Position numbers and translations under genes: made by a program
Virus record (IMG/VR): IMGVR_UViG_3300009716_000731
Coordinates: 32,001 to 96,000 of that record
DNA: 64,000 bases
Origin: a virus
Lineage: Duplodnaviria; Caudoviricetes
Strand: one strand, 5' to 3'
Part shown: positions 1 to 64,000 of the stretch, piece by piece
How positions within the stretch are numbered: the stretch's first letter is position 1
Layout: each line of letters starts with the position of its first letter
Notes under the pieces: generated by a model
Database searches by the model: none
What the model saw: the letters and a program-made list of their open reading frames with translations, nothing else
Told to the model about the DNA's origin: nothing

Positions 1-2
1 TC

Positions 3-659
3 AAATGTTTTATTTCTTATAAATTTTATATTACTATTAGATAGGTATTTATCTATGAATATTTCACCTTTTGAATCGCTACACTTCTTACACCCAAATC
101 CTTTTAGATGATGATAAGGTGATTGAGTAAATTCTCCATGTTTTGGACAAACTATTGTAACTTTTACACTATTATTTATAAAAATAGTTTTATCATAATT
201 ATATTTATTACTATGTATATCTTTTGCAATTTCTATAAACTCTGATTTTGTTTTATTATAATTATTTGAGCACTTTGAGCATCCTATACCTTTTATATGA
301 TGTAGTGGAAGTTGTTCAAAGTTTCCATGTTCTGGGCAAGTTATGATAATTTTGGTATTTGTGTTTATATAAATGGAATTTTGGTATTTGTACTTATTTT
401 TATGTATTTTATTAGATTCATTTATAAAATTTTCTAAACCCTTTGAGGATGAAGTACTTCTTTTCTCATTACCACACTTTGGACAACCACATCCTTTTAA
501 GTAATGATTCTTAGGGCTTTGAGTGAAATTTCCATGTATAGGACAAGTTATAATAATTTTGGTATTATTATTTATATAATTAGAATACTCGTATGAGTAA
601 AAGTTATTATGTTTTATTGATGACTTTTCAATAAATATCTGTAGTTTTTTATTTTCCAT
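3..659 (-). CDS. Homing endonuclease-like protein with repeated Zn-binding units (DUF723-like); runs off the window start
   Basis: Not in the ORF track. Manual translation from ATG 659: MENKKLQIFIEKSS...ITCPIHGNFTQSPKNHYLKGCGCPKCG, with the CPxHGxF-Q...GCxxC unit present three times. AATATATA motif upstream. Confidence 0.75.
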   Translation of the reverse strand, partial: MENKKLQIFIEKSSIKHNNFYSYEYSNYINNNTKIIITCPIHGNFTQSPKNHYLKGCGCPKCGNEKRSTSSSKGLENFINESNKIHKNKYKYQNSIYINTNTKIIITCPEHGNFEQLPLHHIKGIGCSKCSNNYNKTKSEFIEIAKDIHSNKYNYDKTIFINNSVKVTIVCPKHGEFTQSPYHHLKGFGCKKCSDSKGEIFIDKYLSNSNIKFIRNKTF

Positions 660-754
660 ATTATATATATTAAAAAATAAAAATGGTTTGTTGTGGTTAG
701 TAACCTTAATCTACATCATAATTTTGTTTTTTTTATTTATATATTAGTTATTTG

Positions 755-832
755 TGATCCCACCAGGATTCGAACCCGATAACGCTGGGTTTAGAAGCCA
801 GCTCACCACCAAGGTGATTACGTTGAAGGACC
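755..832 (-). tRNA. Atypical tRNA-like gene; anticodon CUA (amber) if folded symmetrically, otherwise a degenerate tRNA-Arg(UCU)
   Basis: GGTCCTT...TCACC-TTGGT-GGTGA, GCTGG-CTTCTAAAC-CCAGC, GGTTCGAATCC T-loop, 3' TGGGATCA. TATCTTTG promoter element at 851-858. Confidence 0.7.
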
Positions 833-883
833 ATTTCTTTAATTGTTATACAAAGATACAACTATTTTTTATACCACCAAATT

Positions 884-1090
884 TTATTCTTGTTTTTTTA
901 GATCATCAATTGCATATTGTTCTAAAATAGATGGATTGTGAATCCATTCTTTCCAAACATCAAAATCTTTTAATCGCTCGAATGTTTCTTTTGGAATTAA
1001 AACAAATCCATCTGGTGCTACTGCACCAAATTTATGATAGTGAGCGTTTTTTATTTTTTCTTTTATTTGTTCTTCTTTTGTTTTCATCAA
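884..1090 (-). CDS. Hypothetical protein
   Basis: 68-aa ORF, co-oriented with neighbours. Confidence 0.5.
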   Translation of the reverse strand: MMKTKEEQIKEKIKNAHYHKFGAVAPDGFVLIPKETFERLKDFDVWKEWIHNPSILEQYAIDDLKKQE

Positions 1091-1379
1091 TTTGTTCTAA
1101 ACTTACTTTTTTATAACTAATTATCTTTTTATAAAATTTTGGGGACAATTTATATATCAGACTTTCTATTTTTCCTAAAAAAATATTTTTCCAGCTACCT
1201 ACATTACATAGAGCACAATCATTTTTGTATTCTTGGTGTGCACTACAAATAGAGTGCCATTTTTTCTTAAAAATAAAAAATCCTTTATCTTTCATATAAT
1301 ATTTATCTAAAAACTTATTAATTCTTTTGTCTAACTCTTTATTCCCAGAATTAAATTTTTTATTTCTATATACTGACAT
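1032..1379 (-). CDS. Hypothetical protein (Cys/His cluster)
   Basis: ORF with CSAH...CALC. Confidence 0.55.
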   Translation of the reverse strand: MSVYRNKKFNSGNKELDKRINKFLDKYYMKDKGFFIFKKKWHSICSAHQEYKNDCALCNVGSWKNIFLGKIESLIYKLSPKFYKKIISYKKVSLEQIDENKRRTNKRKNKKRSLS

Positions 1380-1424
1380 TTTTATTTATATAAAAAATGG
1401 ACTTAATAGTTTAATATATACATT

Positions 1425-2444
1425 ATGAAGTATATTAAAACAGTTGATGAGTATTCTATAAATGAAGAATTGGAATTCAAAATGAGTTGGAGAGGATTTT
1501 TATTAGGTATATGTATTGTTGCTGCTTATAGGCACTATTTTCCTGCTAAGAAAAATCTCACTTTAGGTGAAATGAATAGAATTGTTGCTGATGTTGATAA
1601 CAAACCCACATTAAAAGAAAAAATTGCTATTAATGCTATAAAAAATAGCTTAATATCAGATCTTAAGCAAGATAAGAAAATCTCAGATGATGAAAGAAAG
1701 AAGCTAATAGATGGTATTAATACTATACCTTTTGTCTTAGTTGATACTGATACTATCCAACTAATTACTGGAAGGGATGCACTTGGTTGTTATTTTGGTT
1801 ACTTGGATAATTTCAAGAATCTAATGACAGTAATATTAGTTGATAGGGAAAGAATTAAATTAGGTACTGATTTTGATGAGGTTATACTACATGAGTTAAG
1901 ACATTTAGTTGATGATTTATTGGTTGATGGTAGAAAAGAATACAGTGAATTATCAAATATTGTTGATATATTAGACAAGGATATTGTTTTGAGGAATGAA
2001 GCAGGAGAGAGAAAGATAAGAAAAAAGATAAATGATTATATTGACGTAATGGTTAAAAAAACCGGTAGAGAAAATGATCCAAAGACTCAGGAAATTGGTC
2101 AAAGACTAAAAGATCAATATTTTGATATTATTTTTTTAGATAAAGATAAAATGAATTATTTAACATCATCATCGGAGATATATGCAAGATTTCATGGATT
2201 AAAAAGATGGATGATAAAAAATGGTTATCTAAAAGATATGAATAGTGAAATAACACAAGATATTATTGTTAAAATGATGCAAAATGAGCAATTGTTGGAT
2301 GTAAATATTATCAGAAAAGACTTCTTCCAATTATTATTTTATATGGATGTTGATTTTATAGGTAAAACGAAAAGTGATGTATCTAAACTAAACTCAATTG
2401 TAACAAATTATAGAGATTATATATCAAATGAAAAACCCGCTTAA
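1425..2444 (+). CDS. Putative zinc metalloprotease with N-terminal CTS-like tag
   Basis: HELRH (HExxH) plus downstream EIYAR; starts MKYIKTVDEYSINEE; hydrophobic segment near N-terminus. Confidence 0.65.
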   Translation: MKYIKTVDEYSINEELEFKMSWRGFLLGICIVAAYRHYFPAKKNLTLGEMNRIVADVDNKPTLKEKIAINAIKNSLISDLKQDKKISDDERKKLIDGINTIPFVLVDTDTIQLITGRDALGCYFGYLDNFKNLMTVILVDRERIKLGTDFDEVILHELRHLVDDLLVDGRKEYSELSNIVDILDKDIVLRNEAGERKIRKKINDYIDVMVKKTGRENDPKTQEIGQRLKDQYFDIIFLDKDKMNYLTSSSEIYARFHGLKRWMIKNGYLKDMNSEITQDIIVKMMQNEQLLDVNIIRKDFFQLLFYMDVDFIGKTKSDVSKLNSIVTNYRDYISNEKPA

Positions 2445-2457
2445 AAGCGGATTTTTT
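2431..2457. terminator. Bidirectional intrinsic terminator
   Basis: AAAAAC-CCGC-TTAAAA-GCGG-ATTTTTT between convergent genes. Confidence 0.6.
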
Positions 2458-3700
2458 CTTTTATAGCAGGCATATAAATTTCAATCAAATCGATCAATTC
2501 TTTTTTACATTCTAAAGTCAATGATTTACTTTTATTTTGATTCATCAAAATCATAAATGAACTAACAACTTTATTAAACTTAAAAGCTTCTGTATAGTCA
2601 AATATAGTTTTCTTAAATACTTCTATGTCAATAGTTTCCTCACCAGTTTTTTCCAACCAAGTTTTCATTCGATTAATAAATCGTCTAATACCAATTATAT
2701 TTTCATCTGACCAAGAACCACCATCAAAATAGTGACCAATAAACATCAAGTAAAATCTAATTTCATCTGAGTCATAACCATCCAAACTTACTACATTATC
2801 TTTTGACTTAGACATTTTTTCACCATTATTCAATATCATTCCTTGGTGTATCAATTTAGTAATAGGTTCCTCAAAATCAATAAAACCTATATCATACAAA
2901 AACATTGTAATAAATCTAATGTAGATCAAATGCATACAAGCATGTTCTGATCCACCAATATACAAATCTGCTGGTTTTGGTTTAATACCTTTCATCAAAC
3001 AATAAACAATAGTATAGATAGAACTATCTACAAAAGTGTCCATTGTATCGGTCTCACCTTCAATTGGAATAGGACAACCCCAATTTCTTTGTCTTGATAC
3101 GCACCAATCATGTTGATTTTCCAACCAATTTCTTTGAGCTTTTATCGTTGATTCCGGAAAATCGATTTTATCCAAATTAGCAATCAATCTTTCTTTATAA
3201 TCAGTAATTCTAAAATACCATTGATTCAAAATTTTCTTTTCAACTTGATTTGAGCATCTATCACATTTACCATCTTTTACTTGCTCTCTTGCCAAGACGG
3301 TTTCGCAACTATTACAAAAGTCAACTTCACCATCTTTTTTATAAGCCAATCCTTTATCATACAATTGCTTAAACAACCACTGTGTCCATTTAATGTATTC
3401 AGCATCTGAAGTAATCAACATTTCCTCATATTGAGTATTCATGTTTTTCATTTGCTGTCTAAAGTTTTCTATATTTTCATAGGTAACTTCTCTTGGATCC
3501 CTACCTACTTTTTTCGCATAGTTTTCTGCAGGCAATCCAAAAGCATCATAACCAAAAGGTTGAAAAACGTTAAATCCTTGATAACGCTTATATCTACAAT
3601 AACTATCTACAATAGCATAGTTATACCAATGACCACAATGCAATCCTGACCCTGATGGGTAAGGAAACATTGGAGTTATATACAAATTTTTTTGATCCAT
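2441..3700 (-). CDS. leuS: Minimal leucyl-tRNA synthetase-like protein (class Ia)
   Basis: MFPYPSG..LHCGH (HIGH), GYDAFGLPAENYA, DWCVSRQRNWG, ETDTMDTF, YIGGSEHA, KMSKS; only 419 aa. Confidence 0.9.
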   Translation of the reverse strand: MDQKNLYITPMFPYPSGSGLHCGHWYNYAIVDSYCRYKRYQGFNVFQPFGYDAFGLPAENYAKKVGRDPREVTYENIENFRQQMKNMNTQYEEMLITSDAEYIKWTQWLFKQLYDKGLAYKKDGEVDFCNSCETVLAREQVKDGKCDRCSNQVEKKILNQWYFRITDYKERLIANLDKIDFPESTIKAQRNWLENQHDWCVSRQRNWGCPIPIEGETDTMDTFVDSSIYTIVYCLMKGIKPKPADLYIGGSEHACMHLIYIRFITMFLYDIGFIDFEEPITKLIHQGMILNNGEKMSKSKDNVVSLDGYDSDEIRFYLMFIGHYFDGGSWSDENIIGIRRFINRMKTWLEKTGEETIDIEVFKKTIFDYTEAFKFNKVVSSFMILMNQNKSKSLTLECKKELIDLIEIYMPAIKEKIRF

Positions 3701-3909
3701 TTTTTTACTTTATCTTTAAGTGTTGGTTTTAGTAAAGTTTGTAGCTTTTTATCTCTTTTGTCTATCTTTTCTTGTTGCTTACAATCGTCACATATACTTG
3801 GTCCGCTTACAAACCAAATTTCTCCTGTTTGGTTATTCATTTTAATATCTTCTCTGGTAGAAGGTGTAAATCTTTTACTACATTTCTCACAATCAAAATC
3901 AATCATCAT
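3676..3909 (-). CDS. Small Zn-finger protein with RDKKL motif
   Basis: CEKC...CDDC; KRDKKLQTLL near C-terminus. Confidence 0.6.
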   Translation of the reverse strand: MMIDFDCEKCSKRFTPSTREDIKMNNQTGEIWFVSGPSICDDCKQQEKIDKRDKKLQTLLKPTLKDKVKKWIKKICI

Positions 3910-4358
3910 TATATTGTGTATTTTTTTGTCATATCTGTACCAGCAAATTGTTCAATTTTGCGAATAGCAGATGATGATATATGTTCATATTCTTTATCAC
4001 AGGTTAGATAAATAACATTTATATCTTTCTTAAAATCACTTGTAAATCTAAATTGATTTACTTCATAATCTAAGTCAGTACCGTTTCGTAATCCTCTAAT
4101 TATAATTACTTTACAACCTTCTTTCTCATAATCTTCAACAAGTTCATGTAGAAATTTATTGTAAGTTATAACTGGTCGATTGAGTCGCTTTTCTATTTCT
4201 TTTGGGTCTTCTCTTTCGGGGTAGTTTTTATCTGGATTTATACCAATAGCAACTATGACATTTCCTTTACCAAAAATGCGCTCAGCTTTTTCAATGATGT
4301 TTAGGTGTCCAATATGCATTTTGTTAAATGAGCCGGGATAAATTGCTATTGTTCTCAT
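3909..4358 (-). CDS. coaD: Phosphopantetheine adenylyltransferase
   Basis: AIYPGSF..MHIGH, IIRGLR..DLDYE, ISSSAIR. Confidence 0.9.
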   Translation of the reverse strand: MRTIAIYPGSFNKMHIGHLNIIEKAERIFGKGNVIVAIGINPDKNYPEREDPKEIEKRLNRPVITYNKFLHELVEDYEKEGCKVIIIRGLRNGTDLDYEVNQFRFTSDFKKDINVIYLTCDKEYEHISSSAIRKIEQFAGTDMTKKYTI

Positions 4359-4443
4359 AATTCTTTTTGTATTATATAATTAAAATAATGATGTCCTCTA
4401 TGAAAAGGTTGATAATTATAACAAAATTAAGAAAAAATTTTTA

Positions 4444-5376
4444 CTATTCCAAACTTGCTAAGTATCTTTCAGCATCTAATGCTGCCATACAACCAGTACC
4501 TGCCGCAGTAATAGCTTGTCTATAAACATTATCTGCTACGTCACCGGCTGCAAAAACACCTGGTATATTAGTTTTAGTTGTTCCTTTTTCAGTAACGATA
4601 TATCCAGTTGAATCTAATGTTAAATAATCCTTAAATATATCTGTATTTGGCTTATGACCAATTGCTAAAAAGAATCCTGTTGCTGGTATCTCAGTTACTT
4701 CTTCTGTTAAGGTATTTTTAACTCTGATTTTAGTAACAACTTGACCGTCTCCAACAACTTCTTCGGTTACCGTGTTCATAAGTATTTCAATGTTTTCCGT
4801 ATTTTTAACTCTATCAACCATAATTTTAGAAGCTCTAAAATCACTTCTTACTAACATAGTTACTTTTTTACATATTTTAGATAAATAGTGTGCTTCTTCA
4901 CAAGCTGAGTCTCCAGCACCAACTACTACAACATTTTGATTTCTATAAAAGAATCCATCACAGATAGCACATGCAGAAACACCACCACCTAATTCTAAGT
5001 ATTTTTGTTCTCCTTTTACACCAGAGTATTTTGCAGTAGCTCCAGTTGATATAATTACGGTATCAGCTTCGATTTGATGATCGTGATTGATTGTAATTAT
5101 TTTTTTATCTGTTGAAAAATCTACTTTCGTTACCAAATTATTTCGTATGTCTGTACCAAATCTTTTAGCTTGTTCTTCCATGTTATTCATAAGATCAATA
5201 CCTTTTATACCATTTATAAAAGCTGGGTAATTTTCAACATCATTGGTTGTTGTTAGCTGTCCACCAGGTTGCATTCCTTGATATAAAACAGGTTTCATAT
5301 TTGCTCTTGCTGCATAAATTGCAGCGGTATACCCTGCAGGTCCTGATCCTATAATAATACATTTAACTTTTTCCAT
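4444..5376 (-). CDS. trxB: Thioredoxin reductase
   Basis: GSGPAG, GGQLTTT, CAICD, GAGDSA, FAAGDV, YRQAITAAG. Confidence 0.97.
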   Translation of the reverse strand: MEKVKCIIIGSGPAGYTAAIYAARANMKPVLYQGMQPGGQLTTTNDVENYPAFINGIKGIDLMNNMEEQAKRFGTDIRNNLVTKVDFSTDKKIITINHDHQIEADTVIISTGATAKYSGVKGEQKYLELGGGVSACAICDGFFYRNQNVVVVGAGDSACEEAHYLSKICKKVTMLVRSDFRASKIMVDRVKNTENIEILMNTVTEEVVGDGQVVTKIRVKNTLTEEVTEIPATGFFLAIGHKPNTDIFKDYLTLDSTGYIVTEKGTTKTNIPGVFAAGDVADNVYRQAITAAGTGCMAALDAERYLASLE

Positions 5377-5408
5377 AATATTTATATAATTATTACTATA
5401 TTTGTTTT

Positions 5409-5855
5409 ATGAATGCAACCAAAAAGTTAAGAGAATTAGGATTTACTAAGATACCTTTTCATAAGCCAAATCCATATAATGATGGAGAAGCTATGATACT
5501 GGATGATCATACTACTAAGCATGTAATTGATAATAAGACAGGTAGGTATGTTCAGGTAAAAGAAAAAAAGATACATCCAAAACAAGATTCACATTGGAAA
5601 TTGGTATTTAATGAACAATATATAATTTGGATTATGGTTAGTAATAATGTAGTTGATAAGGTTTATTTACAAGATAATTTTAATAAAACTAAGAAAACTG
5701 CATATGGATTCTCGTTAAGAAATGACTTAACAGAGTTATATAATTTTAATGGTAGTTTTGGTACATCCACTAAGATAGTTAGTAAAAAACAAATTATAAA
5801 CTTATTACCATTAAGTATTAAAAGAGATTTTATAATAAAAGATTTATTCAAATGA
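5409..5855 (+). CDS. Hypothetical protein with C-terminal motif variant
   Basis: ORF behind TATATTTG; ends KRDFIIKDLFK. Confidence 0.65.
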   Translation: MNATKKLRELGFTKIPFHKPNPYNDGEAMILDDHTTKHVIDNKTGRYVQVKEKKIHPKQDSHWKLVFNEQYIIWIMVSNNVVDKVYLQDNFNKTKKTAYGFSLRNDLTELYNFNGSFGTSTKIVSKKQIINLLPLSIKRDFIIKDLFK

Positions 5856-6040
5856 AAGAATATAAGCCAATAATAATAGATCATCTTGATCTGATAGGTG
5901 ATAAAACATATTTAGATGATGAAACATTATCGTCTTATCATGTTATGGCTTATAGATTAAAGAAGTTAGCTAAGAAAAATATGAGAAAAGTTAAACGAAT
6001 AGAAAAAATAAAAAGAATATGCCTGAAGGACCAGAATTAA
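5852..6040 (+). CDS. Small hypothetical protein
   Basis: Overlaps the end of the upstream gene by 4 nt; ends KRIEKIKRICL. Confidence 0.55.
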   Translation: MKEYKPIIIDHLDLIGDKTYLDDETLSSYHVMAYRLKKLAKKNMRKVKRIEKIKRICLKDQN

Positions 6041-6096
6041 AAGATATAGCTTATATAAGAGATCAAAAAATTGATAAATTATTAAACGATAAATAA
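6019..6096 (+). CDS. 25-aa mini-ORF MPEGPELKDIAYIRDQKIDKLLNDK
   Basis: Manual translation; Fpg/Nei-like N-terminus plus the C-terminal motif; ends at a terminator. Confidence 0.5.
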   Translation: MPEGPELKDIAYIRDQKIDKLLNDK

Positions 6097-6124
6097 AAAG
6101 AGAGACTTTCGTCTCTCTTTTTTT
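6095..6124. terminator. Bidirectional intrinsic terminator
   Basis: AAAAAGAGAGAC-TTTC-GTCTCTCTTTTTT. Confidence 0.8.
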
Positions 6125-6977
6125 ATTCTACTCCTTGCATTAGCTCAAATGCTTGTTCTTTTATTTGTTTTTGTAATAACTCCATAGCTCTTGCTAATCT
6201 TGTTAAACCAATTCCAGCACCATATCTTGGGAAAAAGTCGTGTGATAAAAAGTCATTTAATTCTTTAACAACTCTTTCTTCTCCAAATAAGTCAAATAGT
6301 TTTTTAGCGTAACCACCATTTTCGATAGTATAGAACATTTCTCTCATTTTCTCAACATCACAACTTCTTTCAGCAGAACCAATAGTTTCTTGACCGAATA
6401 AAATAACATCTACCTTATTAAAAATGTTATCTTGGTTGTGTTTCATATTCCAAAATGGATTTGTTCTAATTGGAAAGTTTTGTAAAGAAACACAATGTCC
6501 TAATTCTTTCCACATTCTTGCTTCGTGTTCGTTCTCAAGAATTTCCACTCCACCATATTCTTGACATAAATCATCATAGTTTCTTTCTACTGGTGAACCA
6601 AAACCTAAATAAACTAAAAGTTCATGTTCTAATTTTAGAAGATCTTCCATTGTTCCTTTTGACTCAAACTCAAACATAGGAAAAATAGTTTCATGTCTTC
6701 CTTCGATAGGATTTTTTTCAGCACGGTAAGATGTAGTTATACAAAATACTCCTTCCCATTCTGGATTTTTTAATAATTCATGTTCTAACCACATTTGTCC
6801 TGTTTGTGGTAAAGGCCATACTTGATTGTTCCATTGATAAGTTTCAACAGAGTGAGGATTTTCACAAGCTGCTAAGATTGATAATCTTGGTTGAGCTGGA
6901 ACCTCGATGAAATTTTTTGACAAAAAAAATTCTCTTAGTTTCTGAACTAGAGAATGATACATTAAAGTGTTACGCAT
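6123..6977 (-). CDS. Class II aaRS catalytic-domain-only protein (AsnRS/AspRS-like; no anticodon-binding domain)
   Basis: LREFF...FIEV (motif 1), LPQTGQMWLE, SYRAE...RH..IFPMFEFE (motif 2), GAGIGLTRL (motif 3). Start is uncertain (6977 or 7016). Confidence 0.85.
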   Translation of the reverse strand: MRNTLMYHSLVQKLREFFLSKNFIEVPAQPRLSILAACENPHSVETYQWNNQVWPLPQTGQMWLEHELLKNPEWEGVFCITTSYRAEKNPIEGRHETIFPMFEFESKGTMEDLLKLEHELLVYLGFGSPVERNYDDLCQEYGGVEILENEHEARMWKELGHCVSLQNFPIRTNPFWNMKHNQDNIFNKVDVILFGQETIGSAERSCDVEKMREMFYTIENGGYAKKLFDLFGEERVVKELNDFLSHDFFPRYGAGIGLTRLARAMELLQKQIKEQAFELMQGVE

Positions 6978-7084
6978 AAGAAATTTTTTTTTTGAGTCAA
7001 TTAAAAATTGTCTCAAATGTTAGTTATTATTAAATTCTAGATATATATAAAAAAATTACCTTTTGTTTAGGTAATTTTTATTTT

Positions 7085-7459
7085 TTATATTCCAATTTCA
7101 TTTAGTTTATTTTCTCTATACATTGGCATAAATACTTCTTCAAGAATAGTTAGGCTTTTTCTTTCTGAATCTGTTAGACTTGAAACTTTATATCTTAAGC
7201 TACTACCCGTATTTCTTTTGTTATTTAGTTCTTCGTAGATGTTTTTTATTTCTTCAATATCAATATCTTGATATTCACTTTCAATAACTATATCTTGTAT
7301 ATTATAATTTTGATGATAAATTTCTTGTGTGAATTCTTTTGATATTTGTTTACTTACTCTAATAAATTTTTGCTTACTTGTTTGATATATTACAACATTT
7401 AGTTGATCTTTTGACTCGTTTGTTAAAATTTCTGCTTTTATTAGCGTAAGTTCATCCAT
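7085..7459 (-). CDS. Hypothetical protein with C-terminal motif
   Basis: Ends YRENKLNEIGI. Confidence 0.65.
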   Translation of the reverse strand: MDELTLIKAEILTNESKDQLNVVIYQTSKQKFIRVSKQISKEFTQEIYHQNYNIQDIVIESEYQDIDIEEIKNIYEELNNKRNTGSSLRYKVSSLTDSERKSLTILEEVFMPMYRENKLNEIGI

Positions 7460-7512
7460 TTTTATTAATTATTTTTTGTTTTATATATTTATATATTAAT
7501 ATATAATATGCT

Positions 7513-9411
7513 ATGATAGTTAAAAGTTTTAATAATTTTATTAATGAAAATATGGATCAAGCAAAATCCATAATTTCTAAGAAGATGAAAGCGTTTGAGA
7601 AGCTTAAAGATCTTCTATCTAAAAACATGGGATATATTGGTAAGTTTACTGAATATCTAATGTCAGAGAATATATCGTATGAGCAGTTAGAAGAATTATA
7701 TAAAAAGATAATAGATCTAAAGTCTAAAAATGTTACGTTAGATATATCTAAATTAACTTATGAAAAAGCTTTAGATAAAGCTCAAGACTCATATAATGAT
7801 TTATCAGTTAATTCATTAATTAGTAAATTTCCTTCTTTACAAAAAAGTTTAGCAAGAGAAGCTATAAAAAATAATAGTTCAAACTTTAATATTTTATTAA
7901 AGGTATCTAAAAAAGATAACTTAGAAGCTTTTATTAGTAAAGTAGCAAGATATAAAAGTAAAGAACAATTATTAGATGCTCTCAAACTTTTCTCAAAAGA
8001 TGCTAAAAATGATAGAGAATATGTTAAATCTATTTTACCTGAACTTAAAAGTAAAATAGTATTTGAGAATGATGAGATTATGATTGTTTATGTTCCTAAA
8101 CATGAAGATATAAAAGTATTAGGATCTGATACTTCTTGGTGTATTGTTGGTGGTATGTGGAGTAGATATACGACCGGTAGATACCAATACATACTTTATA
8201 ATTATGACTTAGATGAGTATAATCCACTATTTAAGATTGGATTCACTCTAAATCCGAATGGTTCTGTTCATGCAGCACACGATATATTAGATGGTTCTTG
8301 TTCTCAGGTATTAGAAGCTATTTTAGCTAAAAATAATATAACTAAGATAAATTTAATTACTGGTTTAGGTGATATAGAAGGAGCTGTTAAAAAAATTGAG
8401 GTTAAAGATATAAAAGCTAATACTTCAATAGCATCTATTGAACTACTAATTAATTCTTCTGATAAAGAAACTTTAGCTTTAATTGTTAAGAAATTATTAC
8501 AAGTTTATAAATGGAGTAAAACTTTAGGATTTGAAAGAAGTGTAAGTGATGGTAGAAAGAATCTATTAATAAAATCAGTAAAACAATTATTTGCAGGTGT
8601 TGATTTAATTGATCGTGAAAAGTGTAATGCTGTTGATGAATCTTTATTCTCATTTGTTAATTATTATAAGGGAAGTTTTACCAATTTCTTTAACAAAGAC
8701 TTCTTTAGTTGGAGTCTACCAGCTAATGTATTATTAAAAGTTATTGATAAGTGGAGCGATGAAACAATTATAAAAGGTGCAGTTTACTCATCTGATTTGA
8801 TGGTTAGTGGTTATATAGATTATACCAAACCAATTGACGATTCTAAATTTAGAAAAGGTATAGAAGCTACTAAAAAATTATCAGATAGGTTAAATAAAAT
8901 CTATAAAGATAAATCATATTTAGAATATGAAGGTAAAATAAATTTGAATCCATTTTTTAGTAGAATAGTTTTCTTAAATTATGTTTTAGGTAGACCAGAA
9001 GCTTGTCCTAAAGAATTACTAAAGTATGCTAATAATAATTCATATCCAGGATTATTTGATAAAGAAATTGATATAAGTGGTCAAACTATTTTAGGATCAT
9101 ATGTAAATGATTATCCAATTGAAAGTATTAAGAAGAAAGATTATCAAGATGCTTATATAAATATAGGAGATTGGAGAACATTTATTAGATTTATCCCAAG
9201 AATACTTAGACATCTTAATGGCTATAAGTTAGTATTTAAGATAGGTAAAAATAGTTTGAGAGATATTGCAACTCGTGGAAGCTATGGAACAATTCCTGAG
9301 ACGGATATTATTTACTTAAAAAAGATGCAGGATATAATGCGTAAGTTCCCTCAAAGATTAGTAAAAGGTAAAAAAGTTACAGAAGGTAACATAACAATAG
9401 AAGTAGTTTAA
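7513..9411 (+). CDS. Large hypothetical protein with CTS-like tag and TxWC motif
   Basis: Starts MIVKSFNNFINE; LGSDTSWCI; AATATATA upstream. Confidence 0.75.
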   Translation: MIVKSFNNFINENMDQAKSIISKKMKAFEKLKDLLSKNMGYIGKFTEYLMSENISYEQLEELYKKIIDLKSKNVTLDISKLTYEKALDKAQDSYNDLSVNSLISKFPSLQKSLAREAIKNNSSNFNILLKVSKKDNLEAFISKVARYKSKEQLLDALKLFSKDAKNDREYVKSILPELKSKIVFENDEIMIVYVPKHEDIKVLGSDTSWCIVGGMWSRYTTGRYQYILYNYDLDEYNPLFKIGFTLNPNGSVHAAHDILDGSCSQVLEAILAKNNITKINLITGLGDIEGAVKKIEVKDIKANTSIASIELLINSSDKETLALIVKKLLQVYKWSKTLGFERSVSDGRKNLLIKSVKQLFAGVDLIDREKCNAVDESLFSFVNYYKGSFTNFFNKDFFSWSLPANVLLKVIDKWSDETIIKGAVYSSDLMVSGYIDYTKPIDDSKFRKGIEATKKLSDRLNKIYKDKSYLEYEGKINLNPFFSRIVFLNYVLGRPEACPKELLKYANNNSYPGLFDKEIDISGQTILGSYVNDYPIESIKKKDYQDAYINIGDWRTFIRFIPRILRHLNGYKLVFKIGKNSLRDIATRGSYGTIPETDIIYLKKMQDIMRKFPQRLVKGKKVTEGNITIEVV

Positions 9412-9412
9412 T

Positions 9413-10303
9413 ATGAAATTTTTAAGATTATATGAAGCGTGGGTCAAAAGTGGACCGAGATATATACCAAGTGGTGCTAAATTTAAGAGTAAAGATCCTA
9501 ATGATGATGCTATTTATAAAGTAATTGGTTCGGGAGAAACCACATTATCTTATAATAGTGATAAAGATCCTGAGGTTAAAAGAGATAAGATTTATAACTT
9601 CTTAAAGAATTATGATGAGATATTAGAGCCATTATTAGAACCTAATACTGAAGATACTATTCCAGAAGTTGGTTCTAGATGGATTAATAAAGAAAATAAT
9701 ATTGCTATTGTACATAGAATAAATAACAATTTATTATATTTTTATTTATTAAATGATCCTAGTAATCTTATATCAATGTATATAAGAGAATTTTTATGTA
9801 AGTTTATTCCTAAAGATAAAGATATTTATAGAGATGATATAGAGCTTGACTTTAATAAATCAGTTTATATTGCAGATGAAAAAGCTATAATAGGTGCTTT
9901 TTACATTAAAAAAGAGACTGATAAAGCTTATGAAATATTAAATATAAAAGAATATCAAAGAGATAGTGTTTTTATGGATGGTGCAGACCCTTATTCTGTT
10001 TCTATACATACTACTTTTCTACCTAAGTCTCAGTGTAAAATAATAAAACCGGTTGAAAGTAAAGAAGGATTTTTTTATATAAAAGTTCCTTATTGGTTAT
10101 ATAAAGAAAAGACTGATCTTCAAATAAAAAGATTACCGGTTAGACTTAAAAGAATTTCTATTAAAAATGATGATTATAATAAAAAAGATTTTCTTAAAAT
10201 GTTTGGCAATCCTCATGTAATTAAATATTTCCAAGGTTCAAATCCTGATAAATTAACTAATCAACATATTGAGTCTTATGCTAAGCATGGAAATCTTTCA
10301 TAG
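9413..10303 (+). CDS. Hypothetical protein with CTS-like tag
   Basis: Starts MKFLRLYEAW. Confidence 0.7.
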   Translation: MKFLRLYEAWVKSGPRYIPSGAKFKSKDPNDDAIYKVIGSGETTLSYNSDKDPEVKRDKIYNFLKNYDEILEPLLEPNTEDTIPEVGSRWINKENNIAIVHRINNNLLYFYLLNDPSNLISMYIREFLCKFIPKDKDIYRDDIELDFNKSVYIADEKAIIGAFYIKKETDKAYEILNIKEYQRDSVFMDGADPYSVSIHTTFLPKSQCKIIKPVESKEGFFYIKVPYWLYKEKTDLQIKRLPVRLKRISIKNDDYNKKDFLKMFGNPHVIKYFQGSNPDKLTNQHIESYAKHGNLS

Positions 10304-10770
10304 ATCATAAAGTTGAAATCATATTGGTGTTTTTCATCTTTATCATGAAATTCTACTGAATTTAATATCCATTCACTTCCTATTTCTGGAAAGAAAGTAT
10401 CTGCATCATCAATTGTAGTATTTACTTTTGTAATATCAATTCTATCTAATAGATGCATACTTTGTTTGTATATTTGACCACCACCAATAATAAATACGTC
10501 TTCTCCTTTTGTAAATTCAATAGCTTGTTCAATTGTTTTGAAAGTAAAACAATTTTCAGGTACTTGATAATTTTCTTGATTTGTTATAATTAAGTGAGTT
10601 CTATCTGGAAGAGGTTTTGGGAAAGTCTCAAATGTTTTTCTACCCATTAAGATAAAGTTACCTGATGTAACTTGTTTGAATCTTTTGAAGTCATCTGGTA
10701 AGTGCCAACACAAATCATTATTTCTACCAATTGCCCAATTATTAGAAGCTGCTACTATTGCTGTAATCAT
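10276..10770 (-). CDS. folA: Dihydrofolate reductase
   Basis: AIGRNNDLCWHLPDDFKRFK, MGRKTF, LPDR, IIGGGQIY, DTFFP. Confidence 0.97.
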   Translation of the reverse strand: MITAIVAASNNWAIGRNNDLCWHLPDDFKRFKQVTSGNFILMGRKTFETFPKPLPDRTHLIITNQENYQVPENCFTFKTIEQAIEFTKGEDVFIIGGGQIYKQSMHLLDRIDITKVNTTIDDADTFFPEIGSEWILNSVEFHDKDEKHQYDFNFMIYERFPCLA

Positions 10771-10812
10771 TAAATATAGTTTTTCTTTTTATATTTAATA
10801 ATCTATAAAAGT

Positions 10813-12387
10813 TTATTGACACTCGTAGCAGTCTCTTCTTCCTCTACCACCACATTCATCACACTCTTGCTCACCAGAGCCATCACAACGTGAACATTCA
10901 TATTCACCAGTTCCATCACAATTTGAACACTCTTCTCTACCTGATCCATCGCAACGATTACAATTTCTGGTTCCTTCACCGTCACAAGTAGTACAAGTTT
11001 CTCCATCAACTTCACCAGTTCCATCACAAGTTGAACAATCTTCTACACCTTCTCCATCACAGTAACCACAATCAACTTGACCACCACCGCTACAGTCATA
11101 ACATTCTACATTACCGCTGCCGTGACATCTGTAACAACTTTCTACACCACTTCCGCTACATTCACCACATTCAATTTCACCAGATCCACCACATTCGTCA
11201 CAAGAACCGTTGCCACCAGAAGTATCTGTTAGTTCATAATCGTATGAGTTAGAGGTACCATTATAAAGATAACCTGCTGTATCGTAGTACTTGAAGCTAT
11301 CCATATAAGGATAGTATCTCATACCATTCCATTTTAGTTTAATTTCTGCTTTGCTTTCATCATAACTTAATTCATTACCATTAAACATTAAGGTCATATC
11401 ACTATATGTTTGATATTTTTTATAATTAAATCCTTTCTCAATTGCAAATTCCTTAAATAAGGTTTCATCAGCAGAATTTATAACATAAACTCTATCCATT
11501 ATTTTTCTACCTTGTACATCAGTCCAAAGTAATGCTCTTCCGATTATTTTACTTTCATCGTCTTTAGCTTTAAGTATGATTAGTTGACATACTTCTGGAT
11601 TTTTAACATATATATCTAAATAAGGTTGACATTTATCATATCTCATACAAGAACCACCTAATGTACCTGCAATTTTATAATAATTATCTGCTAAGTACCA
11701 ATATCTTATTTGTTCCTCTTTAACTATTTCAAATCTACTAAATACATCTTTTTCTTTTTGAATAGTTGCTTTATACTTATTAACAAAATCTTCAATTTGT
11801 CTATCTGTAAATTCTATATCAGCTTTTCTTAATATAGCTCTAAGAAATCTACCAACATTCATATCAGATTTTGTTAGTTTATTTATATCATATTCAATAC
11901 CTCTATGAGCTATGAAGTTTTGATACTCTTTATTATTTACTTCCCAAGTAATAAGACAAAATGGAATTGTTTTCATTTTTCTTCCATAAATCTTATCTAT
12001 TTCTTCTTGTTTTAGATTTTTAATTTTAACTTCTTCACCTGTTCGTGGATAACCTTCCTCACCTAATGGATAAGTTCCTTCCTCTTTTGCTTTTTCGAAC
12101 ATACCAGAATAAACTTCATCTGGATTTTTTACTTTAGCAGGTGCTCTTTTAATTCTATCTTCTGGTATAAAGAAAATCTTATCTTCCTTATCTAAATCAA
12201 ATGTGATATGATTAGTGTTTACATCTACTTCTTTTCCTTGTAAAGAAAGTAATTTGTCTTTTAGTTCACTACCTTTTATAAGGTTTAGTAAGTCAACAAA
12301 TTTTTTATCAAATACTATATTTGCTTCGAGTAGTAACTGTAATTGACTTTCATTAATAAAGTCAGCATATTTATTTAAGTTTCTCAT
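10813..12387 (-). CDS. SCM/GRALLW-domain protein with 12 CxxC DnaJ-type Zn repeats (paralog 1)
   Basis: SCMRY, GRALLW, MDRVY, YPYMDSFKY; 11 CxxCxGxG plus a terminal CxxC. Confidence 0.8.
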   Translation of the reverse strand: MRNLNKYADFINESQLQLLLEANIVFDKKFVDLLNLIKGSELKDKLLSLQGKEVDVNTNHITFDLDKEDKIFFIPEDRIKRAPAKVKNPDEVYSGMFEKAKEEGTYPLGEEGYPRTGEEVKIKNLKQEEIDKIYGRKMKTIPFCLITWEVNNKEYQNFIAHRGIEYDINKLTKSDMNVGRFLRAILRKADIEFTDRQIEDFVNKYKATIQKEKDVFSRFEIVKEEQIRYWYLADNYYKIAGTLGGSCMRYDKCQPYLDIYVKNPEVCQLIILKAKDDESKIIGRALLWTDVQGRKIMDRVYVINSADETLFKEFAIEKGFNYKKYQTYSDMTLMFNGNELSYDESKAEIKLKWNGMRYYPYMDSFKYYDTAGYLYNGTSNSYDYELTDTSGGNGSCDECGGSGEIECGECSGSGVESCYRCHGSGNVECYDCSGGGQVDCGYCDGEGVEDCSTCDGTGEVDGETCTTCDGEGTRNCNRCDGSGREECSNCDGTGEYECSRCDGSGEQECDECGGRGRRDCYECQ

Positions 12388-12440
12388 AAATGTATATATT
12401 AAAAAAAGATTTATAGAAATTAATTTTAATATATATATTT

Positions 12441-14045
12441 ATGAAATATATCAAATTTTTTGAAGAAGCAAATATTAATCTTTTAGAATTAGATAAGCTT
12501 AAAGGTGTTGATACAAGAGGACAAATATTAGTTAATAAATTATCATCTAATGAGCCTAAATTAGATTTTAATAAAGGCGAACAACTAGTTAATCTAATGT
12601 TAAATATGGATGACGAGTGGGTTATTCCAAGTATTGCAATTCAAGATATTCTAACAAATGGTTCTTATGATTCTGATAAAGCTAAACAATTATTCTTGAA
12701 AAACAATAGATATAAAGACGTTTTTAAGTCTGGTACTGATACTTATAAACTAAATCAAGTAAAGAAAACTCCAGATTTTGGATCTTCTGGTCCTGGTATT
12801 TTAACTAAAAAGTATGAGATAATACAGTCATTATTTATTGCATATAAGATTACTTACCCTAATTTAGATCTAACAACTTCTAATATATCAAGCTTTCTAC
12901 AAGATTATAAACAACAAAAAAGTGATAATGCTAAAAAAGGTGTTCTTAAAAGAATCGGATTACATATAGATATAGATGTGATTAGTGATGAAGATATTTT
13001 AGAGTTATCTAATAATAAAGATTGGTTTTCGACTTTCACTAGAATACCTGAAGCTTTATGGAATATGACAATTGGTAGAAATAGATTATTTTCAACAACT
13101 GGTAAATATTTATTTTTTCATATAACTAATAAAGATATAGATTCTCCTGTGTTTAAGCTAACTAAAAAATTTAACTCATTTACTAAAGGAGTTAAAATAG
13201 GATTTCCTAAGTTTTGTCCGGCTGATCTTTGGGTTGTTAAAGCAAATGCTTTACCAGAAATAAATAGAGCTATAGATTCTTGTGTTAATATAAATGATTT
13301 AATAACTTTGGTGGATATGTATTTTGGTAGTATTGATATGATACCAATATCTCTTAAAAAGGTTCTAAAAGGAGAAAGTTTCAAAATTATTGTTAATCGT
13401 ACGGTAGGTAAAAAGCTTCCAGACTTTTATATTAAAAGTTTTATGTTGGCAGATGACCCTTTCAAAGGAGCGGGAACAACAATAGTAACAAAATCTGTTT
13501 GGACTAGTGAAAATCCAGTACCAGGTGAAAAACCAGAGGAGCTTGAGAGAGTTGTTAAAATTGATTCATCTGAGAAAGGTAAAGCAATTGATGCTGAAAT
13601 CACTGGAAAAAGTTCAAAACAAGGTAAAATATCTTTTGATGCTATTAATAGAATTATTAATACACATCGAGCACATTGTAATCTTATAAAAATTGATACT
13701 TTGTCTGAGTTAAAACCATTAAGTATAGAGCAACTTAAAGTTAAGATACAAACTCATTATGATATTTTAACAAATTTAAGACTTGTAAATGCTAATATTG
13801 CTTATCAAACAGCAACAAGATTAAGTTCAAAAGGTAAAGAGTATCAAACAAGATTAAAAACTTTAACAACCGAACACGATTTTATGACTAAGTTACAAGC
13901 CTTACAAGTTACTATTTGTATAGCTCAGGTTTATATGGATAGTCCTATTGAAGGTAATAAATTAATGACAAGTTTAATGAGATATGCGTTATCTATTCAA
14001 ACTGATGTATTTGATACAACTCCAAAATATTTAAGGGTTATATAA
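12441..14045 (+). CDS. Putative PD-(D/E)xK nuclease with CTS-like tag
   Basis: CPADLWVV...IPISLKK motif; starts MKYIKFFEE. Confidence 0.55.
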   Translation: MKYIKFFEEANINLLELDKLKGVDTRGQILVNKLSSNEPKLDFNKGEQLVNLMLNMDDEWVIPSIAIQDILTNGSYDSDKAKQLFLKNNRYKDVFKSGTDTYKLNQVKKTPDFGSSGPGILTKKYEIIQSLFIAYKITYPNLDLTTSNISSFLQDYKQQKSDNAKKGVLKRIGLHIDIDVISDEDILELSNNKDWFSTFTRIPEALWNMTIGRNRLFSTTGKYLFFHITNKDIDSPVFKLTKKFNSFTKGVKIGFPKFCPADLWVVKANALPEINRAIDSCVNINDLITLVDMYFGSIDMIPISLKKVLKGESFKIIVNRTVGKKLPDFYIKSFMLADDPFKGAGTTIVTKSVWTSENPVPGEKPEELERVVKIDSSEKGKAIDAEITGKSSKQGKISFDAINRIINTHRAHCNLIKIDTLSELKPLSIEQLKVKIQTHYDILTNLRLVNANIAYQTATRLSSKGKEYQTRLKTLTTEHDFMTKLQALQVTICIAQVYMDSPIEGNKLMTSLMRYALSIQTDVFDTTPKYLRVI

Positions 14046-14331
14046 ATCTTTTTACATTACCCATTTTATCAAGTATTACATTTTTACCATCTTTTCTTCT
14101 TGCGATAATTTCAATACCTGAAAATCTTGCTTCATAAATATCATTAGCTAAGGTTCTAACAGGATTACCCATTGCGTCTTTTAATATTAGTTTACCATCA
14201 TTAGCAGTAACTAAAAATTGATTACTATCTTGATCAAAAGTGGCAAAATTAACATTTTCTGCAATTCTTCTTCCTGGATTTCCCCATTTATCACATACAT
14301 ACAAAGTACCATTTAATATCTTAAATAACAT
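14038..14331 (-). CDS. Small protein with three internal DxxGN repeats
   Basis: DKWGNPGRRI / DAMGNPVRTL / DKMGNVKRFI. Confidence 0.65.
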   Translation of the reverse strand: MLFKILNGTLYVCDKWGNPGRRIAENVNFATFDQDSNQFLVTANDGKLILKDAMGNPVRTLANDIYEARFSGIEIIARRKDGKNVILDKMGNVKRFI

Positions 14332-14361
14332 AACTTTAATAAATTTTAATATATATATTAT

Positions 14362-14508
14362 ATGAAAAAAAAGCCTTTAGGTCTAAAAATAAATCCTGAG
14401 CTTTGGGAACGATTTACAAAGCACGTAGAATATGTTGGTTATGACCGAACCAAGCTATTTAAGAAGATTTTGGAAAATTTTCTACAAAAAAACACTAAAA
14501 AAGAATAA
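14362..14508 (+). CDS. Ribbon-helix-helix-like DNA-binding protein (48 aa)
   Basis: Manual translation MKKKPLGLKINPELWERFTKHVEYVGYDRTKLFKKILENFLQKNTKKE; strand-helix-G-helix pattern. Confidence 0.6.
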   Translation: MKKKPLGLKINPELWERFTKHVEYVGYDRTKLFKKILENFLQKNTKKE

Positions 14509-14556
14509 TTAAAAAATATATTTTATATATAGGTTAGAAAAAATAAATATGACACC

Positions 14557-14748
14557 ATGACAGCTCAAAAAGACACATTTATAGAATACAGATTAGATTA
14601 TATTGAGAGTGGTGAAAAACAAGAAATGTATCATGGGATGTTATCTAAGATTTTAAGATTTGTTAGAAACGAATCTCTTAGAGATTATAGCATTTATGGT
14701 CTTACTACCAAAGACGAATGGAAGCTTCTTATGAAAATAGGTAAGTGA
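14557..14748 (+). CDS. Small hypothetical protein
   Basis: 63-aa ORF followed by a terminator. Confidence 0.6.
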   Translation: MTAQKDTFIEYRLDYIESGEKQEMYHGMLSKILRFVRNESLRDYSIYGLTTKDEWKLLMKIGK

Positions 14749-14755
14749 ACACATA

Positions 14756-14785
14756 AAAAAAGAAGAGTAAAAACTCTTCTTTTTT
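14756..14785. terminator. Bidirectional intrinsic terminator
   Basis: AAAAAAGAAGAG-TAAAAA-CTCTTCTTTTTT. Confidence 0.65.
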
Positions 14786-15752
14786 ATTTTTTATATTCTT
14801 CAAAGAATATTTCAAAGATTGCTTGCATAACTGGTACACATATTGAATTACCTGCTAATGCAACGTGTTTATTCCATAATATATTAGTTGATAAAAGTTT
14901 ATCTATATCATCGTCTTTAACTCCCATAAAACGATAAGCTTCTCTTGGTGATATAAATCTCATTCTACCATCATCTAGCATTATTTGTGTTATGTCAGTA
15001 GTATTTAAGCAAGGAGAACAAGCATCTATTGAGTAAATTCTGCGTCTTTGTTCAAACTTTCTATCTAATCTTTTAGCTAAAAGCTTACAAATACCTTTAT
15101 CTTTAGTTTCTACTAGCTCAATAGGTGGATTAATAAATAAGTTAGAATCTACTTCACTTTCTAAAAATTCTCTCATAGAAACTGTAGGTTGTTGTTTCTT
15201 AACAACGGAATATAATTTTTGGTTAACTGATTCATGTGATTCATTTAAGATAGAGAACATAAATACTCTTTCTCTATTTTGAGCACAGCCATAATCTGCA
15301 CCATTTAAGACGATCCAGCTACTACCATATCCTAATGAGGATAAAGTGTTTATATATTCTTTGAATTGAGTAATATGATTTTTAGATACTAAGTTTTTTA
15401 CATTTTCCATTAGTAAAAACTTAGGTTTGTTGTAAGTAACAATTCGTTCTACTTCATAAAGTAAACCACTACGAGTTCCTTGTTTTATTCCTCTCTGTAC
15501 ACCAGCTAAAGATATATCTTGGCAAGGAAAAGAGTAGGTTAAAAAATCACATTCCGGAAAGTTTTTTTCGTCTATCTTCTTAACATCACCAAGATTACCT
15601 AATACTGTTTTATGTAACGAGTCGTATGCTATATTTGCATTTTTTAATATATCACAGTTTGCAATATTTATGTAGTTTATACCGGCATATTTAAGTGCTA
15701 ATTCTTGTGTTCCATAGCCTGAGAAAAGACTAATTAATCTTAATTGTTTCAT
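14784..15752 (-). CDS. dcm: DNA (cytosine-5) methyltransferase
   Basis: LFSGYG (motif I), SFPCQ (IV), MENV (VI), QNRER (VIII), AGNSI (X). Confidence 0.95.
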   Translation of the reverse strand: MKQLRLISLFSGYGTQELALKYAGINYINIANCDILKNANIAYDSLHKTVLGNLGDVKKIDEKNFPECDFLTYSFPCQDISLAGVQRGIKQGTRSGLLYEVERIVTYNKPKFLLMENVKNLVSKNHITQFKEYINTLSSLGYGSSWIVLNGADYGCAQNRERVFMFSILNESHESVNQKLYSVVKKQQPTVSMREFLESEVDSNLFINPPIELVETKDKGICKLLAKRLDRKFEQRRRIYSIDACSPCLNTTDITQIMLDDGRMRFISPREAYRFMGVKDDDIDKLLSTNILWNKHVALAGNSICVPVMQAIFEIFFEEYKK

Positions 15753-15781
15753 TTTATTTATATGATGATAAATAAAAATGT

Positions 15782-16261
15782 TTAATCTAAGTGACGAACA
15801 CTTTTGTGACTTGCTTTTGGTTTATTTGAATGGCTCCATAATCTAGCAAAAGGAGTTGAAAAGTAGTTGTTATAAATTAGAGTATCATCTAAGTGTAAAC
15901 TAATACCATTATCTTTACAATAATCACCTTTAGTTTTATCCCATAAAACATCATCAAATTTTACTTGTTTTGTTCCATCAGGAAATTCAATTTCACCTAA
16001 ATTATCAGCACCTGAGTTTAATAAAAAGTCATAAACTGAAAATTTGTGTGTCCAATGAATATTATATGATCTTAGCTCATTTTCTAATTTTTGTGTCCAT
16101 TCACCACCAGTGATGATATGCACTTCTCCACCATTTTTAATTATTGATTCACTTAAAAATGAGAAGAATTCTGGCATGGCATCAATTACACCATGTATGT
16201 CTAAACCTACCTTGAAGGTATCTTTAGAATTTTCGTTTACTATTGAGCTAAATTTTATCAT
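15782..16261 (-). CDS. HAD-superfamily-like protein
   Basis: GLDIHGV, HIITG, K...LHLDD; starts MIKFSSIVNE. Confidence 0.65.
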   Translation of the reverse strand: MIKFSSIVNENSKDTFKVGLDIHGVIDAMPEFFSFLSESIIKNGGEVHIITGGEWTQKLENELRSYNIHWTHKFSVYDFLLNSGADNLGEIEFPDGTKQVKFDDVLWDKTKGDYCKDNGISLHLDDTLIYNNYFSTPFARLWSHSNKPKASHKSVRHLD

Positions 16262-16271
16262 AATTTATATA

Positions 16272-16658
16272 TTAAATTATTTCTTCGATTTTTTTATCCC
16301 TTAATTCAGCAATTGTCGGAATTTCATATACAAAGATATGAAAATAATTTGAATTATTCACAACATGCATATTCAAATTATTAGATGTGGAAGACATATT
16401 TAGCTGAGGTTCTGTAACCAAGCAACTTTTAACATACTTATAAAATTCAGGAACTTCAAAGTCTTCTATAGTTGAATCTATAATCATTAAGTCAATAATC
16501 TTTTTTTGTTCTGACTCTATATTATTTGAGTATAATAATTTTATTGTATTTGTGTAAGGTATACAAATATCAATTAATTCGCTAAACTCAGGTATGTTTA
16601 TTATATAAGTTGTTCTATCTTGTAGATAGATATATTCAGTTATAGTTTTATACCTCAT
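16272..16658 (-). CDS. Hypothetical protein with C-terminal motif
   Basis: Ends LRDKKIEEII. Confidence 0.65.
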   Translation of the reverse strand: MRYKTITEYIYLQDRTTYIINIPEFSELIDICIPYTNTIKLLYSNNIESEQKKIIDLMIIDSTIEDFEVPEFYKYVKSCLVTEPQLNMSSTSNNLNMHVVNNSNYFHIFVYEIPTIAELRDKKIEEII

Positions 16659-16996
16659 ATTCCTATTTTTTTAAGTTTTATTTCTCTATAATGTTGTATA
16701 TCATCTAAAATATAAACATCATGCTTAGTTAAAAATATAAAATCATCTATATTTTCAATTATATTTTCTGTTGTACTGAGTTTAATTACTCCTTTTATCG
16801 ATTCTATACGATTATCAACTTTTATGGAAGATTCATTTGTAACTATTCCTTTACTCTTCATTAAAGAATATTTCTTTGATATAATATCATAAGCTATATC
16901 AAAATATTTATTTTCCATATCTATTATGATAAATCTAATTTCATTTATATTCTCAGTATAATTTCTTATTATATTACCAATTTTAATTACTTCCAT
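16655..16996 (-). CDS. Hypothetical protein with C-terminal motif
   Basis: Ends YREIKLKKIGI. Confidence 0.65.
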   Translation of the reverse strand: MEVIKIGNIIRNYTENINEIRFIIIDMENKYFDIAYDIISKKYSLMKSKGIVTNESSIKVDNRIESIKGVIKLSTTENIIENIDDFIFLTKHDVYILDDIQHYREIKLKKIGI

Positions 16997-17396
16997 CTAA
17001 TAATTTATCTATTTGTAGATCTCTATTAAAAGGCACCCAGTCAAAATTATCTTGTACAGTTGGTATGTTACTTTTATAGATGAATTTTTTAATTCTATAT
17101 TTTCTTCTTATTTCCTTGTTTGTTGTAACAAGGAAAGACTCTGGTCTAATTATACCTTTTATTTTGATATATCTAACGTCAACATCTTTTGTATATAAAT
17201 CAGTGATTCTTTTATATTCTGCTATTGATTCTTCGCCTTTTGAAAAATCAATATTTATATCATTATAATAATTATCAATATCTGTTATAATGCTTATTTT
17301 ATCGATATAAATTTCCTCTACATCATACTCTTCACCATAAAAATAGTTTGGTATAACATAGTCTAATTGTTTTTTATTTATATATCTGATCTTCAT
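16983..17396 (-). CDS. Hypothetical protein with C-terminal motif
   Basis: Likely start MKIRY; ends NRDLQIDKLLDGSN. Confidence 0.65.
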   Translation of the reverse strand: MKIRYINKKQLDYVIPNYFYGEEYDVEEIYIDKISIITDIDNYYNDINIDFSKGEESIAEYKRITDLYTKDVDVRYIKIKGIIRPESFLVTTNKEIRRKYRIKKFIYKSNIPTVQDNFDWVPFNRDLQIDKLLDGSN

Positions 17397-17444
17397 ATAA
17401 GCATGATATAAAATAAAAAAGTGGAAGTTTAATTCCACTTTCTT

Positions 17445-18287
17445 TTATAGTATCGATAATCCTGGTTTAGAATTTATTGTTGATAGTGATAATCTACCTG
17501 CAAAATCATCGTAAAATCCTGGCATAATCATAGCTGTAGATTCAATACCCATCATTTTAGCAGGTTTTAAGTTTGTTACAAATAGTAATGTTTTACCAGT
17601 TAACATATCAACGTAATTATCTCCTAATGTCGGTTTGATATTTGTTACGACTGTTCTAAGTTGATCTTCACCAAAGTCAACTTCTAATTTGATAAGTTTA
17701 TCTGATTTAGGTACATCTGTTACCGATTTAATTGTACCTGGTTTAATTTCTAATTTAGCAGAAATGTCTAAAAATTCACTGAATTCAATTTTATCTTTCA
17801 TGTTTAATATATTTATTGCTTTAATTTTACATTCTTCTTTTAGTCCTGGTATTCCTAATTTCCAGGGTTTTACTGGTTCTCCTGTTGAACAGTTTACAAA
17901 ATAATCTTGTTGTTCATCTAAGAAGTCTTGTATATCATCTAAGATAACATACTGAGTTACTTCTGGGTGTCTATCTAACCAAAGTTTTATTTCATGTCCT
18001 CTTTTTACTTGGTCATAATAGACTATATCTGTTGCTTCGCATACATCTACACAGTCTGGTGTTATGTCTATTATTTCTCCTGGTAGTTGACGTTCTTTCC
18101 ATAGGTCTAGCATTCTTTCAATACCTTTATCTTTCCAAGTGGAAGAGATAACGATTTTTGCACCTGTTTTTTCAATAATTTCCTTTAAGTTCTGGACGTA
18201 TTCATCCCTGAAGATATGACCAAATTGGTCTTTAACTGCATAATCTACGTTTAGTACACCGTCTATGTCCAAGAATATAGTTTTCAT
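17445..18287 (-). CDS. HAD phosphatase (Swiss-Army-knife type) fused to a Trbp111/CsaA-like OB-fold tRNA-binding domain
   Basis: IFLDIDGVLN, IVISSTW, RGHEI..WL, YVILDD; then KLEIKPGTI...SDKLIKLEVDFG...VTNLKPAKMMGIES. Confidence 0.85.
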   Translation of the reverse strand: MKTIFLDIDGVLNVDYAVKDQFGHIFRDEYVQNLKEIIEKTGAKIVISSTWKDKGIERMLDLWKERQLPGEIIDITPDCVDVCEATDIVYYDQVKRGHEIKLWLDRHPEVTQYVILDDIQDFLDEQQDYFVNCSTGEPVKPWKLGIPGLKEECKIKAINILNMKDKIEFSEFLDISAKLEIKPGTIKSVTDVPKSDKLIKLEVDFGEDQLRTVVTNIKPTLGDNYVDMLTGKTLLFVTNLKPAKMMGIESTAMIMPGFYDDFAGRLSLSTINSKPGLSIL

Positions 18288-18385
18288 AATTGCAAAGATA
18301 TAAATAATTATTAAAACATGCAACATCATGATATATAACTTATAATAATTTGATTTTTTACAATTTTTAATTAATATATACTAAT

Positions 18386-18865
18386 ATGAAGTACTTAAAA
18401 TTATTTGAAAATAAATATACTGAGAGAAATAGTGAAGAAACGGTAGATGTTATTAAATTAGATACTATGCCTTTAAGATCACCAGTATATCAAAAAGGTG
18501 AAATAATTATCTGGTCAGAATCTCGTGATGTTGATTTTGATTTTGCAGATAAACTATTGAAAAGAGTGGGTCTTAAAATTATAGGTGAACCTTATGATAG
18601 AGGTTTTTTAGTTAAATGTGAACCTGGTAAAGAGGAAGAAACAGCTAAAATGATTATTAATAGATTCCCTGAATTCTTTGATAGCTATGAAAGAGAGGAT
18701 ATTAGATTACCTTTTATCACTGATAAGGTAGAAAAAATATCAGATAAGGTTGCAGATATAGAATCTTTCTTTGAAAGTACTTTACAAAGAAATGTAAATG
18801 TTACTAAATATAATAAATATATTGATGATATAATCAATGAACTTAGTAAATTAAAGATAAACTAA
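18386..18865 (+). CDS. Hypothetical protein with CTS-like tag
   Basis: Starts MKYLKLFEN; AATATATA upstream. Confidence 0.7.
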   Translation: MKYLKLFENKYTERNSEETVDVIKLDTMPLRSPVYQKGEIIIWSESRDVDFDFADKLLKRVGLKIIGEPYDRGFLVKCEPGKEEETAKMIINRFPEFFDSYEREDIRLPFITDKVEKISDKVADIESFFESTLQRNVNVTKYNKYIDDIINELSKLKIN

Positions 18866-18915
18866 AAAGTCCCATCAGAATGATGGGACCGAGGTGGTAA
18901 AAAATGAACAACTAC

Positions 18916-19200
18916 CTAAATGATTTTTACAAATTCGTTATTTGCTACGGCTTTAGCAATCCACCTATTTAATTCGGAACCTTTCATTTCATTATAAAAA
19001 GTAGTTGTTCCTAAATCGGATGATAGTGCAATTTTAGATTGTCCGTTATCACTCACAGTATCTTCTATAGTTGAAATAGGAAATTGATAAACTTCATCAG
19101 CTATTTCAATTGTGTAGTATAAATTACCACTAACATAATGACTAAACTTAGCCATTGCTTTTGATTTATATAGTTCTTTCTTAATAAAATTTAAGTCCAT
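18916..19200 (-). CDS. Hypothetical protein
   Basis: 94-aa ORF behind TATCTTTG. Confidence 0.65.
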   Translation of the reverse strand: MDLNFIKKELYKSKAMAKFSHYVSGNLYYTIEIADEVYQFPISTIEDTVSDNGQSKIALSSDLGTTTFYNEMKGSELNRWIAKAVANNEFVKII

Positions 19201-19345
19201 TGTTTTTAATATTTTTGTGGTATCAAAGATAGATATTCTATTTTATATTACCAAATTAATTTTGTTCCTTATAATAATCGAAGTGTGTTCTTTCTCTTAG
19301 GGAGCACTTAATTATTTATATATAGTATAAATAAAAAGTTTACAA

Positions 19346-20161
19346 ATGGAATTAAAAACTTATATAAGTAAAGAAGAATTAGAATTATTATTGAGTAATA
19401 ATATATCATTCAAAGAATGTTTGAGTATATTAAACGTTAGTAATAGAACTCTTAAAAAATATAGAAAATTATATGGATTCTCTTTAGATAGAGTTATAAA
19501 AGACTTCTCCAGTAAGTGTCATAGATGTGATAATATAGTAGATTATAAATCTACCTCAGCTAAAGAAAAAGTATATTGTAGTAGATCTTGTGCTAATAAA
19601 AGAGAACATACCGAAGAAACTAAACAAAAGATGTCTATTAGTGCTAAATTGAACTATGTTAAGGACATACCATTTTGTCTAAATTGTAATGCTGATATAA
19701 GTCATAAAAAGAATAAGATTAAATTTTGTTCTAGGAGTTGTGGTTCTAAATATACTATGAATACCGATGAAGGTAAGGAAAGAATTAAAAATATGGTAAA
19801 AAAATCTGTAATATCACAATCCAGAAGAAGTAAGAATGAGATTCTTTTCTATGAAAAATGTAATAATTATTTTAACTCAGTTGAGAATAATATTGTTATG
19901 TTTAATGGTTGGGATGCGGATATTATAGTTCATGACTATAAGATTGCTGTTTTATGGAATGGTGTTTGGCATTATAAACAAATATATAAAAGTCAGTCAT
20001 TGAAACAAATACAAAATAGAGATAGAATAAAAATAAAAGAAATTATTGATTATGGTTATGAACCATATGTTATAAAAGATATGGGTAAATTTTCTATAAA
20101 AAAAGTAGATGAAGAGTTTAATAAATTCATAGAGTATATAAATAAAAAATCCGAATACTAA
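19346..20161 (+). CDS. Homing endonuclease-like protein (Zn fingers plus Vsr/DUF559-like nuclease)
   Basis: YCSRSC and FCSRSC repeats; DADII...AVLWNGVWHY. Confidence 0.75.
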   Translation: MELKTYISKEELELLLSNNISFKECLSILNVSNRTLKKYRKLYGFSLDRVIKDFSSKCHRCDNIVDYKSTSAKEKVYCSRSCANKREHTEETKQKMSISAKLNYVKDIPFCLNCNADISHKKNKIKFCSRSCGSKYTMNTDEGKERIKNMVKKSVISQSRRSKNEILFYEKCNNYFNSVENNIVMFNGWDADIIVHDYKIAVLWNGVWHYKQIYKSQSLKQIQNRDRIKIKEIIDYGYEPYVIKDMGKFSIKKVDEEFNKFIEYINKKSEY

Positions 20162-20175
20162 TTCGGATTTTTTAG

Positions 20176-20250
20176 TGTCCGTGGTAGGGTTCGAACCTAC
20201 GCGTCTCCTCGTTATGAGCGAGGCGCCTTAACCAACTTAGCTACACGAAC
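20176..20250 (-). tRNA. tRNA with CAU anticodon (elongator Met or Ile2)
   Basis: GTTCGTG/CACGGAC acceptor, CCTCG-CTCATAA-CGAGG anticodon arm, GGTTCGAACCC T arm; no encoded CCA. Confidence 0.92.
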
Positions 20251-20341
20251 ATATATTTATATATACTATTTTTTATTTTTGTTGAACAAAATTACAAAAT
20301 ATTTCTTAACAATAAATAATTTATATTAAAAATTTTTTTCT

Positions 20342-20349
20342 TATCTTTG
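20342..20349 (+). promoter_or_regulatory. Representative Bacteroidota-type -7 promoter element TAnnTTTG
   Basis: Same motif just upstream of genes at 851, 4422, 5397, 18293, 19224, 20287, 22233, 27561, 35209, 38974. Confidence 0.7.
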
Positions 20350-20354
20350 TCGCT

Positions 20355-20711
20355 ATGGAAATAAAAGTAGTCAATAATATCGCATTTAGGGTTATTCAAA
20401 GAATGGATTTTCCATTTGATGAAGAGTTTATTATAGCAGAAGATATTTCACATTTCTATGCGGATGCTAATACTATAAATATAGTTCTTTTAAGAGATAA
20501 TCCAACCAAGCCAATTATGACATATAAAGATGTCTTAGAAGAGATTGAGTATTTATATGATGATTCTATTAGATGGAGAAGTGATGAGATTAGAGATAAG
20601 CTACGTTTTTTTTATCATAAAGTATCTAATATAATGAAAACTTATAAAAGAGAAGAAAAGATTAATAAACTATTACAAGTAAATAAATGGGAGTTACATC
20701 TAGCATGTTAA
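20355..20711 (+). CDS. Hypothetical protein with C-terminal motif
   Basis: KREEKINKLL; TATCTTTG upstream. Confidence 0.65.
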   Translation: MEIKVVNNIAFRVIQRMDFPFDEEFIIAEDISHFYADANTINIVLLRDNPTKPIMTYKDVLEEIEYLYDDSIRWRSDEIRDKLRFFYHKVSNIMKTYKREEKINKLLQVNKWELHLAC

Positions 20712-21208
20712 AAAATAAAATATATTTATTTGATAAATGGTTATCTAGTGGTGAAAATATGCTTTATTTATTATCATTACTGATTATATCAGTAGTAATG
20801 ACTAATTTTGAAGTAACTCTTTTCTATGGTATTGGCTTATTATCACTTATTTGCTTTTATATGGTTTTTATTAAAATGAAAATCAATTCTAAAGAATGGC
20901 AACTTGATAAGTCGGTTTATAAATTACCAATAGTAGGTGAAACAATAGTTGTGCAAAAAGACTTTAAGTATGATTTAGCTAAGGTTCAAAATAGTAAAAA
21001 TTATATTTATAGTAAGGCGCTACAAAACTTACTAAAAGGATTTGAATTTGATGTAGTTAGTATAGAAGAATTGGAAGATGATTGGATAGTTGAATTACAA
21101 TTTAATTCAAGAAGTAAGCCTATTGAATTATTTTGGTTAGATGTAAAAGATTACTTTATGACAATTGCAGATATAAGAGAAGATAAATTAAATAAATTAT
21201 TAAAATAA
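20687..21208 (+). CDS. Membrane protein (2 TM) with C-terminal motif
   Basis: Two hydrophobic helices; ends IREDKLNKLLK. Confidence 0.65.
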   Translation: MGVTSSMLKNKIYLFDKWLSSGENMLYLLSLLIISVVMTNFEVTLFYGIGLLSLICFYMVFIKMKINSKEWQLDKSVYKLPIVGETIVVQKDFKYDLAKVQNSKNYIYSKALQNLLKGFEFDVVSIEELEDDWIVELQFNSRSKPIELFWLDVKDYFMTIADIREDKLNKLLK

Positions 21209-21210
21209 TG

Positions 21211-22164
21211 TTACTTTATAATATCTGATTTCCATAAAAAGTCTTTATATAAATTATCAGTATTTATTGATTTGTAAAGTGCTGTTTTGTTTTTTATACC
21301 TAAAAATAGTATAACATCTGATATATCTATAAATTCATTTATTAGTATAAGTTCTTTGTTGTATTGTTTTATATTTATATATTTTTTACCTTTGTTATTA
21401 AGCTTATTCTTAAATTTTAATTGTATATCAATTATATCATCTTTTTTTAGCATATTATAGCTAAAATAATAGTTTTTATGCTTAGAACATTTTCCTTTTA
21501 ACACTAACTTAATACCATTTGTATTTAGATTTAGACTTTTACTACATTTATTTATACTATCCCATTCTTCTATTAAGTTACCATCTAATGAATATTGATA
21601 TATTTTTACTTTTTTAAGTCCCTTATCTTTTCTAACATTTATGTTATTTTCAATAAAAATTTTTCTTAGAAAAGTTCTACTTATATTTAATAATAAGCAT
21701 ATTTCTCTAGTTGTTTTATTCTCATTATATAATTTGGTAACTATAGGTGCTAATATATCTCGTTTTGACTTCCATCTATCATGTATTATTTTTTTTGTTG
21801 AATCTTTCATTTTTAATCCACCGTTATTAGAAGCCTTAGGTCTTGCATTATATCCATTTATATATGTATTAAACTTATCTATATAATATTGTTCTCTTAA
21901 TAGACAATGATCTATTGCACACTCTTCAACTATTTCAAATATTAAATTGTCACCATTGAAGTATTTATTGAATGCTTTTTGTAAAATATTACACCCTGAA
22001 TTATTATTTTTTAATTGAGATATATGTGATTTCCATCTTCCATAAAATCCATCTTCACCAGAAGCACTACCTATGTAAATTTTATTAGATTTAGAATCAC
22101 AGAAGAATATTTTATACACTCCAGTTGTCTTTGGAAATTTATCTATATCGTTTATTTTATACAT
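21211..22164 (-). CDS. GIY-YIG homing endonuclease with NUMOD1-like repeats
   Basis: GVYKI...IYIGSA, R.KSH, REQYYID...GYN; IYQYSLDGNLIEEWDSI. Confidence 0.9.
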   Translation of the reverse strand: MYKINDIDKFPKTTGVYKIFFCDSKSNKIYIGSASGEDGFYGRWKSHISQLKNNNSGCNILQKAFNKYFNGDNLIFEIVEECAIDHCLLREQYYIDKFNTYINGYNARPKASNNGGLKMKDSTKKIIHDRWKSKRDILAPIVTKLYNENKTTREICLLLNISRTFLRKIFIENNINVRKDKGLKKVKIYQYSLDGNLIEEWDSINKCSKSLNLNTNGIKLVLKGKCSKHKNYYFSYNMLKKDDIIDIQLKFKNKLNNKGKKYINIKQYNKELILINEFIDISDVILFLGIKNKTALYKSINTDNLYKDFLWKSDIIK

Positions 22165-22257
22165 GTAAATAGTTTTTTTATTATATATAAAAATAAGTGA
22201 CTACCATTTATATAAATATAAAAAACTTTTATTATTTTTGTAAAAAAAATAACAATA

Positions 22258-22926
22258 ATGTCACAGTTACTACTAAACTCTAAAAATATACCTTCTTTAG
22301 ATGAAATTATTAGAGTCTCTAAAATTCATCCAAGTAGAATACATAATGTTTATATCTTCGGCTCGCAGGTATATGGAACATCAGATCATAAGTCTGATTG
22401 GGATATTATAATGGTTGCTAATAACTCAGTTGAATCAACAGAGATTTCACATCCTTTGTATAATATACATATTTTAACACCTAATAAATTTCAAGCTGAT
22501 TTAGACTGGCATCGTATGAATGCGTTGGAATGTTATTTTGCACCAGATTGGGCAAAATTAAAAGAAACTAAGGATTTCAAATTTCAATTAGATAAAGCTA
22601 AGTTAAGACATGCTACATCACATATTTCTTCCAATTCTTGGGTTAAAGCAAAGAAAAAATTAGAGGCAGGTGAAGAAAGAATTGCTCTTAAATCATTATT
22701 TCATTCTATTAGAATTCCTATGTTTGCATCACAGATTGCAACAAATGGTAAAATTTCTAATTTTGATGCGGCTAATTTTATTTGGAGAAGATTAACAAAA
22801 CAAGAAGATACTTTACTACCAAGATTAAATGATAAATGGGAATGGAATTCACTAGTAAATGAGTTTAGAGCTACTCATAATTTGATGTTATCAATGTTTA
22901 GAAATTCAGTTAGACAAGAAAAATAA
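22258..22926 (+). CDS. Pol-beta superfamily nucleotidyltransferase
   Basis: FGSQVYGT...SDWDI followed by a helical C-terminal domain. Confidence 0.8.
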   Translation: MSQLLLNSKNIPSLDEIIRVSKIHPSRIHNVYIFGSQVYGTSDHKSDWDIIMVANNSVESTEISHPLYNIHILTPNKFQADLDWHRMNALECYFAPDWAKLKETKDFKFQLDKAKLRHATSHISSNSWVKAKKKLEAGEERIALKSLFHSIRIPMFASQIATNGKISNFDAANFIWRRLTKQEDTLLPRLNDKWEWNSLVNEFRATHNLMLSMFRNSVRQEK

Positions 22927-23133
22927 ATATAAATCAGTTGTTAGATTCCCTGTGAATTTAGATTATGCTAGTTTATACACAAATACTACTAAAGGTTGGT
23001 ATCGTAAAAGTTTTTGGAGAATTGTAAAAATTAAGAATATATTAAAAGCTTGTCAATAAGACAAGCTTTTTTTATTAAATCATTATTTATAAAATTAAAA
23101 ATTAATATATACTAAAAAACTATTTTTTAGATT

Positions 23134-24498
23134 ATGTTACAAAAATATAATGATTTTATCTTAGAATCACAAGTTTATCAACTTTTATTAGAATCTGATG
23201 TTGTTTACTCAGACAATTTTAGAAGAGTTTTATCAAAAATAGATAATCCGGTTGCTAAAAAAATACTAGAAATTGAAAATAAAGATTTACCAGTTACAGC
23301 TAACTACTTCGATATTGATGTAAAAAGAAATGACTATTTATACTTTACTCCTGATAGAAAAGCACAAGAAATATTAAATGATCCTAAAAAATACGCAAGA
23401 TTTGTTGGTCGTGAAGGTGGTTGGTTAAAACATACTGAAGCTAATGCTAGAATTTTTGAGAGATTAGGTTATGTTCCAGGAGAGCATTCACCATATAATG
23501 GTAATGAAGTAGGTGAAGTAATCTCTGAGGTTGAATCAACGATTAATCCTGGTAAGTTTTGGGTTTATGTTAAATTTCCAAGCGGACAAGGTGTTTATAA
23601 TAAACAAAAATTAAGATTTGTTGATGATCGTCAACAAATGATTTGGCAGAAAAATCGTCAAGATGTTAGAGTTGGTAGAACAATGAAAGCTCTTTTAGAT
23701 ATTGCTAAAAATTCTGGTGACGAATCAGCTAATTTTAGCGCAAGAGATTTAGAGATTTTTGTTAACCTTTACAAAGCTCAAATGGATAAGTTCAATGATA
23801 AGTTTTCTTTATTTGATGTTGTTCAAGGTGATGACATATATCATTTTTATCAATATGATAACTATTATGAACCTGATTATACATTAGATAATTCTTGTAT
23901 GTCTCATGCTACTGATGATATGTTGTCTATTTACACAGATAATCCAACTGTTTCATTAGTAATTTTTAGAGCAGATCATGATGATAATTTTGATTATATT
24001 GTAGGACGTGCTCTTTTATGGGAGTTATTAGATGGTAAAAAGTTTATGGATAGAATATACTCAAATAGAGATTCTGATGTTGAGTTATTTAAGCAATATG
24101 CACAAGAAAATGGATGGTATTATAAAAAAACTAATAATAGTTCAGGTGGTCAATATGAAGCTTACTCACCAGAAGGTAAAATAGAAAAAATTGATATATC
24201 AGCACAATTAAAAAAAGGACATGATTGTTTTCCTTATATGGATACTCTTAAATGGTATAATACAGGAACTGGTGTTATGTCAAGTGTTAGACCGGAAAAA
24301 GGTTTTTGTTATTACTGCGAAGATACTGATGGTGGTTATGATGCTGAGTGTAGAACTTGTAGTGGTAATGAGTGTATTGAATGTCCTGAGTGTAATGGAA
24401 CAGGTGAGATAATTGAAAATGGAGAGCAAGTAGAATGCCCAAGATGTGAGGGAAATTGTGAAATAACTTGTCCAGATTGTGAAAATGCTGATTGGTAA
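23134..24498 (+). CDS. SCM/GRALLW-domain protein with DnaJ-type Zn finger (paralog 2)
   Basis: NSCMS, GRALLW, MDRIY, FPYMDT; 4 C-terminal CxxC; starts MLQKYNDFILE. Confidence 0.8.
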   Translation: MLQKYNDFILESQVYQLLLESDVVYSDNFRRVLSKIDNPVAKKILEIENKDLPVTANYFDIDVKRNDYLYFTPDRKAQEILNDPKKYARFVGREGGWLKHTEANARIFERLGYVPGEHSPYNGNEVGEVISEVESTINPGKFWVYVKFPSGQGVYNKQKLRFVDDRQQMIWQKNRQDVRVGRTMKALLDIAKNSGDESANFSARDLEIFVNLYKAQMDKFNDKFSLFDVVQGDDIYHFYQYDNYYEPDYTLDNSCMSHATDDMLSIYTDNPTVSLVIFRADHDDNFDYIVGRALLWELLDGKKFMDRIYSNRDSDVELFKQYAQENGWYYKKTNNSSGGQYEAYSPEGKIEKIDISAQLKKGHDCFPYMDTLKWYNTGTGVMSSVRPEKGFCYYCEDTDGGYDAECRTCSGNECIECPECNGTGEIIENGEQVECPRCEGNCEITCPDCENADW

Positions 24499-24500
24499 TT

Positions 24501-25835
24501 ATGATCTCTAAATACAATGATTTTATACTTGAAAGTAAATTAGAACTTTTATTGGAAGCAAAATTAGAGCTTACGAGTAATTTTTGTAAAGCTCTTGATT
24601 CTATGTCTGATAATAAGATTGCTAAATTTATATTATCATTAAATGATAAAGATATTGAAGATTTAGATCGAAATCTTATTGATATTACTGATTATGAAGA
24701 TAAAGTTTCTTTTATTGCTCAAAATAGATATGACTCAACAAGATTTTATAAGATGATTGATTCTGGTGATGTTTATTCTGGATTATCAGAGAGAGCATTT
24801 AAGAAAGGTTTGATTAAAAATTATGATTACTATAGAGGAATTGATACTCCATTGTTGGGTACAATTGAACCATTTGATGTTTCTGATATAGTTTCCTCTG
24901 ATTTCAATAGAATAGTTTATAAGTTTACTTATAAAGATGATGATGGTATTGAAAGAGATGTTATTACTGGTGATAAATATTTAGTTAGAGATTTTTCTAA
25001 TTCTACTAAAACAGAAATATCTGTTGGTAGATTTATAAGAGCATTTTTGCGTAAGCTAAATTTTGAGTTTACTGATAAAGAAATTGAAGAATTTGTAAAC
25101 AAGTATAAAGCTTATATACGAATCAAAAATGATATTTTTAGTAGATTTCGTGAAGTTAGTGGAGAACAGATAAAAGAATATTATAGAGAAGAAAATTATC
25201 AAAGAGGTGGTGGTAGTCTTAATAATTCTTGTATGAGACATGAAAAATGTCAACCTTATTTAGATATTTATTCTAAAAACCCAGAAGTTTGTAAATTAAT
25301 TATACTTGAATCAGATGATGAAGATGATCTTATATCTGGTCGTGCTCTTTTATGGACTGATACTAAAGGTAGGAAAATAATGGATAGAGTTTATACTACT
25401 GATAGTTCTCTTATAGAACTTTTTATAAAATATGCAATTAAAAATAATTATTTATATAAACAAGAACAAGACTTTTATGCTGACACTTTTTTAGTTAAAG
25501 ATAATAAAGTTTTAAGTAAAGAAGAATCAAAAGTAGTTATAAAGTTAAATGATTTGAAATATTCAAAATATCCTTATATAGATACTTTTAAGAATTATTA
25601 CTATGAGGAAAATATTTTAACTAATTTTTATATCAATAAAGCAATAGCAAATGAGTTGGGTATTAAATCTACATGGTGTTATACATTAGAATATACAGAT
25701 GGATCTTATTTGGATGAAGATGAAGAATGTCCAAGATGTTATGGTTCAGGTGATGCTCGTTGTCCAGAATGTGATGGTGAAGGTTGTGATGAATGTGATG
25801 GTATTGGATTTACAGAATGTCCTGGTTGTCAATAA
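24501..25835 (+). CDS. SCM/GRALLW-domain protein with DnaJ-type Zn finger (paralog 3)
   Basis: NSCMR, GRALLW, MDRVY, YPYIDT; 4 CxxC; starts MISKYNDFILE. Confidence 0.8.
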   Translation: MISKYNDFILESKLELLLEAKLELTSNFCKALDSMSDNKIAKFILSLNDKDIEDLDRNLIDITDYEDKVSFIAQNRYDSTRFYKMIDSGDVYSGLSERAFKKGLIKNYDYYRGIDTPLLGTIEPFDVSDIVSSDFNRIVYKFTYKDDDGIERDVITGDKYLVRDFSNSTKTEISVGRFIRAFLRKLNFEFTDKEIEEFVNKYKAYIRIKNDIFSRFREVSGEQIKEYYREENYQRGGGSLNNSCMRHEKCQPYLDIYSKNPEVCKLIILESDDEDDLISGRALLWTDTKGRKIMDRVYTTDSSLIELFIKYAIKNNYLYKQEQDFYADTFLVKDNKVLSKEESKVVIKLNDLKYSKYPYIDTFKNYYYEENILTNFYINKAIANELGIKSTWCYTLEYTDGSYLDEDEECPRCYGSGDARCPECDGEGCDECDGIGFTECPGCQ

Positions 25836-25863
25836 AAAAAAGGAGACTAATGTCTCCTTTTTT
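25834..25863. terminator. Bidirectional intrinsic terminator
   Basis: A-run GGAGAC-TAAT-GTCTCC T-run. Confidence 0.8.
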
Positions 25864-26599
25864 ATTTTTTCAAAACTTCTTTGGTGTAATACTCATCAAA
25901 TCCATTAAGATAAGTAGTAATTGGTGTTGATTTTTCTGTAATGATAATCTCATCAATAAAACCAAAGTCTAATGCTTCTTGTGAATTTAACCATTTATCA
26001 CGTCTTGCACTTTCTAAAACTTCATCAAAAGATTTTCCACTATTTTCTGCCAACATTTTGAAAAGAACATAGTTATATTTTTCTGATTCCATTTGAGAGA
26101 TACGATTATCTTCAACGTGACCACTTGCTCCAGAAGAAACTTGGTGAATCATAACTTTTGAGAAATTAAGAGAAGCTCTTTTACCTTTTGTTCCTGATGA
26201 TAAAAGAATTGAACCCATAGATGCTGCCATACCAGTGTTGATTGTTTGTACATCTGAGTTGATATATCTCATAACATCTACCATACCAAGACCTGCTAGT
26301 ACTGAACCTCCTGGTGTATTAACATGCATTGTTATGTCTTTTTTCTCAACGGAGTCTAAATACATTAGCTGAGCTTGGACAACATTACACATTTGCTCAT
26401 TAACAACACCGGCTACCCAGATAATTCTATCTCTCATTAAGCGAGAGAATACATCAATTTGAGTCATTCTCATTTCTCTTTCTTCAAGAATGTAAGGGGT
26501 CATACTATTCTCTACTAAATTTTTTTCAAAGTAGTGTAAATTCATAGATGAGATACCATTACTTAGTGCGTACTTTTCAAAATCTTTTTTAATATCCAT
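25862..26599 (-). CDS. clpP: ATP-dependent Clp protease proteolytic subunit
   Basis: DVFSRLMRDRII, NTPGGSV, AASMG, MIHQ, RDKWL. Confidence 0.95.
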   Translation of the reverse strand: MDIKKDFEKYALSNGISSMNLHYFEKNLVENSMTPYILEEREMRMTQIDVFSRLMRDRIIWVAGVVNEQMCNVVQAQLMYLDSVEKKDITMHVNTPGGSVLAGLGMVDVMRYINSDVQTINTGMAASMGSILLSSGTKGKRASLNFSKVMIHQVSSGASGHVEDNRISQMESEKYNYVLFKMLAENSGKSFDEVLESARRDKWLNSQEALDFGFIDEIIITEKSTPITTYLNGFDEYYTKEVLKK

Positions 26600-26674
26600 A
26601 ATTATTTATTAAATGTTATACATATCCTCCAGTAGAGGAACTATATTTTATAATATATAAACATAAAAAAGTTT

Positions 26675-27550
26675 ATGAAAAAAACATTTATTTACGGATT
26701 ATTTTCAGAAAGGGATAATATCATAAGATATATTGGTAAATCTGATAACCCTAATAAGAGGTTAAAAACACATATTTATCAAATGAATGATAGTAATACT
26801 CATAAAAATAATTGGATTAGAAAAGTAGTTTCAAATGGGGAAAAATTATGCTATAAAATAATTGAGGAGGTTTATTATCATGAGTGGAGACAGAAAGAAA
26901 TATTCTGGATTAGTAAATATAGCAATTTAGTCAATACATCTAAGGGTGGTCAAGGTGGTAGAGGTATTAAATATAATATATCATATGAGGATTGTAAAAA
27001 ATGGATTTCTGAAAACCTTACTATTAAAAGTAAAAGTAATTGGATGTTAAATAGTAAAAATTTACCCGACTTTATACCAAAAAATCCATACGAAACCTAT
27101 AAGAGTAGAGGATGGGTATCATGGGGTGATTTTTTATCTACTAATAGAGTACAAGATAATAAGTTATGCAATTATCTTTCCTATGAGGAAGCAAAAGAGT
27201 GGATAAAACTAAACATGTCGAATAACATAAATAGTAAAAATTGGAAAACAGTTAATAAAAACGAATTAATTCCTAATAGACCTGAAAGATATTATAGAAA
27301 TAAAGGTTGGATATCTTGGTCTGATTTTTTATCAAATAACAGAGTACAGAATCAAAAAAAAGAGTTTTTAGGTTATGATGATTTTATTAATTTTTTTATA
27401 GAGAATAAAATAATAATATCAAATATTTCTGATTGGTATAAATTTAGAAAAGATGCTCCTATTTTTATATGCAGTCGACCAGATATTTATTATAAAAATA
27501 AAGGTTGGATATCATGGGTGGAATTTTATAAAAAAATTATTATTTGTTAA
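26675..27550 (+). CDS. GIY-YIG homing endonuclease with three PxxPxxxY..GWxSW repeats
   Basis: FIYGL...RYIGKS, KRLKTH, KEIFWI; repeated C-terminal units. Confidence 0.85.
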   Translation: MKKTFIYGLFSERDNIIRYIGKSDNPNKRLKTHIYQMNDSNTHKNNWIRKVVSNGEKLCYKIIEEVYYHEWRQKEIFWISKYSNLVNTSKGGQGGRGIKYNISYEDCKKWISENLTIKSKSNWMLNSKNLPDFIPKNPYETYKSRGWVSWGDFLSTNRVQDNKLCNYLSYEEAKEWIKLNMSNNINSKNWKTVNKNELIPNRPERYYRNKGWISWSDFLSNNRVQNQKKEFLGYDDFINFFIENKIIISNISDWYKFRKDAPIFICSRPDIYYKNKGWISWVEFYKKIIIC

Positions 27551-27584
27551 ATATTTTTCATATTTTTGTCAAAAATATACAAAT

Positions 27585-28178
27585 ATGAAAAACGCGATTA
27601 AGCTATTTGACTTTGAAGGTACGCCGGTTTACCTTAAATACTGGTTCTTTATTTTACTTTTGCTAGGAATAGATAAATTTATTTCTATTTTTATTGCTGT
27701 ATTAGTTCATGAATTAGCACATACTTATGTAGCTAAAAAATTAAATCATTATGTAGATCACGTTTATTTAGATTTACTTAATGGTGCTGCTGCTATTGAT
27801 ACATCATATTCTTCTTATAAAGACACAATTAAAATTGTGGCAGCAGGACCTATTTCTAATTTACTTTTGTTTGGTATTGGTTCTTTTCTAATGAGTGTTA
27901 TACCTAGTAGCTTCTTAGAAACCTTTTGTTTTATTAATATTCTATTGTTTATTTTTAATATTTTACCAATTTATCCATTGGATGGTGGTCGAATTAGTAA
28001 AGCTTGTATGCAGTGGTTGACTAAACCATCTACTGGTCGAAAGTATAATGGATATTTATCAATGGTTACAAGTATCCTTTTAATGATATTTGGAATATAT
28101 TCACAAGATATTATTTTATCATTATTTTGCATCTTTTTCATTTATATCGCATATAAAGAAATAACACAATTATATTAA
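27585..28178 (+). CDS. Site-2 (M50) intramembrane metalloprotease
   Basis: HELAH, AAGP, FNILPIYPLDGG; multiple TM segments. Confidence 0.92.
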   Translation: MKNAIKLFDFEGTPVYLKYWFFILLLLGIDKFISIFIAVLVHELAHTYVAKKLNHYVDHVYLDLLNGAAAIDTSYSSYKDTIKIVAAGPISNLLLFGIGSFLMSVIPSSFLETFCFINILLFIFNILPIYPLDGGRISKACMQWLTKPSTGRKYNGYLSMVTSILLMIFGIYSQDIILSLFCIFFIYIAYKEITQLY

Positions 28179-28684
28179 TGTTAGATATAGGTAAAACAAA
28201 TCTTTTCTTAAACGAGAACAGTTATGTTGTTAGTAGAATAATAAATTATTACGATCTTATGGGTCGTAATTGTTTATTTTTAGACGGTGTTGATAGTAAT
28301 ATACATGTTAAATGTAGCAAGATTACTGTTACTTCCAATAACATATCAGAGTTACTAATTAATAATCTTTTTAGAGTTGATATTATTATTGCAACTTCTA
28401 TGACAAGATATGATACTTTATTAAGTAAAATTAGAGAAGTTACAGATTTACCCGTTATATTGATTACTGATAATTTTATCTATTCGGAAAAAGATTTACA
28501 AAATTTCGATTTTATATACAGATTGTATAAAATAGATGATACTAGTTATATAAATTTTGAAGATTATGAAAATAAATTTTTAGAAAAATCAAGAGTTAAT
28601 GACATTAAAAATAGTTGGGATATGTCATTAGCAGATATAAAGAAACAATATATTAGAGAAGAAAAAATTAATAAATTATTATAA
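28178..28684 (+). CDS. Hypothetical protein with C-terminal motif
   Basis: Ends IREEKINKLL. Confidence 0.65.
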   Translation: MLDIGKTNLFLNENSYVVSRIINYYDLMGRNCLFLDGVDSNIHVKCSKITVTSNNISELLINNLFRVDIIIATSMTRYDTLLSKIREVTDLPVILITDNFIYSEKDLQNFDFIYRLYKIDDTSYINFEDYENKFLEKSRVNDIKNSWDMSLADIKKQYIREEKINKLL

Positions 28685-28688
28685 AAAT

Positions 28689-29114
28689 ATGAGTAAAGCT
28701 TATGTTATTTTAGAAAAAGGTTATGAATATGATGATAACATTTATAATCAAACTGATGGTGGTGATCCAAGACTAATTTGTTTCAGTAAAGAAGATGCTG
28801 AACAAAGAATTAAAGAGCTTAATATTAAAGAATATAAGACAACTTCTATTAGAAATTATGCTTATGATGTATCAGAAATTTTGAATGTTGATTTAGCAGA
28901 ATATGAAGCATTTCAAAAAGAAATGAATGATAAATATGGTAAGGTAAAATCAAAATATTCTTGTGATAGTGATGAATTCAAGCTACATGAATCAGCAAAT
29001 GAAGAAGAAGCTCTTCGTTATCAACGAATGGTAGATATATCATTCTATGAGTACAAAGAAACTGATATTGATGTACAAAGTCACCGAGACAAAAAAATTA
29101 ATGATATTCTATAA
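28689..29114 (+). CDS. Hypothetical protein with C-terminal motif
   Basis: Ends HRDKKINDIL. Confidence 0.65.
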   Translation: MSKAYVILEKGYEYDDNIYNQTDGGDPRLICFSKEDAEQRIKELNIKEYKTTSIRNYAYDVSEILNVDLAEYEAFQKEMNDKYGKVKSKYSCDSDEFKLHESANEEEALRYQRMVDISFYEYKETDIDVQSHRDKKINDIL

Positions 29115-29144
29115 AAGAGATTTATAATAAAGAATATATACTTT

Positions 29145-29975
29145 ATGAAAAAGTTTATATTCTTTATTTTTTTATTATTTATAGTTATTTTTTCTTGTAA
29201 AAGTAGCAAAGATAAAGTAGAATCTTCGACTCCGAAACCGGAAGCTAAGTTAGATACTTGTCAAGCACCTATTGTTTCTGATCAATTGGTTGAGTCTTCA
29301 AGAGAACCAGCTAGTGTTGAGGAGGAAGAAATAGCTTCATCAGAACCAAGACCTTCAAAAAATGAAGTACTTAATAGAAAACCAAAAGTAAATAAACTGG
29401 AAAAAGAATCTAATACTAATTTAGATGCTAACTCTATAAATATTAATAAAGGTTTGCTTGCTTATTCGGTTCCTCTTGAAATGAAAGTTGGTGAGGAATA
29501 TACTGTTAAAGTTAGAATAACTAAACAAAAAGATAGGACTGTTTTAATAGTTGGAGATAATCAAATTCCAATATCTGATGATACAACAAATGTTAGAGTA
29601 GAATCGATAAGAGTATCCTCTGTTATGTCAGCTTCACTTTATGGTAAAAAAGGAGATTTTGAGATTGAATCAACATCAACAGAATTTCAAAATATTGAAG
29701 ATTTTGGTTACACTGAATGGTCATGGTTAGTGACTCCGTTAAAAGGAGGACAAAATAATCTTAAACTTAATATAAAAATTAGAATACAAGATAATGGACA
29801 AGACTTTTATAAAGACATAACAGTTTTTGAAAAGAAAGTAAAAGTCAAGTCAAATATAACATCAAGTTTTTTTGATTTTGTAAAACAAAATTGGGAATGG
29901 TTTATGAGTGTTATATTTATTCCTTTAATAAGATGGTTATTCTTATGGTGGAAGAATAAAAAAAGAAGAAAATAA
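29145..29975 (+). CDS. Lipoprotein with C-terminal membrane anchor
   Basis: Lipoprotein signal ...FIVIFS-C; C-terminal hydrophobic helix followed by KNKKRRK. Confidence 0.65.
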   Translation: MKKFIFFIFLLFIVIFSCKSSKDKVESSTPKPEAKLDTCQAPIVSDQLVESSREPASVEEEEIASSEPRPSKNEVLNRKPKVNKLEKESNTNLDANSININKGLLAYSVPLEMKVGEEYTVKVRITKQKDRTVLIVGDNQIPISDDTTNVRVESIRVSSVMSASLYGKKGDFEIESTSTEFQNIEDFGYTEWSWLVTPLKGGQNNLKLNIKIRIQDNGQDFYKDITVFEKKVKVKSNITSSFFDFVKQNWEWFMSVIFIPLIRWLFLWWKNKKRRK

Positions 29976-30027
29976 AGATGTTTAATAAACATCTTTTTTT
30001 ATTACAAATAAAAAAATAATAAAAAAT

Positions 30028-31260
30028 ATGGATAATATTAATTTAATTGAGTCTTTTTCTGAGTTAAAGGACATGAAAAACATCGATAAAAATTCGATGG
30101 TGAAAATAATGCAAGAAGTTTTCAAGACTATTATTGCTAAAAAATATGGAACAGCAGATAACTTCGATATTATTGTTAATCCTAATAAAGGTGATTTAGA
30201 AATCTGGAGAAATAGAATTGTTGTTGAAGATTCTTATGAAGATTTTGACGAAAATTTACATATTAGAATCACTGATGCTAATAGAATTGAGGATGGTTTT
30301 GAATTAGGTGAGGACTTTACTGATGAATTAAAAATTGCAGATATTGGTAGAAGATCAATCTCAACAATTCGTCAATTTCTAAAATCTAAAATTTTAGATT
30401 TAGGTAAGCAAAATATCTATAAGAAATATAAAGAAAGAGAAAACGAAATTATTGTAGGTGAAGTTCATCAAGTAACTCGCAAAGAAGTAGTTATTTTAGA
30501 TGATGAAGGTGCAGAATTTATTTTACCAAGAACTGAACAAGTACCCGGTGATTACTTTAGAAAAGGCGACTCTGTTAGAGCATTATTAAAAAGTGTTGAG
30601 ATTGATGCAGGTAAACTACATATGATTTTATCAAGAACATCTAATAAATTTATGGAGAAATTATTCGAATATGAAATTCCAGAAGTTTTTGATGGTTTAG
30701 TTATTATCAAAGGTGTTGTAAGAGAACCTGGTAAAAAGGCAAAAGTTGCAGTTGAATCTTACGATGATAGAGTAGATGTTGTTGGAACTTGTGTTGGTGT
30801 TAAAGGTGGTAAAATTTTACCAATTGTTAGAGAGTTAAATAATGAGAATATTGATATTATTAACTATACAACTAACAGTTCACTTTATGTTATGAGAGCT
30901 TTAGGTAATATGAAATGTGATGTTACTATTGACAATGTTACTAAAAGAGCTATTGTTACTATGCCATCTGAGTTTATTTCATCTTCGATTGGTAAAGGTG
31001 GGTTAAATATTAAATTAGCTAGTAAATTAACAGGTTATAAAATTGACTTATACAGTGATGATATTTCTGATGAAGATGTTCACTTAGATGATTTCATTGA
31101 TGAAATTGATGGTTGGATTATTGATCAACTTAAAGAAATTGGTTGTGATACTGCAAAGAGTGTATTAAAACATTCAGTTTCTGAATTAGTAAAACGAACA
31201 GATTTAGAAGAAGAAACCATTAGAGAAGTAATAAATATATTAAGTTCAGAGTTTGAATAA
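30028..31260 (+). CDS. nusA: Transcription termination/antitermination factor NusA
   Basis: Bacteroidota-type N-terminus, S1 domain, LSR, EIPEV, REPGKKAKVAV, CVGVKG, IGKGGLNIKLA. Confidence 0.95.
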   Translation: MDNINLIESFSELKDMKNIDKNSMVKIMQEVFKTIIAKKYGTADNFDIIVNPNKGDLEIWRNRIVVEDSYEDFDENLHIRITDANRIEDGFELGEDFTDELKIADIGRRSISTIRQFLKSKILDLGKQNIYKKYKERENEIIVGEVHQVTRKEVVILDDEGAEFILPRTEQVPGDYFRKGDSVRALLKSVEIDAGKLHMILSRTSNKFMEKLFEYEIPEVFDGLVIIKGVVREPGKKAKVAVESYDDRVDVVGTCVGVKGGKILPIVRELNNENIDIINYTTNSSLYVMRALGNMKCDVTIDNVTKRAIVTMPSEFISSSIGKGGLNIKLASKLTGYKIDLYSDDISDEDVHLDDFIDEIDGWIIDQLKEIGCDTAKSVLKHSVSELVKRTDLEEETIREVINILSSEFE

Positions 31261-31286
31261 AAAAAGACCCAATTGGGTCTTTTTTT
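31259..31286. terminator. Bidirectional intrinsic terminator
   Basis: A-run GACCC-AATT-GGGTC T-run. Confidence 0.8.
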
Positions 31287-31869
31287 ATATCTTATAGTTA
31301 TCAAAGTCAGAGTATTTTGGTTTCTCATTTACTAAATAATATTTTTCTGTTATTCCGTTATATTTTATGATTTTTAGGAAAGCATCCGGTACGGTTGCAC
31401 CACTTGGTAATTTTATAGAATTTGGTGAGAATATTAGTTTTATTTCAACTTCAACCGAATATTTTTTAGCTAATTCCCTTTCATAGATTTCGAGTAATCT
31501 CCAAGCTCCTCTGTTAAGATATTGATTTTGTAAAGCACAATTTAGATAAGTAAATGTTTTATATAAGGTTTCTTTATCACAGTTAAAGTCCGCAGCAGGA
31601 GCACAATGCCCTTTATCATAGATATTATTTTCATAATCTTTATCATCTGACGTTTTGTATTCTTTTTCTATATAGAAATCCATACCTTGTCTGGATGCTT
31701 GGTCATTTTGACATAAAATTTTATAGTTAACTCTTAGTGGTTGTTCTAATTTTTCTGAGTAAACAACTTTGAATATTCCTTTATCAATGAAAACACTATC
31801 TCTTAGTGTTTGTGATAATGAAATAAAACTTACCAATAAAAGTAAAGTGGTAAATAAAATCCTTTTCAT
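31285..31869 (-). CDS. Secreted DNA/RNA non-specific endonuclease (NucA/EndoG family)
   Basis: Signal peptide; YDKGHCAPAAD, TF..LN..LQ...LNRGAWRLLE, VPDAF. Confidence 0.9.
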   Translation of the reverse strand: MKRILFTTLLLLVSFISLSQTLRDSVFIDKGIFKVVYSEKLEQPLRVNYKILCQNDQASRQGMDFYIEKEYKTSDDKDYENNIYDKGHCAPAADFNCDKETLYKTFTYLNCALQNQYLNRGAWRLLEIYERELAKKYSVEVEIKLIFSPNSIKLPSGATVPDAFLKIIKYNGITEKYYLVNEKPKYSDFDNYKI

Positions 31870-31913
31870 AAAATCTTTTTTATGTATATATAAAAATTAA
31901 TATATATAATTTT

Positions 31914-32069
31914 ATGAGATCAATAGTAGCAATAATTCTAATTATTATATCATTTACGTTAGGTATTTTATCTGATGTTAACTATTTCAATGATGTAAGA
32001 TATCCTGTATTTTCATCATTTGTTTTATTCCTAGTATCTATGTATATTCTTTGTACTAAGAAGAAGTAA
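31914..32069 (+). CDS. Small two-TM membrane protein (51 aa)
   Basis: Manual translation MRSIVAIILIILSFTLGIL...FVLFLVSMYILCTKKK; AATATATA upstream. Confidence 0.5.
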   Translation: MRSIVAIILIIISFTLGILSDVNYFNDVRYPVFSSFVLFLVSMYILCTKKK

Positions 32070-32219
32070 TAACGTAAACTAGAACCTTACCGTGTTCTTT
32101 TATAAATTTAAGCTCACCGTGAAATCCTAAGCTTTTAGCTTTAGTTGAGTATTTATCATATAAGTCATCAAACTTACTTTCAAACACTTTTACCTTTTCA
32201 ATTCCTAACTTTTTTAATA

Positions 32220-32891
32220 TCATTCTTTAAGAGGTATTCTTGGATCAACATCAAAATTATCATTGATATACTCTTTTAGTTCATTTTCTATAAAATGTTC
32301 AGGTACAATTTCACTATCCGGTATTTGTGCCATTTTATTACTAATAAAATTTGTAAAGTCGTTAAGAACTTCTGGCTTAATTGCATCAATCAATCTATCT
32401 GAAACTACAAATGCTCTTGAGAATCTATCTTTTAGAGGAACCTGACCTTCCGGTAACATCATATAAGTTTCAACAGATTTTTTTAGAAAGTCAGCATATT
32501 TTGATTGTGGATTTAGATAATCAAAAATAGTATCAAATACTCTATGAGCTAGTCTTGAAGAACCAAATATGGTTCCGACCACAGCTAATATAGGAAAAAA
32601 TGGAGCTAGTGATAAAGGAACAGCAGTTGGTATTATAGAAAATATATTCTTTTTGAGATTAGTTCTTTTCTTAGCCACGATAGCATCCTTAAAAATAGCT
32701 TTAAGAATACCAAAAGTAAAGTTTTCACCTTTAGAATGAAGATAAGTAGCTAAGTGACCTTGTTTAGATAAAGCTACTTGTCTTTTTAATTCTTGTTTAT
32801 CGGTAACACCTATACTTTTTAAGTAGTTAGTGATATTCTTATCATATTTTTCTAAGATTAAGAATTCATTATAATTTTTTATTTTATCCAT
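32220..32891 (-). CDS. Hypothetical protein with CTS-like tag and hydrophobic hairpin
   Basis: Starts MDKIKNYNEFLILE. Confidence 0.7.
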   Translation of the reverse strand: MDKIKNYNEFLILEKYDKNITNYLKSIGVTDKQELKRQVALSKQGHLATYLHSKGENFTFGILKAIFKDAIVAKKRTNLKKNIFSIIPTAVPLSLAPFFPILAVVGTIFGSSRLAHRVFDTIFDYLNPQSKYADFLKKSVETYMMLPEGQVPLKDRFSRAFVVSDRLIDAIKPEVLNDFTNFISNKMAQIPDSEIVPEHFIENELKEYINDNFDVDPRIPLKE

Positions 32892-33804
32892 ATTTCTCGT
32901 AGTATTTAATTATTGTTTCTTTTGCTTTATCTGAAAGTAATTCCATAGTCATTTCTATGTTTTTAGCATTTTCTCTCCATTTTATAGAACCTGACTTTTC
33001 ATCATTATGGATTCCATTCATATAATCTATTCTTTCTTCCCAAGATTCTTTACCATCAATAATATCAAATGGTATTCCTTCACCGTCTATTTCAGGATAT
33101 TTAGAACAAGCTATGTACCACTTTTTACTAGGACTTCTTTCTTTTTTAGTCCAAGTTAATTTTAGTTTATCATACTTATTATCTTTAGGTAGTATTCTAA
33201 ATAATAAAGACATTTTATTCCACATAGAATAACCATCGTGTGATTTTGAACACCATTCAGTATTTTTTGCAGTTTCTGCTGATGCAGTAAAGTTTATAGG
33301 AATTAAAATATCGACTTTATCATCACTAAAAACAATATCATATTTAGCTTCTTCTGTTTGTATTTTATATTCTTCTTGTATTTTAGACATATGACCTTCA
33401 AATTCATATAATGATTTGAATTTTAATATATCATTTTCTAATGTTTTATTTAATTGACCTCCTAAGTAAAATGACCCTTTTTTAACTTTACTTTGATACC
33501 AGCCAGTTGAGAATATAAATAATTTGAAATTTAGATCAGAATCAAAATATCTATCAAATTCTTCTTCTTTTTCAATTTCATAGTAAGTATCAGCTTTCAT
33601 TTTTTTATACATACTTATAAGCCATTTAGTATATTTACCTGGTTTAGAAAATTCTTTTTTTCTAACTGAAGTAGGATCTAAATTAACTAACTTATAGAAT
33701 ATTTTCTTATCTAAGTCTGGGTACCATTTTTTTCTAATTTCCTCACTTCCGATACTTTTTTCTAAAAGCAATCCTGAAAAATCATCAAATCTTAAAATTT
33801 CCAT
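32884..33804 (-). CDS. Hypothetical protein with CTS-like tag and TxWC motif
   Basis: Likely start MEILRFDDFSGLLLE; KYTKWL, AKNTEWCS (related to 7513). Confidence 0.7.
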   Translation of the reverse strand: MEILRFDDFSGLLLEKSIGSEEIRKKWYPDLDKKIFYKLVNLDPTSVRKKEFSKPGKYTKWLISMYKKMKADTYYEIEKEEEFDRYFDSDLNFKLFIFSTGWYQSKVKKGSFYLGGQLNKTLENDILKFKSLYEFEGHMSKIQEEYKIQTEEAKYDIVFSDDKVDILIPINFTASAETAKNTEWCSKSHDGYSMWNKMSLLFRILPKDNKYDKLKLTWTKKERSPSKKWYIACSKYPEIDGEGIPFDIIDGKESWEERIDYMNGIHNDEKSGSIKWRENAKNIEMTMELLSDKAKETIIKYYEKYG

Positions 33805-33841
33805 ATAAAAACAAAGAATAGTTTTTACTATATATAAAATT

Positions 33842-35185
33842 ATGAATGCAGAAAAGACAATTTCAGATTTTTTATCCAATGAGTACAAAGAGTTTGCTAT
33901 GTACTCAATCGAAGGTCGTGCAATACCTTCTGTTATAGATGGATTTAAGCCAACACATAGAAAAATTATACATATCTCTAATCAAATTTGGAAAACAGGT
34001 AATGAGAAAAATCTAAAAGTTTTTCAATTAGCAGGTAAAGTAGCTTCTGATGCTTTTTATCATCACGGTAATACATCATTAGAAAATGCTATTGTAACGA
34101 TGGCTCAAAAGTTCAAAAACAATGCTCCTTTATTAGAAGAGATTGGACAGTTTGGATCTTTAAGAAGTCCACAACCAGGTGCAGCACGTTATATTGGAAC
34201 TAAGTTATCTAACAATTTTAGGTTTATCTATAAAGACTTTGATCTTTTAGAATATAAAGAAGAAGAAGGTGAATCAATTGAGCCTCATTACTTTTTACCT
34301 ATTATTCCAACTATCTTATTAAATGGTTCTTCTGGTATTGCAGTAGGATTCTCATCTAATATCTTAAATAGAGACATTAAAGACATTATAGATTCTTGTA
34401 CTAAGGTTTTAGCGGGAAAGAAACAATCGTTGATAAAACCTTCTCTAAATGAGTTTACTGGTGAGTTTATACAAGATAAAGAGAATAATAAAAGATGGAT
34501 AATAAGAGGTAGATTCCAAAAGGTAAATACATCTACGGTTAAAATATTAGAGTTACCACCTTCTATGACTTATGAGAAATATGAAGAGATATTAGATAAG
34601 TTAGTTGATAATAAAGATATAGTTTCCTATGATGATAATTGTAAAGATAATATAGATTATACAATTAAGTTTCAGAGAAGTGTTTTAGAGAAGTTAGATG
34701 ATACAGCTTTAATAAAGCTATTGAAGTTAGAAGAATCATCAACTGAGATATTTACTTCATTAGATGAGAGAGGTAAATTAAAAATATTTGAAACTGCGGA
34801 AGAGATTATAGAATATTTTACTAACTTTAGATTAACTTATTATATTAAGAGAAAAGAGTATTTATTAGATAAATTGAATAAAGAGCTAAAAATACTAAGT
34901 AATCGTGGAAGATTCATAAAGGCTATTTTAGATGAGAAAATTAAAATTAATAATGTTGCTAAATCAGAAATAATTGAGTCTATAAAGTCATTAGGTTTAG
35001 ATTTAGTAGATGATTCATATGATTACTTATTAAGAATGCCAATTTACTCTTTAACTAAAGAGCTTTTTGAAAAACTAAAAGAAGATTTTACAAAGAAAAA
35101 GCAAGAAATAAAAGAGTTAGAAGAAACAGATCCTAAAAATATGTATTTAGAGGATCTTCAAGAACTGAAAAAAAGATATAAATAA
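33842..35185 (+). CDS. Type II DNA topoisomerase medium subunit (T4 gp52 / GyrA-ParC N-terminal-like)
   Basis: RAIPSVIDGFKPTHRK, YHHG, GQFG, AARY catalytic Tyr, GIAVGF. Confidence 0.95.
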   Translation: MNAEKTISDFLSNEYKEFAMYSIEGRAIPSVIDGFKPTHRKIIHISNQIWKTGNEKNLKVFQLAGKVASDAFYHHGNTSLENAIVTMAQKFKNNAPLLEEIGQFGSLRSPQPGAARYIGTKLSNNFRFIYKDFDLLEYKEEEGESIEPHYFLPIIPTILLNGSSGIAVGFSSNILNRDIKDIIDSCTKVLAGKKQSLIKPSLNEFTGEFIQDKENNKRWIIRGRFQKVNTSTVKILELPPSMTYEKYEEILDKLVDNKDIVSYDDNCKDNIDYTIKFQRSVLEKLDDTALIKLLKLEESSTEIFTSLDERGKLKIFETAEEIIEYFTNFRLTYYIKRKEYLLDKLNKELKILSNRGRFIKAILDEKIKINNVAKSEIIESIKSLGLDLVDDSYDYLLRMPIYSLTKELFEKLKEDFTKKKQEIKELEETDPKNMYLEDLQELKKRYK

Positions 35186-35232
35186 TTGTTTATATCTAAA
35201 TAAAACATTAATTTTGTAGAAAATAATTAAAA

Positions 35233-36483
35233 ATGAAACAACAACTTGTAGATTTGATACATAGCAAAGCGCCTGGTTCTAAACCACTTTTCTTGGTGGT
35301 TAGAGGTTCTCATGCTTATGGTACAAATATAGAAACATCAGACGTCGATTATGCTGGTGTATTTATCCAGTCATTAGATGATATATTGGGTAGTAAATAT
35401 GTAGAGCAAGTAAATGATGATAAGAATGATATTGTTATTTATGAAATAAGACGATTTTTAGAGCTTTTAGGTAAAAACAATCCAACTGTATTAGAACTTC
35501 TTAATACACCAGAGGATTGTATTATTTATAAAGATCCTGTTTTTGATATGATTTTAGAAAATAGAGATCAATTTATTACTAAAGTTTGTGCTAGATCGTT
35601 TGGTGGTTATGCTACTACTCAAATTAATAAATCAAAAGGACTTAATAAGAAACAAAACTGGGAGAAAGATAAAGTAACTCGTAAAGATTTGCTCGACTTC
35701 TGTTATGTTATTGAAGGAGAAAAGTCTATACCTTGGAAAGTATGGAATAATGGCACTTATGAAGAAAAGTTTATAGGTGCTGTAAATATTCCACACGCTA
35801 GAGATATGTATGCTTTATTTTATGATATAAATGCTTATCATGCTTTTAGTGAATCAGTTCCACAAAATGTTAGAGAAGCACATATTAAACTTAGAAAGGA
35901 TGCTGATTTACCAGTAGGTTTAGGTTACAAAGGTTTAGTTAAGCTTGGTGATGTTCTTGAGAAGTCTGATGAAAATGGTATGTTGGATATTAGTACAGAA
36001 GAACTAAAAAATTACATTTCTGGTTCTATTGTGAATTCTAATCAACTACGTCTTTCAAGTATTCCAAAAGGTGAGACTCCAATTTGTACAATTTTCTATA
36101 ACAAAGATGGTTACTCTGAGCATTGTAAAGACTTTAGAGAATATGAGGAATGGTTAGAGAAAAGAAACACTCAAAGATGGGTTGATGTTAAATCACACGG
36201 TCAACAAATCGACGGTAAAAATATGCTTCATTGTGTAAGATTAGTTGATATGTCTCGTGAGATTGCAGAAGGTAAAGGAATTATAGTAAGACGACCTAAT
36301 GCTGAGCAACTTCTTGCGATTAGAAGAGGTGAAGTTGATCTTCAATCTTTGATTGATTATGTTGAAAAAGAGATTGTTGAAGTCGATAGAATTTTCAAAG
36401 AGTCTAATCTACCTGATAAAGTATCAGAAGAGTTTATAAATGATTTGTTAATTAAAATTAGAAAAATATCATATGGTTTTTAG
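35233..36483 (+). CDS. Pol-beta family nucleotidyltransferase (RlaP/NrdC.11-like)
   Basis: RGSHAYGT...SDVDYAGVF, NNPTVLELL, DGKNMLHCVRL. Confidence 0.88.
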   Translation: MKQQLVDLIHSKAPGSKPLFLVVRGSHAYGTNIETSDVDYAGVFIQSLDDILGSKYVEQVNDDKNDIVIYEIRRFLELLGKNNPTVLELLNTPEDCIIYKDPVFDMILENRDQFITKVCARSFGGYATTQINKSKGLNKKQNWEKDKVTRKDLLDFCYVIEGEKSIPWKVWNNGTYEEKFIGAVNIPHARDMYALFYDINAYHAFSESVPQNVREAHIKLRKDADLPVGLGYKGLVKLGDVLEKSDENGMLDISTEELKNYISGSIVNSNQLRLSSIPKGETPICTIFYNKDGYSEHCKDFREYEEWLEKRNTQRWVDVKSHGQQIDGKNMLHCVRLVDMSREIAEGKGIIVRRPNAEQLLAIRRGEVDLQSLIDYVEKEIVEVDRIFKESNLPDKVSEEFINDLLIKIRKISYGF

Positions 36484-37078
36484 TATTGCGTGTTTAGGAT
36501 TTTTTTGTTTAGGTATTCTTTTAACTAACTTGTATAATAAAATTATGTACAAGAGAGAATCTGATAAGATATTAAAAGAGAGAAATTCATTCTTTTCTAA
36601 GGTTTTAGAAAAAATCTATTCTAATGAGGTTCAATTTAAGGATAGAATAAATAATTCTGTTACGTTAACAACGTCAATTGAAGGAACTGGTTTTATTGAT
36701 ATTGTTTATATTATGGATAATAGACAAGACGTTGCTATTTTTAGAAATGGTAAGTGTATTTATACAACCGATGGTATTGATGAAAATATTGTTGATGAAT
36801 TGATAACTACTATTAATATCTATTTCAAGTCAGAGATAAATGATGTTATAAGTGTTTTAGGTATGATATTTTATAAACCTACATTTGAATCAAAATTTGG
36901 AATTAAGTTATCTGACTTAAAAGCAATGTATAATTTCGATGAAGAGTTTGAAAATAAAGCTAAGCAAAAAAGTGTTAAGTCTTATAATATAGATGAAATC
37001 TTGGACAAAATTAGTGCTCAAGGTATTCAAAGCTTAACTTTAGAAGAGAAAAAGTTTTTAGATAACTATAATGGATGA
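36473..37078 (+). CDS. Membrane-anchored protein with C-terminal DUF6576-like helix pair
   Basis: N-terminal TM; IDEILDKISAQGIQSLTLEEKKFL. Confidence 0.7.
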   Translation: MVFSIACLGFFCLGILLTNLYNKIMYKRESDKILKERNSFFSKVLEKIYSNEVQFKDRINNSVTLTTSIEGTGFIDIVYIMDNRQDVAIFRNGKCIYTTDGIDENIVDELITTINIYFKSEINDVISVLGMIFYKPTFESKFGIKLSDLKAMYNFDEEFENKAKQKSVKSYNIDEILDKISAQGIQSLTLEEKKFLDNYNG

Positions 37079-37373
37079 TATTAATACCGTAAGTCAATTT
37101 GTTATAAAAGATTATAGAACTATACAAGGTACGATAAATATCATCTTTGAGATAGATAATAACTACTTTTATATTGAAGATGATTTTGAAAAAATAAAAG
37201 ATGTTGATAAGATGCCGGTTTATATAAAAAAAGACTGGTATAAGTATAATAAAAAAGAATTAACACTTGAAGTTATTAATTCTCATATTTCATTCTCTAA
37301 AGAATTAGAAGATGATGATTTATTTAGAAACTTGGTATCTATACGAAGAGATTATATTATTGATAAACTATAA
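37071..37373 (+). CDS. Hypothetical protein with C-terminal motif variant
   Basis: Ends IRRDYIIDKL. Confidence 0.6.
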   Translation: MDDINTVSQFVIKDYRTIQGTINIIFEIDNNYFYIEDDFEKIKDVDKMPVYIKKDWYKYNKKELTLEVINSHISFSKELEDDDLFRNLVSIRRDYIIDKL

Positions 37374-37402
37374 AAAAACCACTCAATAGAGTGGTTTTAT
37401 TT

Positions 37403-37954
37403 TTATAGTGGAAGTTCTTCTTCTCCTTCTTCTGTTTGACCTTGTGCCTGACCTTGACCTTGTGCCTGACCTTGACCTTGTGCCTGACCTTGACCTTGTG
37501 CTTGACCTTGTGCAGGTGCTTGAGTCTGTGGTTCTTCAAATTCATCATCACCTTGTGCTTGACCTTCTGGTTGAGCTTGCATTTGTGGTTGAGCTTGCAT
37601 TTGTGGTTGAGCTTGCGGTTCAGTTTGTACTTGTACTTGACCTTGTCCTTGAGTTTGAGCTTGAGTTTGACCACCCATTATTGCACCACCTGGAATTTTA
37701 TCAACATCAACAAAGTTAAGTGTTACATATTTAATTATTTCCTCAGCAATATCTACATCACCAAAAAATTGACGTAAATTTTTACCTGTGGTGTCTTTTA
37801 CTTTTTTTACATAAGCATTAATAAGAGATTGAGGAATATCAATCATAGTTTTTACTTTATAAATATCATTTACTTGTAATACTGATTCTCTTATTATTTC
37901 TTCTCTATTTTTCTTAATACGAAAAGATTCAAATTTTTTAACGTGTTTCATCAT
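37403..37954 (-). CDS. CTS-tagged protein with Q/G/A-rich low-complexity tail
   Basis: Starts MKHVKKFESF; QGQAQG and QPQMQA repeats. Confidence 0.75.
   Translation of the reverse strand: MMKHVKKFESFRIKKNREEIIRESVLQVNDIYKVKTMIDIPQSLINAYVKKVKDTTGKNLRQFFGDVDIAEEIIKYVTLNFVDVDKIPGGAIMGGQTQAQTQGQGQVQVQTEPQAQPQMQAQPQMQAQPEGQAQGDDEFEEPQTQAPAQGQAQGQGQAQGQGQAQGQGQAQGQTEEGEEELPL
37437..37620. repeat. Two in-frame 18-bp tandem repeat arrays
   Basis: TGACCTTGTGCCTGACCT x3 or more; TGGTTGAGCTTGCATTTG x~2.7. Confidence 0.85.
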
Positions 37955-38009
37955 TAAAGATTAATTTTTTTATTATATATTAATATTAAAAACTCATTTT
38001 TTTCACTTT

Positions 38010-38522
38010 TTAGTGAATTATTCCAACAGATATTAAAACTAATCCAACTATAGCCAGTGTTCCTAAAGAACCACCTACCCACATCTTAGTTTTCATCTTA
38101 CCGATCTGTTTATCTTTAATATCAATTTGTTCTTTTTGATTAGCTAGTTGTGATTCGAGAACTTGATTTCTTTGCATCCAAGATAAAATTTCACCTTGTA
38201 AGTCTGTAATTTTACCATCTTTTATTACTAATTGTCCTTCTAATTTACCCACCGTAATATTTAATTTAGCAATAGCTTCATCTTTTTCTGAAATTACTTT
38301 TACACAAAGAGTTTCATATTCTTTCATCTCAATAGAAAGTTTTTCAAATTTTTCTAAAAGATCAGAACTATTATTTAATTTCATAGCTTGTGGTATTGTC
38401 ATTACGACGACTTTTTGTCCTAATGAATCTATCTCAAATTTAGGATATTTTATTTCTGGAGTTACTTGTGCAAATAAAGTAACACTTATTAGTAGTGTTA
38501 ATAATGTTAATAAATTTTTCAT
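38010..38522 (-). CDS. Signal peptide, coiled coil and C-terminal TM protein (spanin-like candidate)
   Basis: LFA-Q signal cleavage site, heptad-rich middle, C-terminal hydrophobic helix. Confidence 0.55.
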   Translation of the reverse strand: MKNLLTLLTLLISVTLFAQVTPEIKYPKFEIDSLGQKVVVMTIPQAMKLNNSSDLLEKFEKLSIEMKEYETLCVKVISEKDEAIAKLNITVGKLEGQLVIKDGKITDLQGEILSWMQRNQVLESQLANQKEQIDIKDKQIGKMKTKMWVGGSLGTLAIVGLVLISVGIIH

Positions 38523-38525
38523 AAA

Positions 38526-38933
38526 CTAATTTAATTTTTTATTTAAGGATTCTAATAGTTGCTCGTCTGTTAATTGTGGTGGATTTTTCTTAAAATCTTC
38601 AATCTCTTGTCTTGTTTTAGTTATTCCACCTTTTAGATTATCTAATTCAGCTTTAGTCTTATTTGCCTTTTCGATAGCAAGTCTGGCTTCTTTTTTAGCT
38701 TGAGTAACCTCTATTGATTTCTTCTTATCTTCAGCATCTTTTAGTTGGTATTTAGTTTTCCAATTTGCAATGTCTGCATCAATAGCATTTTTTTCTTCTT
38801 CTAGTTTCTCATATTTTTGTTCTAACTCTTTTAGTCTTTCTTTATCTTCATCATTTCCTGACAAATACCATTTTAGACCAAAAAAAGAAACTATTACTAA
38901 AAGAGCTATTATAATATAATGTTCTAATTTCAT
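38526..38933 (-). CDS. N-terminal TM plus coiled-coil protein (i-spanin-like candidate)
   Basis: YIIIALLVIVSFFGL followed by a long charged coiled coil. Confidence 0.55.
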   Translation of the reverse strand: MKLEHYIIIALLVIVSFFGLKWYLSGNDEDKERLKELEQKYEKLEEEKNAIDADIANWKTKYQLKDAEDKKKSIEVTQAKKEARLAIEKANKTKAELDNLKGGITKTRQEIEDFKKNPPQLTDEQLLESLNKKLN

Positions 38934-38999
38934 AAAATTGCCTTTTTTTATTTTATATATTAAATATTTTATATATATTTGCAAATAAATTATTATATA

Positions 39000-39503
39000 A
39001 TGAAATTAATATGTTTTGATTTAGATGATACTCTGTGTCATACTATGAAACCTGAGGAGGGAAAACCTTTATGGAAAGAAAAAACTGGTCAAGATTGGCC
39101 TCACCGTGGTTGGTGGAGTAAGCCAGAAACTTTAGATTTAGATATTTTTGATACAAAAGTAAATCCTTATGTTTATGAAGAGTATCTTAAAGCTGTTTCT
39201 GATCCAGATAACTATGTTATTTGTGCAACTGGTCGTGTTGAAAAATTAAGACCAGAAGTTGAGGCATTGTTAAGTAAATTAAACTTAGCATTTGATGCTA
39301 TTTACTTGAATACTGGTGGTGATACTTTTACATTCAAATGTAGGTTATTTGAGAAATTAATTAGAAAATTAGGTGTTGATGAATTCGTTATGTATGACGA
39401 CCGTTACGAACATTTAGTTGAATTTGAAAAATGGGCTAAAACAATTGACTGTAGAATTACTATAATTGATGTAAAAAACAAAACAAAAAAAGTTTTTAAG
39501 TAA
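39000..39503 (+). CDS. HAD phosphatase (Swiss-Army-knife RNA-repair-like)
   Basis: CFDLDDTL, GWWS, ATGR, TFTFK, MYDDR. Confidence 0.8.
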   Translation: MKLICFDLDDTLCHTMKPEEGKPLWKEKTGQDWPHRGWWSKPETLDLDIFDTKVNPYVYEEYLKAVSDPDNYVICATGRVEKLRPEVEALLSKLNLAFDAIYLNTGGDTFTFKCRLFEKLIRKLGVDEFVMYDDRYEHLVEFEKWAKTIDCRITIIDVKNKTKKVFK

Positions 39504-39504
39504 A

Positions 39505-39786
39505 ATGGCAACTATAACTAAAACAAAAACAAAATCAAAGGTACAAAGTATTCTTTCTAAACCTTATCGTCTTATATTGCATAATGATGATTATAATACT
39601 TTTTCACATGTTATTGAATCATTAGTTAAAATTTGTAAACATGATTATACTCAGGCTGAACAATGTGCTAATATAATTCATTTTAATGGTAAATGTGATG
39701 TTAAATATGGAGATTATGAAACTATAAGTGACATGTTAGATAAGTTAAGAAATCTTGGTTTATGTGCGACCATGGAGTCTAACTAA
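39505..39786 (+). CDS. clpS: Clp protease adaptor ClpS
   Basis: LILHNDDYNTFSHVIESL...AEQCA.IIHFNGKCDVK. Confidence 0.93.
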   Translation: MATITKTKTKSKVQSILSKPYRLILHNDDYNTFSHVIESLVKICKHDYTQAEQCANIIHFNGKCDVKYGDYETISDMLDKLRNLGLCATMESN

Positions 39787-39864
39787 TATATCTATTAAAG
39801 TTTCTTGGGGTTGTATAGTATTCTTTAGAATTTAATATAAATTTTAACTTTTTACTAGTTCCGT

Positions 39865-40032
39865 ACAATATTAATTTCTGGTCCAACTACAGGAAATCAA
39901 GAATTGATTTTGGAGAAAATGTTTGTCAACGGAAAAGAAAATTCAATTGCAAAAGTTGGTGATAAAGTAACTTTTGAAGTTCCTTTCCGAGTAAGATTGT
40001 CAGATAAATTATTTAAAATTATCAGCTTTTAA
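39865..40032 (+). pseudogene. Start-less fragment resembling the C-terminus of a Bacteroidota U32 peptidase
   Basis: TILISGPTTGNQE...AKVGDKVTFEVPFRVRLSDKLFKI*; in-frame TAG just upstream; the only internal ATG lies downstream of the GPTTG motif. Confidence 0.65.
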
Positions 40033-40092
40033 ATCAATGCGTAACTACAAATGGTAATACTTTTTGGATCAATTGTATTATCTTTTGCTTAT

Positions 40093-42303
40093 TTATTTAC
40101 CAAACCAACTATTGTTATTGTTTCTTGATTTGTTTATATATTGTCTTCTAACTTTTAATAATTGACTATAATCTACTGTTTCTGAGTATTCTAAGCTTCT
40201 TAAACACTCATTTACATATGTTTTGAAGTTTGAATCTTTATCCAATAAATCTTCACACATTTCTTTGAAGTCATTCTTATTAAATACTGATGTAGCATTT
40301 ACAATTGTCATAACACAGTCGTCATGTCCAACATCAGCAGCATATCTAGTATTACCAGATGTCGTTGTTTGTTTAACAAAAGTTGTAATTTCTCTAATCG
40401 TTTCTTCATTATTGATAGAAAATCCTTTAGAAATCATCAAATCTTGATAATCTTTAACCATCATATTTTTATTATCCCCAACTTTTAGACCAACTTTTTC
40501 TTCGGTTGCATCAACTCGATGTTTATATCTAAAGAATATAGAAGAACCATAATCATTATTCCCATCAAAAACATGTGGCATCTCTGCTAAAAGAGTATTA
40601 CCATAGTTATTTAACTCTAAAACAATCTTTACATTTTCTGGATTTAAGTAATCATAAGCTAAAACATATAATAATTCAGCTAGCTGTTTAACTGATACTA
40701 AGTTACTTCTAAATAAACCAACTTGCTCTAACCTAAAGAAATCTGTTATTGACTTATATTTCATTTTTTGTTGCTCAATTAGATCAGTTGACTTTTTGAC
40801 AAGCTTAAATATATTTATAATAGAGTAATCTTGTCCTAAACCTTCTGATATATCGACTGAAAGTATAAATTTTTCATTTTTTCTATTGATAGGCATAAAT
40901 AAATCATCATCATCTACCCATCTTAAATCTTTATAACTAAATCTTAATTTACTTTCAAACTCATGCATTTCTTCAAATACATAATTCTTTTTACTATTAA
41001 GTAAGTTTTCAATTATCGCTTCACTTAGTAATGATTTACTTGAGTTTATAAATCTCAAACCATATTCTTGGTTGAATGCATCTTCACCACCAATATCTTT
41101 AATAGCTTCTTCTTTCCAAGTTGTTAGCTCTGCAATAGCTCTAATTGGTGTTTCTAATCCTTTTGAGTCTATGAATGATAAAGATTTTACATCTTCGTCA
41201 GTACATTGTTCATTGTTAAATACAGAAATTACATTTTTTTGTAAATCCATATTAAATCCCATTTTTAATTTAGTTTTATCACCAAAGTAACCATTTACTA
41301 AATCATATATATGTTCTTTTGTTACGCCATATTCATATAATTTATGTTCATTTAATCTTATGTAAGTAACAAAACGACCAGGAACTTGATGCCAATAAAC
41401 CCTCATTGGTTTATAGTTGTTTTTAAGTGGATCACCATCTGGTCTTTCTGCATCGGTTAGTAACTTATGAAATAAGTTCATACCGTTTGGTGTGGAAGTA
41501 ATAATAATTTTTGAGTTTTGTACCGCTGATACTGTTGGAAAAGCAGCAGTATAGTAAGGTTCAATAATATTTGAAGGAATGTGAGCAAACTCATCAAGAT
41601 AAAGTACGTCAATCGTAAAACCGATCGCAGGAGTTTTAGATCTTGCTGATGTTTTTATTCTACAACCATTCTCAAATGTTAGTGATTTTTGATTCCAAGT
41701 TTTAATTCCTGGTTTTAAGAAGAAAGGTAAAAGTGTATAGATTGATTTAATTTTATCAACAATCTCAACTGCTGTATCACCTTTATTCGCCACAATCATT
41801 ATATTTTTATCATTGTTAAATAAGATTGTATGCAACATGAATATTGCTGATGAGATAGTATTGTGTGATAAAATACCATTTGTGAAAAATCTATGATTTT
41901 GATGATCCACAGTTAAGTCAAACATAGAAGACTTAAAACTATCTCTATGTATAGAGATCACTTCTTGTATACCATTTTCTGTTTGTATTAAGTTACCTAT
42001 TGTTAAATTTTTGGTAAATATCTCATTGAATTTTTCATCAAATAGTATATGATTATCCGCACATGATAATTCAAAATCTTTGGTTTTCACTATATAATGT
42101 CTATATGGTTGTGTTATATGTATATTTGATACCTGTTCATAACCAGTATCAGTTTTAACCTTCATGTCCATTGTGGACAGTGAATTTAATATCTTTTTAG
42201 ATATATCATCCTCATTTAGTGATATATCTCTATATTCATATTTTTCTATTAAAAAAATTAACTTCTTAATTGTAAATATTAAGAGTTTTTTAATATTAAA
42301 CAT
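40093..42303 (-). CDS. terL: Terminase large subunit C-terminal part, preceded by C-intein
   Basis: GILSHN|TISSA; Walker B YLDEFA, ITSTPNG, FNQEY, VDISEGLGQDYS, HDDCVM. Confidence 0.93.
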   Translation of the reverse strand: MFNIKKLLIFTIKKLIFLIEKYEYRDISLNEDDISKKILNSLSTMDMKVKTDTGYEQVSNIHITQPYRHYIVKTKDFELSCADNHILFDEKFNEIFTKNLTIGNLIQTENGIQEVISIHRDSFKSSMFDLTVDHQNHRFFTNGILSHNTISSAIFMLHTILFNNDKNIMIVANKGDTAVEIVDKIKSIYTLLPFFLKPGIKTWNQKSLTFENGCRIKTSARSKTPAIGFTIDVLYLDEFAHIPSNIIEPYYTAAFPTVSAVQNSKIIITSTPNGMNLFHKLLTDAERPDGDPLKNNYKPMRVYWHQVPGRFVTYIRLNEHKLYEYGVTKEHIYDLVNGYFGDKTKLKMGFNMDLQKNVISVFNNEQCTDEDVKSLSFIDSKGLETPIRAIAELTTWKEEAIKDIGGEDAFNQEYGLRFINSSKSLLSEAIIENLLNSKKNYVFEEMHEFESKLRFSYKDLRWVDDDDLFMPINRKNEKFILSVDISEGLGQDYSIINIFKLVKKSTDLIEQQKMKYKSITDFFRLEQVGLFRSNLVSVKQLAELLYVLAYDYLNPENVKIVLELNNYGNTLLAEMPHVFDGNNDYGSSIFFRYKHRVDATEEKVGLKVGDNKNMMVKDYQDLMISKGFSINNEETIREITTFVKQTTTSGNTRYAADVGHDDCVMTIVNATSVFNKNDFKEMCEDLLDKDSNFKTYVNECLRSLEYSETVDYSQLLKVRRQYINKSRNNNNSWFGK
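41860..42303 (-). mobile_element. Split intein C-terminal half (148 aa)
   Basis: CADNHILF (block B), MFDLTV (block F), FFTNGILSHN (block G), +1 Thr. Confidence 0.9.
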
Positions 42304-43267
42304 TTTTTAATTGTTTCTTTTTTAGTATAAAATTAACAGTTTTAAGAATTGTTAATTCTTTATTATTGATATATTCTTTTTCACTAATATGTAATACAGT
42401 GTAACCTGATTTTTTAATATTTTCATCTCTTCTTCTTTCTCTTTCTTTATTCTCTGTTGTATTTCTATGATAATAAGTCCCATCAAATTCTAAAATTAGT
42501 TCTAAGCTAGGAATGAAAAAGTCCGGTAATATATATGATTTATTCAGTTTTAGTCTATATTCGTAGTTTTTTTTGCTATCATGTATATTATTATCATTAT
42601 CAAGTTTCGCAAAATATACCTTATCCGTAAACCCAATATTTAATAGTTCTTTATAAATGTTAATAAACAATTCTTGACTTATTTTGCTGTAGTTTACCTT
42701 TTGGTAATTATTTAACCATTTTTCTTGTCTATCCATCCATCTTTTGTATCCATCAACTTCACCATATTTTTTAATACATTTCTCAAGAGTAAATGTTGAT
42801 TGTCTTTCGCTAAGCATTTTCTTAGAAGTTTCTTCATCAAATCCTTTATCTAGATAATATTTTAATGTTGTATTAGAAACCCTATCTTTAATTATATCTT
42901 TTACAAAAGAACTTATATGTTCTTTTGTATTTTCAATTTCTTTATAATTAATAAAATCTTTAGAAAAGGGACTTCTACTTTTTCTTTCTATTTCAGTAGT
43001 GTTATTTTTATGATTAGGATTTTTTTCTCCTTTTATCTTTTCTGAAAACAAGTTCTTGTATTTTTCTGTTTTCATATGTTTTCCTGAATTTTTAGCAGTT
43101 TTTTCTTTATCTGATGATGTCATTATTGGTGCATTTGGATATAGTTTTTTATATTCATCTGTTGTCATATTATTGTGACTAAATTTTAGATGTCTGCCAT
43201 AAATTCTTTTACATTGCTCACCACATATCCTACAAGTTATACTATCAGTTGTATCTTTTATTTCCAT
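42296..43267 (-). CDS. Free-standing Vsr/DUF559-like homing endonuclease between the split terL halves
   Basis: N-terminal CRIC...H...H; LPDFF...LEFDGTYYH...RDE. Confidence 0.88.
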   Translation of the reverse strand: MEIKDTTDSITCRICGEQCKRIYGRHLKFSHNNMTTDEYKKLYPNAPIMTSSDKEKTAKNSGKHMKTEKYKNLFSEKIKGEKNPNHKNNTTEIERKSRSPFSKDFINYKEIENTKEHISSFVKDIIKDRVSNTTLKYYLDKGFDEETSKKMLSERQSTFTLEKCIKKYGEVDGYKRWMDRQEKWLNNYQKVNYSKISQELFINIYKELLNIGFTDKVYFAKLDNDNNIHDSKKNYEYRLKLNKSYILPDFFIPSLELILEFDGTYYHRNTTENKERERRRDENIKKSGYTVLHISEKEYINNKELTILKTVNFILKKKQLKNV

Positions 43268-43296
43268 AATTTATTTTTTATTTATATATTAAATAT

Positions 43297-43485
43297 TTAT
43301 GGCTTCCTTTCAGGTTGGTTAATGTTTTCTAAATAAAATAAAATATCATATAACTTTATTTTGACTTTTTCTAATAAAGAAAGTTTTCTTTCTTGTTTTA
43401 ATATATAATAATATAGTTTACCTACTCTGAAATCAATTTGAATTCCATTTTTTTCTATACTACATATTGAATTAAATGAAAAACA
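43297..43485 (-). mobile_element. Split intein N-terminal half (62 aa)
   Basis: Cys1 immediately after Walker A GK: CFSFNSICSIEKNG... Confidence 0.85.
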
Positions 43486-43836
43486 TTTTCCAACTTGCCT
43501 ACTCGCCATTAAGATATTAAATCTATTTTTTACAAAGTTTTCTAGTATTTCTTCTTGATAATCTCTTAGTTGTATATGATCAATTGAACCATCTTCTGTT
43601 TTTACCTTACAGTACTTTTCTGTGAAGTAATCTACGTTTAAGGCACATTTTATATATTCTTCTTGTTCTTCTGGTGACATTCTAAAAGAAACACCAGCTC
43701 TTCTCAAACCTACTTCGGACTTTAACCAAGGGTTCTGAAACCTCTTAATAACTATACCGTCATTGATCTTATCGGTTGCTTCATCAACAAGTCTAGTAGT
43801 AAAGACCATTTGTCTTTCTTGTTCTTGTTTAGCCAT
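43297..43836 (-). CDS. terL: Terminase large subunit N-terminal part, fused to N-intein
   Basis: EEYIKCA...YF.EKYC, LRDYQ, MASRQVGK|CFSF. Confidence 0.92.
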   Translation of the reverse strand: MAKQEQERQMVFTTRLVDEATDKINDGIVIKRFQNPWLKSEVGLRRAGVSFRMSPEEQEEYIKCALNVDYFTEKYCKVKTEDGSIDHIQLRDYQEEILENFVKNRFNILMASRQVGKCFSFNSICSIEKNGIQIDFRVGKLYYYILKQERKLSLLEKVKIKLYDILFYLENINQPERKP

Positions 43837-43905
43837 AGGAGTATTTATTTTTTTATATATATTGTAAAAAACCATCTACATATGTCAAAACAAGAACAAG
43901 AAAGA
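43813..43905. repeat. Perfect 18-bp inverted repeat enclosing the divergent promoter and both ATGs
   Basis: TCTTTCTTGTTCTTGTTT (43813-43830) and AAACAAGAACAAGAAAGA (43888-43905). Confidence 0.85.
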
Positions 43906-44505
43906 ATTAGATTACAAGATGAGTTCGATCAAATACAATCAGAAAACTCTGAATTTGATATATCAAAGCACTTAGCAAGACCTGAGGATTTACCTGATTT
44001 AGGTGAAATTGAGCTTTATGATTACGATGCTGATTTAACTGTTTCGATGCAACAATCAATGGGTGTATTGGAGTCGTTAGTTGATTTATATTTAAGTGAT
44101 ATACCTAAACTTAAAGATCACAATTATATAAAAAATAAAATGCGTGAAGATGCTACTGTTTATGCAGAAGCGCTTTTTTTAGCTAAAATGACTAGAAAAA
44201 ACTTTTTATCACAATTAAAACAAGTTGATAATGGTGATAATGCTGCTAGAATGCACGAGGTTGTCAATCAAACAATTGGTCAGATTAGAGAGAATAGTAA
44301 ATTCCTTTTAACACAAAGAACTGAACTTGAAAAGTTTTATAAGACTTTAAGAAAAGACTTAGGTTATAATGAAATTGAGAATCCAGAAGTTAAGAAAGCA
44401 GAAGAACAACAAAATTCAGAAGAAAGTAATGATGGAATGGTTATGGATAATAGAAAGCTTAATGATTTAATTAAGAACGCTATGGTTAAAAAAGACGAGA
44501 AATAA
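43882..44505 (+). CDS. Helical protein divergent from terL (small terminase candidate)
   Basis: Position and helical composition; C-terminal DNRKLNDLIK; starts MSKQEQER. Confidence 0.55.
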   Translation: MSKQEQERIRLQDEFDQIQSENSEFDISKHLARPEDLPDLGEIELYDYDADLTVSMQQSMGVLESLVDLYLSDIPKLKDHNYIKNKMREDATVYAEALFLAKMTRKNFLSQLKQVDNGDNAARMHEVVNQTIGQIRENSKFLLTQRTELEKFYKTLRKDLGYNEIENPEVKKAEEQQNSEESNDGMVMDNRKLNDLIKNAMVKKDEK

Positions 44506-44506
44506 T

Positions 44507-44617
44507 ATGCCACTACCGCATTATCCCAATCCACAGGGATTTAATTGGAGTCCTAAGTTCAAGAAAATACTTAGAATTAAGAAGATTAAGAGAATTATAG
44601 AGAAACTTGAAAAATAA
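44507..44617 (+). CDS. 36-aa mini-ORF MPLPHYPNPQG...LRIKKIKRIIEKLEK
   Basis: Manual translation; starts 1 nt after the upstream stop. Confidence 0.5.
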   Translation: MPLPHYPNPQGFNWSPKFKKILRIKKIKRIIEKLEK

Positions 44618-45054
44618 TATTTATGTCAATTAATTTATAGTTTATCAAATTGTCACTTATTATATTTTCAGAGTCCATATCTATATTTATTCTGTTTGTT
44701 CTGGATTGATATCCTACTGTATTGGAAGGAGTTTCACAAAAAAATATCAAGTATAGTATATTCATTATTCATGAATGATATAAATGGTATAAAGTTATCT
44801 CTTATATCAAACCAGTCAAATACTTCAGTTCTGCCTGAAAATATACTTTTATTACCTTTAGTTATTTTTAACTTATAGATATTGCTAGTAATGTTATTTA
44901 TTGATTTAGCCTTTATCTTAGCTTCTGATGTTCCCCAGCTATTAACATCTATGTTAAAATCTTCGTCTATTAAGCTAGCGAGTAAATCACTAAATAATGA
45001 TTGAAGATCTTTTTCAGTTTCTGTATTTTCGTTAAAATTTCTTAAATAAATCAT
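44595..45054 (-). pseudogene. CTS-tagged protein related to 47067, apparently frameshifted in a T7 run
   Basis: Starts MIYLRNFNE; stop at 44734; removing one T opens 46 more codons to TAA 44595. Confidence 0.5.
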
Positions 45055-45892
45055 AATGGAAGCTTTCAAATTTTCTAACAATATTTCTCCATTGAAGTTC
45101 AACTTTAGAATCAATGAATATGTTTGCTTTATTGAATGTTACTTGTTTTATAATAATTTCACACTCTTTATCTTTTATTGTGGTTCTTATTTGTTCTTTA
45201 AGTGCTTCTTCGGTATTATTTACTAAGAAGTGAAGAGTATCGTTTGCATTCATTAGCATTTTAACTGTATTAGCATCATCTTCATATAAAGTAACTCCGT
45301 CATATCTTTCTACTTCTTCATTAATAAACTTATTATCTTCTATCTTTAGACCAATTAAAAACTGAAGAAGTAATTTTGTTTTAGCATTTACAATCTCTGC
45401 TTTATCTTTATTATAGAATGTTTCAGAAATAAAGAAATATTTCTTTATAGAAAGACCAAGTTCTTTTATCTTATCTTCAAGTTTTTCAATTATTGGTTCA
45501 TAAGCTTTTTTACTATTCTTTGAACAAATAATAAAAATATCATCTTGTGTATTTTTTAAGTGTCTAATATTTTCAATATGTATTTGATAGTCACCTTTTT
45601 CTATTATTTCTGGATTCATAAACTCTTGCATAGAAAATGCTAAATCCGCAATATTAGCTTTTTTATTTTTACAAGATACCTTTAGATTATTATAAATTTC
45701 TTCACTAATCCAGTAATCGTTACCTGATAATTTAATCTTAATATTAAAGTTTTTATAAACACCTTTCTTAATTAAATTAAACTCATGTTTTGAGATTCTT
45801 AATAATGGCGTATTTGGATTAGTATTTTCTACAATCCAAACTTTACTATTTATTGTAATTAAAGTATTTAAGTCAAAAAAGTGAGCATTCAT
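45032..45892 (-). CDS. Hypothetical protein, HAD-like remnants
   Basis: HFFDLN, IFIICS, LYEDD. Confidence 0.65.
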   Translation of the reverse strand: MNAHFFDLNTLITINSKVWIVENTNPNTPLLRISKHEFNLIKKGVYKNFNIKIKLSGNDYWISEEIYNNLKVSCKNKKANIADLAFSMQEFMNPEIIEKGDYQIHIENIRHLKNTQDDIFIICSKNSKKAYEPIIEKLEDKIKELGLSIKKYFFISETFYNKDKAEIVNAKTKLLLQFLIGLKIEDNKFINEEVERYDGVTLYEDDANTVKMLMNANDTLHFLVNNTEEALKEQIRTTIKDKECEIIIKQVTFNKANIFIDSKVELQWRNIVRKFESFHYDLFKKF

Positions 45893-45893
45893 T

Positions 45894-46109
45894 TTAATAC
45901 CATTTTTTTATTTTATATGAGAACATTACTGGAGAACCTTGATATGAGTCTTCATTTTCATATTTTTTATCTGTCCAAGTAACTTGTGGAGCATCTCTAA
46001 AGCATTTAGGACACATTTTGGGTGGTAATCCATCAACCATATTTTCTTCTTTATATACAAATGTTGCTTTACACCATACATTAGTACAAACTGATTTTAA
46101 TTCTTCCAT
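45894..46109 (-). CDS. Small Zn-finger protein
   Basis: CTNVWC...CPKC. Confidence 0.6.
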   Translation of the reverse strand: MEELKSVCTNVWCKATFVYKEENMVDGLPPKMCPKCFRDAPQVTWTDKKYENEDSYQGSPVMFSYKIKKWY

Positions 46110-46158
46110 ATAGTATATATAAAAAAATAAAACCACTTAGTGTGGTTTTATTTTATTT

Positions 46159-46614
46159 TTATCTTACTAAATTTTTACTAAGTGCAAACTCATATAGTGT
46201 TGGTAAATTTAGATATTCTAAAAAGTATTTTCTTATATCATCTAAGTTTTTAGCTCTTTTTATAATATTTACTATTAAGAAACCAAATTCTTCTTGAAAA
46301 TCTAAGTAACAGTCACACCAAGGTGTGTTATAATGTTCTAAAGACTTCCATTCAGCATCACCACCTGTTAGCCAGTATAAGCTTTTTTCTGGTGTTATGC
46401 TATCAATATCAATTTCTCTTAACTCTATATTCCAAATTGGATTTGTTTTATCATATTTTCTTATTAAAATAGAAACCGCTTCTGCTAAATCTGTTGTTAA
46501 TTCCTTACCAATTTCAAAGAACCATTCGTTTCCCTCCCTACTAATTTTTATTTTATTATCATTATAAATTACTTTAGTTCCGATTCTTTCTAGTAAAGTT
46601 TTTTTCTTTCTCAT
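46159..46614 (-). CDS. Hypothetical protein
   Basis: 151-aa ORF followed by a terminator. Confidence 0.7.
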   Translation of the reverse strand: MRKKKTLLERIGTKVIYNDNKIKISREGNEWFFEIGKELTTDLAEAVSILIRKYDKTNPIWNIELREIDIDSITPEKSLYWLTGGDAEWKSLEHYNTPWCDCYLDFQEEFGFLIVNIIKRAKNLDDIRKYFLEYLNLPTLYEFALSKNLVR

Positions 46615-46634
46615 TGTTCTTTGATTATTTTTAT

Positions 46635-46925
46635 TTAGATTGGTTTATTCAAACCGCTCTTCCATTTCCCCTTGAAGGTTCCATTTTCCCAAATACCATT
46701 TTCCCAGTTTCCATAGAACCCACCGTTCTTAAATATACCGTAATGCCAATTACCATACTTAAATATTCCTTCGTGCCAAATTAATGTGTTATGTTTGATT
46801 TCTATAATAGCTGACTCTATTTCTGAGTCGATTAACCAGAATAGTTTATTATCTTTCAAAACTTTTAAGATTTCAGATTTAGTAGTTAAAGACTTATTGT
46901 TATACTTTAATTCTTTTATTCCCAT
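46635..46925 (-). CDS. Small protein with [WF]xxG pentapeptide-like repeats
   Basis: WHEGIFKYGNWHYGIFKNG...WENGIWENGTF. Confidence 0.7.
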   Translation of the reverse strand: MGIKELKYNNKSLTTKSEILKVLKDNKLFWLIDSEIESAIIEIKHNTLIWHEGIFKYGNWHYGIFKNGGFYGNWENGIWENGTFKGKWKSGLNKPI

Positions 46926-47066
46926 TTTGTAATTTATTTTACAGTTATATATATTTTTTAGCTTTGTATAATAATTTTAAGTATCTTAAAAAATTAAGTA
47001 AAAAAACGGATTTTTTATGTTAAATTTTTTCAAAAAAAATAAAAACTGAGTTTAATGCTCGGTTTT

Positions 47067-47567
47067 TTACATAATTTTTATTATAAAGTAAATGCTATCA
47101 ACTTTTTTACTATCTTTTAACTCTTCAAAATCTTCTAATTTTATTTTAGTTATTTCTTTATCTTCTGTAAATTTAATTAGATGCTCAACATCATCATAAG
47201 TTTTCTCAATTAACTGTATAATTAAACTTATAAAGTCTTTTACTTCGGATATTTTTATTGATTCACCATCTTGTCTTGTAATTTTAACTTTATAAATAGT
47301 TTTATATTTACCTCTATTGATATCCTCTTCATCTTTATAAACATCACTTTCATTAAAAATAACATTTATGTTATAAACATCATCATCTGATTTATATCTA
47401 ACATTATTTTTGATAAGTTTAGACATTTCTAAATCTGGGAAATCATCTGATAATTGAGGTTTTAACTCTAAAAGTAAATTAGCTAGATCTAGAACATCTT
47501 GAGTATCAAGATCTTGATCTTCCTTAATTTTACCGGAGAATTTCTCGAATGCTTTTATAATTTTCAT
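47067..47567 (-). CDS. Hypothetical protein with CTS-like tag
   Basis: Starts MKIIKAFEKF. Confidence 0.7.
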   Translation of the reverse strand: MKIIKAFEKFSGKIKEDQDLDTQDVLDLANLLLELKPQLSDDFPDLEMSKLIKNNVRYKSDDDVYNINVIFNESDVYKDEEDINRGKYKTIYKVKITRQDGESIKISEVKDFISLIIQLIEKTYDDVEHLIKFTEDKEITKIKLEDFEELKDSKKVDSIYFIIKIM

Positions 47568-47595
47568 ATAGTATATATAAAAAAAGCAGAGTTAA

Positions 47596-48141
47596 TTACT
47601 CTGCTAATTTATCTAAAAATTCTTTTTCTTCTTTTGTTAGTGAATTAATACCACTCTCATTTATTTTATCTAATATACTATCTAAATCTAAAGTATCTAA
47701 AGTTTGCGTCTCACTTTGTATTTTATTTTGAAAATTATTTTTCATATAAAAAGTGTCATTCTCTACTACTATATTATTTTCTATGAATCTATCTAGGCTT
47801 TCCAATCTTATTGTAGGAAATCCATTAACAAATCTTAAGTATTTAGCACAAGTTAAAAGATCTTTTTTAATCTTTTTTGGTTTTACTGGTTCCATCTTTG
47901 TAAGCATTTTTAGTTCTTTGGAGGTATAACCTTTTACTCCATTACCTTGTACAAGTATAATGTCTTTGTTTCCGTAAAATAACACTCTTCCGGTTTTAGT
48001 CTCTACCCATAAATAATCAGTAACATCTTTCATCCCATAAAGAATGCCAAAATCTAAACCATATTCAAGTGATATTGAAAATAGTTGTAAATCATTTACA
48101 CGAAAACTAATACATATAATGTCTTTTGCGTTATAAGCCAT
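47596..48141 (-). CDS. Protein with C-terminal DUF6576-like helix pair
   Basis: LDSILDKINESGINSLTKEEKEFL. Confidence 0.7.
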   Translation of the reverse strand: MAYNAKDIICISFRVNDLQLFSISLEYGLDFGILYGMKDVTDYLWVETKTGRVLFYGNKDIILVQGNGVKGYTSKELKMLTKMEPVKPKKIKKDLLTCAKYLRFVNGFPTIRLESLDRFIENNIVVENDTFYMKNNFQNKIQSETQTLDTLDLDSILDKINESGINSLTKEEKEFLDKLAE

Positions 48142-48234
48142 AATTCTATTTTTTGTAAAAGTAGTATATTTTTCTTAATTGTACAAAAATGATAATCATT
48201 ATTTTTATATATATACTAAAAATTTTTTTTAATA

Positions 48235-50799
48235 ATGAGATATTTAGATAAAAGATCTGACTTTCTTTCGCAAAGACAACATATAAAAACAGATAAAATT
48301 GAGTCTATTTATGAAGCACAATCAGGTGCTGGTCCTTTTGCTAATGATGTTGGTTGGAATGATTCCTTATTGGGTAGATTGATAAATCATATGATTAGAA
48401 AAGCTAGAATAGCAGCTAAAGTTCCAAGAATAAAAAATCTTATAGAGAGATTAAATGCTGCTTTCGAAGAGTTAGTTGGACAGTCTACCGTATTTAAGAC
48501 TAGTTCTGAAACACAAACAATAGCTATGCAAGCTCAAGTTGCATCTTTTTATTTTGAATTAATAAAAGCAGTTGAATCTGGTGAACCTGTATCTATATTA
48601 AAGAAACTAACAGATGAAGCAATAATAAAAACAAAAAGTTTGCCAGATTTTGATAAAAAGGATATTTTATTAGAGGAATTAAAGAAGTTTAGAGAATTTT
48701 TGGATCAATTTAAGGATGGTGAAGAATCTATAACTGGTGAAGATGATTCAAATGATGATGTTTCTCAGTATGGGATTATGGTTAAAAATCTACAAGCTTT
48801 AGCTCTTATTTTAGCAAACTATAAAAAAGTTAATTTAGGTGTTACGACACAATCGAAATTAATACCAGAATTAATTAAGGATAAAGAATATATGCTTGAT
48901 GATGATGTTGTTAAGTTAGTAGATCCTACAAATGTTGGAACACCAGAACAACCGAAAGTTACTGTTATTTATAGAGATAAGGTTACAAAAACATATAAGC
49001 CTAATTCTAAACCAGTTGTTATTCCTGCTGCTAAGTTAAAAGAATTAACAAAAGAAGCAGCAGCTCCTATCAGAAGTAATTCATATGGTAATGTCGGAGG
49101 TTCTAATATTGATAGAAATAATGTTACTGGTACAGAAGATCATTTAACACAAGCTTTTTCAAAGCTTAAAAAAGATATAGAGGTTTTAATATCAGCTAAA
49201 GAAAAAGGAATATCAGTTGATAATAATTTTATTAATGATATTTTAACTAATTCAAAGAATACAAAGTCTAAAGATATTATAAAGTCTTTATATACTGAGA
49301 TTAATAGATATTTAGTTGGTGATAAGAAAGCTACAATACAAGAAAGGGATGCTTTATATAAAGAAAGTATTGATATTCTTTCTGATAAAAATAAACTTGC
49401 TATTATTGCTGAGAAAATTGCAAGATTTTCTAAAAGAGCAATTCAGTTTGATGGTCAGAATATGTATGGTGGGTTAGGTGACTTTGGTGCTAATCTAAAG
49501 TCATTTGTAGATACTATTAAGCAAATAAAATCGTTCAAACTAAGTACTATTAGTGAGAGTGTTTTATCATATTCTTTGTTTTTAGAGCAAGTTACTACAT
49601 TAGAAGGAGATTCTAAAAAAATATTAAACTTCTTTAACGAAACTTGTGTTGAGGTTAGAAAATTTACACTAAGTAAGGAAGATTTAGAGAAAGCTAGAAA
49701 GGAATATGAAGAAAAAAGCAAAGATGAATCTGAAGTTATTATGTCTATGGACCCTATTATAGAAATAATGAATCTATTCATAAAATCTTATAAGCTTTAT
49801 ACAGTTAAAACAATTACTAAGAGAACAGAGAATGTTGATACTAATACTTTATCAGAATATACGCCTTTAGGTTCTGCTGATGATACTGGTAGAAAAGGTC
49901 CTTATAGAAATAATAAGCTATTTGATATGTGGGAAGAAGCTGTAAATAATATTAGAAAGAATAGAAAATATCAAGTTTTCTTTACAGATCAAGCTAGTCT
50001 TAGATTACCGTCCGTTCCGGATCCAAATCCTTATAACTCAGAAGACTGGAAAGTTAGACCAAAAGCAGGTAGACAATTTAGTAAATTTATTAATGATGTT
50101 ATGGATGGTGATAAATTATATAAATCATCTGATAGTAGAGGTTCTGTTGCTAGATTTTTAGATGAATATTTTGGTGATGGTTCTACTACAAAAGAACAAC
50201 AAGGTAGAATAGATAGTACTGGATTACAAGATAATGCTCAGATAGAAGAGCAAATTAATAATAACGCCATTAATCTTAAGATGATTAAAAGTGAGAATAC
50301 TGATGGTAACTATGTTAATACTTTTTTTACCATTACTTTTGATAAGTTAGATAAAGATGGAAAAGAAACTGGAAAAGGTCAATATTCTTTCTATGTTGGA
50401 GATAACGAATTTAATTTAATGTTTAATACTGGGATTAGTTTATTTAGTGATATGCTTACCTCTATTGGTCCTAAGAGAAGTATTGATAAAGGAGAAATGG
50501 ATAATTTGTCTAATAGTAGAGGTGATATGTACTTTACTCGTATTAAAGATATTAGAAATATTCTAGCAGGAAACACTCTTGATTTAGGCTATGTTCAGAT
50601 CGCAAAAGAGTCTAGTCTTAGAAATCAAAAAATAAAATTAACTGGATTATATAGATTAGTCTATGAGAAAGAACCAGGTAAGCTTTATAGATTAGAAGGT
50701 GATGATTTAACAAAATGGAATAATATTTTAAGAAGTAAAAATATACCTAGTATTAAATCTAAAGTAGATATAAAAAATCCTGAAATAAAGAAAGTATAA
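48235..50799 (+). CDS. Large hypothetical, probably virion-associated protein
   Basis: 854 aa, upstream of the sheath; tag-like MRYLDKRSDFL and internal LSYSLFLE. Confidence 0.7.
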   Translation: MRYLDKRSDFLSQRQHIKTDKIESIYEAQSGAGPFANDVGWNDSLLGRLINHMIRKARIAAKVPRIKNLIERLNAAFEELVGQSTVFKTSSETQTIAMQAQVASFYFELIKAVESGEPVSILKKLTDEAIIKTKSLPDFDKKDILLEELKKFREFLDQFKDGEESITGEDDSNDDVSQYGIMVKNLQALALILANYKKVNLGVTTQSKLIPELIKDKEYMLDDDVVKLVDPTNVGTPEQPKVTVIYRDKVTKTYKPNSKPVVIPAAKLKELTKEAAAPIRSNSYGNVGGSNIDRNNVTGTEDHLTQAFSKLKKDIEVLISAKEKGISVDNNFINDILTNSKNTKSKDIIKSLYTEINRYLVGDKKATIQERDALYKESIDILSDKNKLAIIAEKIARFSKRAIQFDGQNMYGGLGDFGANLKSFVDTIKQIKSFKLSTISESVLSYSLFLEQVTTLEGDSKKILNFFNETCVEVRKFTLSKEDLEKARKEYEEKSKDESEVIMSMDPIIEIMNLFIKSYKLYTVKTITKRTENVDTNTLSEYTPLGSADDTGRKGPYRNNKLFDMWEEAVNNIRKNRKYQVFFTDQASLRLPSVPDPNPYNSEDWKVRPKAGRQFSKFINDVMDGDKLYKSSDSRGSVARFLDEYFGDGSTTKEQQGRIDSTGLQDNAQIEEQINNNAINLKMIKSENTDGNYVNTFFTITFDKLDKDGKETGKGQYSFYVGDNEFNLMFNTGISLFSDMLTSIGPKRSIDKGEMDNLSNSRGDMYFTRIKDIRNILAGNTLDLGYVQIAKESSLRNQKIKLTGLYRLVYEKEPGKLYRLEGDDLTKWNNILRSKNIPSIKSKVDIKNPEIKKV

Positions 50800-51359
50800 T
50801 GAATCATATAAAAAGTTATAAATTATTTTTAGAAGAGGCTGAGTTTGATGTTTTAAGCTCGGATTCTGCTGACGTTAAGGTTGCAAAAGAAAAAATGCAA
50901 ACCATGAAAACTTATATAACTGACTATAAGAATAAAAAACCACTAATCGATAAAATTTATACTGAAATTAAAGATCCTAAAAAAATTGAAGATGAGTTAA
51001 AAAAAGTTTTAGGGCAAACTGATGTTATGAATGGTAAAGATAGAAATCCATTTTTGGTTGAATACACTCACGTTGCAAAACTAAATGCTGATGTTACACA
51101 AATGGGTAAAGATAACCTAAATGATAAAATAAAATTGGATGATTTTCAGCAGGAATTAAGATATGCTAAAGAACAAACGGTTAAAGATGTAGTTAATAAA
51201 AAAATAGCAGATGTAAATAAAAGAATGTTAGATAGAACTAAGAATATACAAACATTAAGTGATCAGTATAGACAAAGTTTGAAAGAACATACCGATAAAA
51301 TGGGCAAGATTGAAAAAGAAATGTCCGATAATATTAAAAAAATATCTAATGTAATCTAA
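50799..51359 (+). CDS. Coiled-coil protein with CTS-like tag
   Basis: Starts MNHIKSYKLFLEE. Confidence 0.7.
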   Translation: MNHIKSYKLFLEEAEFDVLSSDSADVKVAKEKMQTMKTYITDYKNKKPLIDKIYTEIKDPKKIEDELKKVLGQTDVMNGKDRNPFLVEYTHVAKLNADVTQMGKDNLNDKIKLDDFQQELRYAKEQTVKDVVNKKIADVNKRMLDRTKNIQTLSDQYRQSLKEHTDKMGKIEKEMSDNIKKISNVI

Positions 51360-51388
51360 AAATAGAAAAAATATCATTTTTTTCTTTT

Positions 51389-51396
51389 AATATATA
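51389..51396 (+). promoter_or_regulatory. Representative putative late promoter AATATATA
   Basis: Same motif shortly upstream of starts at 664, 1413, 7498, 12393, 12428, 16266, 18373, 23104, 26652, 29133, 37974, 43283, 43856, 55558, 57316, 57905, 59784. Confidence 0.65.
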
Positions 51397-51423
51397 CATT
51401 AAAATAAAAATAAAAAATTAAAT

Positions 51424-54400
51424 ATGGCAATTCAAATTGGAAAATACAAAAGACCTGGTATCTTCATAGAAGAGATTGATAAGTCAGTTTTTACAACACC
51501 AACTGTTGAGGGTATTACAAACTTAGTTATGGGTGTTTCCAAAAAAGGACCTGTTAATACACCAATCAGATTGACTAGTGTCAATGACTTAGAGGCTGTT
51601 TTCGGACCTCTAGATAGAAATTTAGAAAGAAAAGGTTCTTTTTTCCACAGAACTGTTTCAAAAATGCTTGAGACATCTCCTGTTTTTGCGATGAACTTAT
51701 TACTTACTGATGACACATTAGATGTAATTGAGTATAAATCACTTTCTTCCTCTGCATATTATCTTAATGATATTAAAAGAGAAGGACCTTACAGAAGATT
51801 CTTTGACACGACTGGTTTCTGGAAAAGAGACACTGAATCTTTCATAAATTTAACAAAACCTAATACAGGATACTCAGAAAGAGCTTTTAGCTTTACTAAC
51901 TTATCTGATAGATATGTTACTGTTTTTGTTATCAAATCACAGAGAACAGGTTTTGATAGAACATTATTAGAATGGTATGGTTCTATTGAGAAAATGCCTG
52001 CTTACTTAAATCCACAAGATTATGCATCCGATTATTTAGTAGATGTAGTGGTTATTGCAGGTGATTGGACTGACTATAAAAACTTAGCGGTTGATAACAG
52101 ATGGGGTCAATACTTTAATGCAGAAGGTTTGATCAAAACTCAATTAAGAGCTTTTGCTAATGATAGAAATATTACTACTTTAGCTTATGCAGAAGGTCTT
52201 TCATTAATTCCATATTTTAGAGATTTAGAAGGTCAAAATATATTTATCGAAACTGTTATTAATAGAGGAACAGATCAACATGGTGTTTTCTGCGCATTTA
52301 ATGCAGATTTAGTTGAAAAAGATTTCTACTCTGGTTTAGTTGATTTACTTGGTGCTACACTAGTAGGTTCTGAGAAAAGAGAAATTGATTTCCTTTCTTA
52401 TAAAGAAACTATCGTACAATCAGTAGATTATGTAGCTACTCCGTTAGACTTACCTGGTAATGTTGTTGCTTTATTTGGTACTTATTCATATAAAGATCAA
52501 CAAGGTCACGCATTTGGTGATCCTAAACAAACTGGTATTGTTTATAATGGTGCTAATAGAACTGCTTGGTTTACAGAAGGTGCTATATTAAATGTTAATT
52601 TATCGGAAAATACAGGTGTTACTGGATCTGGTACTTCATCTTTTGTTAGAATAGGTTATCATGCTGATGTTGATGCGTTTGCTGTTATTGGTGGTGAGTA
52701 TGTTGCGGTTGCATCTGGTACTTATTCAACAACATTAAGATCAATTGATTATCCTTATAGCACATCAACTGCTAGTTATTTTACTACGTTTTTTTTAAGT
52801 ACGAATGGTGATATATCAAGTGTTTCCTCATATACACCAGGAGTTAAACCAACTGTTAATGCTAGTGATTTAGTGTTGGGTTATGTTCAACTAAATGTAA
52901 ATGCAAATGTGTTTACTAGTATTTCATTTAGTTCAGTCACTTTGAGTTCATCAACTGTGGATGATATAGTTGATCCAGGTTATGTTGATGGTGTTTACCT
53001 ATCACAAGGAACATTTGGTGACTTCGGATATGGTACTAACTCAACAGTACATGACTATTATATCTATGATATGAGTAATCAAGTTGGTTATTCAACTGGT
53101 GATATTAAAGTTGTATTCTGGGGTACTGATGCATCTGTTGATGTTAAAAACTATGAACAATATAGAAAAATTAAAATGTTTAACTCTATTGTTTCTATTA
53201 TAAATGGAACATTCAAAGATAGAGCTACATTGATAGTATCAGAAGATGGTAATGGTAAAAAAGTTAAGAAAAGTTTATCAGAAATGGTTGTTACAGAAGT
53301 TATTACATCTGCATCACAAAACAAATCTTTTGTTATAAAAACAGGATTAGCTGATGTAAGTTACTTAACTTCTGGTAAGTTTACTTTATATGCAACTGAT
53401 AACGAGTTCATATTAGGTTCAAATGGTTTAAGAACTCATGATTTACCAGCAACTACAACAACTGGTGTTGTTGCTAAATATTCAGAATTCTATCAAAACT
53501 TTGAAGGTGGTTTAATAAACTCAAAAGATTATTTTTATGTAAATAGATTATATACTGATGAGAGTTTTGTGTCACCAAATCAAACAACTTCTATATTGTA
53601 TAATGGTGAAGCACAAACTGTTAATGTTACATTTGTTAATGGTGAGACATCTCCAAGTCCTACTAATATAGTGACTGGTGTTAATAGCACGTATGCTGGA
53701 TATAATTATGTTGTTTTTGAAACACCTAATTTAAGTGCTGCAAATGCTGCTAACTCATTAAACTTACAAGTTTTAGAAAACATTAAATTCCCAACATCTG
53801 TGAATAATATGGTATCACTTACTATTGAAGAGTCTATTATACCAACACAAACTCCAGCTCAACTTGCTACAAGTTTAGGTTTCACTGGAAGTAATTATAT
53901 TGCTTATCAAGTTACTGAAAATGTTACTTACGAGCAGCTTGAAAATGTTACTATGATGTGGGGAGTTAATGACGATAGTACTTATTATCTAAAAATGTTT
54001 ACTGATATTGATGGAGCATTAGAAGTTTCATTTATGACTGATAATACTTTACAATCTATTGTAAATGGAATTGATCCTGTTTCTAACTATCATATTCAAG
54101 TTCAATCTGAGTTATCTAATTTAAGACAAACAGTTGAAATTGAAACAGTTGCTGGTTATACAGAAGTTCCAAACAAGATTCTTGTTAATGGTTCAAGATA
54201 TGCTGAAATTAAAGTTGGTGATTTCTTAGAAGCAGATAACTCTGATATTGCAATGAAGTTAGGACAAGAGTTCCAAAGAAATTACACTAGAGTATTAAGT
54301 AAAAGACAATATGCTGGTAATACAGAATTAACTGAAATTACTTGTGATGCTAAAATCAAGAAAGTAGCTTATATTAATGATAATGGTGGTTTAGATTATC

Positions 54401-55488
54401 AAACAACAAGATATTCAACAGTAGATCAATATGCTACTACTTATAAAGGTATTGCTCTTAAAGGATTTAGAATTAGACAAGCGTCTATGCCTGATGGTAC
54501 AGAAGCTAAACAAAATCAAATCTTAAACTTAGTAGCTAAAGGAACACCTTTATTCAAAGCTTTAATTAACAAAGAAGCATTTGACTTTAGATATTTAGTT
54601 GATGCATTTGGTTTAGGTTTAACAGAAAGATCAAAACAACAATTAGTAGATATTTGTGGTGAGAGATTAAATGTATTTGGTTTCATTAATATGCCGTCAT
54701 TAAAATCATTCAAAAACTCATCATCTCCAAGCTTCGTAAATGCTGAGGGTGTTTTACAAGCTGAGTATATCGCTAAAGGTGGTGATCCTGAAAGTAATCC
54801 AGCTTTCTTGTACTCATTTGGTGATGGACCTGGTGTAACAACAGTTGGTTATTTTACTCCATATGTTACAGTAAATGATAATGGTAGACCATTAGATGTT
54901 CCGCCTGCATCATATGTAGCTACAACATTTATGAGAAAACACATCTCTAATGTTAGTTCGGTTACACCTTGGACAATTGCAGCTGGTGTTGTAAACGGTA
55001 GAGTAACAAATATTGCTGGTGTTGAACACGAGTTTGATCCAACAGATATTGAATTCTTAAATGGTGCACAAATGAACCCTATTGTTCTTAAACGTAATAG
55101 AGGTTATGTGATCGAAACTGAGAATACTGCACTTACACTTTATAAATCAGCTTTATCTTTCATTCACGTAAGAGAAGTTCTTGTAGAGTTAGAAAGAGAG
55201 TTAGCAGCAATGTTACTTGATTACCAATGGAGATTTAATACTCCTGATGTTAGAGCTGAAATTAAGTTAAGAGCTGATGTTATCTGTGAGACTTACGTAA
55301 ATAAAAATGGTTTATTTAACTACTTTAATAAAATGGATGATGAAAATAATACTTCTGATATTATCGATAACCAAATTGGTGTATTAGATACTTATGTAGA
55401 ACCAATTAAGGGTATGGGTATCATAGTAAATAATATTACTATTTTAAGAACAGGTGCTATTGCAGCAGGTGGTTTCCTTAATGCATAA
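51424..55488 (+). CDS. Contractile tail sheath protein with large central insertion
   Basis: RPGIFIEEID...KGPVNTP N-terminus; VPP, PWTIAAG..G, NPI, LSFIHVR, WRFN C-terminal domain. Confidence 0.92.
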   Translation: MAIQIGKYKRPGIFIEEIDKSVFTTPTVEGITNLVMGVSKKGPVNTPIRLTSVNDLEAVFGPLDRNLERKGSFFHRTVSKMLETSPVFAMNLLLTDDTLDVIEYKSLSSSAYYLNDIKREGPYRRFFDTTGFWKRDTESFINLTKPNTGYSERAFSFTNLSDRYVTVFVIKSQRTGFDRTLLEWYGSIEKMPAYLNPQDYASDYLVDVVVIAGDWTDYKNLAVDNRWGQYFNAEGLIKTQLRAFANDRNITTLAYAEGLSLIPYFRDLEGQNIFIETVINRGTDQHGVFCAFNADLVEKDFYSGLVDLLGATLVGSEKREIDFLSYKETIVQSVDYVATPLDLPGNVVALFGTYSYKDQQGHAFGDPKQTGIVYNGANRTAWFTEGAILNVNLSENTGVTGSGTSSFVRIGYHADVDAFAVIGGEYVAVASGTYSTTLRSIDYPYSTSTASYFTTFFLSTNGDISSVSSYTPGVKPTVNASDLVLGYVQLNVNANVFTSISFSSVTLSSSTVDDIVDPGYVDGVYLSQGTFGDFGYGTNSTVHDYYIYDMSNQVGYSTGDIKVVFWGTDASVDVKNYEQYRKIKMFNSIVSIINGTFKDRATLIVSEDGNGKKVKKSLSEMVVTEVITSASQNKSFVIKTGLADVSYLTSGKFTLYATDNEFILGSNGLRTHDLPATTTTGVVAKYSEFYQNFEGGLINSKDYFYVNRLYTDESFVSPNQTTSILYNGEAQTVNVTFVNGETSPSPTNIVTGVNSTYAGYNYVVFETPNLSAANAANSLNLQVLENIKFPTSVNNMVSLTIEESIIPTQTPAQLATSLGFTGSNYIAYQVTENVTYEQLENVTMMWGVNDDSTYYLKMFTDIDGALEVSFMTDNTLQSIVNGIDPVSNYHIQVQSELSNLRQTVEIETVAGYTEVPNKILVNGSRYAEIKVGDFLEADNSDIAMKLGQEFQRNYTRVLSKRQYAGNTELTEITCDAKIKKVAYINDNGGLDYQTTRYSTVDQYATTYKGIALKGFRIRQASMPDGTEAKQNQILNLVAKGTPLFKALINKEAFDFRYLVDAFGLGLTERSKQQLVDICGERLNVFGFINMPSLKSFKNSSSPSFVNAEGVLQAEYIAKGGDPESNPAFLYSFGDGPGVTTVGYFTPYVTVNDNGRPLDVPPASYVATTFMRKHISNVSSVTPWTIAAGVVNGRVTNIAGVEHEFDPTDIEFLNGAQMNPIVLKRNRGYVIETENTALTLYKSALSFIHVREVLVELERELAAMLLDYQWRFNTPDVRAEIKLRADVICETYVNKNGLFNYFNKMDDENNTSDIIDNQIGVLDTYVEPIKGMGIIVNNITILRTGAIAAGGFLNA

Positions 55489-55504
55489 TATTTAATTATA
55501 AATT

Positions 55505-55535
55505 AAAAAAGAGAGAATTAATTCTCTCTTTTTTT
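55505..55535 (+). terminator. Intrinsic terminator after the sheath gene
   Basis: AAAAAAGAGAGAAT-TA-ATTCTCTCTTTTTT. Confidence 0.7.
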
Positions 55536-55583
55536 ATGAACAAATATAGGTGTCTTTAATATATATGTAAAAAGGTATGTTTT

Positions 55584-57263
55584 ATGAATTTAGATATATT
55601 TAGAAATCCAGATCCTTCTGGTAGAATGTCAAAAGAATCTTATGTAATAAATAATTATAAAGATGAATATGATTATATAATTTCTATAATTAAAGAAGAA
55701 ATGCCATTTAAGGAGAAGGTTTTTTTAGTATTAAATGGTATGTCAAATTCGCCAATTTGTAAAAATCCTAATTGTGATAATAAAGTAAAATTCAAAAATT
55801 CAACAATTGGTTATTTAAGATATTGTTCTAATAAATGTATATCATCAGATCCAGATATAAAAAAAATAAAAGAACAAAAATCATTGGAAAAATGGGGAAC
55901 AAAAACTCCTGCGGAATCTAATCAAATAAAAGAAAAGATTATAAATACAAATAATAAAAAATATGGTGGAAATTCTGCTATGTGTTCTGAGAATGTGAAA
56001 AGTAAATCTAAATTAACACTAATTAGTAATTATGGTGTTGATAATCCTGCAAAATCTAAAGAACTTTTAGCAAAAAGAATTGAGAAGTTTAAGATTAGTA
56101 ATTATAAGCAATCATATAAAGAAACTTCACTTAAAAAATATGGTGTTGAGCATCCTTGGATGAATAAAGATATACATAAAAAAACCATAGAGGTATTTTA
56201 TGAGAGTTATAAAGAACGAATAAATGATAAAATTGATAAATCAGAATATGAATTTATATCATTTGGTAAAGATTTTTCTACTTTATTAAAATTTATGTGT
56301 AAAAAATGTAATAATGAATTTGATATAGTTACTTATCAGTTTTATTATAGAATAAGAGGTGGTTTACCTATATGTACTAAATGTTACCCTATTTCTGATA
56401 ATTCATCAATAACTCAAATAGAATTATCTAATTTTATAAGAGAAAATTATGATGGTTGTATAATACAAAATGATAGAAATAAAATAAAACCTTATGAAAT
56501 AGATGTTTATTTACCTGATTTGAAAATTGGTTTTGAGTTTAATGGTGTTTTTTGGCATTCTGAAAAATTTAAGGATGATAATTATCATTGTAAAAAATAT
56601 AAATTAGCAATAGATAATGATATAAAACTATATACAATTTGGGAAGATGATTGGAATATTAAAAATAAGATATGCAAATCTTTTATATTAAATAAACTAT
56701 CTAAATCTATAAAAATTGGAGCTAGAAAAACAAAAATAAAAGAAGTAAAATACTTACAATCTAAAAAATTTTTAGAAGAAAATCACTTACAAGGTGATGT
56801 TAAATCTTCTGTTAGAATAGGTCTTTTTCATAATAATGAATTAGTAAGTTTAATGACTTTTTCTAAGCTTAGATTACCATTGAATAGAAAATTATCAAAA
56901 AATGAAAGTGTTTATGAGTTAACAAGATTTTGTAATAAAATAAACCATACAATAACTGGTGGGTCTTCTAAATTATTAAAATATTTTATATTAAAATATA
57001 ATCCGGTTGAAATTCAAACTTACTCTGATAATTTAATTTCAAATGGTGATTTATATCAAAAATTAGGATTTTCATATAAGCACGAATCAAACCCAGGATA
57101 TTGGTATCTTATAAATGGTGTTAGAGAATATAGATTTAATTGGAGGAAACAAAAATTAGTATCTATGGGTTATGATGTTAATAAATCGGAGAGAGAAATA
57201 ATGTTAGAATTGGGTTTTTATAGAATATATAATGCTGGTAATAAAAAATGGATATGGAAATAG
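55584..57263 (+). CDS. Hef-like homing endonuclease
   Basis: Zn finger YCSNKC, KYGVxNP repeats, EIDVYLP...EFNGVFWH, IWEDDW, and a C-terminal GNAT-like region (ELTRFC, GGSSKLL, TYSD, LGF). Confidence 0.85.
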   Translation: MNLDIFRNPDPSGRMSKESYVINNYKDEYDYIISIIKEEMPFKEKVFLVLNGMSNSPICKNPNCDNKVKFKNSTIGYLRYCSNKCISSDPDIKKIKEQKSLEKWGTKTPAESNQIKEKIINTNNKKYGGNSAMCSENVKSKSKLTLISNYGVDNPAKSKELLAKRIEKFKISNYKQSYKETSLKKYGVEHPWMNKDIHKKTIEVFYESYKERINDKIDKSEYEFISFGKDFSTLLKFMCKKCNNEFDIVTYQFYYRIRGGLPICTKCYPISDNSSITQIELSNFIRENYDGCIIQNDRNKIKPYEIDVYLPDLKIGFEFNGVFWHSEKFKDDNYHCKKYKLAIDNDIKLYTIWEDDWNIKNKICKSFILNKLSKSIKIGARKTKIKEVKYLQSKKFLEENHLQGDVKSSVRIGLFHNNELVSLMTFSKLRLPLNRKLSKNESVYELTRFCNKINHTITGGSSKLLKYFILKYNPVEIQTYSDNLISNGDLYQKLGFSYKHESNPGYWYLINGVREYRFNWRKQKLVSMGYDVNKSEREIMLELGFYRIYNAGNKKWIWK

Positions 57264-57346
57264 AAAAATAATGTTACTTTTTACTAAAAACAAAAAAACC
57301 GTTTTTTTTTTTATTAATATATACATTATAAAAAAAAATAAAAATT

Positions 57347-57730
57347 ATGAAATACATTAAATTATTTGAGAATTTTGGTGCTGTTAACCCAGAGTTAGTA
57401 AAAGCATTAAAAAAAATTGTTTTTTCTTATAAGAGTGAATTATTAGGGGAAAATGCACATCCATCAGAAGATTTTGGTGATGGAAAAGTTTTAATGAAGC
57501 TTATTGGAACTTTAATTAAAGCAGGTAATCATGATAATAGAATTTGTTCTATTTTGAGAGAATATGCTTTGTTATGTGAAGAAGATTCAGAAGGATCTAT
57601 TGTACATATACCTGAATATATTAGTGATGATGATTGTAATTATATTGCTGATTTTTTAGGTTTAGAAAGATTAGATTATTATTCAGATTGGACTAATGAA
57701 GAAGAAGATACTTGGGGCACTGATTGGTAA
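57347..57730 (+). CDS. Hypothetical protein with CTS-like tag (possible 3' frameshift)
   Basis: Starts MKYIKLFENF; another frame continues ILGALIGKISSEIG...FGM* to 57809. Confidence 0.65.
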   Translation: MKYIKLFENFGAVNPELVKALKKIVFSYKSELLGENAHPSEDFGDGKVLMKLIGTLIKAGNHDNRICSILREYALLCEEDSEGSIVHIPEYISDDDCNYIADFLGLERLDYYSDWTNEEEDTWGTDW

Positions 57731-57814
57731 AATTTCTAGTGAAATAGGATCACATTTCTTTGGAAAAGATGGTAGCAGACATGTTGGCACAAAAAGATTT
57801 GGGATGTAATTATT

Positions 57815-57844
57815 AAAATCCTTAGAGAAATCTAAGGATTTTTT
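57815..57844 (+). terminator. Intrinsic terminator
   Basis: AAAATCCTTAGA-GAAA-TCTAAGGATTTTTT. Confidence 0.75.
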
Positions 57845-57929
57845 ATTTTTATATAACAAAACAACTTTATTATTTATTTATATAATAGAGAGGATAAATA
57901 TCTCAATATATAAAAATAAAAACTTATTT

Positions 57930-58877
57930 ATGAGTAATAATAAAAATGACATGTCTGAAGAAGATTACTTAAAAAGACATTTAGGTGATGTAGAATCATC
58001 TAAAAAAACAAATATGCCAAGTTCATTTTCAGATTTAGTAGAGCCACAAGCTGTTGAATCTAATAGAACAACTGACTTACAATACTTATCATTTGATGTT
58101 AAAGATTTTCCTTGTGGGAAGTTTTATCCGGTGGGAACTATGTTTATGATTAGGCCAGCTCAAGTTAGAGAAATTCAAGCTTATTCTATGGTTGATGATA
58201 AAAATATCTATGATGTAGTAGAAAAAATGAATGATATGTTAATGTCTTGTGTTCGTATCAAGTATTCTGATGGAAGAATGGGTTCTTACTTAGATGTAAA
58301 AGATCAAGACAGAATTTACTTAGTTTTCTTAATTAGAGAACTAACATTCCAACAAGGAAACTCATTATCGGTTACTGCTAACTGTACTTGTGGTCAAGAA
58401 TTAGCAGTTGAGTTAAAAAGAGAAAACTTTAGATTTCATGATATAGATCCTAAATTAGATAGATATTTCTCACCATCTACTGGTTCTTTTGTATTCAAAA
58501 CAGTTAATGGTAAAGAGTATGAAATTACACCACCTACAATTGGTTTACAAAAAGCATTTACTGATTATATCATTAAAGAAAATGCAGAGAAAAAATCCCC
58601 AAACTTATCATTCTTGAAAATTATTCCATTTATGTTAAATGGAAGAACAAGTATAACTTATGATGGAATTAAAGCTAAATTAGATGAGTTCCAAAATATG
58701 GATGATATTTCTTTCCAATTCTTAAATGCTGCTGTTGATAAGATGACTTTTGGTATCCAAAAGTTATCTAAAAAATGTACGTGTGGCGAGGAGGTCCACA
58801 CGGATATGCAATTTCCCAACGGAGCCTCAGGTATTTTCGTTGTTCATGATGCCTTTGAAGCATATCTTAAAGAATAA
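57930..58877 (+). CDS. Baseplate hub subunit (T4 gp26-like)
   Basis: IRP...E, DRIYLVFLIRELT, CTCG, PPT, C-terminal CTCG. Confidence 0.7.
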   Translation: MSNNKNDMSEEDYLKRHLGDVESSKKTNMPSSFSDLVEPQAVESNRTTDLQYLSFDVKDFPCGKFYPVGTMFMIRPAQVREIQAYSMVDDKNIYDVVEKMNDMLMSCVRIKYSDGRMGSYLDVKDQDRIYLVFLIRELTFQQGNSLSVTANCTCGQELAVELKRENFRFHDIDPKLDRYFSPSTGSFVFKTVNGKEYEITPPTIGLQKAFTDYIIKENAEKKSPNLSFLKIIPFMLNGRTSITYDGIKAKLDEFQNMDDISFQFLNAAVDKMTFGIQKLSKKCTCGEEVHTDMQFPNGASGIFVVHDAFEAYLKE

Positions 58878-59100
58878 GCTTCAACTACAAAAGCACTTTC
58901 ATACTCAAGAAATGGCTATGGATTTATGGCCATTTTGGATGTTTGAAGAAAACATTAAGTTAGTTAATGAGATTATGGAAGAAGAAGAAAAACATAGAAA
59001 ATCTGATGAAGAGTCACAAAGAGCTTCTATGCCAGATACAAGTTCAATGATGAAAAATGCTCAAAATATGACAAGTAATATGAACTTTCCTAAGTTCTAA
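58846..59100 (+). CDS. Baseplate hub assembly protein (gp51-like)
   Basis: Small ORF after the gp26-like gene; LQKHFH...MDLWPFWMFEENIKLV. Confidence 0.55.
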   Translation: MMPLKHILKNKLQLQKHFHTQEMAMDLWPFWMFEENIKLVNEIMEEEEKHRKSDEESQRASMPDTSSMMKNAQNMTSNMNFPKF

Positions 59101-59106
59101 AATAAT

Positions 59107-59131
59107 AAAAGCCACTTTTTAAGTGGCTTTT
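59107..59131. terminator. Bidirectional intrinsic terminator
   Basis: AAAAGCCACTT-TTT-AAGTGGCTTTT. Confidence 0.8.
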
Positions 59132-59135
59132 ATTA

Positions 59136-59756
59136 TTAATATCCAGAAACAAGTGGTGGATTAATTGTAAATTGATTATCAATGTATTCATCAATGAAGT
59201 AGTCATAAACAAAATCAGCTTGTAGTGATTCTATAATATTGTTTTGAGACCAATCCATAGTATAACCTTGTAACTTAGTAATTTGACAGTTTTGGAAAGT
59301 AACTCTTCTTAAAACAACACCTTTTTTATCGTGTTGATTAACAATAATAGTACCGATAATATCACTTTTATAGTGAAGAGCACCATTTTGAGAGTTGAAT
59401 ACTAAGTCATACCATGCTTTCATAGTATTCCAGTTCTCCATAGAACCTTGTTGATTAACATTCACTTGGAAAGGAATTGATAATACACCAGAGGTTTTAG
59501 TTGGAGTAGTAACAAACTCTCTTGTAGAGTATTTGAATCTTTGTTGTTTAGTTACAACGTCAAACTCTGTTAAGTTAAGATCAATCTTAGTTGAGTTTTG
59601 TAGCAATAAAATTGGATCTCTACCTTGTGCTTGTAAGATAACAGGTAAAATAAATGTTATCTCAAAAAGGTTAGTATATACAACTTCATCAGGTAATGTA
59701 CCTGGTCCTCCAGGTGAACCTACGCCTTGTAATTGAGTAAAATGAGGTAAGGGCAT
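59136..59756 (-). CDS. Tail tube protein
   Basis: NLFEITF, WYDLVFN...G...YK...G.IIV...D.KG...R..F, acidic C-terminal strand; structural gene context. Confidence 0.75.
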   Translation of the reverse strand: MPLPHFTQLQGVGSPGGPGTLPDEVVYTNLFEITFILPVILQAQGRDPILLLQNSTKIDLNLTEFDVVTKQQRFKYSTREFVTTPTKTSGVLSIPFQVNVNQQGSMENWNTMKAWYDLVFNSQNGALHYKSDIIGTIIVNQHDKKGVVLRRVTFQNCQITKLQGYTMDWSQNNIIESLQADFVYDYFIDEYIDNQFTINPPLVSGY

Positions 59757-59845
59757 AATTATATAGATTATTTTTTATAAAAATATATATTAATAATTTT
59801 TATTTCTCTAAGTATATATTTATTTCTAAAAGTCATTTTTTTCTA

Positions 59846-60646
59846 TTATATGCTTTTGAAGAAGCCTTTTTTATATTTAATATTATTTTTTTTGCAAAAA
59901 TTATATATTTTTCTCCAATGACAATCAAATATTTTTGAAATATCTAATATATTTAATCCGGAATCAATTTTGTTGGTTAACTCCTCTATTGATATTTTTG
60001 ATCTGTTGCTATTATATTTAACACCGGTATCTAATATTAATTTACATTTATCAAACTTTCTTTTAAGACCAATTTCATAATTATTTGGATATAAAAAGTT
60101 ATATAATTTTTTTATCTCATCATATTTTTTTATTCTTATAAATGAACTTTTATTACCATTTTTACTCTCAACTTTTCTTATTTCATATTGTCCTATGTTT
60201 ATTTTATCAAATAAGTTAATCATGTGTGACCAATCTTGCTCAAACGATGAGGTTATATAAAATTGCCTAATTCTATTCTTCTCATTAAAATAAAAACAAC
60301 CGTCTCCATCTATTAGACCTAAGTAAAAATATCGTTTTAAACTATCTGGTATTATTTCTAATAATAGTGTTGGTGAGTTAGTACTCTTACTTATGTAGTA
60401 TTTAGAGAAAAATGAATCATATATCTTTGTATTGCAGAAATATATTGTCTTTTGAGGTCTTCTATTTTTTCTATGTCTATCTATAGTGCATATTTTTAGA
60501 AATTTTACTTCCTTTATGTTATTTACTATTGTATCTGCATCATCCTTTAATATCTCTATTCCTATTCTATTTCTCTCAATAAAGCCGTCAGACCATAGAA
60601 ATCCTAAAAAATAAACAAAATTTTTATCATATTCTATCATAAACAT
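59846..60646 (-). CDS. Double-motif LAGLIDADG homing endonuclease
   Basis: YFLGFLWSDG and FYLGLIDGDG; LKRK. Confidence 0.9.
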   Translation of the reverse strand: MFMIEYDKNFVYFLGFLWSDGFIERNRIGIEILKDDADTIVNNIKEVKFLKICTIDRHRKNRRPQKTIYFCNTKIYDSFFSKYYISKSTNSPTLLLEIIPDSLKRYFYLGLIDGDGCFYFNEKNRIRQFYITSSFEQDWSHMINLFDKINIGQYEIRKVESKNGNKSSFIRIKKYDEIKKLYNFLYPNNYEIGLKRKFDKCKLILDTGVKYNSNRSKISIEELTNKIDSGLNILDISKIFDCHWRKIYNFCKKNNIKYKKGFFKSI

Positions 60647-60710
60647 TTATATTTTTTTAAGTATAATATATATAACTATATATAAAAATTATATAGTGTC
60701 CTTATACACA

Positions 60711-61832
60711 ATGAGTAAAATTTTTATGATCGGAGATACCCATATAGGGTTAGGCTTTCCTAATAACACAGATAAATGGTTTAAAGTACATAAACAATAT
60801 TTTAGAGATTTTTTAATACCTTTATTAAAAAATAATGTAGGATGTAATGATATTATAGTACATTTGGGAGATTTATTTGATAATCGTAATGTTATTCCTA
60901 TAAACTTAATGAATTTTGCTTTAGATGTTGTTGAAGAGATTAGTAGAATAGCACCTTTTCATATAATTATAGGAAACCATGATCTTTATTCGAAAAGTAC
61001 TAGTGAAATAAACTCCGTTAGACCTTTCAAACATATCGACAATGTATTCATTTACGATAAACCAACTAAAATCAATTATAATAATATTGATATATTGATG
61101 ATTCCATATATTGATAATAAAAAGGAATTAATAAGTATTATAAATGATAATAAAGATTGTACTTATTTATTTTGTCATTCTGATTTGAATGGTGCAAAAA
61201 TGCACTTAACATCAGTTGGTCATAAAAATTCCGATAAAATAGATATAGAAAATTTCAACCTTTTTAAGAAGGTTTATTCTGGTCATTATCATATAGTACA
61301 GCGTGAACAAAACTTTAATTTTGTTGGTTCTATCTTTCAAATGGATAGAAATGATTATGGTGATCAAAAAGGTATTTTTGTTTTAGATACTGATACTGGT
61401 GAAGAAACATTTATTGAGAATAAAGTTTCACCTGTTTTTAAGAAGTTTAGAGTTACTAATGAAGATGACATTGAGCAATTAGATAATCTAAAACTAACAA
61501 ATGATTATATCGATTTATCTATATCAAATAGTTTATTAGTAAGTAATCGAAAACTAAGAAGAAAATTAGAAGTTATACTTGAAAGTAATAGTTTCTCATC
61601 TATTGAGTATTTAGATGATATTGTTGAGAAAGTAGATGTTGATTCGGAAGTTGAAGTAGCCATCGATGGTGAAAGTATTGATATATCTATACAATTAGAT
61701 TATGCTGATTATATAAAAGAATATATTTCTAAGCAAAAATATGATAATCAAAACTTTAAGGATGGTTTGTTATCTGAGTATGATCAAGTGATAGATATTT
61801 ACAATGAGGGATATAGAAACAAAAAAGAATAA
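60711..61832 (+). CDS. Recombination endonuclease subunit (T4 gp47/Mre11/SbcD-like)
   Basis: GDTHIG, GDLFD, GNHD, CH, SGHYH. Confidence 0.92.
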   Translation: MSKIFMIGDTHIGLGFPNNTDKWFKVHKQYFRDFLIPLLKNNVGCNDIIVHLGDLFDNRNVIPINLMNFALDVVEEISRIAPFHIIIGNHDLYSKSTSEINSVRPFKHIDNVFIYDKPTKINYNNIDILMIPYIDNKKELISIINDNKDCTYLFCHSDLNGAKMHLTSVGHKNSDKIDIENFNLFKKVYSGHYHIVQREQNFNFVGSIFQMDRNDYGDQKGIFVLDTDTGEETFIENKVSPVFKKFRVTNEDDIEQLDNLKLTNDYIDLSISNSLLVSNRKLRRKLEVILESNSFSSIEYLDDIVEKVDVDSEVEVAIDGESIDISIQLDYADYIKEYISKQKYDNQNFKDGLLSEYDQVIDIYNEGYRNKKE

Positions 61833-61859
61833 GTAAACTTATTCTTTTTTTTTATTTTT

Positions 61860-62210
61860 CTATACTGAGAAGTAAAGTAAGATTATAGTTCCTAATACAC
61901 CTCCATAAGAACCCATTCTTATATCTGTCATACTAAATGGAGCTCCTTTTACTGCATAATACCATTCTCTAGCAAAGTTTACAACAAAAGCACCAAATCC
62001 ACCTATAAACATTTGAAATAGATAAGGTGTCTCATCTAAGTAAGCATATTCTCTTAGAAACCACACTGCTCCTATTGTTAAAAACATACTTAAAAACAAG
62101 TGTAAATAGTATCTTTCTGTTATGAATTTTTTTGTGAATATTTCTTTAATATCTAAGATATATTCTTTTGCGTGTTGAAACACTACTGGACAAATTGTAC
62201 ATTTTATCAT
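61860..62210 (-). CDS. Three-TM membrane protein
   Basis: Three hydrophobic helices; REWY, DIR. Confidence 0.65.
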   Translation of the reverse strand: MIKCTICPVVFQHAKEYILDIKEIFTKKFITERYYLHLFLSMFLTIGAVWFLREYAYLDETPYLFQMFIGGFGAFVVNFAREWYYAVKGAPFSMTDIRMGSYGGVLGTIILLYFSV

Positions 62211-62232
62211 TTTTATTTAATTATTTTTTAGT

Positions 62233-62502
62233 CTATTGAAAGATTTTAGTCAATTTTATTTTAAGATTATTATTTCCTTTTATAACTCTATGATAAACAC
62301 CCATCGGTATAAAAATTTGACCTTCTATCTTTTTTGGTAGTTCATTATCAATTTGAATTAACCAATCTGTATCATTAATAGATTCAATTATTCTATCTTC
62401 TCTATCTCTATGCCATCTATACTCTCCGGAGTCAGTATCTTGACTAAACTCTCTAATGAAAGTATTTTTTGAGATTACTTGTTCGTTAAATGGTAGTCCC
62501 AT
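62233..62502 (-). CDS. Small cupin-like protein
   Basis: WHRD.EDR, IFIPMGVYHRV. Confidence 0.7.
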   Translation of the reverse strand: MGLPFNEQVISKNTFIREFSQDTDSGEYRWHRDREDRIIESINDTDWLIQIDNELPKKIEGQIFIPMGVYHRVIKGNNNLKIKLTKIFQ

Positions 62503-62503
62503 G

Positions 62504-62893
62504 CTATTTTAGAGTAATTATTTTCACACTATGTCTATCAGGTATATAACCCGTGAAATCACGATTAATAGTTTCAATATTATATTTTTTTTCTTTAGAT
62601 AATCTCTGCCAAACAATTGCTGCTTGTTTTGATCTATTACCACTTGATATAATAGCTTTAATACCATTATTAAATAAATAATCAATACTTAGTTTTATAA
62701 ATTGATAACCATCAACAGATTTATCATCTTTCATATATCCAATTATATACACCGTATCATTTTCTCTATTAAGAAAGTCAAATACCCCACATCTTTTATC
62801 ACCATTGTACCAAGTTAATGAATTTCTATTGGGTTCTTTTTCTACTCTATAAGAATCGGTTATACTTTCATTTAAGAATCTTAAATATTTCAT
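62504..62893 (-). CDS. Hypothetical protein with CTS-like tag, possible GNAT-like fold
   Basis: Starts MKYLRFLNE; S.QA..VW.RL. Confidence 0.6.
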   Translation of the reverse strand: MKYLRFLNESITDSYRVEKEPNRNSLTWYNGDKRCGVFDFLNRENDTVYIIGYMKDDKSVDGYQFIKLSIDYLFNNGIKAIISSGNRSKQAAIVWQRLSKEKKYNIETINRDFTGYIPDRHSVKIITLK

Positions 62894-63531
62894 TCTATGT
62901 ATATTTTTTTATGATTATTACTATTATTGAAAAAATCTAAATATTTTTCTTCAAATCCTTTTTTACATATCACTGCAAATGTTGAATTTGAACTTTCTTT
63001 ATTATAACCAATTCCTGAGTAATAATTAAATGTATATCCTGTAATATTTTTACTTAAAAAATTAAAATTAATCTTAGATCTTTTATTCATATTTGATATT
63101 AAACATTTTTCACCTTTCATATTTATATGCCAAATAGTTATACACTCTGGTGAATATTCTTCTATAAATTTTTTTGTTATATAACTAATTATGGATATAA
63201 TTTTTAGTGCATTTTTTCCAACTTGTATAAAACCTGATGAGTAATCAAAAGATGATTTATAATTTTTTGAATCAACATCATAGTCTCTTGTCCATTTATT
63301 GGATTTTCCAATGTGATTAAATATAACATGCCAATCAAATCCTTCAAAATTGAAAAAATACTCTACTCTATCACTATCTACCTTTTTAGTAAAATTAATA
63401 GGAGTTAGACCAAAATTTAGTTCTTCAAATAATCTTAAATATTTTATACGTCCAAAACCTTTACTTCTATTGAATTTATTACAGAAGTCTGAGATATTTA
63501 CAAATTCTTCAAATAATTTTATCATATTCAT
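62890..63531 (-). CDS. Hypothetical protein with tandem CTS-like motifs
   Basis: MIKLFEEF and internal IKYLRLFEE. Confidence 0.65.
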   Translation of the reverse strand: MNMIKLFEEFVNISDFCNKFNRSKGFGRIKYLRLFEELNFGLTPINFTKKVDSDRVEYFFNFEGFDWHVIFNHIGKSNKWTRDYDVDSKNYKSSFDYSSGFIQVGKNALKIISIISYITKKFIEEYSPECITIWHINMKGEKCLISNMNKRSKINFNFLSKNITGYTFNYYSGIGYNKESSNSTFAVICKKGFEEKYLDFFNNSNNHKKIYIE

Positions 63532-63543
63532 AATTATTTATTT

Positions 63544-63999
63544 TTACCAATAGCCGGGATATGTTTTACCACCAAATAAGTGACCATATTTATTTATTCT
63601 ACAAGCCCAATAACCTGCTTTGGTTTTATCTTTTTTCATATCGCAATTATGTCTAGCAGCAAATGCTTTTCTTGCTTTAGGATCGCTTACCTTAGCTGTT
63701 AAGCCACCGTGTACATCACCAAATGCAATTTTTTTAACTTTACCTGTTTTAGGATTTTTAACATAAACATGATACTTTTTAGTACCACCTCTCATAGGAT
63801 AATTTAGCTTAACTTCTCTTCCTTGATATTCTGCTTCATTTAGCTCTATTATTGTTTCCATTGGTAAATCCAAAGGAACTATTTGACCTTCATATTCTGC
63901 AAAGTGACCTATATCAGTGGATTCAAACAATTCTTGATCCAATTCTGATAACTCAATTTGATTACTATCAAATAGCTGTCTTGCTTCTTTGATCAAATC
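63544..63999 (-). CDS. Hypothetical phage protein; 5' end probably beyond the window
   Basis: KKIAFGD...ARKAFAARHNC...AGYWAC; frame open to the window edge. Confidence 0.7.
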   Translation of the reverse strand, partial: DLIKEARQLFDSNQIELSELDQELFESTDIGHFAEYEGQIVPLDLPMETIIELNEAEYQGREVKLNYPMRGGTKKYHVYVKNPKTGKVKKIAFGDVHGGLTAKVSDPKARKAFAARHNCDMKKDKTKAGYWACRINKYGHLFGGKTYPGYW

Positions 64000-64000
64000 A

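Follow-up and report, generated by a model that had tools for sequence, protein, structure and literature searches.

Scattered, probably early tRNA repair and charging genes of largely known kind in a Lak/Mahaphage-like phage

The tRNA- and RNA-related genes analysed here probably constitute a dispersed translation-maintenance set, composed of an RNA-repair toolkit and a supply arm, rather than one machine, with a class II synthetase-like core beside them that would belong to another pathway. In this reading, they are scattered early genes for tRNA repair and charging, of a largely known kind. A preliminary description of the window, i.e. the whole 64,000-nt stretch of DNA under analysis, had instead joined them with two synthetase cores into a single modular system. 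All the parts named there were found again, but their union with the cores was not supported: the LeuRS gene keeps company with tRNA-Leu arrays, and the class II core has another promoter and a link to pyrimidine genes.

The window is part of a 151-kb contig, itself ~26% of the genome of a ~0.6-Mb Lak/Mahaphage-like phage, a huge gut phage of a Bacteroidota host. Relatives sit on 635-649-kb contigs and have gene order in common with it. The window is a piece of the early, standard-code region of this genome; code 11 reads the whole contig cleanly and treating TAG as sense gives no gain. The tRNA and RNA-repair genes are non-operonic and spread over >60 kb as separate early units, with genes for ClpP/ClpS, NusA, GyrA, DHFR, a DNA methylase and homing endonucleases in between (Table 1).

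Table 1. Positions of the features in the window and the matches that define them
Feature	Position	Strand	Evidence
Non-canonical tRNA-like RNA, CUA (amber-reading) anticodon	755..833	-	cloverleaf-like fold, canonical T loop
Minimal bacterial-type LeuRS (mini-LeuRS), 419 aa	2441..3700	-	tRNA-synt_1/1g; TIGR00396 leuS_bact 6e-112 (375 bits vs 548-bit cut-off)
CoaD-like HIGH-family adenylyl/cytidylyltransferase, 149 aa	3909..4358	-	PF01467 9e-12; TIGR01510 coaD 102.6 bits (cut-off 103.3 bits)
Stand-alone AsnRS/AspRS-like class II catalytic core, 297 aa	6123..7016	-	tRNA-synt_2 positions 11-292 of 308
HAD_SAK_2 + Trbp111-like tRNA-binding OB fusion	17445..18287	-	HAD_SAK_2 3.7e-27; tRNA_bind (PF01588) 1.2e-15
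tRNA-Met(CAU)	20175..20250	-	61.9 bits
Small Pol-beta superfamily nucleotidyltransferase (NTase), 222 aa	22258..22926	+	Polbeta; GS...DWD (GS...DxD) motif intact
RlaP-family (RNA-ligase-associated Pol-beta) NTase, 416 aa	35233..36483	+	RlaP (PF10127) 9.5e-20
HAD_SAK_1 phosphatase	39000..39503	+	HAD_SAK_1 7e-11; DxD + DD motifs intact; ATG 39000

The two HAD phosphatases and two Pol-beta NTases of the preliminary description were recovered as enzymes of RNA-repair type. The HAD fusion has intact DxD and DD motifs, and the best Foldseek matches of its OB fold are the A. aeolicus and E. coli Trbp111 proteins (29-36% identity); the final ~23 residues of the model are poorly modelled. Its ORF is open to 18329 but the likely start is M15, consistent with homologs called at 277-280 aa, 95% of the ORF from 18329. 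The HAD_SAK_1 phosphatase matches the phrog_415 'polynucleotide kinase' family over profile positions 20-165 of 218, and a ClpS gene (39505-39786) directly follows it. RlaP gives a full-length phrog_388 match (2.5e-54). The small NTase matches phrog_388, as RlaP-type families in general, only weakly, with a weak MntA-like match as well; in Bacillus phage Nate, a homolog of it and an RNA ligase gene are 1.6 kb apart. The contig that holds the window further encodes three Rnl-type PF09414 RNA ligases (18.8-19.9 kb and 24.9-25.4 kb in contig coordinates), 7-13 kb upstream of the window, and a Pth2 gene at contig position 31.5 kb, just upstream of it.

Together with the ligases and Pth2, these HADs and NTases make up an RNA-repair toolkit known from jumbo phages (Burroughs & Aravind 2016; Iyer et al. 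2021, PMC7824862). To repair RNA, such phages join tRNAs, RNA ligases, SAK-type HAD phosphatases, RlaP and Pth2 (PMC7824862), and the same families occur here in one genome, namely HAD_SAK_1, HAD_SAK_2, RlaP, PF09414 ligases, Pth2 and tRNAs, with the same proposed role, the reversal of host attacks on tRNA. On the other hand, the known toolkits form ligase-linked operons and their HAD_SAK_2 is usually stand-alone, whereas here the units are dispersed and HAD_SAK_2 is fused to the OB fold. A further difference is that no kinase has so far been found. In the contig, searches for a 5'-kinase (AAA_33), a 2H phosphoesterase and a CCA-adding enzyme gave nothing; these absences weigh little since the contig covers only about a quarter of the genome.

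In the repair arm as we picture it, each gene or short unit, with its own host-type sigma-A promoter, is probably made early. The two HAD phosphatases would strip the 3'/2' phosphates left by tRNA-cutting nucleases, presumably host anticodon nucleases; RlaP, and perhaps the small NTase too, would then restore the one or two nucleotides lost from the 3' end, the upstream Rnl-type ligases would close the break, and Pth2 would release stalled peptidyl-tRNA. T4 Pnkp/Rnl1 repairs PrrC-cleaved tRNA-Lys, and the phage studied here appears to share its heal-then-seal logic, with a HAD-type 3'-phosphatase and a 5'-P/3'-OH RNA ligase. Unlike T4 Pnkp, however, it has no fused kinase domain and would rely on a separate OB fold to target tRNA. 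As the elbow of tRNA is where Trbp111 binds, the HAD_SAK_2 phosphatase would be anchored by its fusion partner on any L-shaped tRNA; judged from its domains, this arrangement fits tRNA-targeted end healing. The same tRNA-binding OB fold is found in Trbp111, the MetRS C-terminal domain, Arc1p-C and EMAP II, but here it is joined to a phosphatase, not to a synthetase or cofactor. The HAD_SAK_2-OB fusion is limited to a narrow clade; this tRNA-anchored HAD is a clade-specific twist on the known toolkit. As to the NTase step, RlaP extends damaged RNA 3' ends by 1-2 nucleotides and makes repaired tRNA chargeable again (bioRxiv 10.64898/2025.12.29.696909).

The -7 box of Bacteroidota reads TAnnTTTG(Y) (PMC12632263). 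As the preliminary description had noted, an exact TAnnTTTG precedes every one of the seven claimed units, and with real starts (M15 for the HAD fusion, ATG 39000 for the second HAD) it lies 4-63 nt upstream. The box is TATCTTTG for the CUA RNA (17-18 nt upstream), TAATTTTG for the coaD-like gene (63 nt), tRNA-Met(CAU) (36-37 nt) and RlaP (16 nt), TATCTTTGC for the HAD fusion (18300-18293, 5 nt before its ATG), TATTTTTG for the small NTase (17 nt) and TATATTTGC for HAD_SAK_1 (18 nt). Every RNA-repair gene stands behind such a box, including the ligase gene 24863-25510 and the unit fronting the two-ligase operon, and the gaps cluster at 15-18 nt and 4-5 nt. These host-type boxes make the proposed early co-expression of the repair genes by the host polymerase plausible. 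With 96 TAnnTTTG sites, the window has about as many as its composition predicts, but 12 of them lie immediately before gene starts, in a stretch that makes up only ~4% of the sequence; the signal is thus positional. The box is a general host element (Bacteroidota sigma-A -7) and, as it precedes 29 of the 185 contig genes, not a system-specific one; another 21 genes have a AATATATA box instead.

Co-occurrence across relatives, the test named in the preliminary description, was assessed in six genomes at least 97% complete, all carrying mini-LeuRS, and largely independent distribution was found. RNA ligase is present in all six, HAD_SAK_1 in four, RlaP in three and HAD_SAK_2 in three, always stand-alone; tRNA_bind is also found in three, as a stand-alone domain 10-70 kb from leuS, and the class II core in none (0/6). 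HAD_SAK and RlaP are thus patchy, and so none of them is indispensable. This independent patchiness, the layout among unrelated genes, the many other genes behind TAnnTTTG and the MntA-like match of the small NTase would also suit unrelated accessory genes under a generic early host promoter. Indeed, enzymes of the HAD_SAK kind could act on nucleotides instead, the NTases could be anti-defence or antitoxin-like and the synthetases could be codon-usage helpers. We consider such an absence of any functional set unlikely: it was their association with RNA ligases that defined the HAD_SAK and RlaP families, and it is difficult to see why a nucleotide phosphatase should be fused to a tRNA-binding fold. 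Moreover, RlaP, HAD_SAK_2, tRNA arrays and mini-LeuRS lie within ~6 kb of each other in two relatives (G021 and G022), and 7 of the 10 credible TAnnTTTG units of the window are RNA- or tRNA-related. In a third relative (G019), HAD_SAK_2 is located ~3 kb from leuS.

Both synthetase cores had been described as lacking tRNA-recognition domains, which is correct for the CP1 editing, leucine-specific and C-terminal tRNA-elbow domains of mini-LeuRS and for the N-terminal OB domain of the class II core, but mini-LeuRS keeps a shortened helical bundle. Its HIGH (HCGH) and KMSKS motifs and four ZN1 cysteines are conserved, and its homologs in megaphage contigs are 56-99% identical. The best solved match (1.4e-80) is the Mycoplasma mobile LeuRS (3ziu), naturally devoid of CP1 and of the leucine-specific domain (PMC3643597). 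In both enzymes only a short peptide stands before KMSKS where the latter would be, but mini-LeuRS is shorter (419 vs 637 aa), being also without ~80 internal residues and the C-terminal domain. Unlike its Mycoplasma counterpart, it is phage-encoded and next to phage tRNA-Leu genes. Arrays of tRNA-Leu genes adjoin it in several relatives (L018, L024, L025, L028, L030), which suggests that it charges phage tRNAs in the ordinary way; the phage tRNAs and mini-LeuRS charging phage tRNA-Leu would form the supply arm. As for the proposed coaD-leuS operon, the promoter box is there, but a 208-nt gap separates the two genes, and even close relatives do not share this pairing.

The class II core, previously counted as a part of tRNA charging, probably does not belong to the tRNA set. 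Its motifs 2 and 3 are intact, and its AF2 model (pLDDT 94.6) matches AsnRS/AspRS cores. Bacterial members of its ~280-aa family are fused to, or encoded next to, DHODH, OPRT or OMP decarboxylase, and the bacteria concerned show no ATCase or DHOase match. By these contexts, it appears to be a widespread enzyme family linked to pyrimidine synthesis, not to tRNA, and the phage protein would be an adenylate-forming enzyme of that different pathway. The archaeal AS-AR (3p8t, 3rex, 1nnh), an AsnRS-like asparagine synthetase A, provides a precedent for such cores as metabolic ligases: it is likewise a ~290-aa AsnRS/AspRS core without anticodon-binding domain, with the fold in common (TM ~0.65 by target length). 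However, the sequence of the class II core is nearer to true AsnRS/AspRS (1e-14) than to AS-AR (8e-7), and its context differs from asparagine metabolism. Upstream of its gene stands a AATATATA-type box in place of TAnnTTTG.

These data bear on an integrated, anticodon-independent charging-plus-repair system, in which the Trbp111 domain of the fusion would serve both cores in trans and the NTases would supply CCA. Trbp111 binds the same tRNA region, the elbow, as the C-terminal domain of bacterial LeuRS. The loss of that domain from mini-LeuRS could speak for such a system, as its elbow contact is crucial for aminoacylation (PMC3561953), and so could the common early promoter class and the lack of a CCA-adding enzyme among the contig genes. 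We nevertheless hold it to be very improbable, given that three complete genomes (G011, G013, G019) have mini-LeuRS without any tRNA_bind domain, that tRNA_bind is elsewhere remote from leuS, that the fusion is so restricted, and that the class II core is missing from all six relatives, under another promoter class and pyrimidine-linked. Furthermore, a CCA enzyme is present in the host genus group (the control row of the CCA-enzyme search), and the checked phage tRNAs of relatives all lack CCA anyway. Indeed, encoded CCA is missing from 22 of 22 tRNA-Leu genes of relatives; its lack is the norm in this phage clade. This agrees with the two tRNAs of the window, reported earlier without encoded CCA: CTA follows tRNA-Met(CAU) and CAA follows the CUA RNA.

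The CUA RNA has discriminator A, an 8-nt acceptor-to-D connector and a 9-nt anticodon loop. It was missed by ARAGORN (default settings) and Rfam (E<=1) and detected only at the relaxed ps60 threshold. Homologs are found in L006 and L213; across three homologs 92% of cells pair, with double changes in 4 pairs. It could be an amber suppressor that reads in-frame TAG in late genes elsewhere in the genome, with an anticodon-blind mini-LeuRS and/or the NTases and HADs serving mainly for its maturation and charging. Lak-clade phages do recode TAG and carry suppressor tRNAs often missed by tools, and the 'code change modules' of Jade phages combine a suppressor tRNA, TrpRS and RF1, i.e. tRNA + aaRS + RF (bioRxiv 10.1101/2021.08.26.457843). 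Likewise, the phage studied here belongs to a stop-recoding clade and has a suppressor-type tRNA and an aaRS in its standard-code early region. The covariation extends over three megaphage lineages with an invariant anticodon stem-loop, the discriminator is that of tRNA-Leu, and the RNA, 1.6 kb from mini-LeuRS, has its own early promoter. Such a code-change role is still quite doubtful, since the contig is clean in code 11, with neither a release factor nor recoded genes seen in its 151 kb, the CUA RNA is near leuS in only 1 of 33 leuS loci, and leuS tracks ordinary tRNA-Leu arrays. In addition, the aaRS is here a LeuRS, whereas the published cases reassign TAG to Gln (bioRxiv 10.1101/2021.08.26.457843). 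The other RNA gene of the window, tRNA-Met(CAU), has a G1-C72 pair and is therefore elongator-type or Ile2-type.

The RNA-repair genes of this phage form a set of a known kind, but one that is dispersed and early-promoted and that includes, as a new variation, a HAD phosphatase putatively anchored on tRNA. All genes named in the preliminary description are present, each of the family assigned to it. The motifs of both phosphatases are intact (DIDG, SST and DD in the HAD_SAK_2 fusion; DLDD, TGR and DD in the second enzyme, HAD_SAK_1), and the fusion start, M15, agrees with the gene calls of its relatives (277-280 aa, 95% of the ORF from 18329). Three Rnl-type ligases and Pth2 are encoded directly upstream of the window; in the contig, PF09414 is matched three times, outside the window, and the phrog_548 'RNA ligase' profile is matched as well. 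Since the RNA-repair complement described for jumbo phages (PMC7824862) likewise combines ligases and phage tRNAs with HAD phosphatases of the SAK type, RlaP and Pth2, the repair half of the earlier idea fits and corresponds to an already known kind of system. RlaP has been shown to extend damaged 3' ends of RNA by one or two nucleotides and to make repaired tRNA chargeable again (bioRxiv 10.64898/2025.12.29.696909). No match to AAA_33 (5'-OH polynucleotide kinase) was found in the 151-kb contig, that is, in 26% of the genome. Neither a CCA-adding enzyme nor a 2H phosphoesterase was found in this same fraction, and given its size these three absences are uninformative; the CCA enzyme is present in a Bacteroides control genome.

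The HAD_SAK_2 family has been described as usually stand-alone (PMC7824862), whereas here it is fused to a Trbp111-type OB domain. This domain scores 57.8 bits with PF01588 (cut-off 27) and its top Foldseek matches are 8vtz, 3ers and 2cwp; at the top of the structural matches are Trbp111 of A. aeolicus and of E. coli, together with MetRS-C, EMAP II, Arc1p-C and CsaA. In the structure model of the fusion, the C-terminal 23 residues have a pLDDT below 50. Because the fusion is confined to some 40 clusters of at least 66% identity, while more distant relatives are stand-alone HADs of ~165 aa and some complete relatives carry a stand-alone tRNA_bind gene of ~115 aa, its origin is, judging from these sequences, within the narrow clade of this phage. 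The most economical mechanism would be that the OB fold anchors the phosphatase on the tRNA elbow, with the broken anticodon loop or 3' end within its reach. The fusion would then be a testable case of an end-healing enzyme aimed by tRNA shape and not by sequence; literature searches found no account of a HAD-Trbp111 fusion.

Features of the window and of related loci (window coordinates unless contig or locus is indicated)
Feature	Coordinates	Strand	Remarks
CUA tRNA-like RNA	755-833	-	non-standard cloverleaf
Bacterial-type LeuRS, 419 aa (mini-LeuRS)	2441-3700	-	leuS_bact (TIGR00396) 6e-112
Thioredoxin-reductase-like flavoenzyme	4444-5376	-	
Class IIb catalytic core	6123-7016	-	PF00152 2.5e-14; no OB anticodon-binding domain
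DHFR	10276-10770	-	
C5 cytosine DNA methylase	14784-15752	-	
HAD_SAK_2 + tRNA_bind fusion	17445-18287	-	profile matches above Pfam cut-offs
tRNA-Met(CAU)	20175-20250	-	sound tRNA, CCA not encoded
Homing-endonuclease-type gene	21211-22164	-	
Pol-beta NTase	22258-22926	+	weak RlaP/phrog_388 relative
ClpP	25862-26599	-	
Homing-endonuclease-type gene	26675-27550	+	
NusA-like protein	30028-31260	+	
GyrA/ParC-like topoisomerase subunit	33842-35185	+	
Pol-beta NTase	35233-36483	+	full-length RlaP/phrog_388 member
HAD_SAK_1 phosphatase	39000-39503	+	profile match above Pfam cut-off
ClpS adaptor	39505-39786	+	
RNA ligases, PF09414 (contig)	18806-19315, 19431-19895, 24938-25417		
Class B promoter sites, upstream of	1425, 7513, 12441, 12387(-), 18386, 23134, 26675, 29145, 51424, 55584, 57347, 57930, 60696		and others
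Near-leaderless TAnnTTTG sites	5397-5409, 18300-18287(-), 20342-20355		
Near-leaderless TAnnTTTG sites (contig)	5110-5123, 113244-113256		
Short-arm tRNA-Leu (L018)	4785-4858		
Short-arm tRNA-Leu (L024)	4791-4865, 5007-5081, 5091-5165		
Short-arm tRNA-Leu (L028)	3934-4008, 4117-4191, 4565-4639		
Pyrimidine-linked class II core loci			L049, L051, L134, L139, L140, L143, L148-L152, L160, L164, L167, L173, L176, L182, L185, L187, L191, L206, L207, L209

The contig is a 151,253-bp IMG/VR virus record with a CheckV completeness of 26%, and the window covers its bases 32001-96000, with a GC content of ~27%. A DNA search of the phage collection did not find a near-identical phage. Relatives of the window proteins, 77-99% identical, are located on 635-649-kb contigs, one of which, of 635 kb, shares its gene order with the window, and farther relatives (56-72% identity) are found on complete phage genomes of 369-519 kb. 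On the basis of these relatives and of the common gene order, the contig is assigned to a Lak/Mahaphage-type megaphage, of which it represents a piece. Hosts of this clade have been assigned to Bacteroidota (PMC7162821; bioRxiv 10.1101/2021.08.26.457843). The contig has a coding fraction of 92% in the standard code, and an alternative genetic code was rejected, as nothing is gained when TAG or TGA is taken for a sense codon; the window thus uses the standard code. The genes for ClpP, a NusA-like protein and ClpS, the last immediately 3' of HAD_SAK_1, suggest phage remodelling of host proteolysis and transcription.

The TAnnTTTG motif, hereafter the class A box, occurs at 96 exact sites in the window, which is about the number predicted by base composition; 12 of them fall in the 70-nt stretches that precede gene starts, a space making up ~4% of the sequence. 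The box was confirmed upstream of all seven units for which it had been claimed (the fusion, the second HAD, the two NTases, the two tRNAs and coaD-leuS), when the distances are taken from the real starts (M15 for the fusion and the ATG at 39000 for HAD_SAK_1). An additional pyrimidine, as in the consensus TANNTTTGY, is present at nearly all sites; this consensus is the general -7 box recognised by the housekeeping sigma factor in Bacteroidota (PMC12632263). A TTTG or TTG, a candidate -33 element, lies about 19-22 nt upstream at some sites (the tRNA-like RNA, 18916, RlaP and tRNA-Met) and is absent at others. The class A box probably marks a class of genes transcribed early by the host polymerase. 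It precedes 29 of the 185 contig genes, 24 of them in the first 72 kb, with box-to-start gaps peaking at 15-18 nt and 4-5 nt; these genes include the RNA ligase 24863-25510 and the ORF heading a two-ligase operon. Thus, the motif noted previously is real and of host-polymerase type, but the class that it defines is general and not a regulon private to these genes, even though RNA- or tRNA-related units account for seven of the ten credible class A units in the window. A second motif, AATATATA(C/T), is located 3-27 nt before 21 other gene starts of the window, those of the largest genes included. This class B box, nearly mutually exclusive with TAnnTTTG, probably represents promoters that are specific to the phage and used in the middle or late phase. 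If the reading of an early, dispersed repair set is true, Lak-type megaphages, which are among the largest gut phages, activate genes for the repair and supply of tRNA as soon as infection starts, by means of host-type promoters. In five cases, TAnnTTTG lies only 4-5 nt before the ATG, so that leaderless or nearly leaderless mRNAs are predicted.

The preliminary description had gone further and united these genes in a single modular system of tRNA charging and repair. This claim is not supported: in the six genomes at least 97% complete that all carry the mini-LeuRS, the parts vary largely independently, which had been named beforehand as the refuting result. Only the RNA ligases are constant among these relatives, and in three of the six the mini-LeuRS occurs without any tRNA_bind protein.

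Repair and charging genes in six relatives at least 97% complete, all with mini-LeuRS (+, match; -, no match)
Genome	Class II core	HAD_SAK_2	RlaP	HAD_SAK_1	tRNA_bind	RNA ligases
G011	-	-	+	+	-	3
G013	-	+	-	+	-	3
G014	-	-	-	-	+	3
G019	-	+	-	-	-	3
G021	-	+	+	+	+	2
G023	-	-	+	weak	+	4

In the phage studied here, the repair NTase, phosphatase and ligase genes are 4-50 kb apart, amid unrelated genes and with no operonic linkage. Close linkage is restricted to the distant relatives G021 and G022, where RlaP, HAD_SAK_2, tRNA arrays and leuS are found within ~6 kb; in G019, HAD_SAK_2 lies ~3 kb from leuS. Such linkage fits a loose 'tRNA island' and not an obligate complex. An integrated charging and repair model could still invoke the OB fold, which would bind tRNA at the place where the missing C-terminal domain of LeuRS does, but the distribution among relatives speaks against it and makes it very improbable. 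A complex prediction for mini-LeuRS and the OB domain of the fusion gave a score of 0.00, which is neither for nor against binding. At the other extreme, these could be unrelated early genes. This is unlikely, being weakened by the families defined through RNA ligase, by the fusion to a tRNA-binding fold and by the clustering in G021/G022. Collectively, the observation of the earlier description is confirmed and its interpretation partly supported. Genes of homing-endonuclease type (NUMOD/I-HmuI-like and GIY-YIG) are scattered amid the accessory genes, and one of them directly adjoins a Pol-beta NTase gene.

The mini-LeuRS remains below the TIGR00396 family cut-off (375 vs 548 bits). Among solved structures, its nearest relative is 3ziu, an M. 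mobile enzyme devoid of CP1, with which it aligns over chain residues 37-275 and 356-550 of 637. The HIGH (HCGH) and KMSKS motifs and the ZN1 cysteines are invariant across 23 homologs. As in M. mobile LeuRS (PMC3643597), the CP1 editing domain and the leucine-specific domain are missing. The C-terminal domain is missing as well; in other bacterial LeuRS this domain touches the elbow and the variable arm of the tRNA, and charging depends crucially on it (PMC3561953). The two synthetase cores had been described as lacking tRNA-recognition domains; this is correct for the C-terminal domain of LeuRS and the OB domain of the class II core, but a shortened helical bundle persists in the mini-LeuRS. 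Since arrays of tRNA-Leu genes are conserved neighbours of mini-LeuRS in five distant relatives (L018, L024, L025, L028 and L030), gene context suggests that it simply charges phage tRNAs with leucine, its predicted role. LeuRS is not known to read the tRNA anticodon. In relatives, tRNAs of 74-75 nt with Leu anticodons but without the long variable arm are located near mini-LeuRS, together with normal tRNA-Leu of 81-86 nt. The enzyme, devoid of the domain contacting the variable arm, and these short-arm tRNAs may be co-adapted. As a highly conserved natural minimal synthetase, mini-LeuRS is relevant to synthetase evolution and to the engineering of orthogonal pairs.

Of the two tRNAs reported to lack an encoded CCA, tRNA-Met is sound; it was ruled out as an initiator by its 1-72 G-C pair and by an anticodon stem without the run of three G-C pairs. 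Encoded CCA is absent from all tRNA genes checked in the clade. The second, the CUA RNA, is missed by standard detectors, though it seems real: it has no Rfam match at E<=1 (RF00005) and is found by ARAGORN only at ps60, as 'Pyl(cta)'. It possesses a canonical T arm with the T-loop consensus, a 7-bp acceptor stem and a discriminator A, and its CUA anticodon lies in an invariant stem-loop. When aligned with its homologs on two further megaphage contigs, its four-helix cloverleaf of 22 pairs has 92.4% of cells paired, compared with 35-58% in slid-partner controls, and four pairs show changes on both sides (three sequences). In view of the T arm, the acceptor stem and this compensatory pairing, the CUA RNA looks like a real but odd tRNA. 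Of these two homologs, L213 was found by an exact-pattern scan. One might suppose that the CUA RNA, an anticodon-blind LeuRS and the end-processing enzymes serve late recoding of TAG, in line with the biology of the clade (bioRxiv 10.1101/2021.08.26.457843). However, the 151-kb contig contains no recoded gene and the CUA RNA is seldom near leuS (only in L006 among 33 relatives), so that we hold such a code change to be improbable.

The class II core constitutes a lead of its own, potentially a more novel one. Its motifs 2 and 3 are intact (SYRAE...RH...FEFE and GAGIGLTRL), it starts at position 11 of the catalytic-domain profile, and its model (pLDDT 94.6) has an AsnRS/AspRS-like fold (E ~1e-18); against NCBIfam models it reaches at most 31.5 bits vs a cut-off of 414. 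The gene has a class B promoter and is located near those for TrxR and DHFR. An exhaustive search gave 677 representative clusters for this family, with proteins typically of 270-300 aa, and loci were searched with a 12-sequence alignment as query. The family is present in more than 586 viral contigs, in the cyanophages P-SSM2, P-SSM5 and P-SSM7, where it is labelled 'tRNA ligase', and, at 56-61% identity, in MAGs of Patescibacteria, DPANN archaea, Dependentiae, Coxiellaceae, Chlamydiae and Bacteroidota. ESM Atlas and cluster names likewise provide generic 'tRNA ligase' labels only. The neighbour clusters in viral loci (Hsp70, calcineurin-like phosphoesterase, FKBP, lysozyme-like protein and PPK2) reflect one aquatic phage lineage and are uninformative.

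In cellular loci, OPRT or OMP decarboxylase directly adjoins the core in 26 of 81 cases, sometimes with DHODH. Furthermore, the core is found fused as DHODH-core and as core-OMP decarboxylase, the latter beside OPRT and DHODH. Among 20 genomes with a pyrimidine-adjacent core, about 10 have a strong DHODH, one has an ATCase above cut-off, one has a type I DHOase above cut-off (two more are near it) and none has a type II DHOase; most of the DHODH-bearing genomes with the core show no ATCase or DHOase match. DHODH and OMP decarboxylase were not found in the contig of this phage, and literature searches found no paper on an aaRS-like pyrimidine enzyme. We interpret the family as an adenylate-forming metabolic ligase, possibly one serving dihydroorotate synthesis. 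More specifically, we tentatively propose that the core is not a tRNA enzyme but belongs to an undescribed, widespread, ~280-aa adenylate-forming family derived from AsnRS/AspRS, which would supply dihydroorotate itself or a precursor of orotate to DHODH, OPRT and OMP decarboxylase in phages and reduced-genome bacteria without aspartate carbamoyltransferase and dihydroorotase. One candidate chemistry would be that the enzyme activates a beta-carboxylate derived from aspartate, as AsnA does, and that the ring then closes. Alternatively, the family may have an AsnA-like role. The nearest precedent for a stripped AsnRS-type core is archaeal asparagine synthetase A. If true, the pyrimidine link could reveal a step of a central pathway that has gone unrecognised, and the 'tRNA ligase' annotation of such genes in cyanophages and in huge phages would have to change. 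A thioredoxin-reductase-like flavoenzyme, DHFR, a C5 cytosine DNA methylase and a GyrA/ParC-like topoisomerase subunit are also encoded among the RNA genes of the window.

Follow-up and report, generated by a model that had tools for sequence, protein, structure and literature searches.

A predicted leucyl-tRNA synthetase reduced to its catalytic core in a Mahaphage/Lak-type megaphage

What can a leucyl-tRNA synthetase (LeuRS) of half the normal size do for the phage that encodes it? The question is raised by a gene in a 64,000-nucleotide stretch of viral DNA (the window), which is part of a 151-kb fragment of a Mahaphage/Lak-type megaphage. The gene (P0001) occupies window positions 2441-3700 on the minus strand and is intact, with an ATG start, a TAA stop and a product of 419 aa, here referred to as mini-LeuRS. 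The original prediction, made from the sequence alone, had recognized LeuRS motifs in this ORF, and this is borne out by the reading of the ORF, family matches, an AF2 model and a best fold match to PDB entry 3ZIU. A G+C-rich hairpin with T runs on both strands straddles the stop codon (2431-2456). It is terminator-like, and may serve both the mini-LeuRS gene and the convergent ORF at 1425-2444.

The NCBIfam model for bacterial LeuRS (TIGR00396, leuS_bact) matches mini-LeuRS with an E-value of 6e-112, in four collinear blocks (model positions 28-221, 412-428, 484-573 and 604-755 of 843). The score of 375.3 bits misses the equivalog cut-off (548.4 bits), and compares with 141 bits for the MetRS family. 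LeuRS chains in the PDB match at E-values of 1e-80 to 1e-66. The AF2 model is compact and confident (pLDDT 92.2, pTM 0.91); LeuRS structures match it at TM 0.85-0.93, the best being the Mycoplasma mobile enzyme (3ZIU, TM 0.93). LeuRS thus ranks first in both the family and the structure comparisons, an identity that these results place far beyond chance, and the protein is an intact bacterial-type LeuRS of half normal size.

Alignment to E. coli LeuRS identified what has been kept and what has been lost. The whole Rossmann fold, the first zinc knuckle (ZN1), the KMSKS/stem-contact region and part of the helical bundle are retained. The HIGH signature takes the form HCGH (residues 21-24; 3629-3640, minus strand), with H..GH kept in all family members, and ZN1 (CxxC...CxxC, residues 129-149) is encoded at 3254-3316, minus strand; both features had been missed earlier. 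Invariant in the alignment (E. coli numbering) are M40, Y43, D80, F493, S496, Y499, E532, H533, H537, Q566-M568 and KMSKS, and we take certain of these columns to line the leucine pocket. The N-terminus lacks about 34 residues. The CP1 editing domain (E. coli 224-418) is replaced by the five residues L-E-N-Q-H, so that the protein reads QRNW-LENQ-HDWCVSRQR (junction WLENQHDW, residues 192-199; 3104-3127, minus strand), and a profile search with PF13603 (CP1) gave no match in mini-LeuRS. The ZN2/CP2-like insert (E. coli 434-485) is reduced to I-E-G, giving WGCPIP-IEG-ETDTMDTF (junction PIPIEGETDT, residues 210-219; 3044-3073, minus strand). In place of the Leu-specific domain (E. coli 571-618) is NNGE, between QGMIL and the KMSKS loop (residues 286-299, with KMSKS itself at 295-299; 2804-2845, minus strand), a linker analogous to GKDG of M. 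mobile LeuRS (PMC3643597). The motifs flanking these three sites had been described as running straight into each other, which is correct except for linkers of three to five residues. The short helical bundle and the lack of a C-terminal domain were also read correctly. The bundle, of the anticodon-binding type, covers approximately residues 341-419 (2444-2680, minus strand), has three small deletions and breaks off near E. coli residue 770; its helices run to residue 416 and the protein ends, inside the bundle, at IYMPAIKEKIRF. The C-terminal domain that binds the tRNA elbow is missing.

Loss of CP1, which the original prediction likened to the case of M. mobile LeuRS, is documented for that enzyme, and neither CP1 nor the Leu-specific domain is required for aminoacylation by M. 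mobile LeuRS or by E. coli chimeras (PMC3643597). A trans-acting editing CP1, proposed as something to look for elsewhere in the genome, was found neither in the 151-kb fragment nor in four complete or near-complete relatives, and it is therefore plausible that mini-LeuRS is editing-free.

Proteins with the same architecture are encoded at all 33 related viral loci. The family (398-426 aa, 56-90% identity) is restricted to phages, and members are encoded on viral contigs as long as 519 kb, as well as on 635-649 kb contigs whose copies are 88% identical to mini-LeuRS. In a tree, it forms a single clade (SH-aLRT 100) on a long stem branch (0.56), separate from 46 cellular LeuRS. Of 32 related loci examined, 31 have an unbroken reading frame, and the lengths and sequences of the deletion junctions are conserved across the family at 56-90% identity. 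The dN/dS ratio is 0.03-0.11, far from the value near 1 that the original prediction named as part of a refutation; the family is under strong purifying selection. Together with the conserved junctions and the compact, confident model, this upholds the proposal that the domains were removed by clean in-frame deletions under selection. ZN1 has lost its cysteines in loci L028 and L041, and the entire module is missing in L043. A search of the literature found no published description of the family.

We could not assign a cellular donor. In a scan of genome contigs, the best matches (at most 54% identity, to the N-terminal half) were scattered across many phyla, and the tree sets the family apart from all of them, a Bacteroidota LeuRS included. 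Two other truncated synthetase paralogs, an AsnRS-like core and a GluRS-like core, are encoded near mini-LeuRS.

The leucine codons of the mini-LeuRS gene are highly unusual. Twenty-five of its 26 leucines are encoded by TTG and one by TTA, whereas the TTG share in the genome is 9% (p = 1.6e-25). The next strongest bias in the gene is for Phe (TTT in 25 of 25 codons, p = 6e-4), and no amino acid approaches Leu. The single-codon Leu pattern recurs in L015-L019, L024, L025, L027, L039 and the complete relative LR745206 (18 of 18); in L033 the chosen codon is CTG (19 of 20 Leu codons), and a tRNA-Leu(CAG) gene adjoins. Four family members (L028, L037, L041 and L043) lack the pattern. The shared core is also lower in leucine in the phage family than in cellular LeuRS (6.2% vs 9.0%). 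In LR745206, seven synthetase-type genes (IleRS, ValRS, MetRS, AspRS, AsnRS, ArgRS-like and PheS-related) encode no cognate residue at all, and several of the synthetases of this genome exceed equivalog cut-offs. The truncated AsnRS-like and GluRS-like paralogs of the window genome show no cognate depletion. The signature suggests a working role for mini-LeuRS in translation.

In several lineages (L027, L033, L034, L037/L038 and L039) the gene directly adjoins tRNA-Leu genes, seven of them in L033. Among 76 tRNA genes called in the regions flanking these loci, 27 are for Leu, compared with 5 among the 59 of the complete LR745206 genome. Nearly all tRNA-Leu encoded beside mini-LeuRS genes have A73; the arrays include unusual short-arm (class-I-like) tRNA-Leu, which form a UAA, CAA and UAG trio in three lineages. 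No tRNA-Leu genes were identified in the 151-kb record of the window or in five fragments of close relatives. The G1-U72 pair was considered as a phage-specific identity mark of tRNA-Leu and rejected, as it occurs in tRNA-Leu(UAA/CAA) of a Prolixibacteraceae (Bacteroidota) genome and is common to other phage tRNAs. The linkage to tRNA-Leu arrays suggests real tRNA-Leu charging by mini-LeuRS.

We consider that mini-LeuRS is probably a working, editing-free leucyl-tRNA synthetase of the megaphage, reduced to its catalytic core. It would activate leucine in the canonical LeuRS pocket and pass it to tRNA-Leu, without post-transfer proofreading, and may provide the infecting phage with Leu-tRNA for translation. 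In the absence of an elbow-binding C-terminal domain, recognition of tRNA would occur mainly at the acceptor end (A73). With UUG for 25 of 26 leucines, synthesis of mini-LeuRS would not draw on the Leu-tRNA pools that read UUA and CUN, which the other phage genes consume; the UUG-only spelling may be a bootstrap or insulation device. Whether the enzyme is active, which tRNAs it charges, how often it errs and what the codon choice serves are matters that we can only infer.

More tentatively, mini-LeuRS may be the leucine module of a self-bootstrapping charging system of the phage. An enzyme that lacks the C-terminal domain and reads only the acceptor end (A73) could charge long-arm and short-arm tRNA-Leu alike, and perhaps a tRNA(CUA), while its one-codon mRNA would be insulated from Leu-tRNA shortage. 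Such insulation would parallel the sister phage synthetases that are free of their own amino acid.

It is also possible, if unlikely, that mini-LeuRS is a repurposed paralog that makes Leu-AMP and may bind tRNA-Leu without supplying translation, and that instead senses leucine or tRNA, synthesizes ApnA or donates leucine to a non-tRNA acceptor. Sulfolobaceae LeuRS-I and haloarchaeal LeuRS2 are LeuRS paralogs that bind tRNA without charging it: LeuRS-I forms the adenylate and binds tRNA yet is unable to aminoacylate, and the activity of LeuRS2 is very low (PMC9437257). The C-terminal domain that mini-LeuRS lacks is needed in the bacterial and archaeal LeuRS that have been tested. Its deletion abolishes aminoacylation in the T. 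thermophilus and E. coli enzymes and leaves negligible leucylation in that of P. horikoshii, and aspartate substitutions within it impair M. tuberculosis LeuRS (PMC3561953). The long stem branch and the truncated AsnRS-like and GluRS-like cores nearby are likewise consistent with repurposing. However, those neighbouring paralogs lack a cognate signature, and the one in mini-LeuRS agrees with cognate-residue avoidance in LR745206 synthetases, including several above equivalog cut-offs. The recurrent linkage to tRNA-Leu arrays, and retention of the helical bundle and KMSKS linker as in the active M. mobile enzyme, also argue for charging. Genuine charging of tRNA-Leu is thus likelier than the earlier suggestion of an enzyme repurposed to make adenylate or ApnA.

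Loss of the C-terminal domain, which calls for compensation (PMC3561953), could instead mean that mini-LeuRS is one part of a multi-protein LeuRS, with tRNA binding or editing provided in trans by phage or host, as for the split Aquifex LeuRS and free-standing editing factors. A partner could be among the hundreds of megaphage proteins that have no assigned function. We regard this as improbable. Four complete or near-complete genomes yielded no LeuRS-type CP1 other than in IleRS. A custom C-terminal-domain HMM, which hits every longer LeuRS with a C-terminal tail in the alignment and none of the mini family, had no match in LR745206 or in the record containing the window. No protein-coding neighbour (a candidate partner or split domain) is conserved beyond the close sub-clade. 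The same HMM ruled out the 68-residue tail of the L039 member as a C-terminal domain.

Downstream of mini-LeuRS, at a distance of 1.6 kb, is a tRNA-like gene with a CUA anticodon (755-832, minus strand). If charged by mini-LeuRS, it could act like an amber suppressor and aid read-through of TAG with leucine. The element recurs downstream of mini-LeuRS in L015, at 92% identity and with D-hairpin changes that compensate each other, and in shorter versions in the L017 and L020 records. Its discriminator is A73, and LeuRS reads no anticodon. This role is nevertheless quite improbable. Neither ARAGORN nor Rfam calls the element as a tRNA, and the adjacency is limited to the close sub-clade, the family elsewhere adjoining ordinary tRNA-Leu genes. 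A recoding of TAG could not be demonstrated in this fragment: coding density is nearly unchanged when TAG is read as sense, and the alignable in-frame TAGs of this fragment fall opposite TAA stops in relatives or in antisense frames. In addition, the TAG recodings surveyed in phages lead to glutamine (bioRxiv 10.1101/2021.08.26.457843). That mini-LeuRS is a decaying, functionless remnant of a captured LeuRS is barely credible, despite the absence of about half of the ancestral protein, given the low dN/dS, the intact frames, the conserved junctions and confident fold, and the extreme synonymous constraint on Leu codons.

If active, mini-LeuRS would be the smallest natural LeuRS by approximately 200 residues and a natural exception to the rule that a C-terminal domain is indispensable to bacterial LeuRS. 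A long-standing question, what minimum of a class Ia synthetase can still charge tRNA specifically, would then be open to direct tests on a well-folded natural protein. The single-codon leucines, and the cognate-free synthetases of a relative, point to a design principle: with the matching aminoacyl-tRNA in short supply, megaphages may be able to start host tRNA charging again or to substitute for it, which has a bearing on the takeover of translation. Compact editing-free synthetases paired with short tRNAs could also interest builders of orthogonal translation systems.

Among known systems, the best sequence and fold match is M. mobile LeuRS (637 aa, described as "exceptionally small"), which is bacterial-type like mini-LeuRS. 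Short linkers replace CP1 in both (KEEIDGKIT in M. mobile, LENQH in mini-LeuRS), and tetrapeptides before KMSKS replace the Leu-specific domain (GKDG and NNGE, respectively) (PMC3643597). Mini-LeuRS is 218 residues shorter. It has neither the N-terminal extension nor the ZN2/CP2-like insert (about 80 aa), its helical bundle is incomplete and the C-terminal tRNA-binding domain is missing altogether; nothing in it corresponds to residues 276-355 and 551-637 of 3ZIU. Other proteins of the M. mobile plan (611-650 aa) keep the ZN2/CP2-like insert, the full bundle and the C-terminal domain, unlike mini-LeuRS. The phage protein also differs from M. mobile LeuRS in being viral, and its host presumably keeps a full LeuRS. 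E. coli LeuRS chimeras with MmLinker and GKDG, in which short linkers substitute for CP1 or the Leu-specific domain, retain charging (PMC3643597, PMC3561953). These keep the C-terminal domain, deletion of which abolishes charging, whereas mini-LeuRS naturally lacks it.

Like mini-LeuRS, the archaeal LeuRS-I and LeuRS2 are extra copies with damaged or absent editing, altered C-termini and an uncertain role (PMC9437257). They are cellular and archaeal-type or full-length, with no comparable miniaturisation, tRNA-Leu linkage or reported single-codon signature. The minimal core of MetRS (about 500 aa, e.g., A. aeolicus 2CSX), the next-best family match, follows the same class Ia plan of Rossmann fold, zinc knuckle, KMSKS and helical bundle without an editing domain; the sequence, pocket residues and best scores of mini-LeuRS are those of LeuRS, not MetRS. 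The term "urzyme-like" in the original prediction is overstated. Synthetase urzymes are catalytic excerpts of about 120-130 aa, only minimal fragments for binding ATP and the amino acid, with no connective-peptide modules or anticodon-binding domain (PMC9026127). The LeuAC urzyme, designed from P. horikoshii LeuRS (about 130 aa), keeps the class I LeuRS catalytic signatures without CP1 or the anticodon-binding domain (PMC9026127). It is one third the size of mini-LeuRS, and lacks the zinc knuckle, the second Rossmann half in its native context and any helical bundle. LeuAC is a designed fragment, whereas mini-LeuRS, with its 419 aa, ZN1, complete Rossmann fold, stem-contact region and helices, is a natural, complete core enzyme.

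The gene for mini-LeuRS is a single intact ORF on the minus strand (window 2441-3700; ATG start, TAA stop, 419 codons), and a terminator-like hairpin spans its stop codon. Pfam places the protein in class I synthetase families. In NCBIfam, bacterial LeuRS ranks first (375 bits) and MetRS, IleRS and ValRS all score at most 141; the match consists of four collinear blocks and lies below the equivalog cut-off of 548. Domain gaps were defined by alignment to E. coli K-12 LeuRS (L006). LENQH stands in for E. coli residues 224-418 (CP1), IEG for 434-485, and NNGE for 571-618, the Leu-specific domain (A571-M617; PMC3643597). Several relatives have a second CxxC...CxxC knuckle in the stretch equivalent to 434-485. 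The N-terminus is about 34 residues short and the C-terminal domain is absent; three small gaps occur in the helical bundle, which ends near E. coli residue 770. Retained are HIGH (as HCGH), KMSKS and the first zinc knuckle (residues 129-149), as are the columns that line the leucine/adenylate pocket. The original prediction of a half-size LeuRS with clean domain deletions is borne out by the alignment, with corrections for strand and for the short linkers at the junctions. Its term "urzyme-like" overstates the reduction, and the protein falls outside the urzymes by the membership test. In the L043 member of the family (398 aa; L043:1441-2637) the ZN1 module is also gone, and two further members (L028 and L041) have lost the four ZN1 cysteines.

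The window spans positions 32001-96000 in a 151-kb virus record from IMG/VR (CheckV completeness 26%); GC content is 25-30%. The 634,780-bp phage record LR745206.1 contains a 68%-identical copy. In Al-Shayeb et al. 2020, the four largest complete phage genomes all belong to the Mahaphage clade, which includes Lak phages, and their predicted hosts are Bacteroidetes (PMC7162821). A protein-database search returned at least 120 matches; among the matches listed, all are 388-450 aa and 76-99% identical, and some are on contigs of 635-649 kb. IMG/VR yielded 33 loci (56-89% identity), one of them a short fragment. In the other 32, which were examined, the frame is broken in one and intact in 31; of the intact products, 29 span 398-431 aa, a further one has 442 aa, and the last reaches 487 aa through an unrelated tail. 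We found no published description of the family in a full-text literature search that included Al-Shayeb 2020 and the recoding preprint.

Family pairs with unsaturated dS have dN/dS values of 0.03-0.11 (Nei-Gojobori), and across the family the three deletion junctions are constant in length and nearly so in sequence, which bears out the proposed selection on the deleted form. The structure prediction that had been called for gave a confident LeuRS fold (AlphaFold2, 46-row alignment; pLDDT 92.2, pTM 0.91). The closest solved structure is the CP1-less Mycoplasma mobile LeuRS (3ZIU), followed by full-length Neisseria, Thermus and E. coli LeuRS; Foldseek ranks 3ZIU first (query TM 0.93), then LeuRS-tRNA complexes (0.85-0.89). 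We conclude that mini-LeuRS is a genuine LeuRS variant, kept by selection and confined to phages.

Among 1.8 billion cluster representatives searched, just one other full-length protein of this size (429 aa) was recovered, together with a graded series of shortened LeuRS: 530 aa with a remnant mini-CP1, 569-580 aa without CP1 but with a C-terminal domain, and 611-650 aa on the M. mobile plan. Two contigs were looked up, holding the 530-aa form and one 569-aa form, and both appear phage-like. The mini family is a single clade (SH-aLRT 100) with a long stem in the maximum-likelihood tree; the 569-580-aa forms are its sister, and the 46 cellular LeuRS, one of them from Bacteroidota, lie apart from it. 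A pattern scan of a species-representative genome collection gave no close cellular relative among the matches listed. On this tree and these matches, the family is thus phage-specific and old rather than recently captured from a host. P0124 (L190:2488-4080), a 530-aa relative with 57% identity, shares the other deletions and has a miniature CP1 that still bears threonine-rich and GTG..VP..D editing motifs. It is placed inside the mini clade, adjoining L041, which implies either repeated loss of CP1 or its partial return. LeuRS is not alone in being miniaturised: a ValRS-like 443-aa protein of LR745206.1 (L009:763-2094, minus) is likewise without CP1 and the C-terminal region. CP1 is retained in the IleRS of that genome.

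There is no sign that the missing parts are encoded elsewhere. The search for a trans-editing CP1 suggested in the original prediction was run on our record and four complete or near-complete relatives, and identified no LeuRS-type CP1 (PF13603) apart from those of IleRS. Nothing in LR745206 or our record matched an HMM of LeuRS C-terminal domains, and no protein-coding neighbour conserved outside the close sub-clade was found. Three ORFs lie upstream on the same strand (window 3909-5376, minus). Upstream ORFs encode a thioredoxin-reductase-like flavoprotein (310 aa), a cytidylyltransferase-like protein (149 aa) whose position is conserved in LR745206, and a 77-aa product whose ORF overlaps the mini-LeuRS start by 25 nt.

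Two genomic signals, linkage to tRNA-Leu genes and Leu codon use, tie the gene to tRNA-Leu charging. tRNA-Leu genes directly adjoin it at related viral loci (L027, L033, L034, L037/L038 and L039), with seven in succession at L033. Leu accounts for 27 of 76 tRNA genes predicted in the locus flanks, versus 5 of 59 across the LR745206 genome, and nearly all the tRNA-Leu in the flanks have A73. In three divergent megaphage lineages, short-arm, class-I-like tRNA-Leu occur in threes, one each for anticodons UAA, CAA and UAG (L033:4791-5165; L037:3934-4639; L067:9081-10005, equivalent to LR745206 389081-390005). Each is 74-76 nt long and combines A73 and a class-I-type D arm with a variable loop of 4-5 nt; normal long-arm tRNA-Leu accompany them, and mini-LeuRS is adjacent or near. 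G1-U72 of the phage tRNA-Leu was considered as a phage invention and rejected, as the pair is a Bacteroidota trait.

No tRNA-Leu genes were found in our record or five close-sub-clade fragments, only tRNA-Met, tRNA-Cys and CUA-anticodon tRNA-like elements, which sit downstream of the mini-LeuRS gene (window 755-832, minus; L015:8403-8481; L088:1501-1568; L089). The tRNA-like gene has A73, an 8-nt connector and a 5-bp D-like hairpin, with compensatory changes between the window (UCACC/GGUGA) and L015 (UUGCC/GGCAA); in close relatives it is shorter and the hairpin is missing. ARAGORN and Rfam made no call on it. Published surveys report only TAG-to-Gln recoding for such phages (bioRxiv 10.1101/2021.08.26.457843).

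Leu codons in the window gene are 25 TTG and one TTA (p = 1.6e-25 versus the genome, where TTG accounts for 9% and TTA for 62%); the TTG share is at most 31% in every other ORF. Other amino acids are near genome usage, except for a mild Phe bias (25/25 TTT, p = 6e-4), and GC3 is typical once Leu codons are excluded. Most family members show a single-codon Leu monopoly and four are mixed; the L033 member uses CTG in place of TTG and is adjoined by a tRNA-Leu(CAG) gene. Leu content of the shared core is 6.2% in the mini family versus 9.0% in cellular LeuRS.

A blind scan of all LR745206 ORFs for missing residues revealed seven synthetase-type genes with zero cognate residues. In LR745206.1 (loci L048-L079) these are IleRS without Ile (382047-384254, plus; 735 aa, 65 Ile expected), ValRS without Val (34378-35709, minus; 443 aa), MetRS without Met (L012:619-1992, minus; GTG start, no ATG codon), AspRS without Asp (336580-337944, plus), AsnRS without Asn (390522-391700, plus), an ArgRS-like gene without Arg (391720-392898, plus) and a PheS-related ligase gene without Phe (613818-614897, minus). 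A literature search found no paper on this pattern. The simplest reading is that mini-LeuRS and these synthetases may be built for synthesis under scarcity of their own product, which makes sense only if that product is the cognate aminoacyl-tRNA. Unlike the translational synthetases, truncated paralogs near the window gene show no shortage of their nominal amino acids: an AsnRS/AspRS-like catalytic core (window 6123-7016, minus; 297 aa, 17 Asn) and a GluRS-like core (G000:C1:27018-27854 of our record, minus; 278 aa, 18 Glu). The pattern is consistent with AsnA-type or GluQRS-type paralogs that act outside translation. Outside the window, a 1125-aa ORF (G000:C1:103807-107184, minus) has zero His and zero Cys, versus about 17 and 14 expected.

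Mini-LeuRS probably still charges tRNA-Leu, with proofreading predicted to be absent. Two of the deletions have a proven precedent in M. mobile LeuRS, which has neither CP1 nor the Leu-specific domain and still charges tRNA; in E. coli LeuRS, the M. mobile GKDG linker can take the place of the latter domain (PMC3643597). For the missing C-terminal domain there is no such precedent. Without it, Thermus and E. coli LeuRS no longer charge tRNA and leucylation by the Pyrococcus enzyme is negligible, and aspartate substitutions within it impair Mycobacterium LeuRS (PMC3561953). Mini-LeuRS departs from the standard LeuRS equivalog on three counts: score, CP1 and C-terminal domain. Its nearest likeness in working is the minimal LeuRS of M. 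mobile, although its reduction goes well further.

Follow-up and report, generated by a model that had tools for sequence, protein, structure and literature searches.

A peptide shared by protein ends

Why would many small proteins of one phage, with bodies that look unrelated, end in the same short peptide? The question is raised by a 64,000-nt window, the whole stretch of DNA analysed here, which belongs to a 151-kb record of a huge uncultured Bacteroidota phage. A sequence-only reading of the window had named 15 instances of a C-terminal tag. Its coordinates are those of ORFs, not of motifs, and each peptide lies at or near the C terminus of the named ORF; 12 of the instances are solid (R-[DE]), and three are weak R-I-x-K-I variants. 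The aligned tails of carriers give the consensus [KLIV]-[SQAE]-x-x-R-[DEN]-x-K-[IL]-[NDKE]-x-[IL]-[LGI]-[KNID]-stop, a helix-like tag of about ten residues on otherwise unrelated small proteins of early type. Nearly all carriers are small (median 120 aa), and they include proteins of 42-75 aa. The tag is found on about one in 15 proteins of the studied piece, on up to one in seven in complete relatives, and on roughly 6-15% of proteins across a clade of Bacteroidota phages with huge genomes (250-640 kb). It had no match or description in Pfam, the PDB or the literature searched, in line with the earlier statement that none was known, and it looks like an apparently undescribed address label.

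The tag is real, in that it is enriched at C-terminal ends over both shuffled and internal controls. In the 151-kb record, the motif R-[DE]-x-[KQI]-[IL]-x-x-[IL] has 17 matches, 14 of them inside the final 18 residues of a protein. Among 201 crude gene calls of this whole record, 8 tails match a strict form of the motif (0.04-0.08 in shuffles, with a shuffle maximum of 2) and 12 a loose form (about 0.1 in shuffles); the same proteins reversed give no match. Across eight related records, 232 of 2389 proteins are tagged at a tag-matrix (PSSM) score of at least 10, whereas the rate of internal matches predicts 4.2. Base composition does not explain the tag, given two equally AT-rich relatives without it: Lak-A1 (26% GC) has no tagged tail and LR756500 (24% GC) has one.

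The position of the tag is less strict than its sequence. It ends 0-2 residues from the stop in 117 of 177 tags, and the distance can reach 17 residues. The 9-mer is followed by K, N, I or D (endings ILK-stop, LGI-stop, LLN-stop), and the C-terminal residue itself varies and is frequently charged. Arg1 never varies across >100 unrelated bodies, and [DEN]2 and Lys4 hardly do. In the logo, only three hydrophobic positions are kept, position 8 being I, L or V and position 9 L, G or I (F in only 7%), and the residues upstream of the tag carry little information.

Carrier genes in the window

On the plus strand, the longest carrier has 173 aa (20687..21208; REDKLNKLL at nt 21176-21202, then K-stop) and is followed by a gene on the opposite strand. 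The 118-aa carrier before it (20355..20711) has REEKINKLL at nt 20649-20675 and stops 12 residues further on, its extra tail overlapping the next gene. The 168-aa carrier at 28178..28684 (REEKINKLL, nt 28655-28681) and the 141-aa carrier at 28689..29114 (RDKKINDIL, nt 29085-29111) stop immediately after the tag. The former is a core early gene, present in 7 of 8 clade records; among its 88 homologues, which go down to 41% identity, no part is as well kept as the tail. Orthologues of the latter in 10 relatives end in FRDYKI(N/D/S)EVLK or YRDTKINSILD. A 100-aa carrier (37071..37373) stops directly after RDYIIDKL (nt 37347-37370), with a hairpin-like terminator beyond. The 148-aa carrier at 5409..5855 has an Ile-at-4 variant, RDFIIKDLF (nt 5823-5849), then K-stop; its orthologue in the relative G002 ends in RDFVIRDLLK. 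A 25-codon ORF at 6019..6096 encodes little beyond the tag (MPEGPELKDIAYI-RDQKIDKLL-NDK, tag at nt 6058-6084, PSSM 29.5), and is probably a gene remnant, since G002 has a 266-aa gene (start MPELAEV) at the same place.

Five carriers lie on the minus strand. A Zn-ribbon-like protein of 77 aa (3676..3909) has RDKKLQTLL at nt 3730-3756 with 17 more residues after it (PSSM 20.9). The 124-aa carrier at 7085..7459 has RENKLNEIG at nt 7091-7117, then I-stop, the LGI-type ending. The remaining three adjoin: a 128-aa protein (16272..16658; RDKKIEEII at nt 16275-16301, stop immediately after), a 113-aa protein (16655..16996; REIKLKKIG at nt 16661-16687, then I-stop), whose stop overlaps the next carrier's start (ATGA), and a protein of 137 aa, or 151 aa from a GTG at 17438 (16983..17396; RDLQIDKLL at nt 16998-17024, then DGSN-stop).

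Two of the weak variants lie in plus-strand ORFs. The 62-aa ORF at 5852..6040 has RIEKIKRIC (nt 5996-6022) without D/E at position 2; its tail is nevertheless kept in the G002 orthologue, which ends in RKEKIKRICQN. The 36-codon ORF at 44507..44617 (RIKKIKRII, nt 44573-44599, PSSM 10.2) is a doubtful gene, and no ATG-started ORF encodes the peptide RIVKIKNIL at 23018.

One peptide on unrelated bodies

The bodies of the carriers had been described as unrelated, and all-against-all BLASTP indeed found no relation among those of the own record. BLAST splits the 177 carriers into 118 families and jackhmmer into 109, and the 75 carriers of G007, a 476-kb relative, make up 70. A few bodies match different small Pfam families (DUF1660, DUF6011, Cse60, DUF2158 and TacA1), and the DUF1660 match ends upstream of the tag. 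We therefore rejected a single paralogous family with a shared domain for want of detectable body homology; at the fold level, the analysis covered two models. Still, carriers often lie in tandem, translationally coupled arrays, which fit duplication, so some of these bodies may be paralogues that have diverged beyond recognition. Homologues of carrier bodies are tagged in 79 of 98 cases, and 17 of the remaining 19 have a degenerate tag. Between orthologues (42 families), identity is 0.62 in the tag vs 0.44 in the body.

Conservation is at the level of the peptide, with varied codons, as first proposed: at Arg1, Lys4 and the Ile/Leu positions, codon use equals genome-wide use (for Arg, AGA 77% vs 78% and CGT 12% vs 9%). 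This contradicts the notion of a nucleotide-level by-product, in which the A-rich 3' end would act as the site where translation of the coupled gene downstream begins, the host being without Shine-Dalgarno pairing. The tag codons are A-rich, and overlap with the following gene is seen in 44% of the tagged genes, vs 19% of untagged small genes. However, 34% of tagged genes lack a near downstream neighbour on their own strand: 19% precede a gene of opposite orientation and 15% a gap of >30 nt. Together with the helical amphipathic pattern, its invariant Arg, and the equally AT-rich relatives that lack the tag, this makes a by-product highly improbable.

Expression class and the N-terminal tag

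The proposed link to TAnnTTTG operons was confirmed. Tagged genes number 119 in TAnnTTTG units vs 33 in WATATATA/TATAAATA units, whereas all other genes number 319 vs 1227 (odds ratio 13.9, p 2e-46); the labels early and late derive from these promoter-like motifs alone, TAnnTTTG being a host-type (Bacteroidota-type) promoter. The box has a TTTG-like element about 20 nt upstream. Over the whole window, TAnnTTTG is not enriched (96 observed vs 116 expected).

The same genomes have an N-terminal CTS-like tag, M-K-Y-I-K-x-F-E, on 154 proteins in eight records, the genes lying behind the WATATATA motif (135 vs 7). The two tags had been reported as separate, and 0 of 213 carriers have both, vs 13.7 expected. 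The capsid targeting sequence (CTS) of T4 is likewise a short peptide shared by otherwise unrelated proteins of a large myovirus of the T4 type (IPI-III and Alt), on which it acts as an address. It is N-terminal, is followed by an L/I-x-E site, is cut off by the prohead protease, and occurs on late/virion proteins, whereas the present tag stands at the C terminus, on products of TAnnTTTG (early-type) genes. Position, promoter class and the lack of overlap with the N-terminal tag rule out a T4-type CTS.

A helix and its putative reader

In the 28178 family, the AlphaFold2 (AF2) model is compact (pTM 0.72) and sets the tag in the last helix, residues 151-167. Two proteins have conserved internal copies of the motif: a 555-aa XPD/DinG-like helicase (at position 246) and a core protein of 140-150 aa (at position 33-41), in which AF2 models the copy as part of a compact domain (pLDDT 85, pTM 0.81). 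Hence the motif is not strictly a free C-terminal tail, and can be an ordinary structural helix. These models raise the possibility of a staple helix that packs on its own body or pairs dimers or oligomers, cheaply stabilising tiny, fast-evolving proteins with no common reader. The conserved internal copies are followed by polar/Gly linkers, as at domain ends; all four Gly codons are used in the L-G-I-stop ending, as expected for a helix C-cap; and short C-terminal helical modules are known (SHOCT, PF09851), with a different, DUF6576-type tail present in the window. Yet the strictness of Arg1, [DEN]2 and Lys4 on so many unrelated bodies goes beyond the needs of packing, and three hydrophobic positions with uninformative residues upstream make a weak case for a coiled coil. 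The tag also varies by clade. Two other huge relatives have drifted variants (LR756504, 75 of 598 genes; LR756501, 18 of 547), and sister-clade versions read R-K-x-I-I-x-D-L-L, R-K-x-R-I-x-N-L and R-T-K-L-I-D-x-M-L-N. Since the whole population of tags drifts together, the constraint seems to come from outside the carriers, which also argues against a staple. We regard the staple as rather unlikely, although it is the foremost of the alternatives.

The explanation we prefer, and to which we give slightly less than an even chance, is that the tag serves as a recognition helix, portable between proteins, for a single partner that co-evolves with it and either docks the carriers or disposes of them at a set time. 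Arg1, the acidic residue 2, Lys4 and the hydrophobic triad 5/8/9 (h-x-x-h-h) would line up along one side of a helix of two to three turns, and this side would be what the partner recognises. If so, early accessory proteins, which are numerous and change fast, could be handled as a single class, either by tethering to a common hub or by timed removal. The drifted sister-clade versions are what a tag co-evolving with such a putative reader would be expected to look like. The claim of one partner draws on the analogy with other shared tags. A bolder and more doubtful extension is that these "Mahaphage" huge phages of Bacteroidota have a proteome-wide addressing code, in which a clade-specific C-terminal helix, on 10-15% of genes and a third of early ones, would let a single co-evolving reader gather, regulate or destroy the class. 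Such a code would be the early-phase counterpart to the N-terminal head-loading tag of late proteins in the same genomes.

Clp genes and possible disposal

As a special case of the recognition helix, the tag could be a disposal label (degron), by which early proteins would be removed at the late switch by a Clp-, Lon- or FtsH-type machine with help from phage ClpP, ClpS or a ClpA-like protein. The window encodes ClpP (25862..26599, minus strand) and ClpS (39505..39786, plus strand), the latter retaining NDD and H in its N-degron pocket. An M50 site-2-protease-like gene (27453..28178, plus strand) heads the unit that holds the carriers at 28178 and 28689, and loci L121-L131 share the arrangement ClpP, M50, carrier, carrier, 29x-aa gene, NusA. 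This conserved adjacency, the early class of the carriers, and the closeness of two thirds of tags to the C terminus favour a degron, as does an N-domain-less ClpA-like ATPase encoded by relatives. That ATPase was found only in G002, G007 and G008, however: a GIY-YIG gene occupies the syntenic site in the own record, where the ClpA-like gene was not found, nor did BLASTP find it among the gene calls of the 90%-complete G009. ClpP was likewise not found by BLASTP among the gene calls of the 95%-complete G008. ClpS accompanies the R-[DE/K] form of the tag in each of the nine records that have it, and is missing from three other huge phages, one of which, LR756501, bears a tag variant. Each of these Clp components is thus missing from at least one tag-bearing phage, and none is common to all. 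The earlier proposal of a docking helix that sends accessory proteins to one hub stands as regards a portable, helix-forming C-terminal motif, the single hub being putative.

The sequence of the tag does not plead for a degron either. Known degrons of AAA+ proteases include the ssrA tag and ClpX C-motifs 1 and 2 (e.g., the MuA tail RRKKAI); ssrA-like and C-motif 1 signals end in small, non-polar residues (L-A-A or A-A) at the extreme C terminus, with a free carboxylate. They resemble the tag in being short C-terminal signals on many unrelated proteins, with basic then hydrophobic residues, and the phage encodes ClpP and ClpS. The tag differs in its helical h-x-x-h-h pattern, its variable distance to the stop, its variable and often charged last residue, and its internal copies in folded domains. 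Carrier tails of the window, G007, LR756504 and LR756501 have no Ala-Ala endings, and an ssrA-like degron was rejected. We consider a disposal label in general quite unlikely.

Other short motifs

Sliding-clamp-binding tails show how many unrelated proteins can dock in one groove of a hub: examples are T4 gp43, gp33 and gp55, the PIP box Q-x-x-h-x-x-a-a and the bacterial Q-L-[SD]-L-F. They share with the tag a place at or near the C terminus of unrelated proteins and the h-x-x-h-h spacing. Yet the tag has an invariant Arg and Lys in place of Gln and an aromatic pair, and sits on 6-15% of genes, mostly of tiny early proteins and not of replication or late-transcription factors. A PIP-box/clamp-binding motif was rejected, as the logo has no Gln at the equivalent position and no aromatic pair at positions 8-9.

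The RxLR effectors of oomycetes may offer a parallel in organisation, in that a constant short motif is attached to small, hypervariable bodies whose genes form large clustered sets in a parasite. RxLR is N-terminal and eukaryotic and serves secretion and host uptake, whereas our tag is C-terminal; the sequences are unrelated.

SHOCT (28 positions, G-x-[IL]-[TS]-x-E-E-[FY]-x-x-K-K-x-x-L-L) is also a short C-terminal helical module on many unrelated proteins, with a K-K-x-x-L-L end like that of the tag, which lacks the G-x-L-T-x-E-E-F half. Run against all of the own record at E <= 10, the SHOCT model gave no hit (control genomes match), and 0 of 43 tails match, so SHOCT was rejected. A separate SHOCT-like or DUF6576-like tail occurs on other proteins of the same phages.

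The tag is real and concentrated at protein ends

The sequence-only reading had proposed a C-terminal tag shared by small, otherwise unrelated proteins, and the tag proved to be real. Our motif statistics rest on 201 crude gene calls covering the whole of the source record (IMGVR_UViG_3300009716_000731). In these, R-[DE]-x-[KQI]-[IL]-x-x-[IL] has 17 matches, 14 of which lie inside the last 18 residues. We observed 8 tail matches with a strict motif and 12 with a loose one, against 0.04-0.13 (maximum 4) when each protein was shuffled, either whole or in its last 30 residues alone, and zero when proteins were reversed. Twelve of the 15 instances listed originally are canonical and the peptides do lie at the C-terminal ends of the named ORFs, but the positions mark ORFs rather than peptides, and three instances are weak. 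RIEKIKRI (5852-6040) is a weak variant, yet its tail is kept in an orthologue; the ORF of RIKKIKRII has 36 codons, and for RIVKIKNIL there is no ORF that starts with ATG. The 25-codon ORF at 6019-6096 (+) carries a perfect tag, RDQKIDKLL, after seven residues similar to the beginning of a neighboring gene in the related record G002 (MPELAEV.., 266 aa). Judged from this resemblance, it is probably a deletion remnant of the 266-aa gene, or else it would be a tag-only peptide.

Distribution among related phages

The source is a single virus record of 151,253 bp (27.4% G+C), 26% complete according to CheckV, and the window covers its bases 32001-96000. Its genes include those for a large terminase, a tail sheath of 1354 aa, topoisomerase II, homing endonucleases, ClpP, ClpS, a protease of the M50 type and a homologue of NusA. 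A comparison of sheath proteins places it closest, among GenBank records, to the uncultured phages LR745206, LR756502, LR756504 and LR756501 (634-735 kb), with the Prevotella Lak phages coming next. These are the genomes named "Mahaphage" in Al-Shayeb et al. 2020, for which Bacteroidetes were predicted as hosts (PMC7162821). The region with tagged proteins, hereafter carriers, had no megablast match among GenBank phages. The flanks of 80 TerL loci gave 1 tail match in 1529 proteins; since the structural module is almost devoid of the tag, relatives had to be read as whole records. We examined seven in IMG/VR, of which four are fragments and the other three, with lengths of 249, 385 and 476 kb, reach 90-97% completeness.

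All seven have the tag. Scored with a position matrix, 232 of the 2389 proteins in the eight records are tagged, versus 4.2 predicted by the rate of internal matches, so that C-terminal enrichment, the check suggested earlier, holds against internal as well as shuffled controls. At a matrix score of at least 12, tagged genes make up 15% of the 476-kb record, 9% of the 385-kb one and 6.5% of the source record. Carriers are small (median 120 aa), and the tag ends 0-2 residues from the stop in 117 of 177. They are also clustered: the related record G007 has 44 adjacent pairs, against 13.9 expected, and one array includes 22 carriers within 16 kb. Composition does not explain the tag, since two AT-rich huge phage genomes, Lak-A1 (26% G+C) and LR756500 (24% G+C), have 0 and 1 tagged tails.

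The tag has drifted between clades. LR756504 uses [YH]-R-K-x-I-I-x-[DE]-L-L and R-K-x-R-I-x-N-L-N (75 of 598 genes), and LR756501 uses R-T-[KE]-L-[IM]-D-x-M-L-N (18 of 547 genes). Such drift is a natural covariation experiment for finding a partner that reads the tag. A different, acidic and aromatic tail, N-A-D-D-F-G-F-[FL]-D-N, ends at least 8 proteins of 160-370 aa in LR756500.1 (462 kb; loci L241-L260, e.g., 11706-17016 and 124308-125087), where the R-type tag is absent.

Selection on the tag and its carriers

The claim that the bodies are unrelated can be put as follows: they have no relation detectable by BLAST or jackhmmer. All-against-all BLASTP linked the carriers of the source record through their tails alone. 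With tails removed, the 177 carriers sort into 118 families by BLAST or 109 by jackhmmer, and the 75 carriers of G007 into 70. Searches against Pfam and PHROGs gave almost no matches; those to Pfam (9 of 145 carriers) are to differing small families, and the one to DUF1660 ends before the tag. Carrier bodies show no excess of Zn ribbons or membrane segments; compared with other small proteins, they are a little more acidic. The tandem arrays suggest that part of the set arose by duplication and fast divergence. A tag is present in 79 of 98 proteins homologous to carrier bodies, and a degenerate one in 17 of the 19 others. Identity across 42 orthologous families is 62% for the 9-mer and 44% for the body, and in 33 of these families the 9-mer is the better kept. 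Among homologues of the 168-aa carrier at 28178-28684 (+), which ends in REEKINKLL, the tail is more conserved than any other segment, even where overall identity falls to 41%.

This signal acts at the peptide level, as had been claimed. One could imagine that the tag is a by-product of selection on nucleotides, because 44% of tagged genes overlap the next gene compared with 19% of untagged small genes. We consider this highly improbable. In 213 tags the conserved residues (Arg1, [DE]2, Lys4 and the Ile/Leu positions) are spread over several codons used as they are genome-wide; besides, 19% of tagged genes precede an opposite-strand gene and 15% a gap of more than 30 nt. Likewise, the Gly of the ending L-G-I-stop is encoded by GGA, GGT, GGC and GGG, and hence acts like a helix cap rather than a ribosome-binding site.

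Promoter classes and the N-terminal tag

We assigned each gene the class of the first promoter-like motif heading its unit. The reported abundance of tagged ORFs in TAnnTTTG operons was borne out: 119 C-terminally tagged genes are in TAnnTTTG units and 33 in WATATATA/TATAAATA units, versus 319 and 1227 for all other genes (odds ratio 13.9, p 2e-46). TAnnTTTG is not enriched over the window as a whole. A T-T-T-G-like element stands about 20 nt upstream of these boxes, an arrangement that matches the promoter layout of Bacteroidota. Judging from the motifs, the TAnnTTTG class would be early and the WATATATA class late.

No protein has both this tag and the T4-CTS-like N-terminal tag M-K-Y-I-K-x-F-E, against 13.7 expected, in agreement with the original observation. 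The two mutually exclusive tags may sort, from sequence alone, much of the uncharacterized proteome into early proteins (C-terminal tag, host-type promoters) and late or virion proteins (N-terminal tag, WATATATA). As M-[KR]-[YH]-[IL]-[KR]-x-[FY]-[EN], the N-terminal tag occurs in 154 proteins of the eight records (e.g., window 12441-14045, 18386-18865, 57347-57730 and 63544-64122). In nearly all their genes, the WATATATA/TATAAATA motif precedes the start codon by 12-35 nt (135, versus 7 in TAnnTTTG units).

A recognition helix or a structural module?

We found no description of the tag in Pfam families, PDB sequences or the literature. Beyond the tag itself, our results bring in its division by promoter class, its mutual exclusion with the N-terminal tag, its variation between clades and an imperfect co-occurrence with ClpS. 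Searches with 43 isolated tails against Pfam (E <= 10) gave nothing consistent, and the tail profile matched no PDB sequence. Against 1.84 billion proteins it had 2 matches at E <= 0.001, one C-terminal; so short a profile does not serve to map how widely the tag occurs.

Our tentative preference, held at a little under an even chance, is that the tag is a portable helix recognized by a single partner that co-evolves with it. The alternative that it is a structural or oligomerization module without a reader seems to us rather unlikely, and it draws on motif copies inside folds. AlphaFold2 models the 168-aa carrier (44 sequences; pLDDT 75, pTM 0.72) as an alpha/beta fold with the tag in the last helix (151-167), for which Foldseek found solely generic Rossmann-like or RecA-like entries (TM ~0.45). 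Conserved internal copies occur in two other proteins. One is a core protein of 140-150 aa (L138:17966-18394, i.e., 133966-134394 of the source record, minus strand; orthologues in G002, G003, G004, G007, G008 and G009), in which W-K-S-F-Y-R-E-I-K-L-N-Y-L-L (residues 33-46) is the best-kept segment. In its confident model (pLDDT 85), a compact domain includes helix 31-43, where the motif lies. The motif helix can therefore be part of a fold, which keeps the structural reading alive. The best structural match of this protein, to the T4 prohead protease gp21, is weak (Z 6.4, 111 residues); a conserved Ser or His is not present, and the ESM Atlas gave no usable match for the 142-aa form. The other is a 555-aa XPD/DinG-like helicase (L097:6875-8542, minus strand; orthologues in G004, G007 and G008), with D-K-R-D-L-K-I-x-K-L at residue 246 and a polar linker after it.

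SHOCT was considered as an identity for the tag and rejected, there being no match. A SHOCT-like tail, G-I-L-T-D-E-E-F-x-x-K-K-A-E-L-L, does occur in a core protein of a relative. A second shared C-terminal module, ..G-I-x-S-L-T-x-E-E-K-x-F-L-D.. (Pfam DUF6576), ends two otherwise unrelated proteins at window 36473-37078 (+) and 47596-48141 (-).

If the tag is a recognition helix, what reads it? No phage gene tracks the tag perfectly in presence and absence. ClpS is found in all eight records and LR756504 and is absent from LR756501, LR756500 and Lak-A1; LR756501 thus lacks ClpS yet has a tag variant. A 151-aa core protein (46159-46614) is distributed like ClpS, being also absent from LR756501, where its 207-aa and 286-aa neighbors are present. 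A disposal label would be a special case of the recognition helix, and one that we judge separately to be improbable. Complex prediction with the phage ClpS and the last 39 residues of the 28178 carrier family scored 0.00, without controls, and speaks neither for nor against binding. A ClpA-like ATPase lacking the N-domain was found solely in G002, G007 and G008. In G002 it is a 686-aa double AAA+ ATPase (L085:10208-12268, +) with a GluRS-like and an HD-domain gene as neighbors; between these neighbors the source record has instead a 365-aa GIY-YIG homing-endonuclease-like gene (27969-29066, +). Among the eight records, M50 and NusA were found solely in G000 and G002, and viral-contig loci L121-L131 keep the same gene order.

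Most genes of huge phages encode small proteins of unknown function, and a tag on 6-15% of them would offer a single experimental handle on the whole class. Studied as one, this class could reveal where or how early takeover proteins are dealt with by the phage.

Two further genes were noted. The NusA homologue (NusA_N and KH domains; window 30028-31260, +) lies directly downstream of the unit that holds M50 and the two carriers, an order kept in ten related loci. The 286-aa core protein (window 45032-45892, minus strand) weakly resembles the ribosomal silencing factor RsfS, with an E of 0.0013 that falls short of the family cut-off; LR756504 and LR756501 encode it, and it was not found in LR756500 or Lak-A1.
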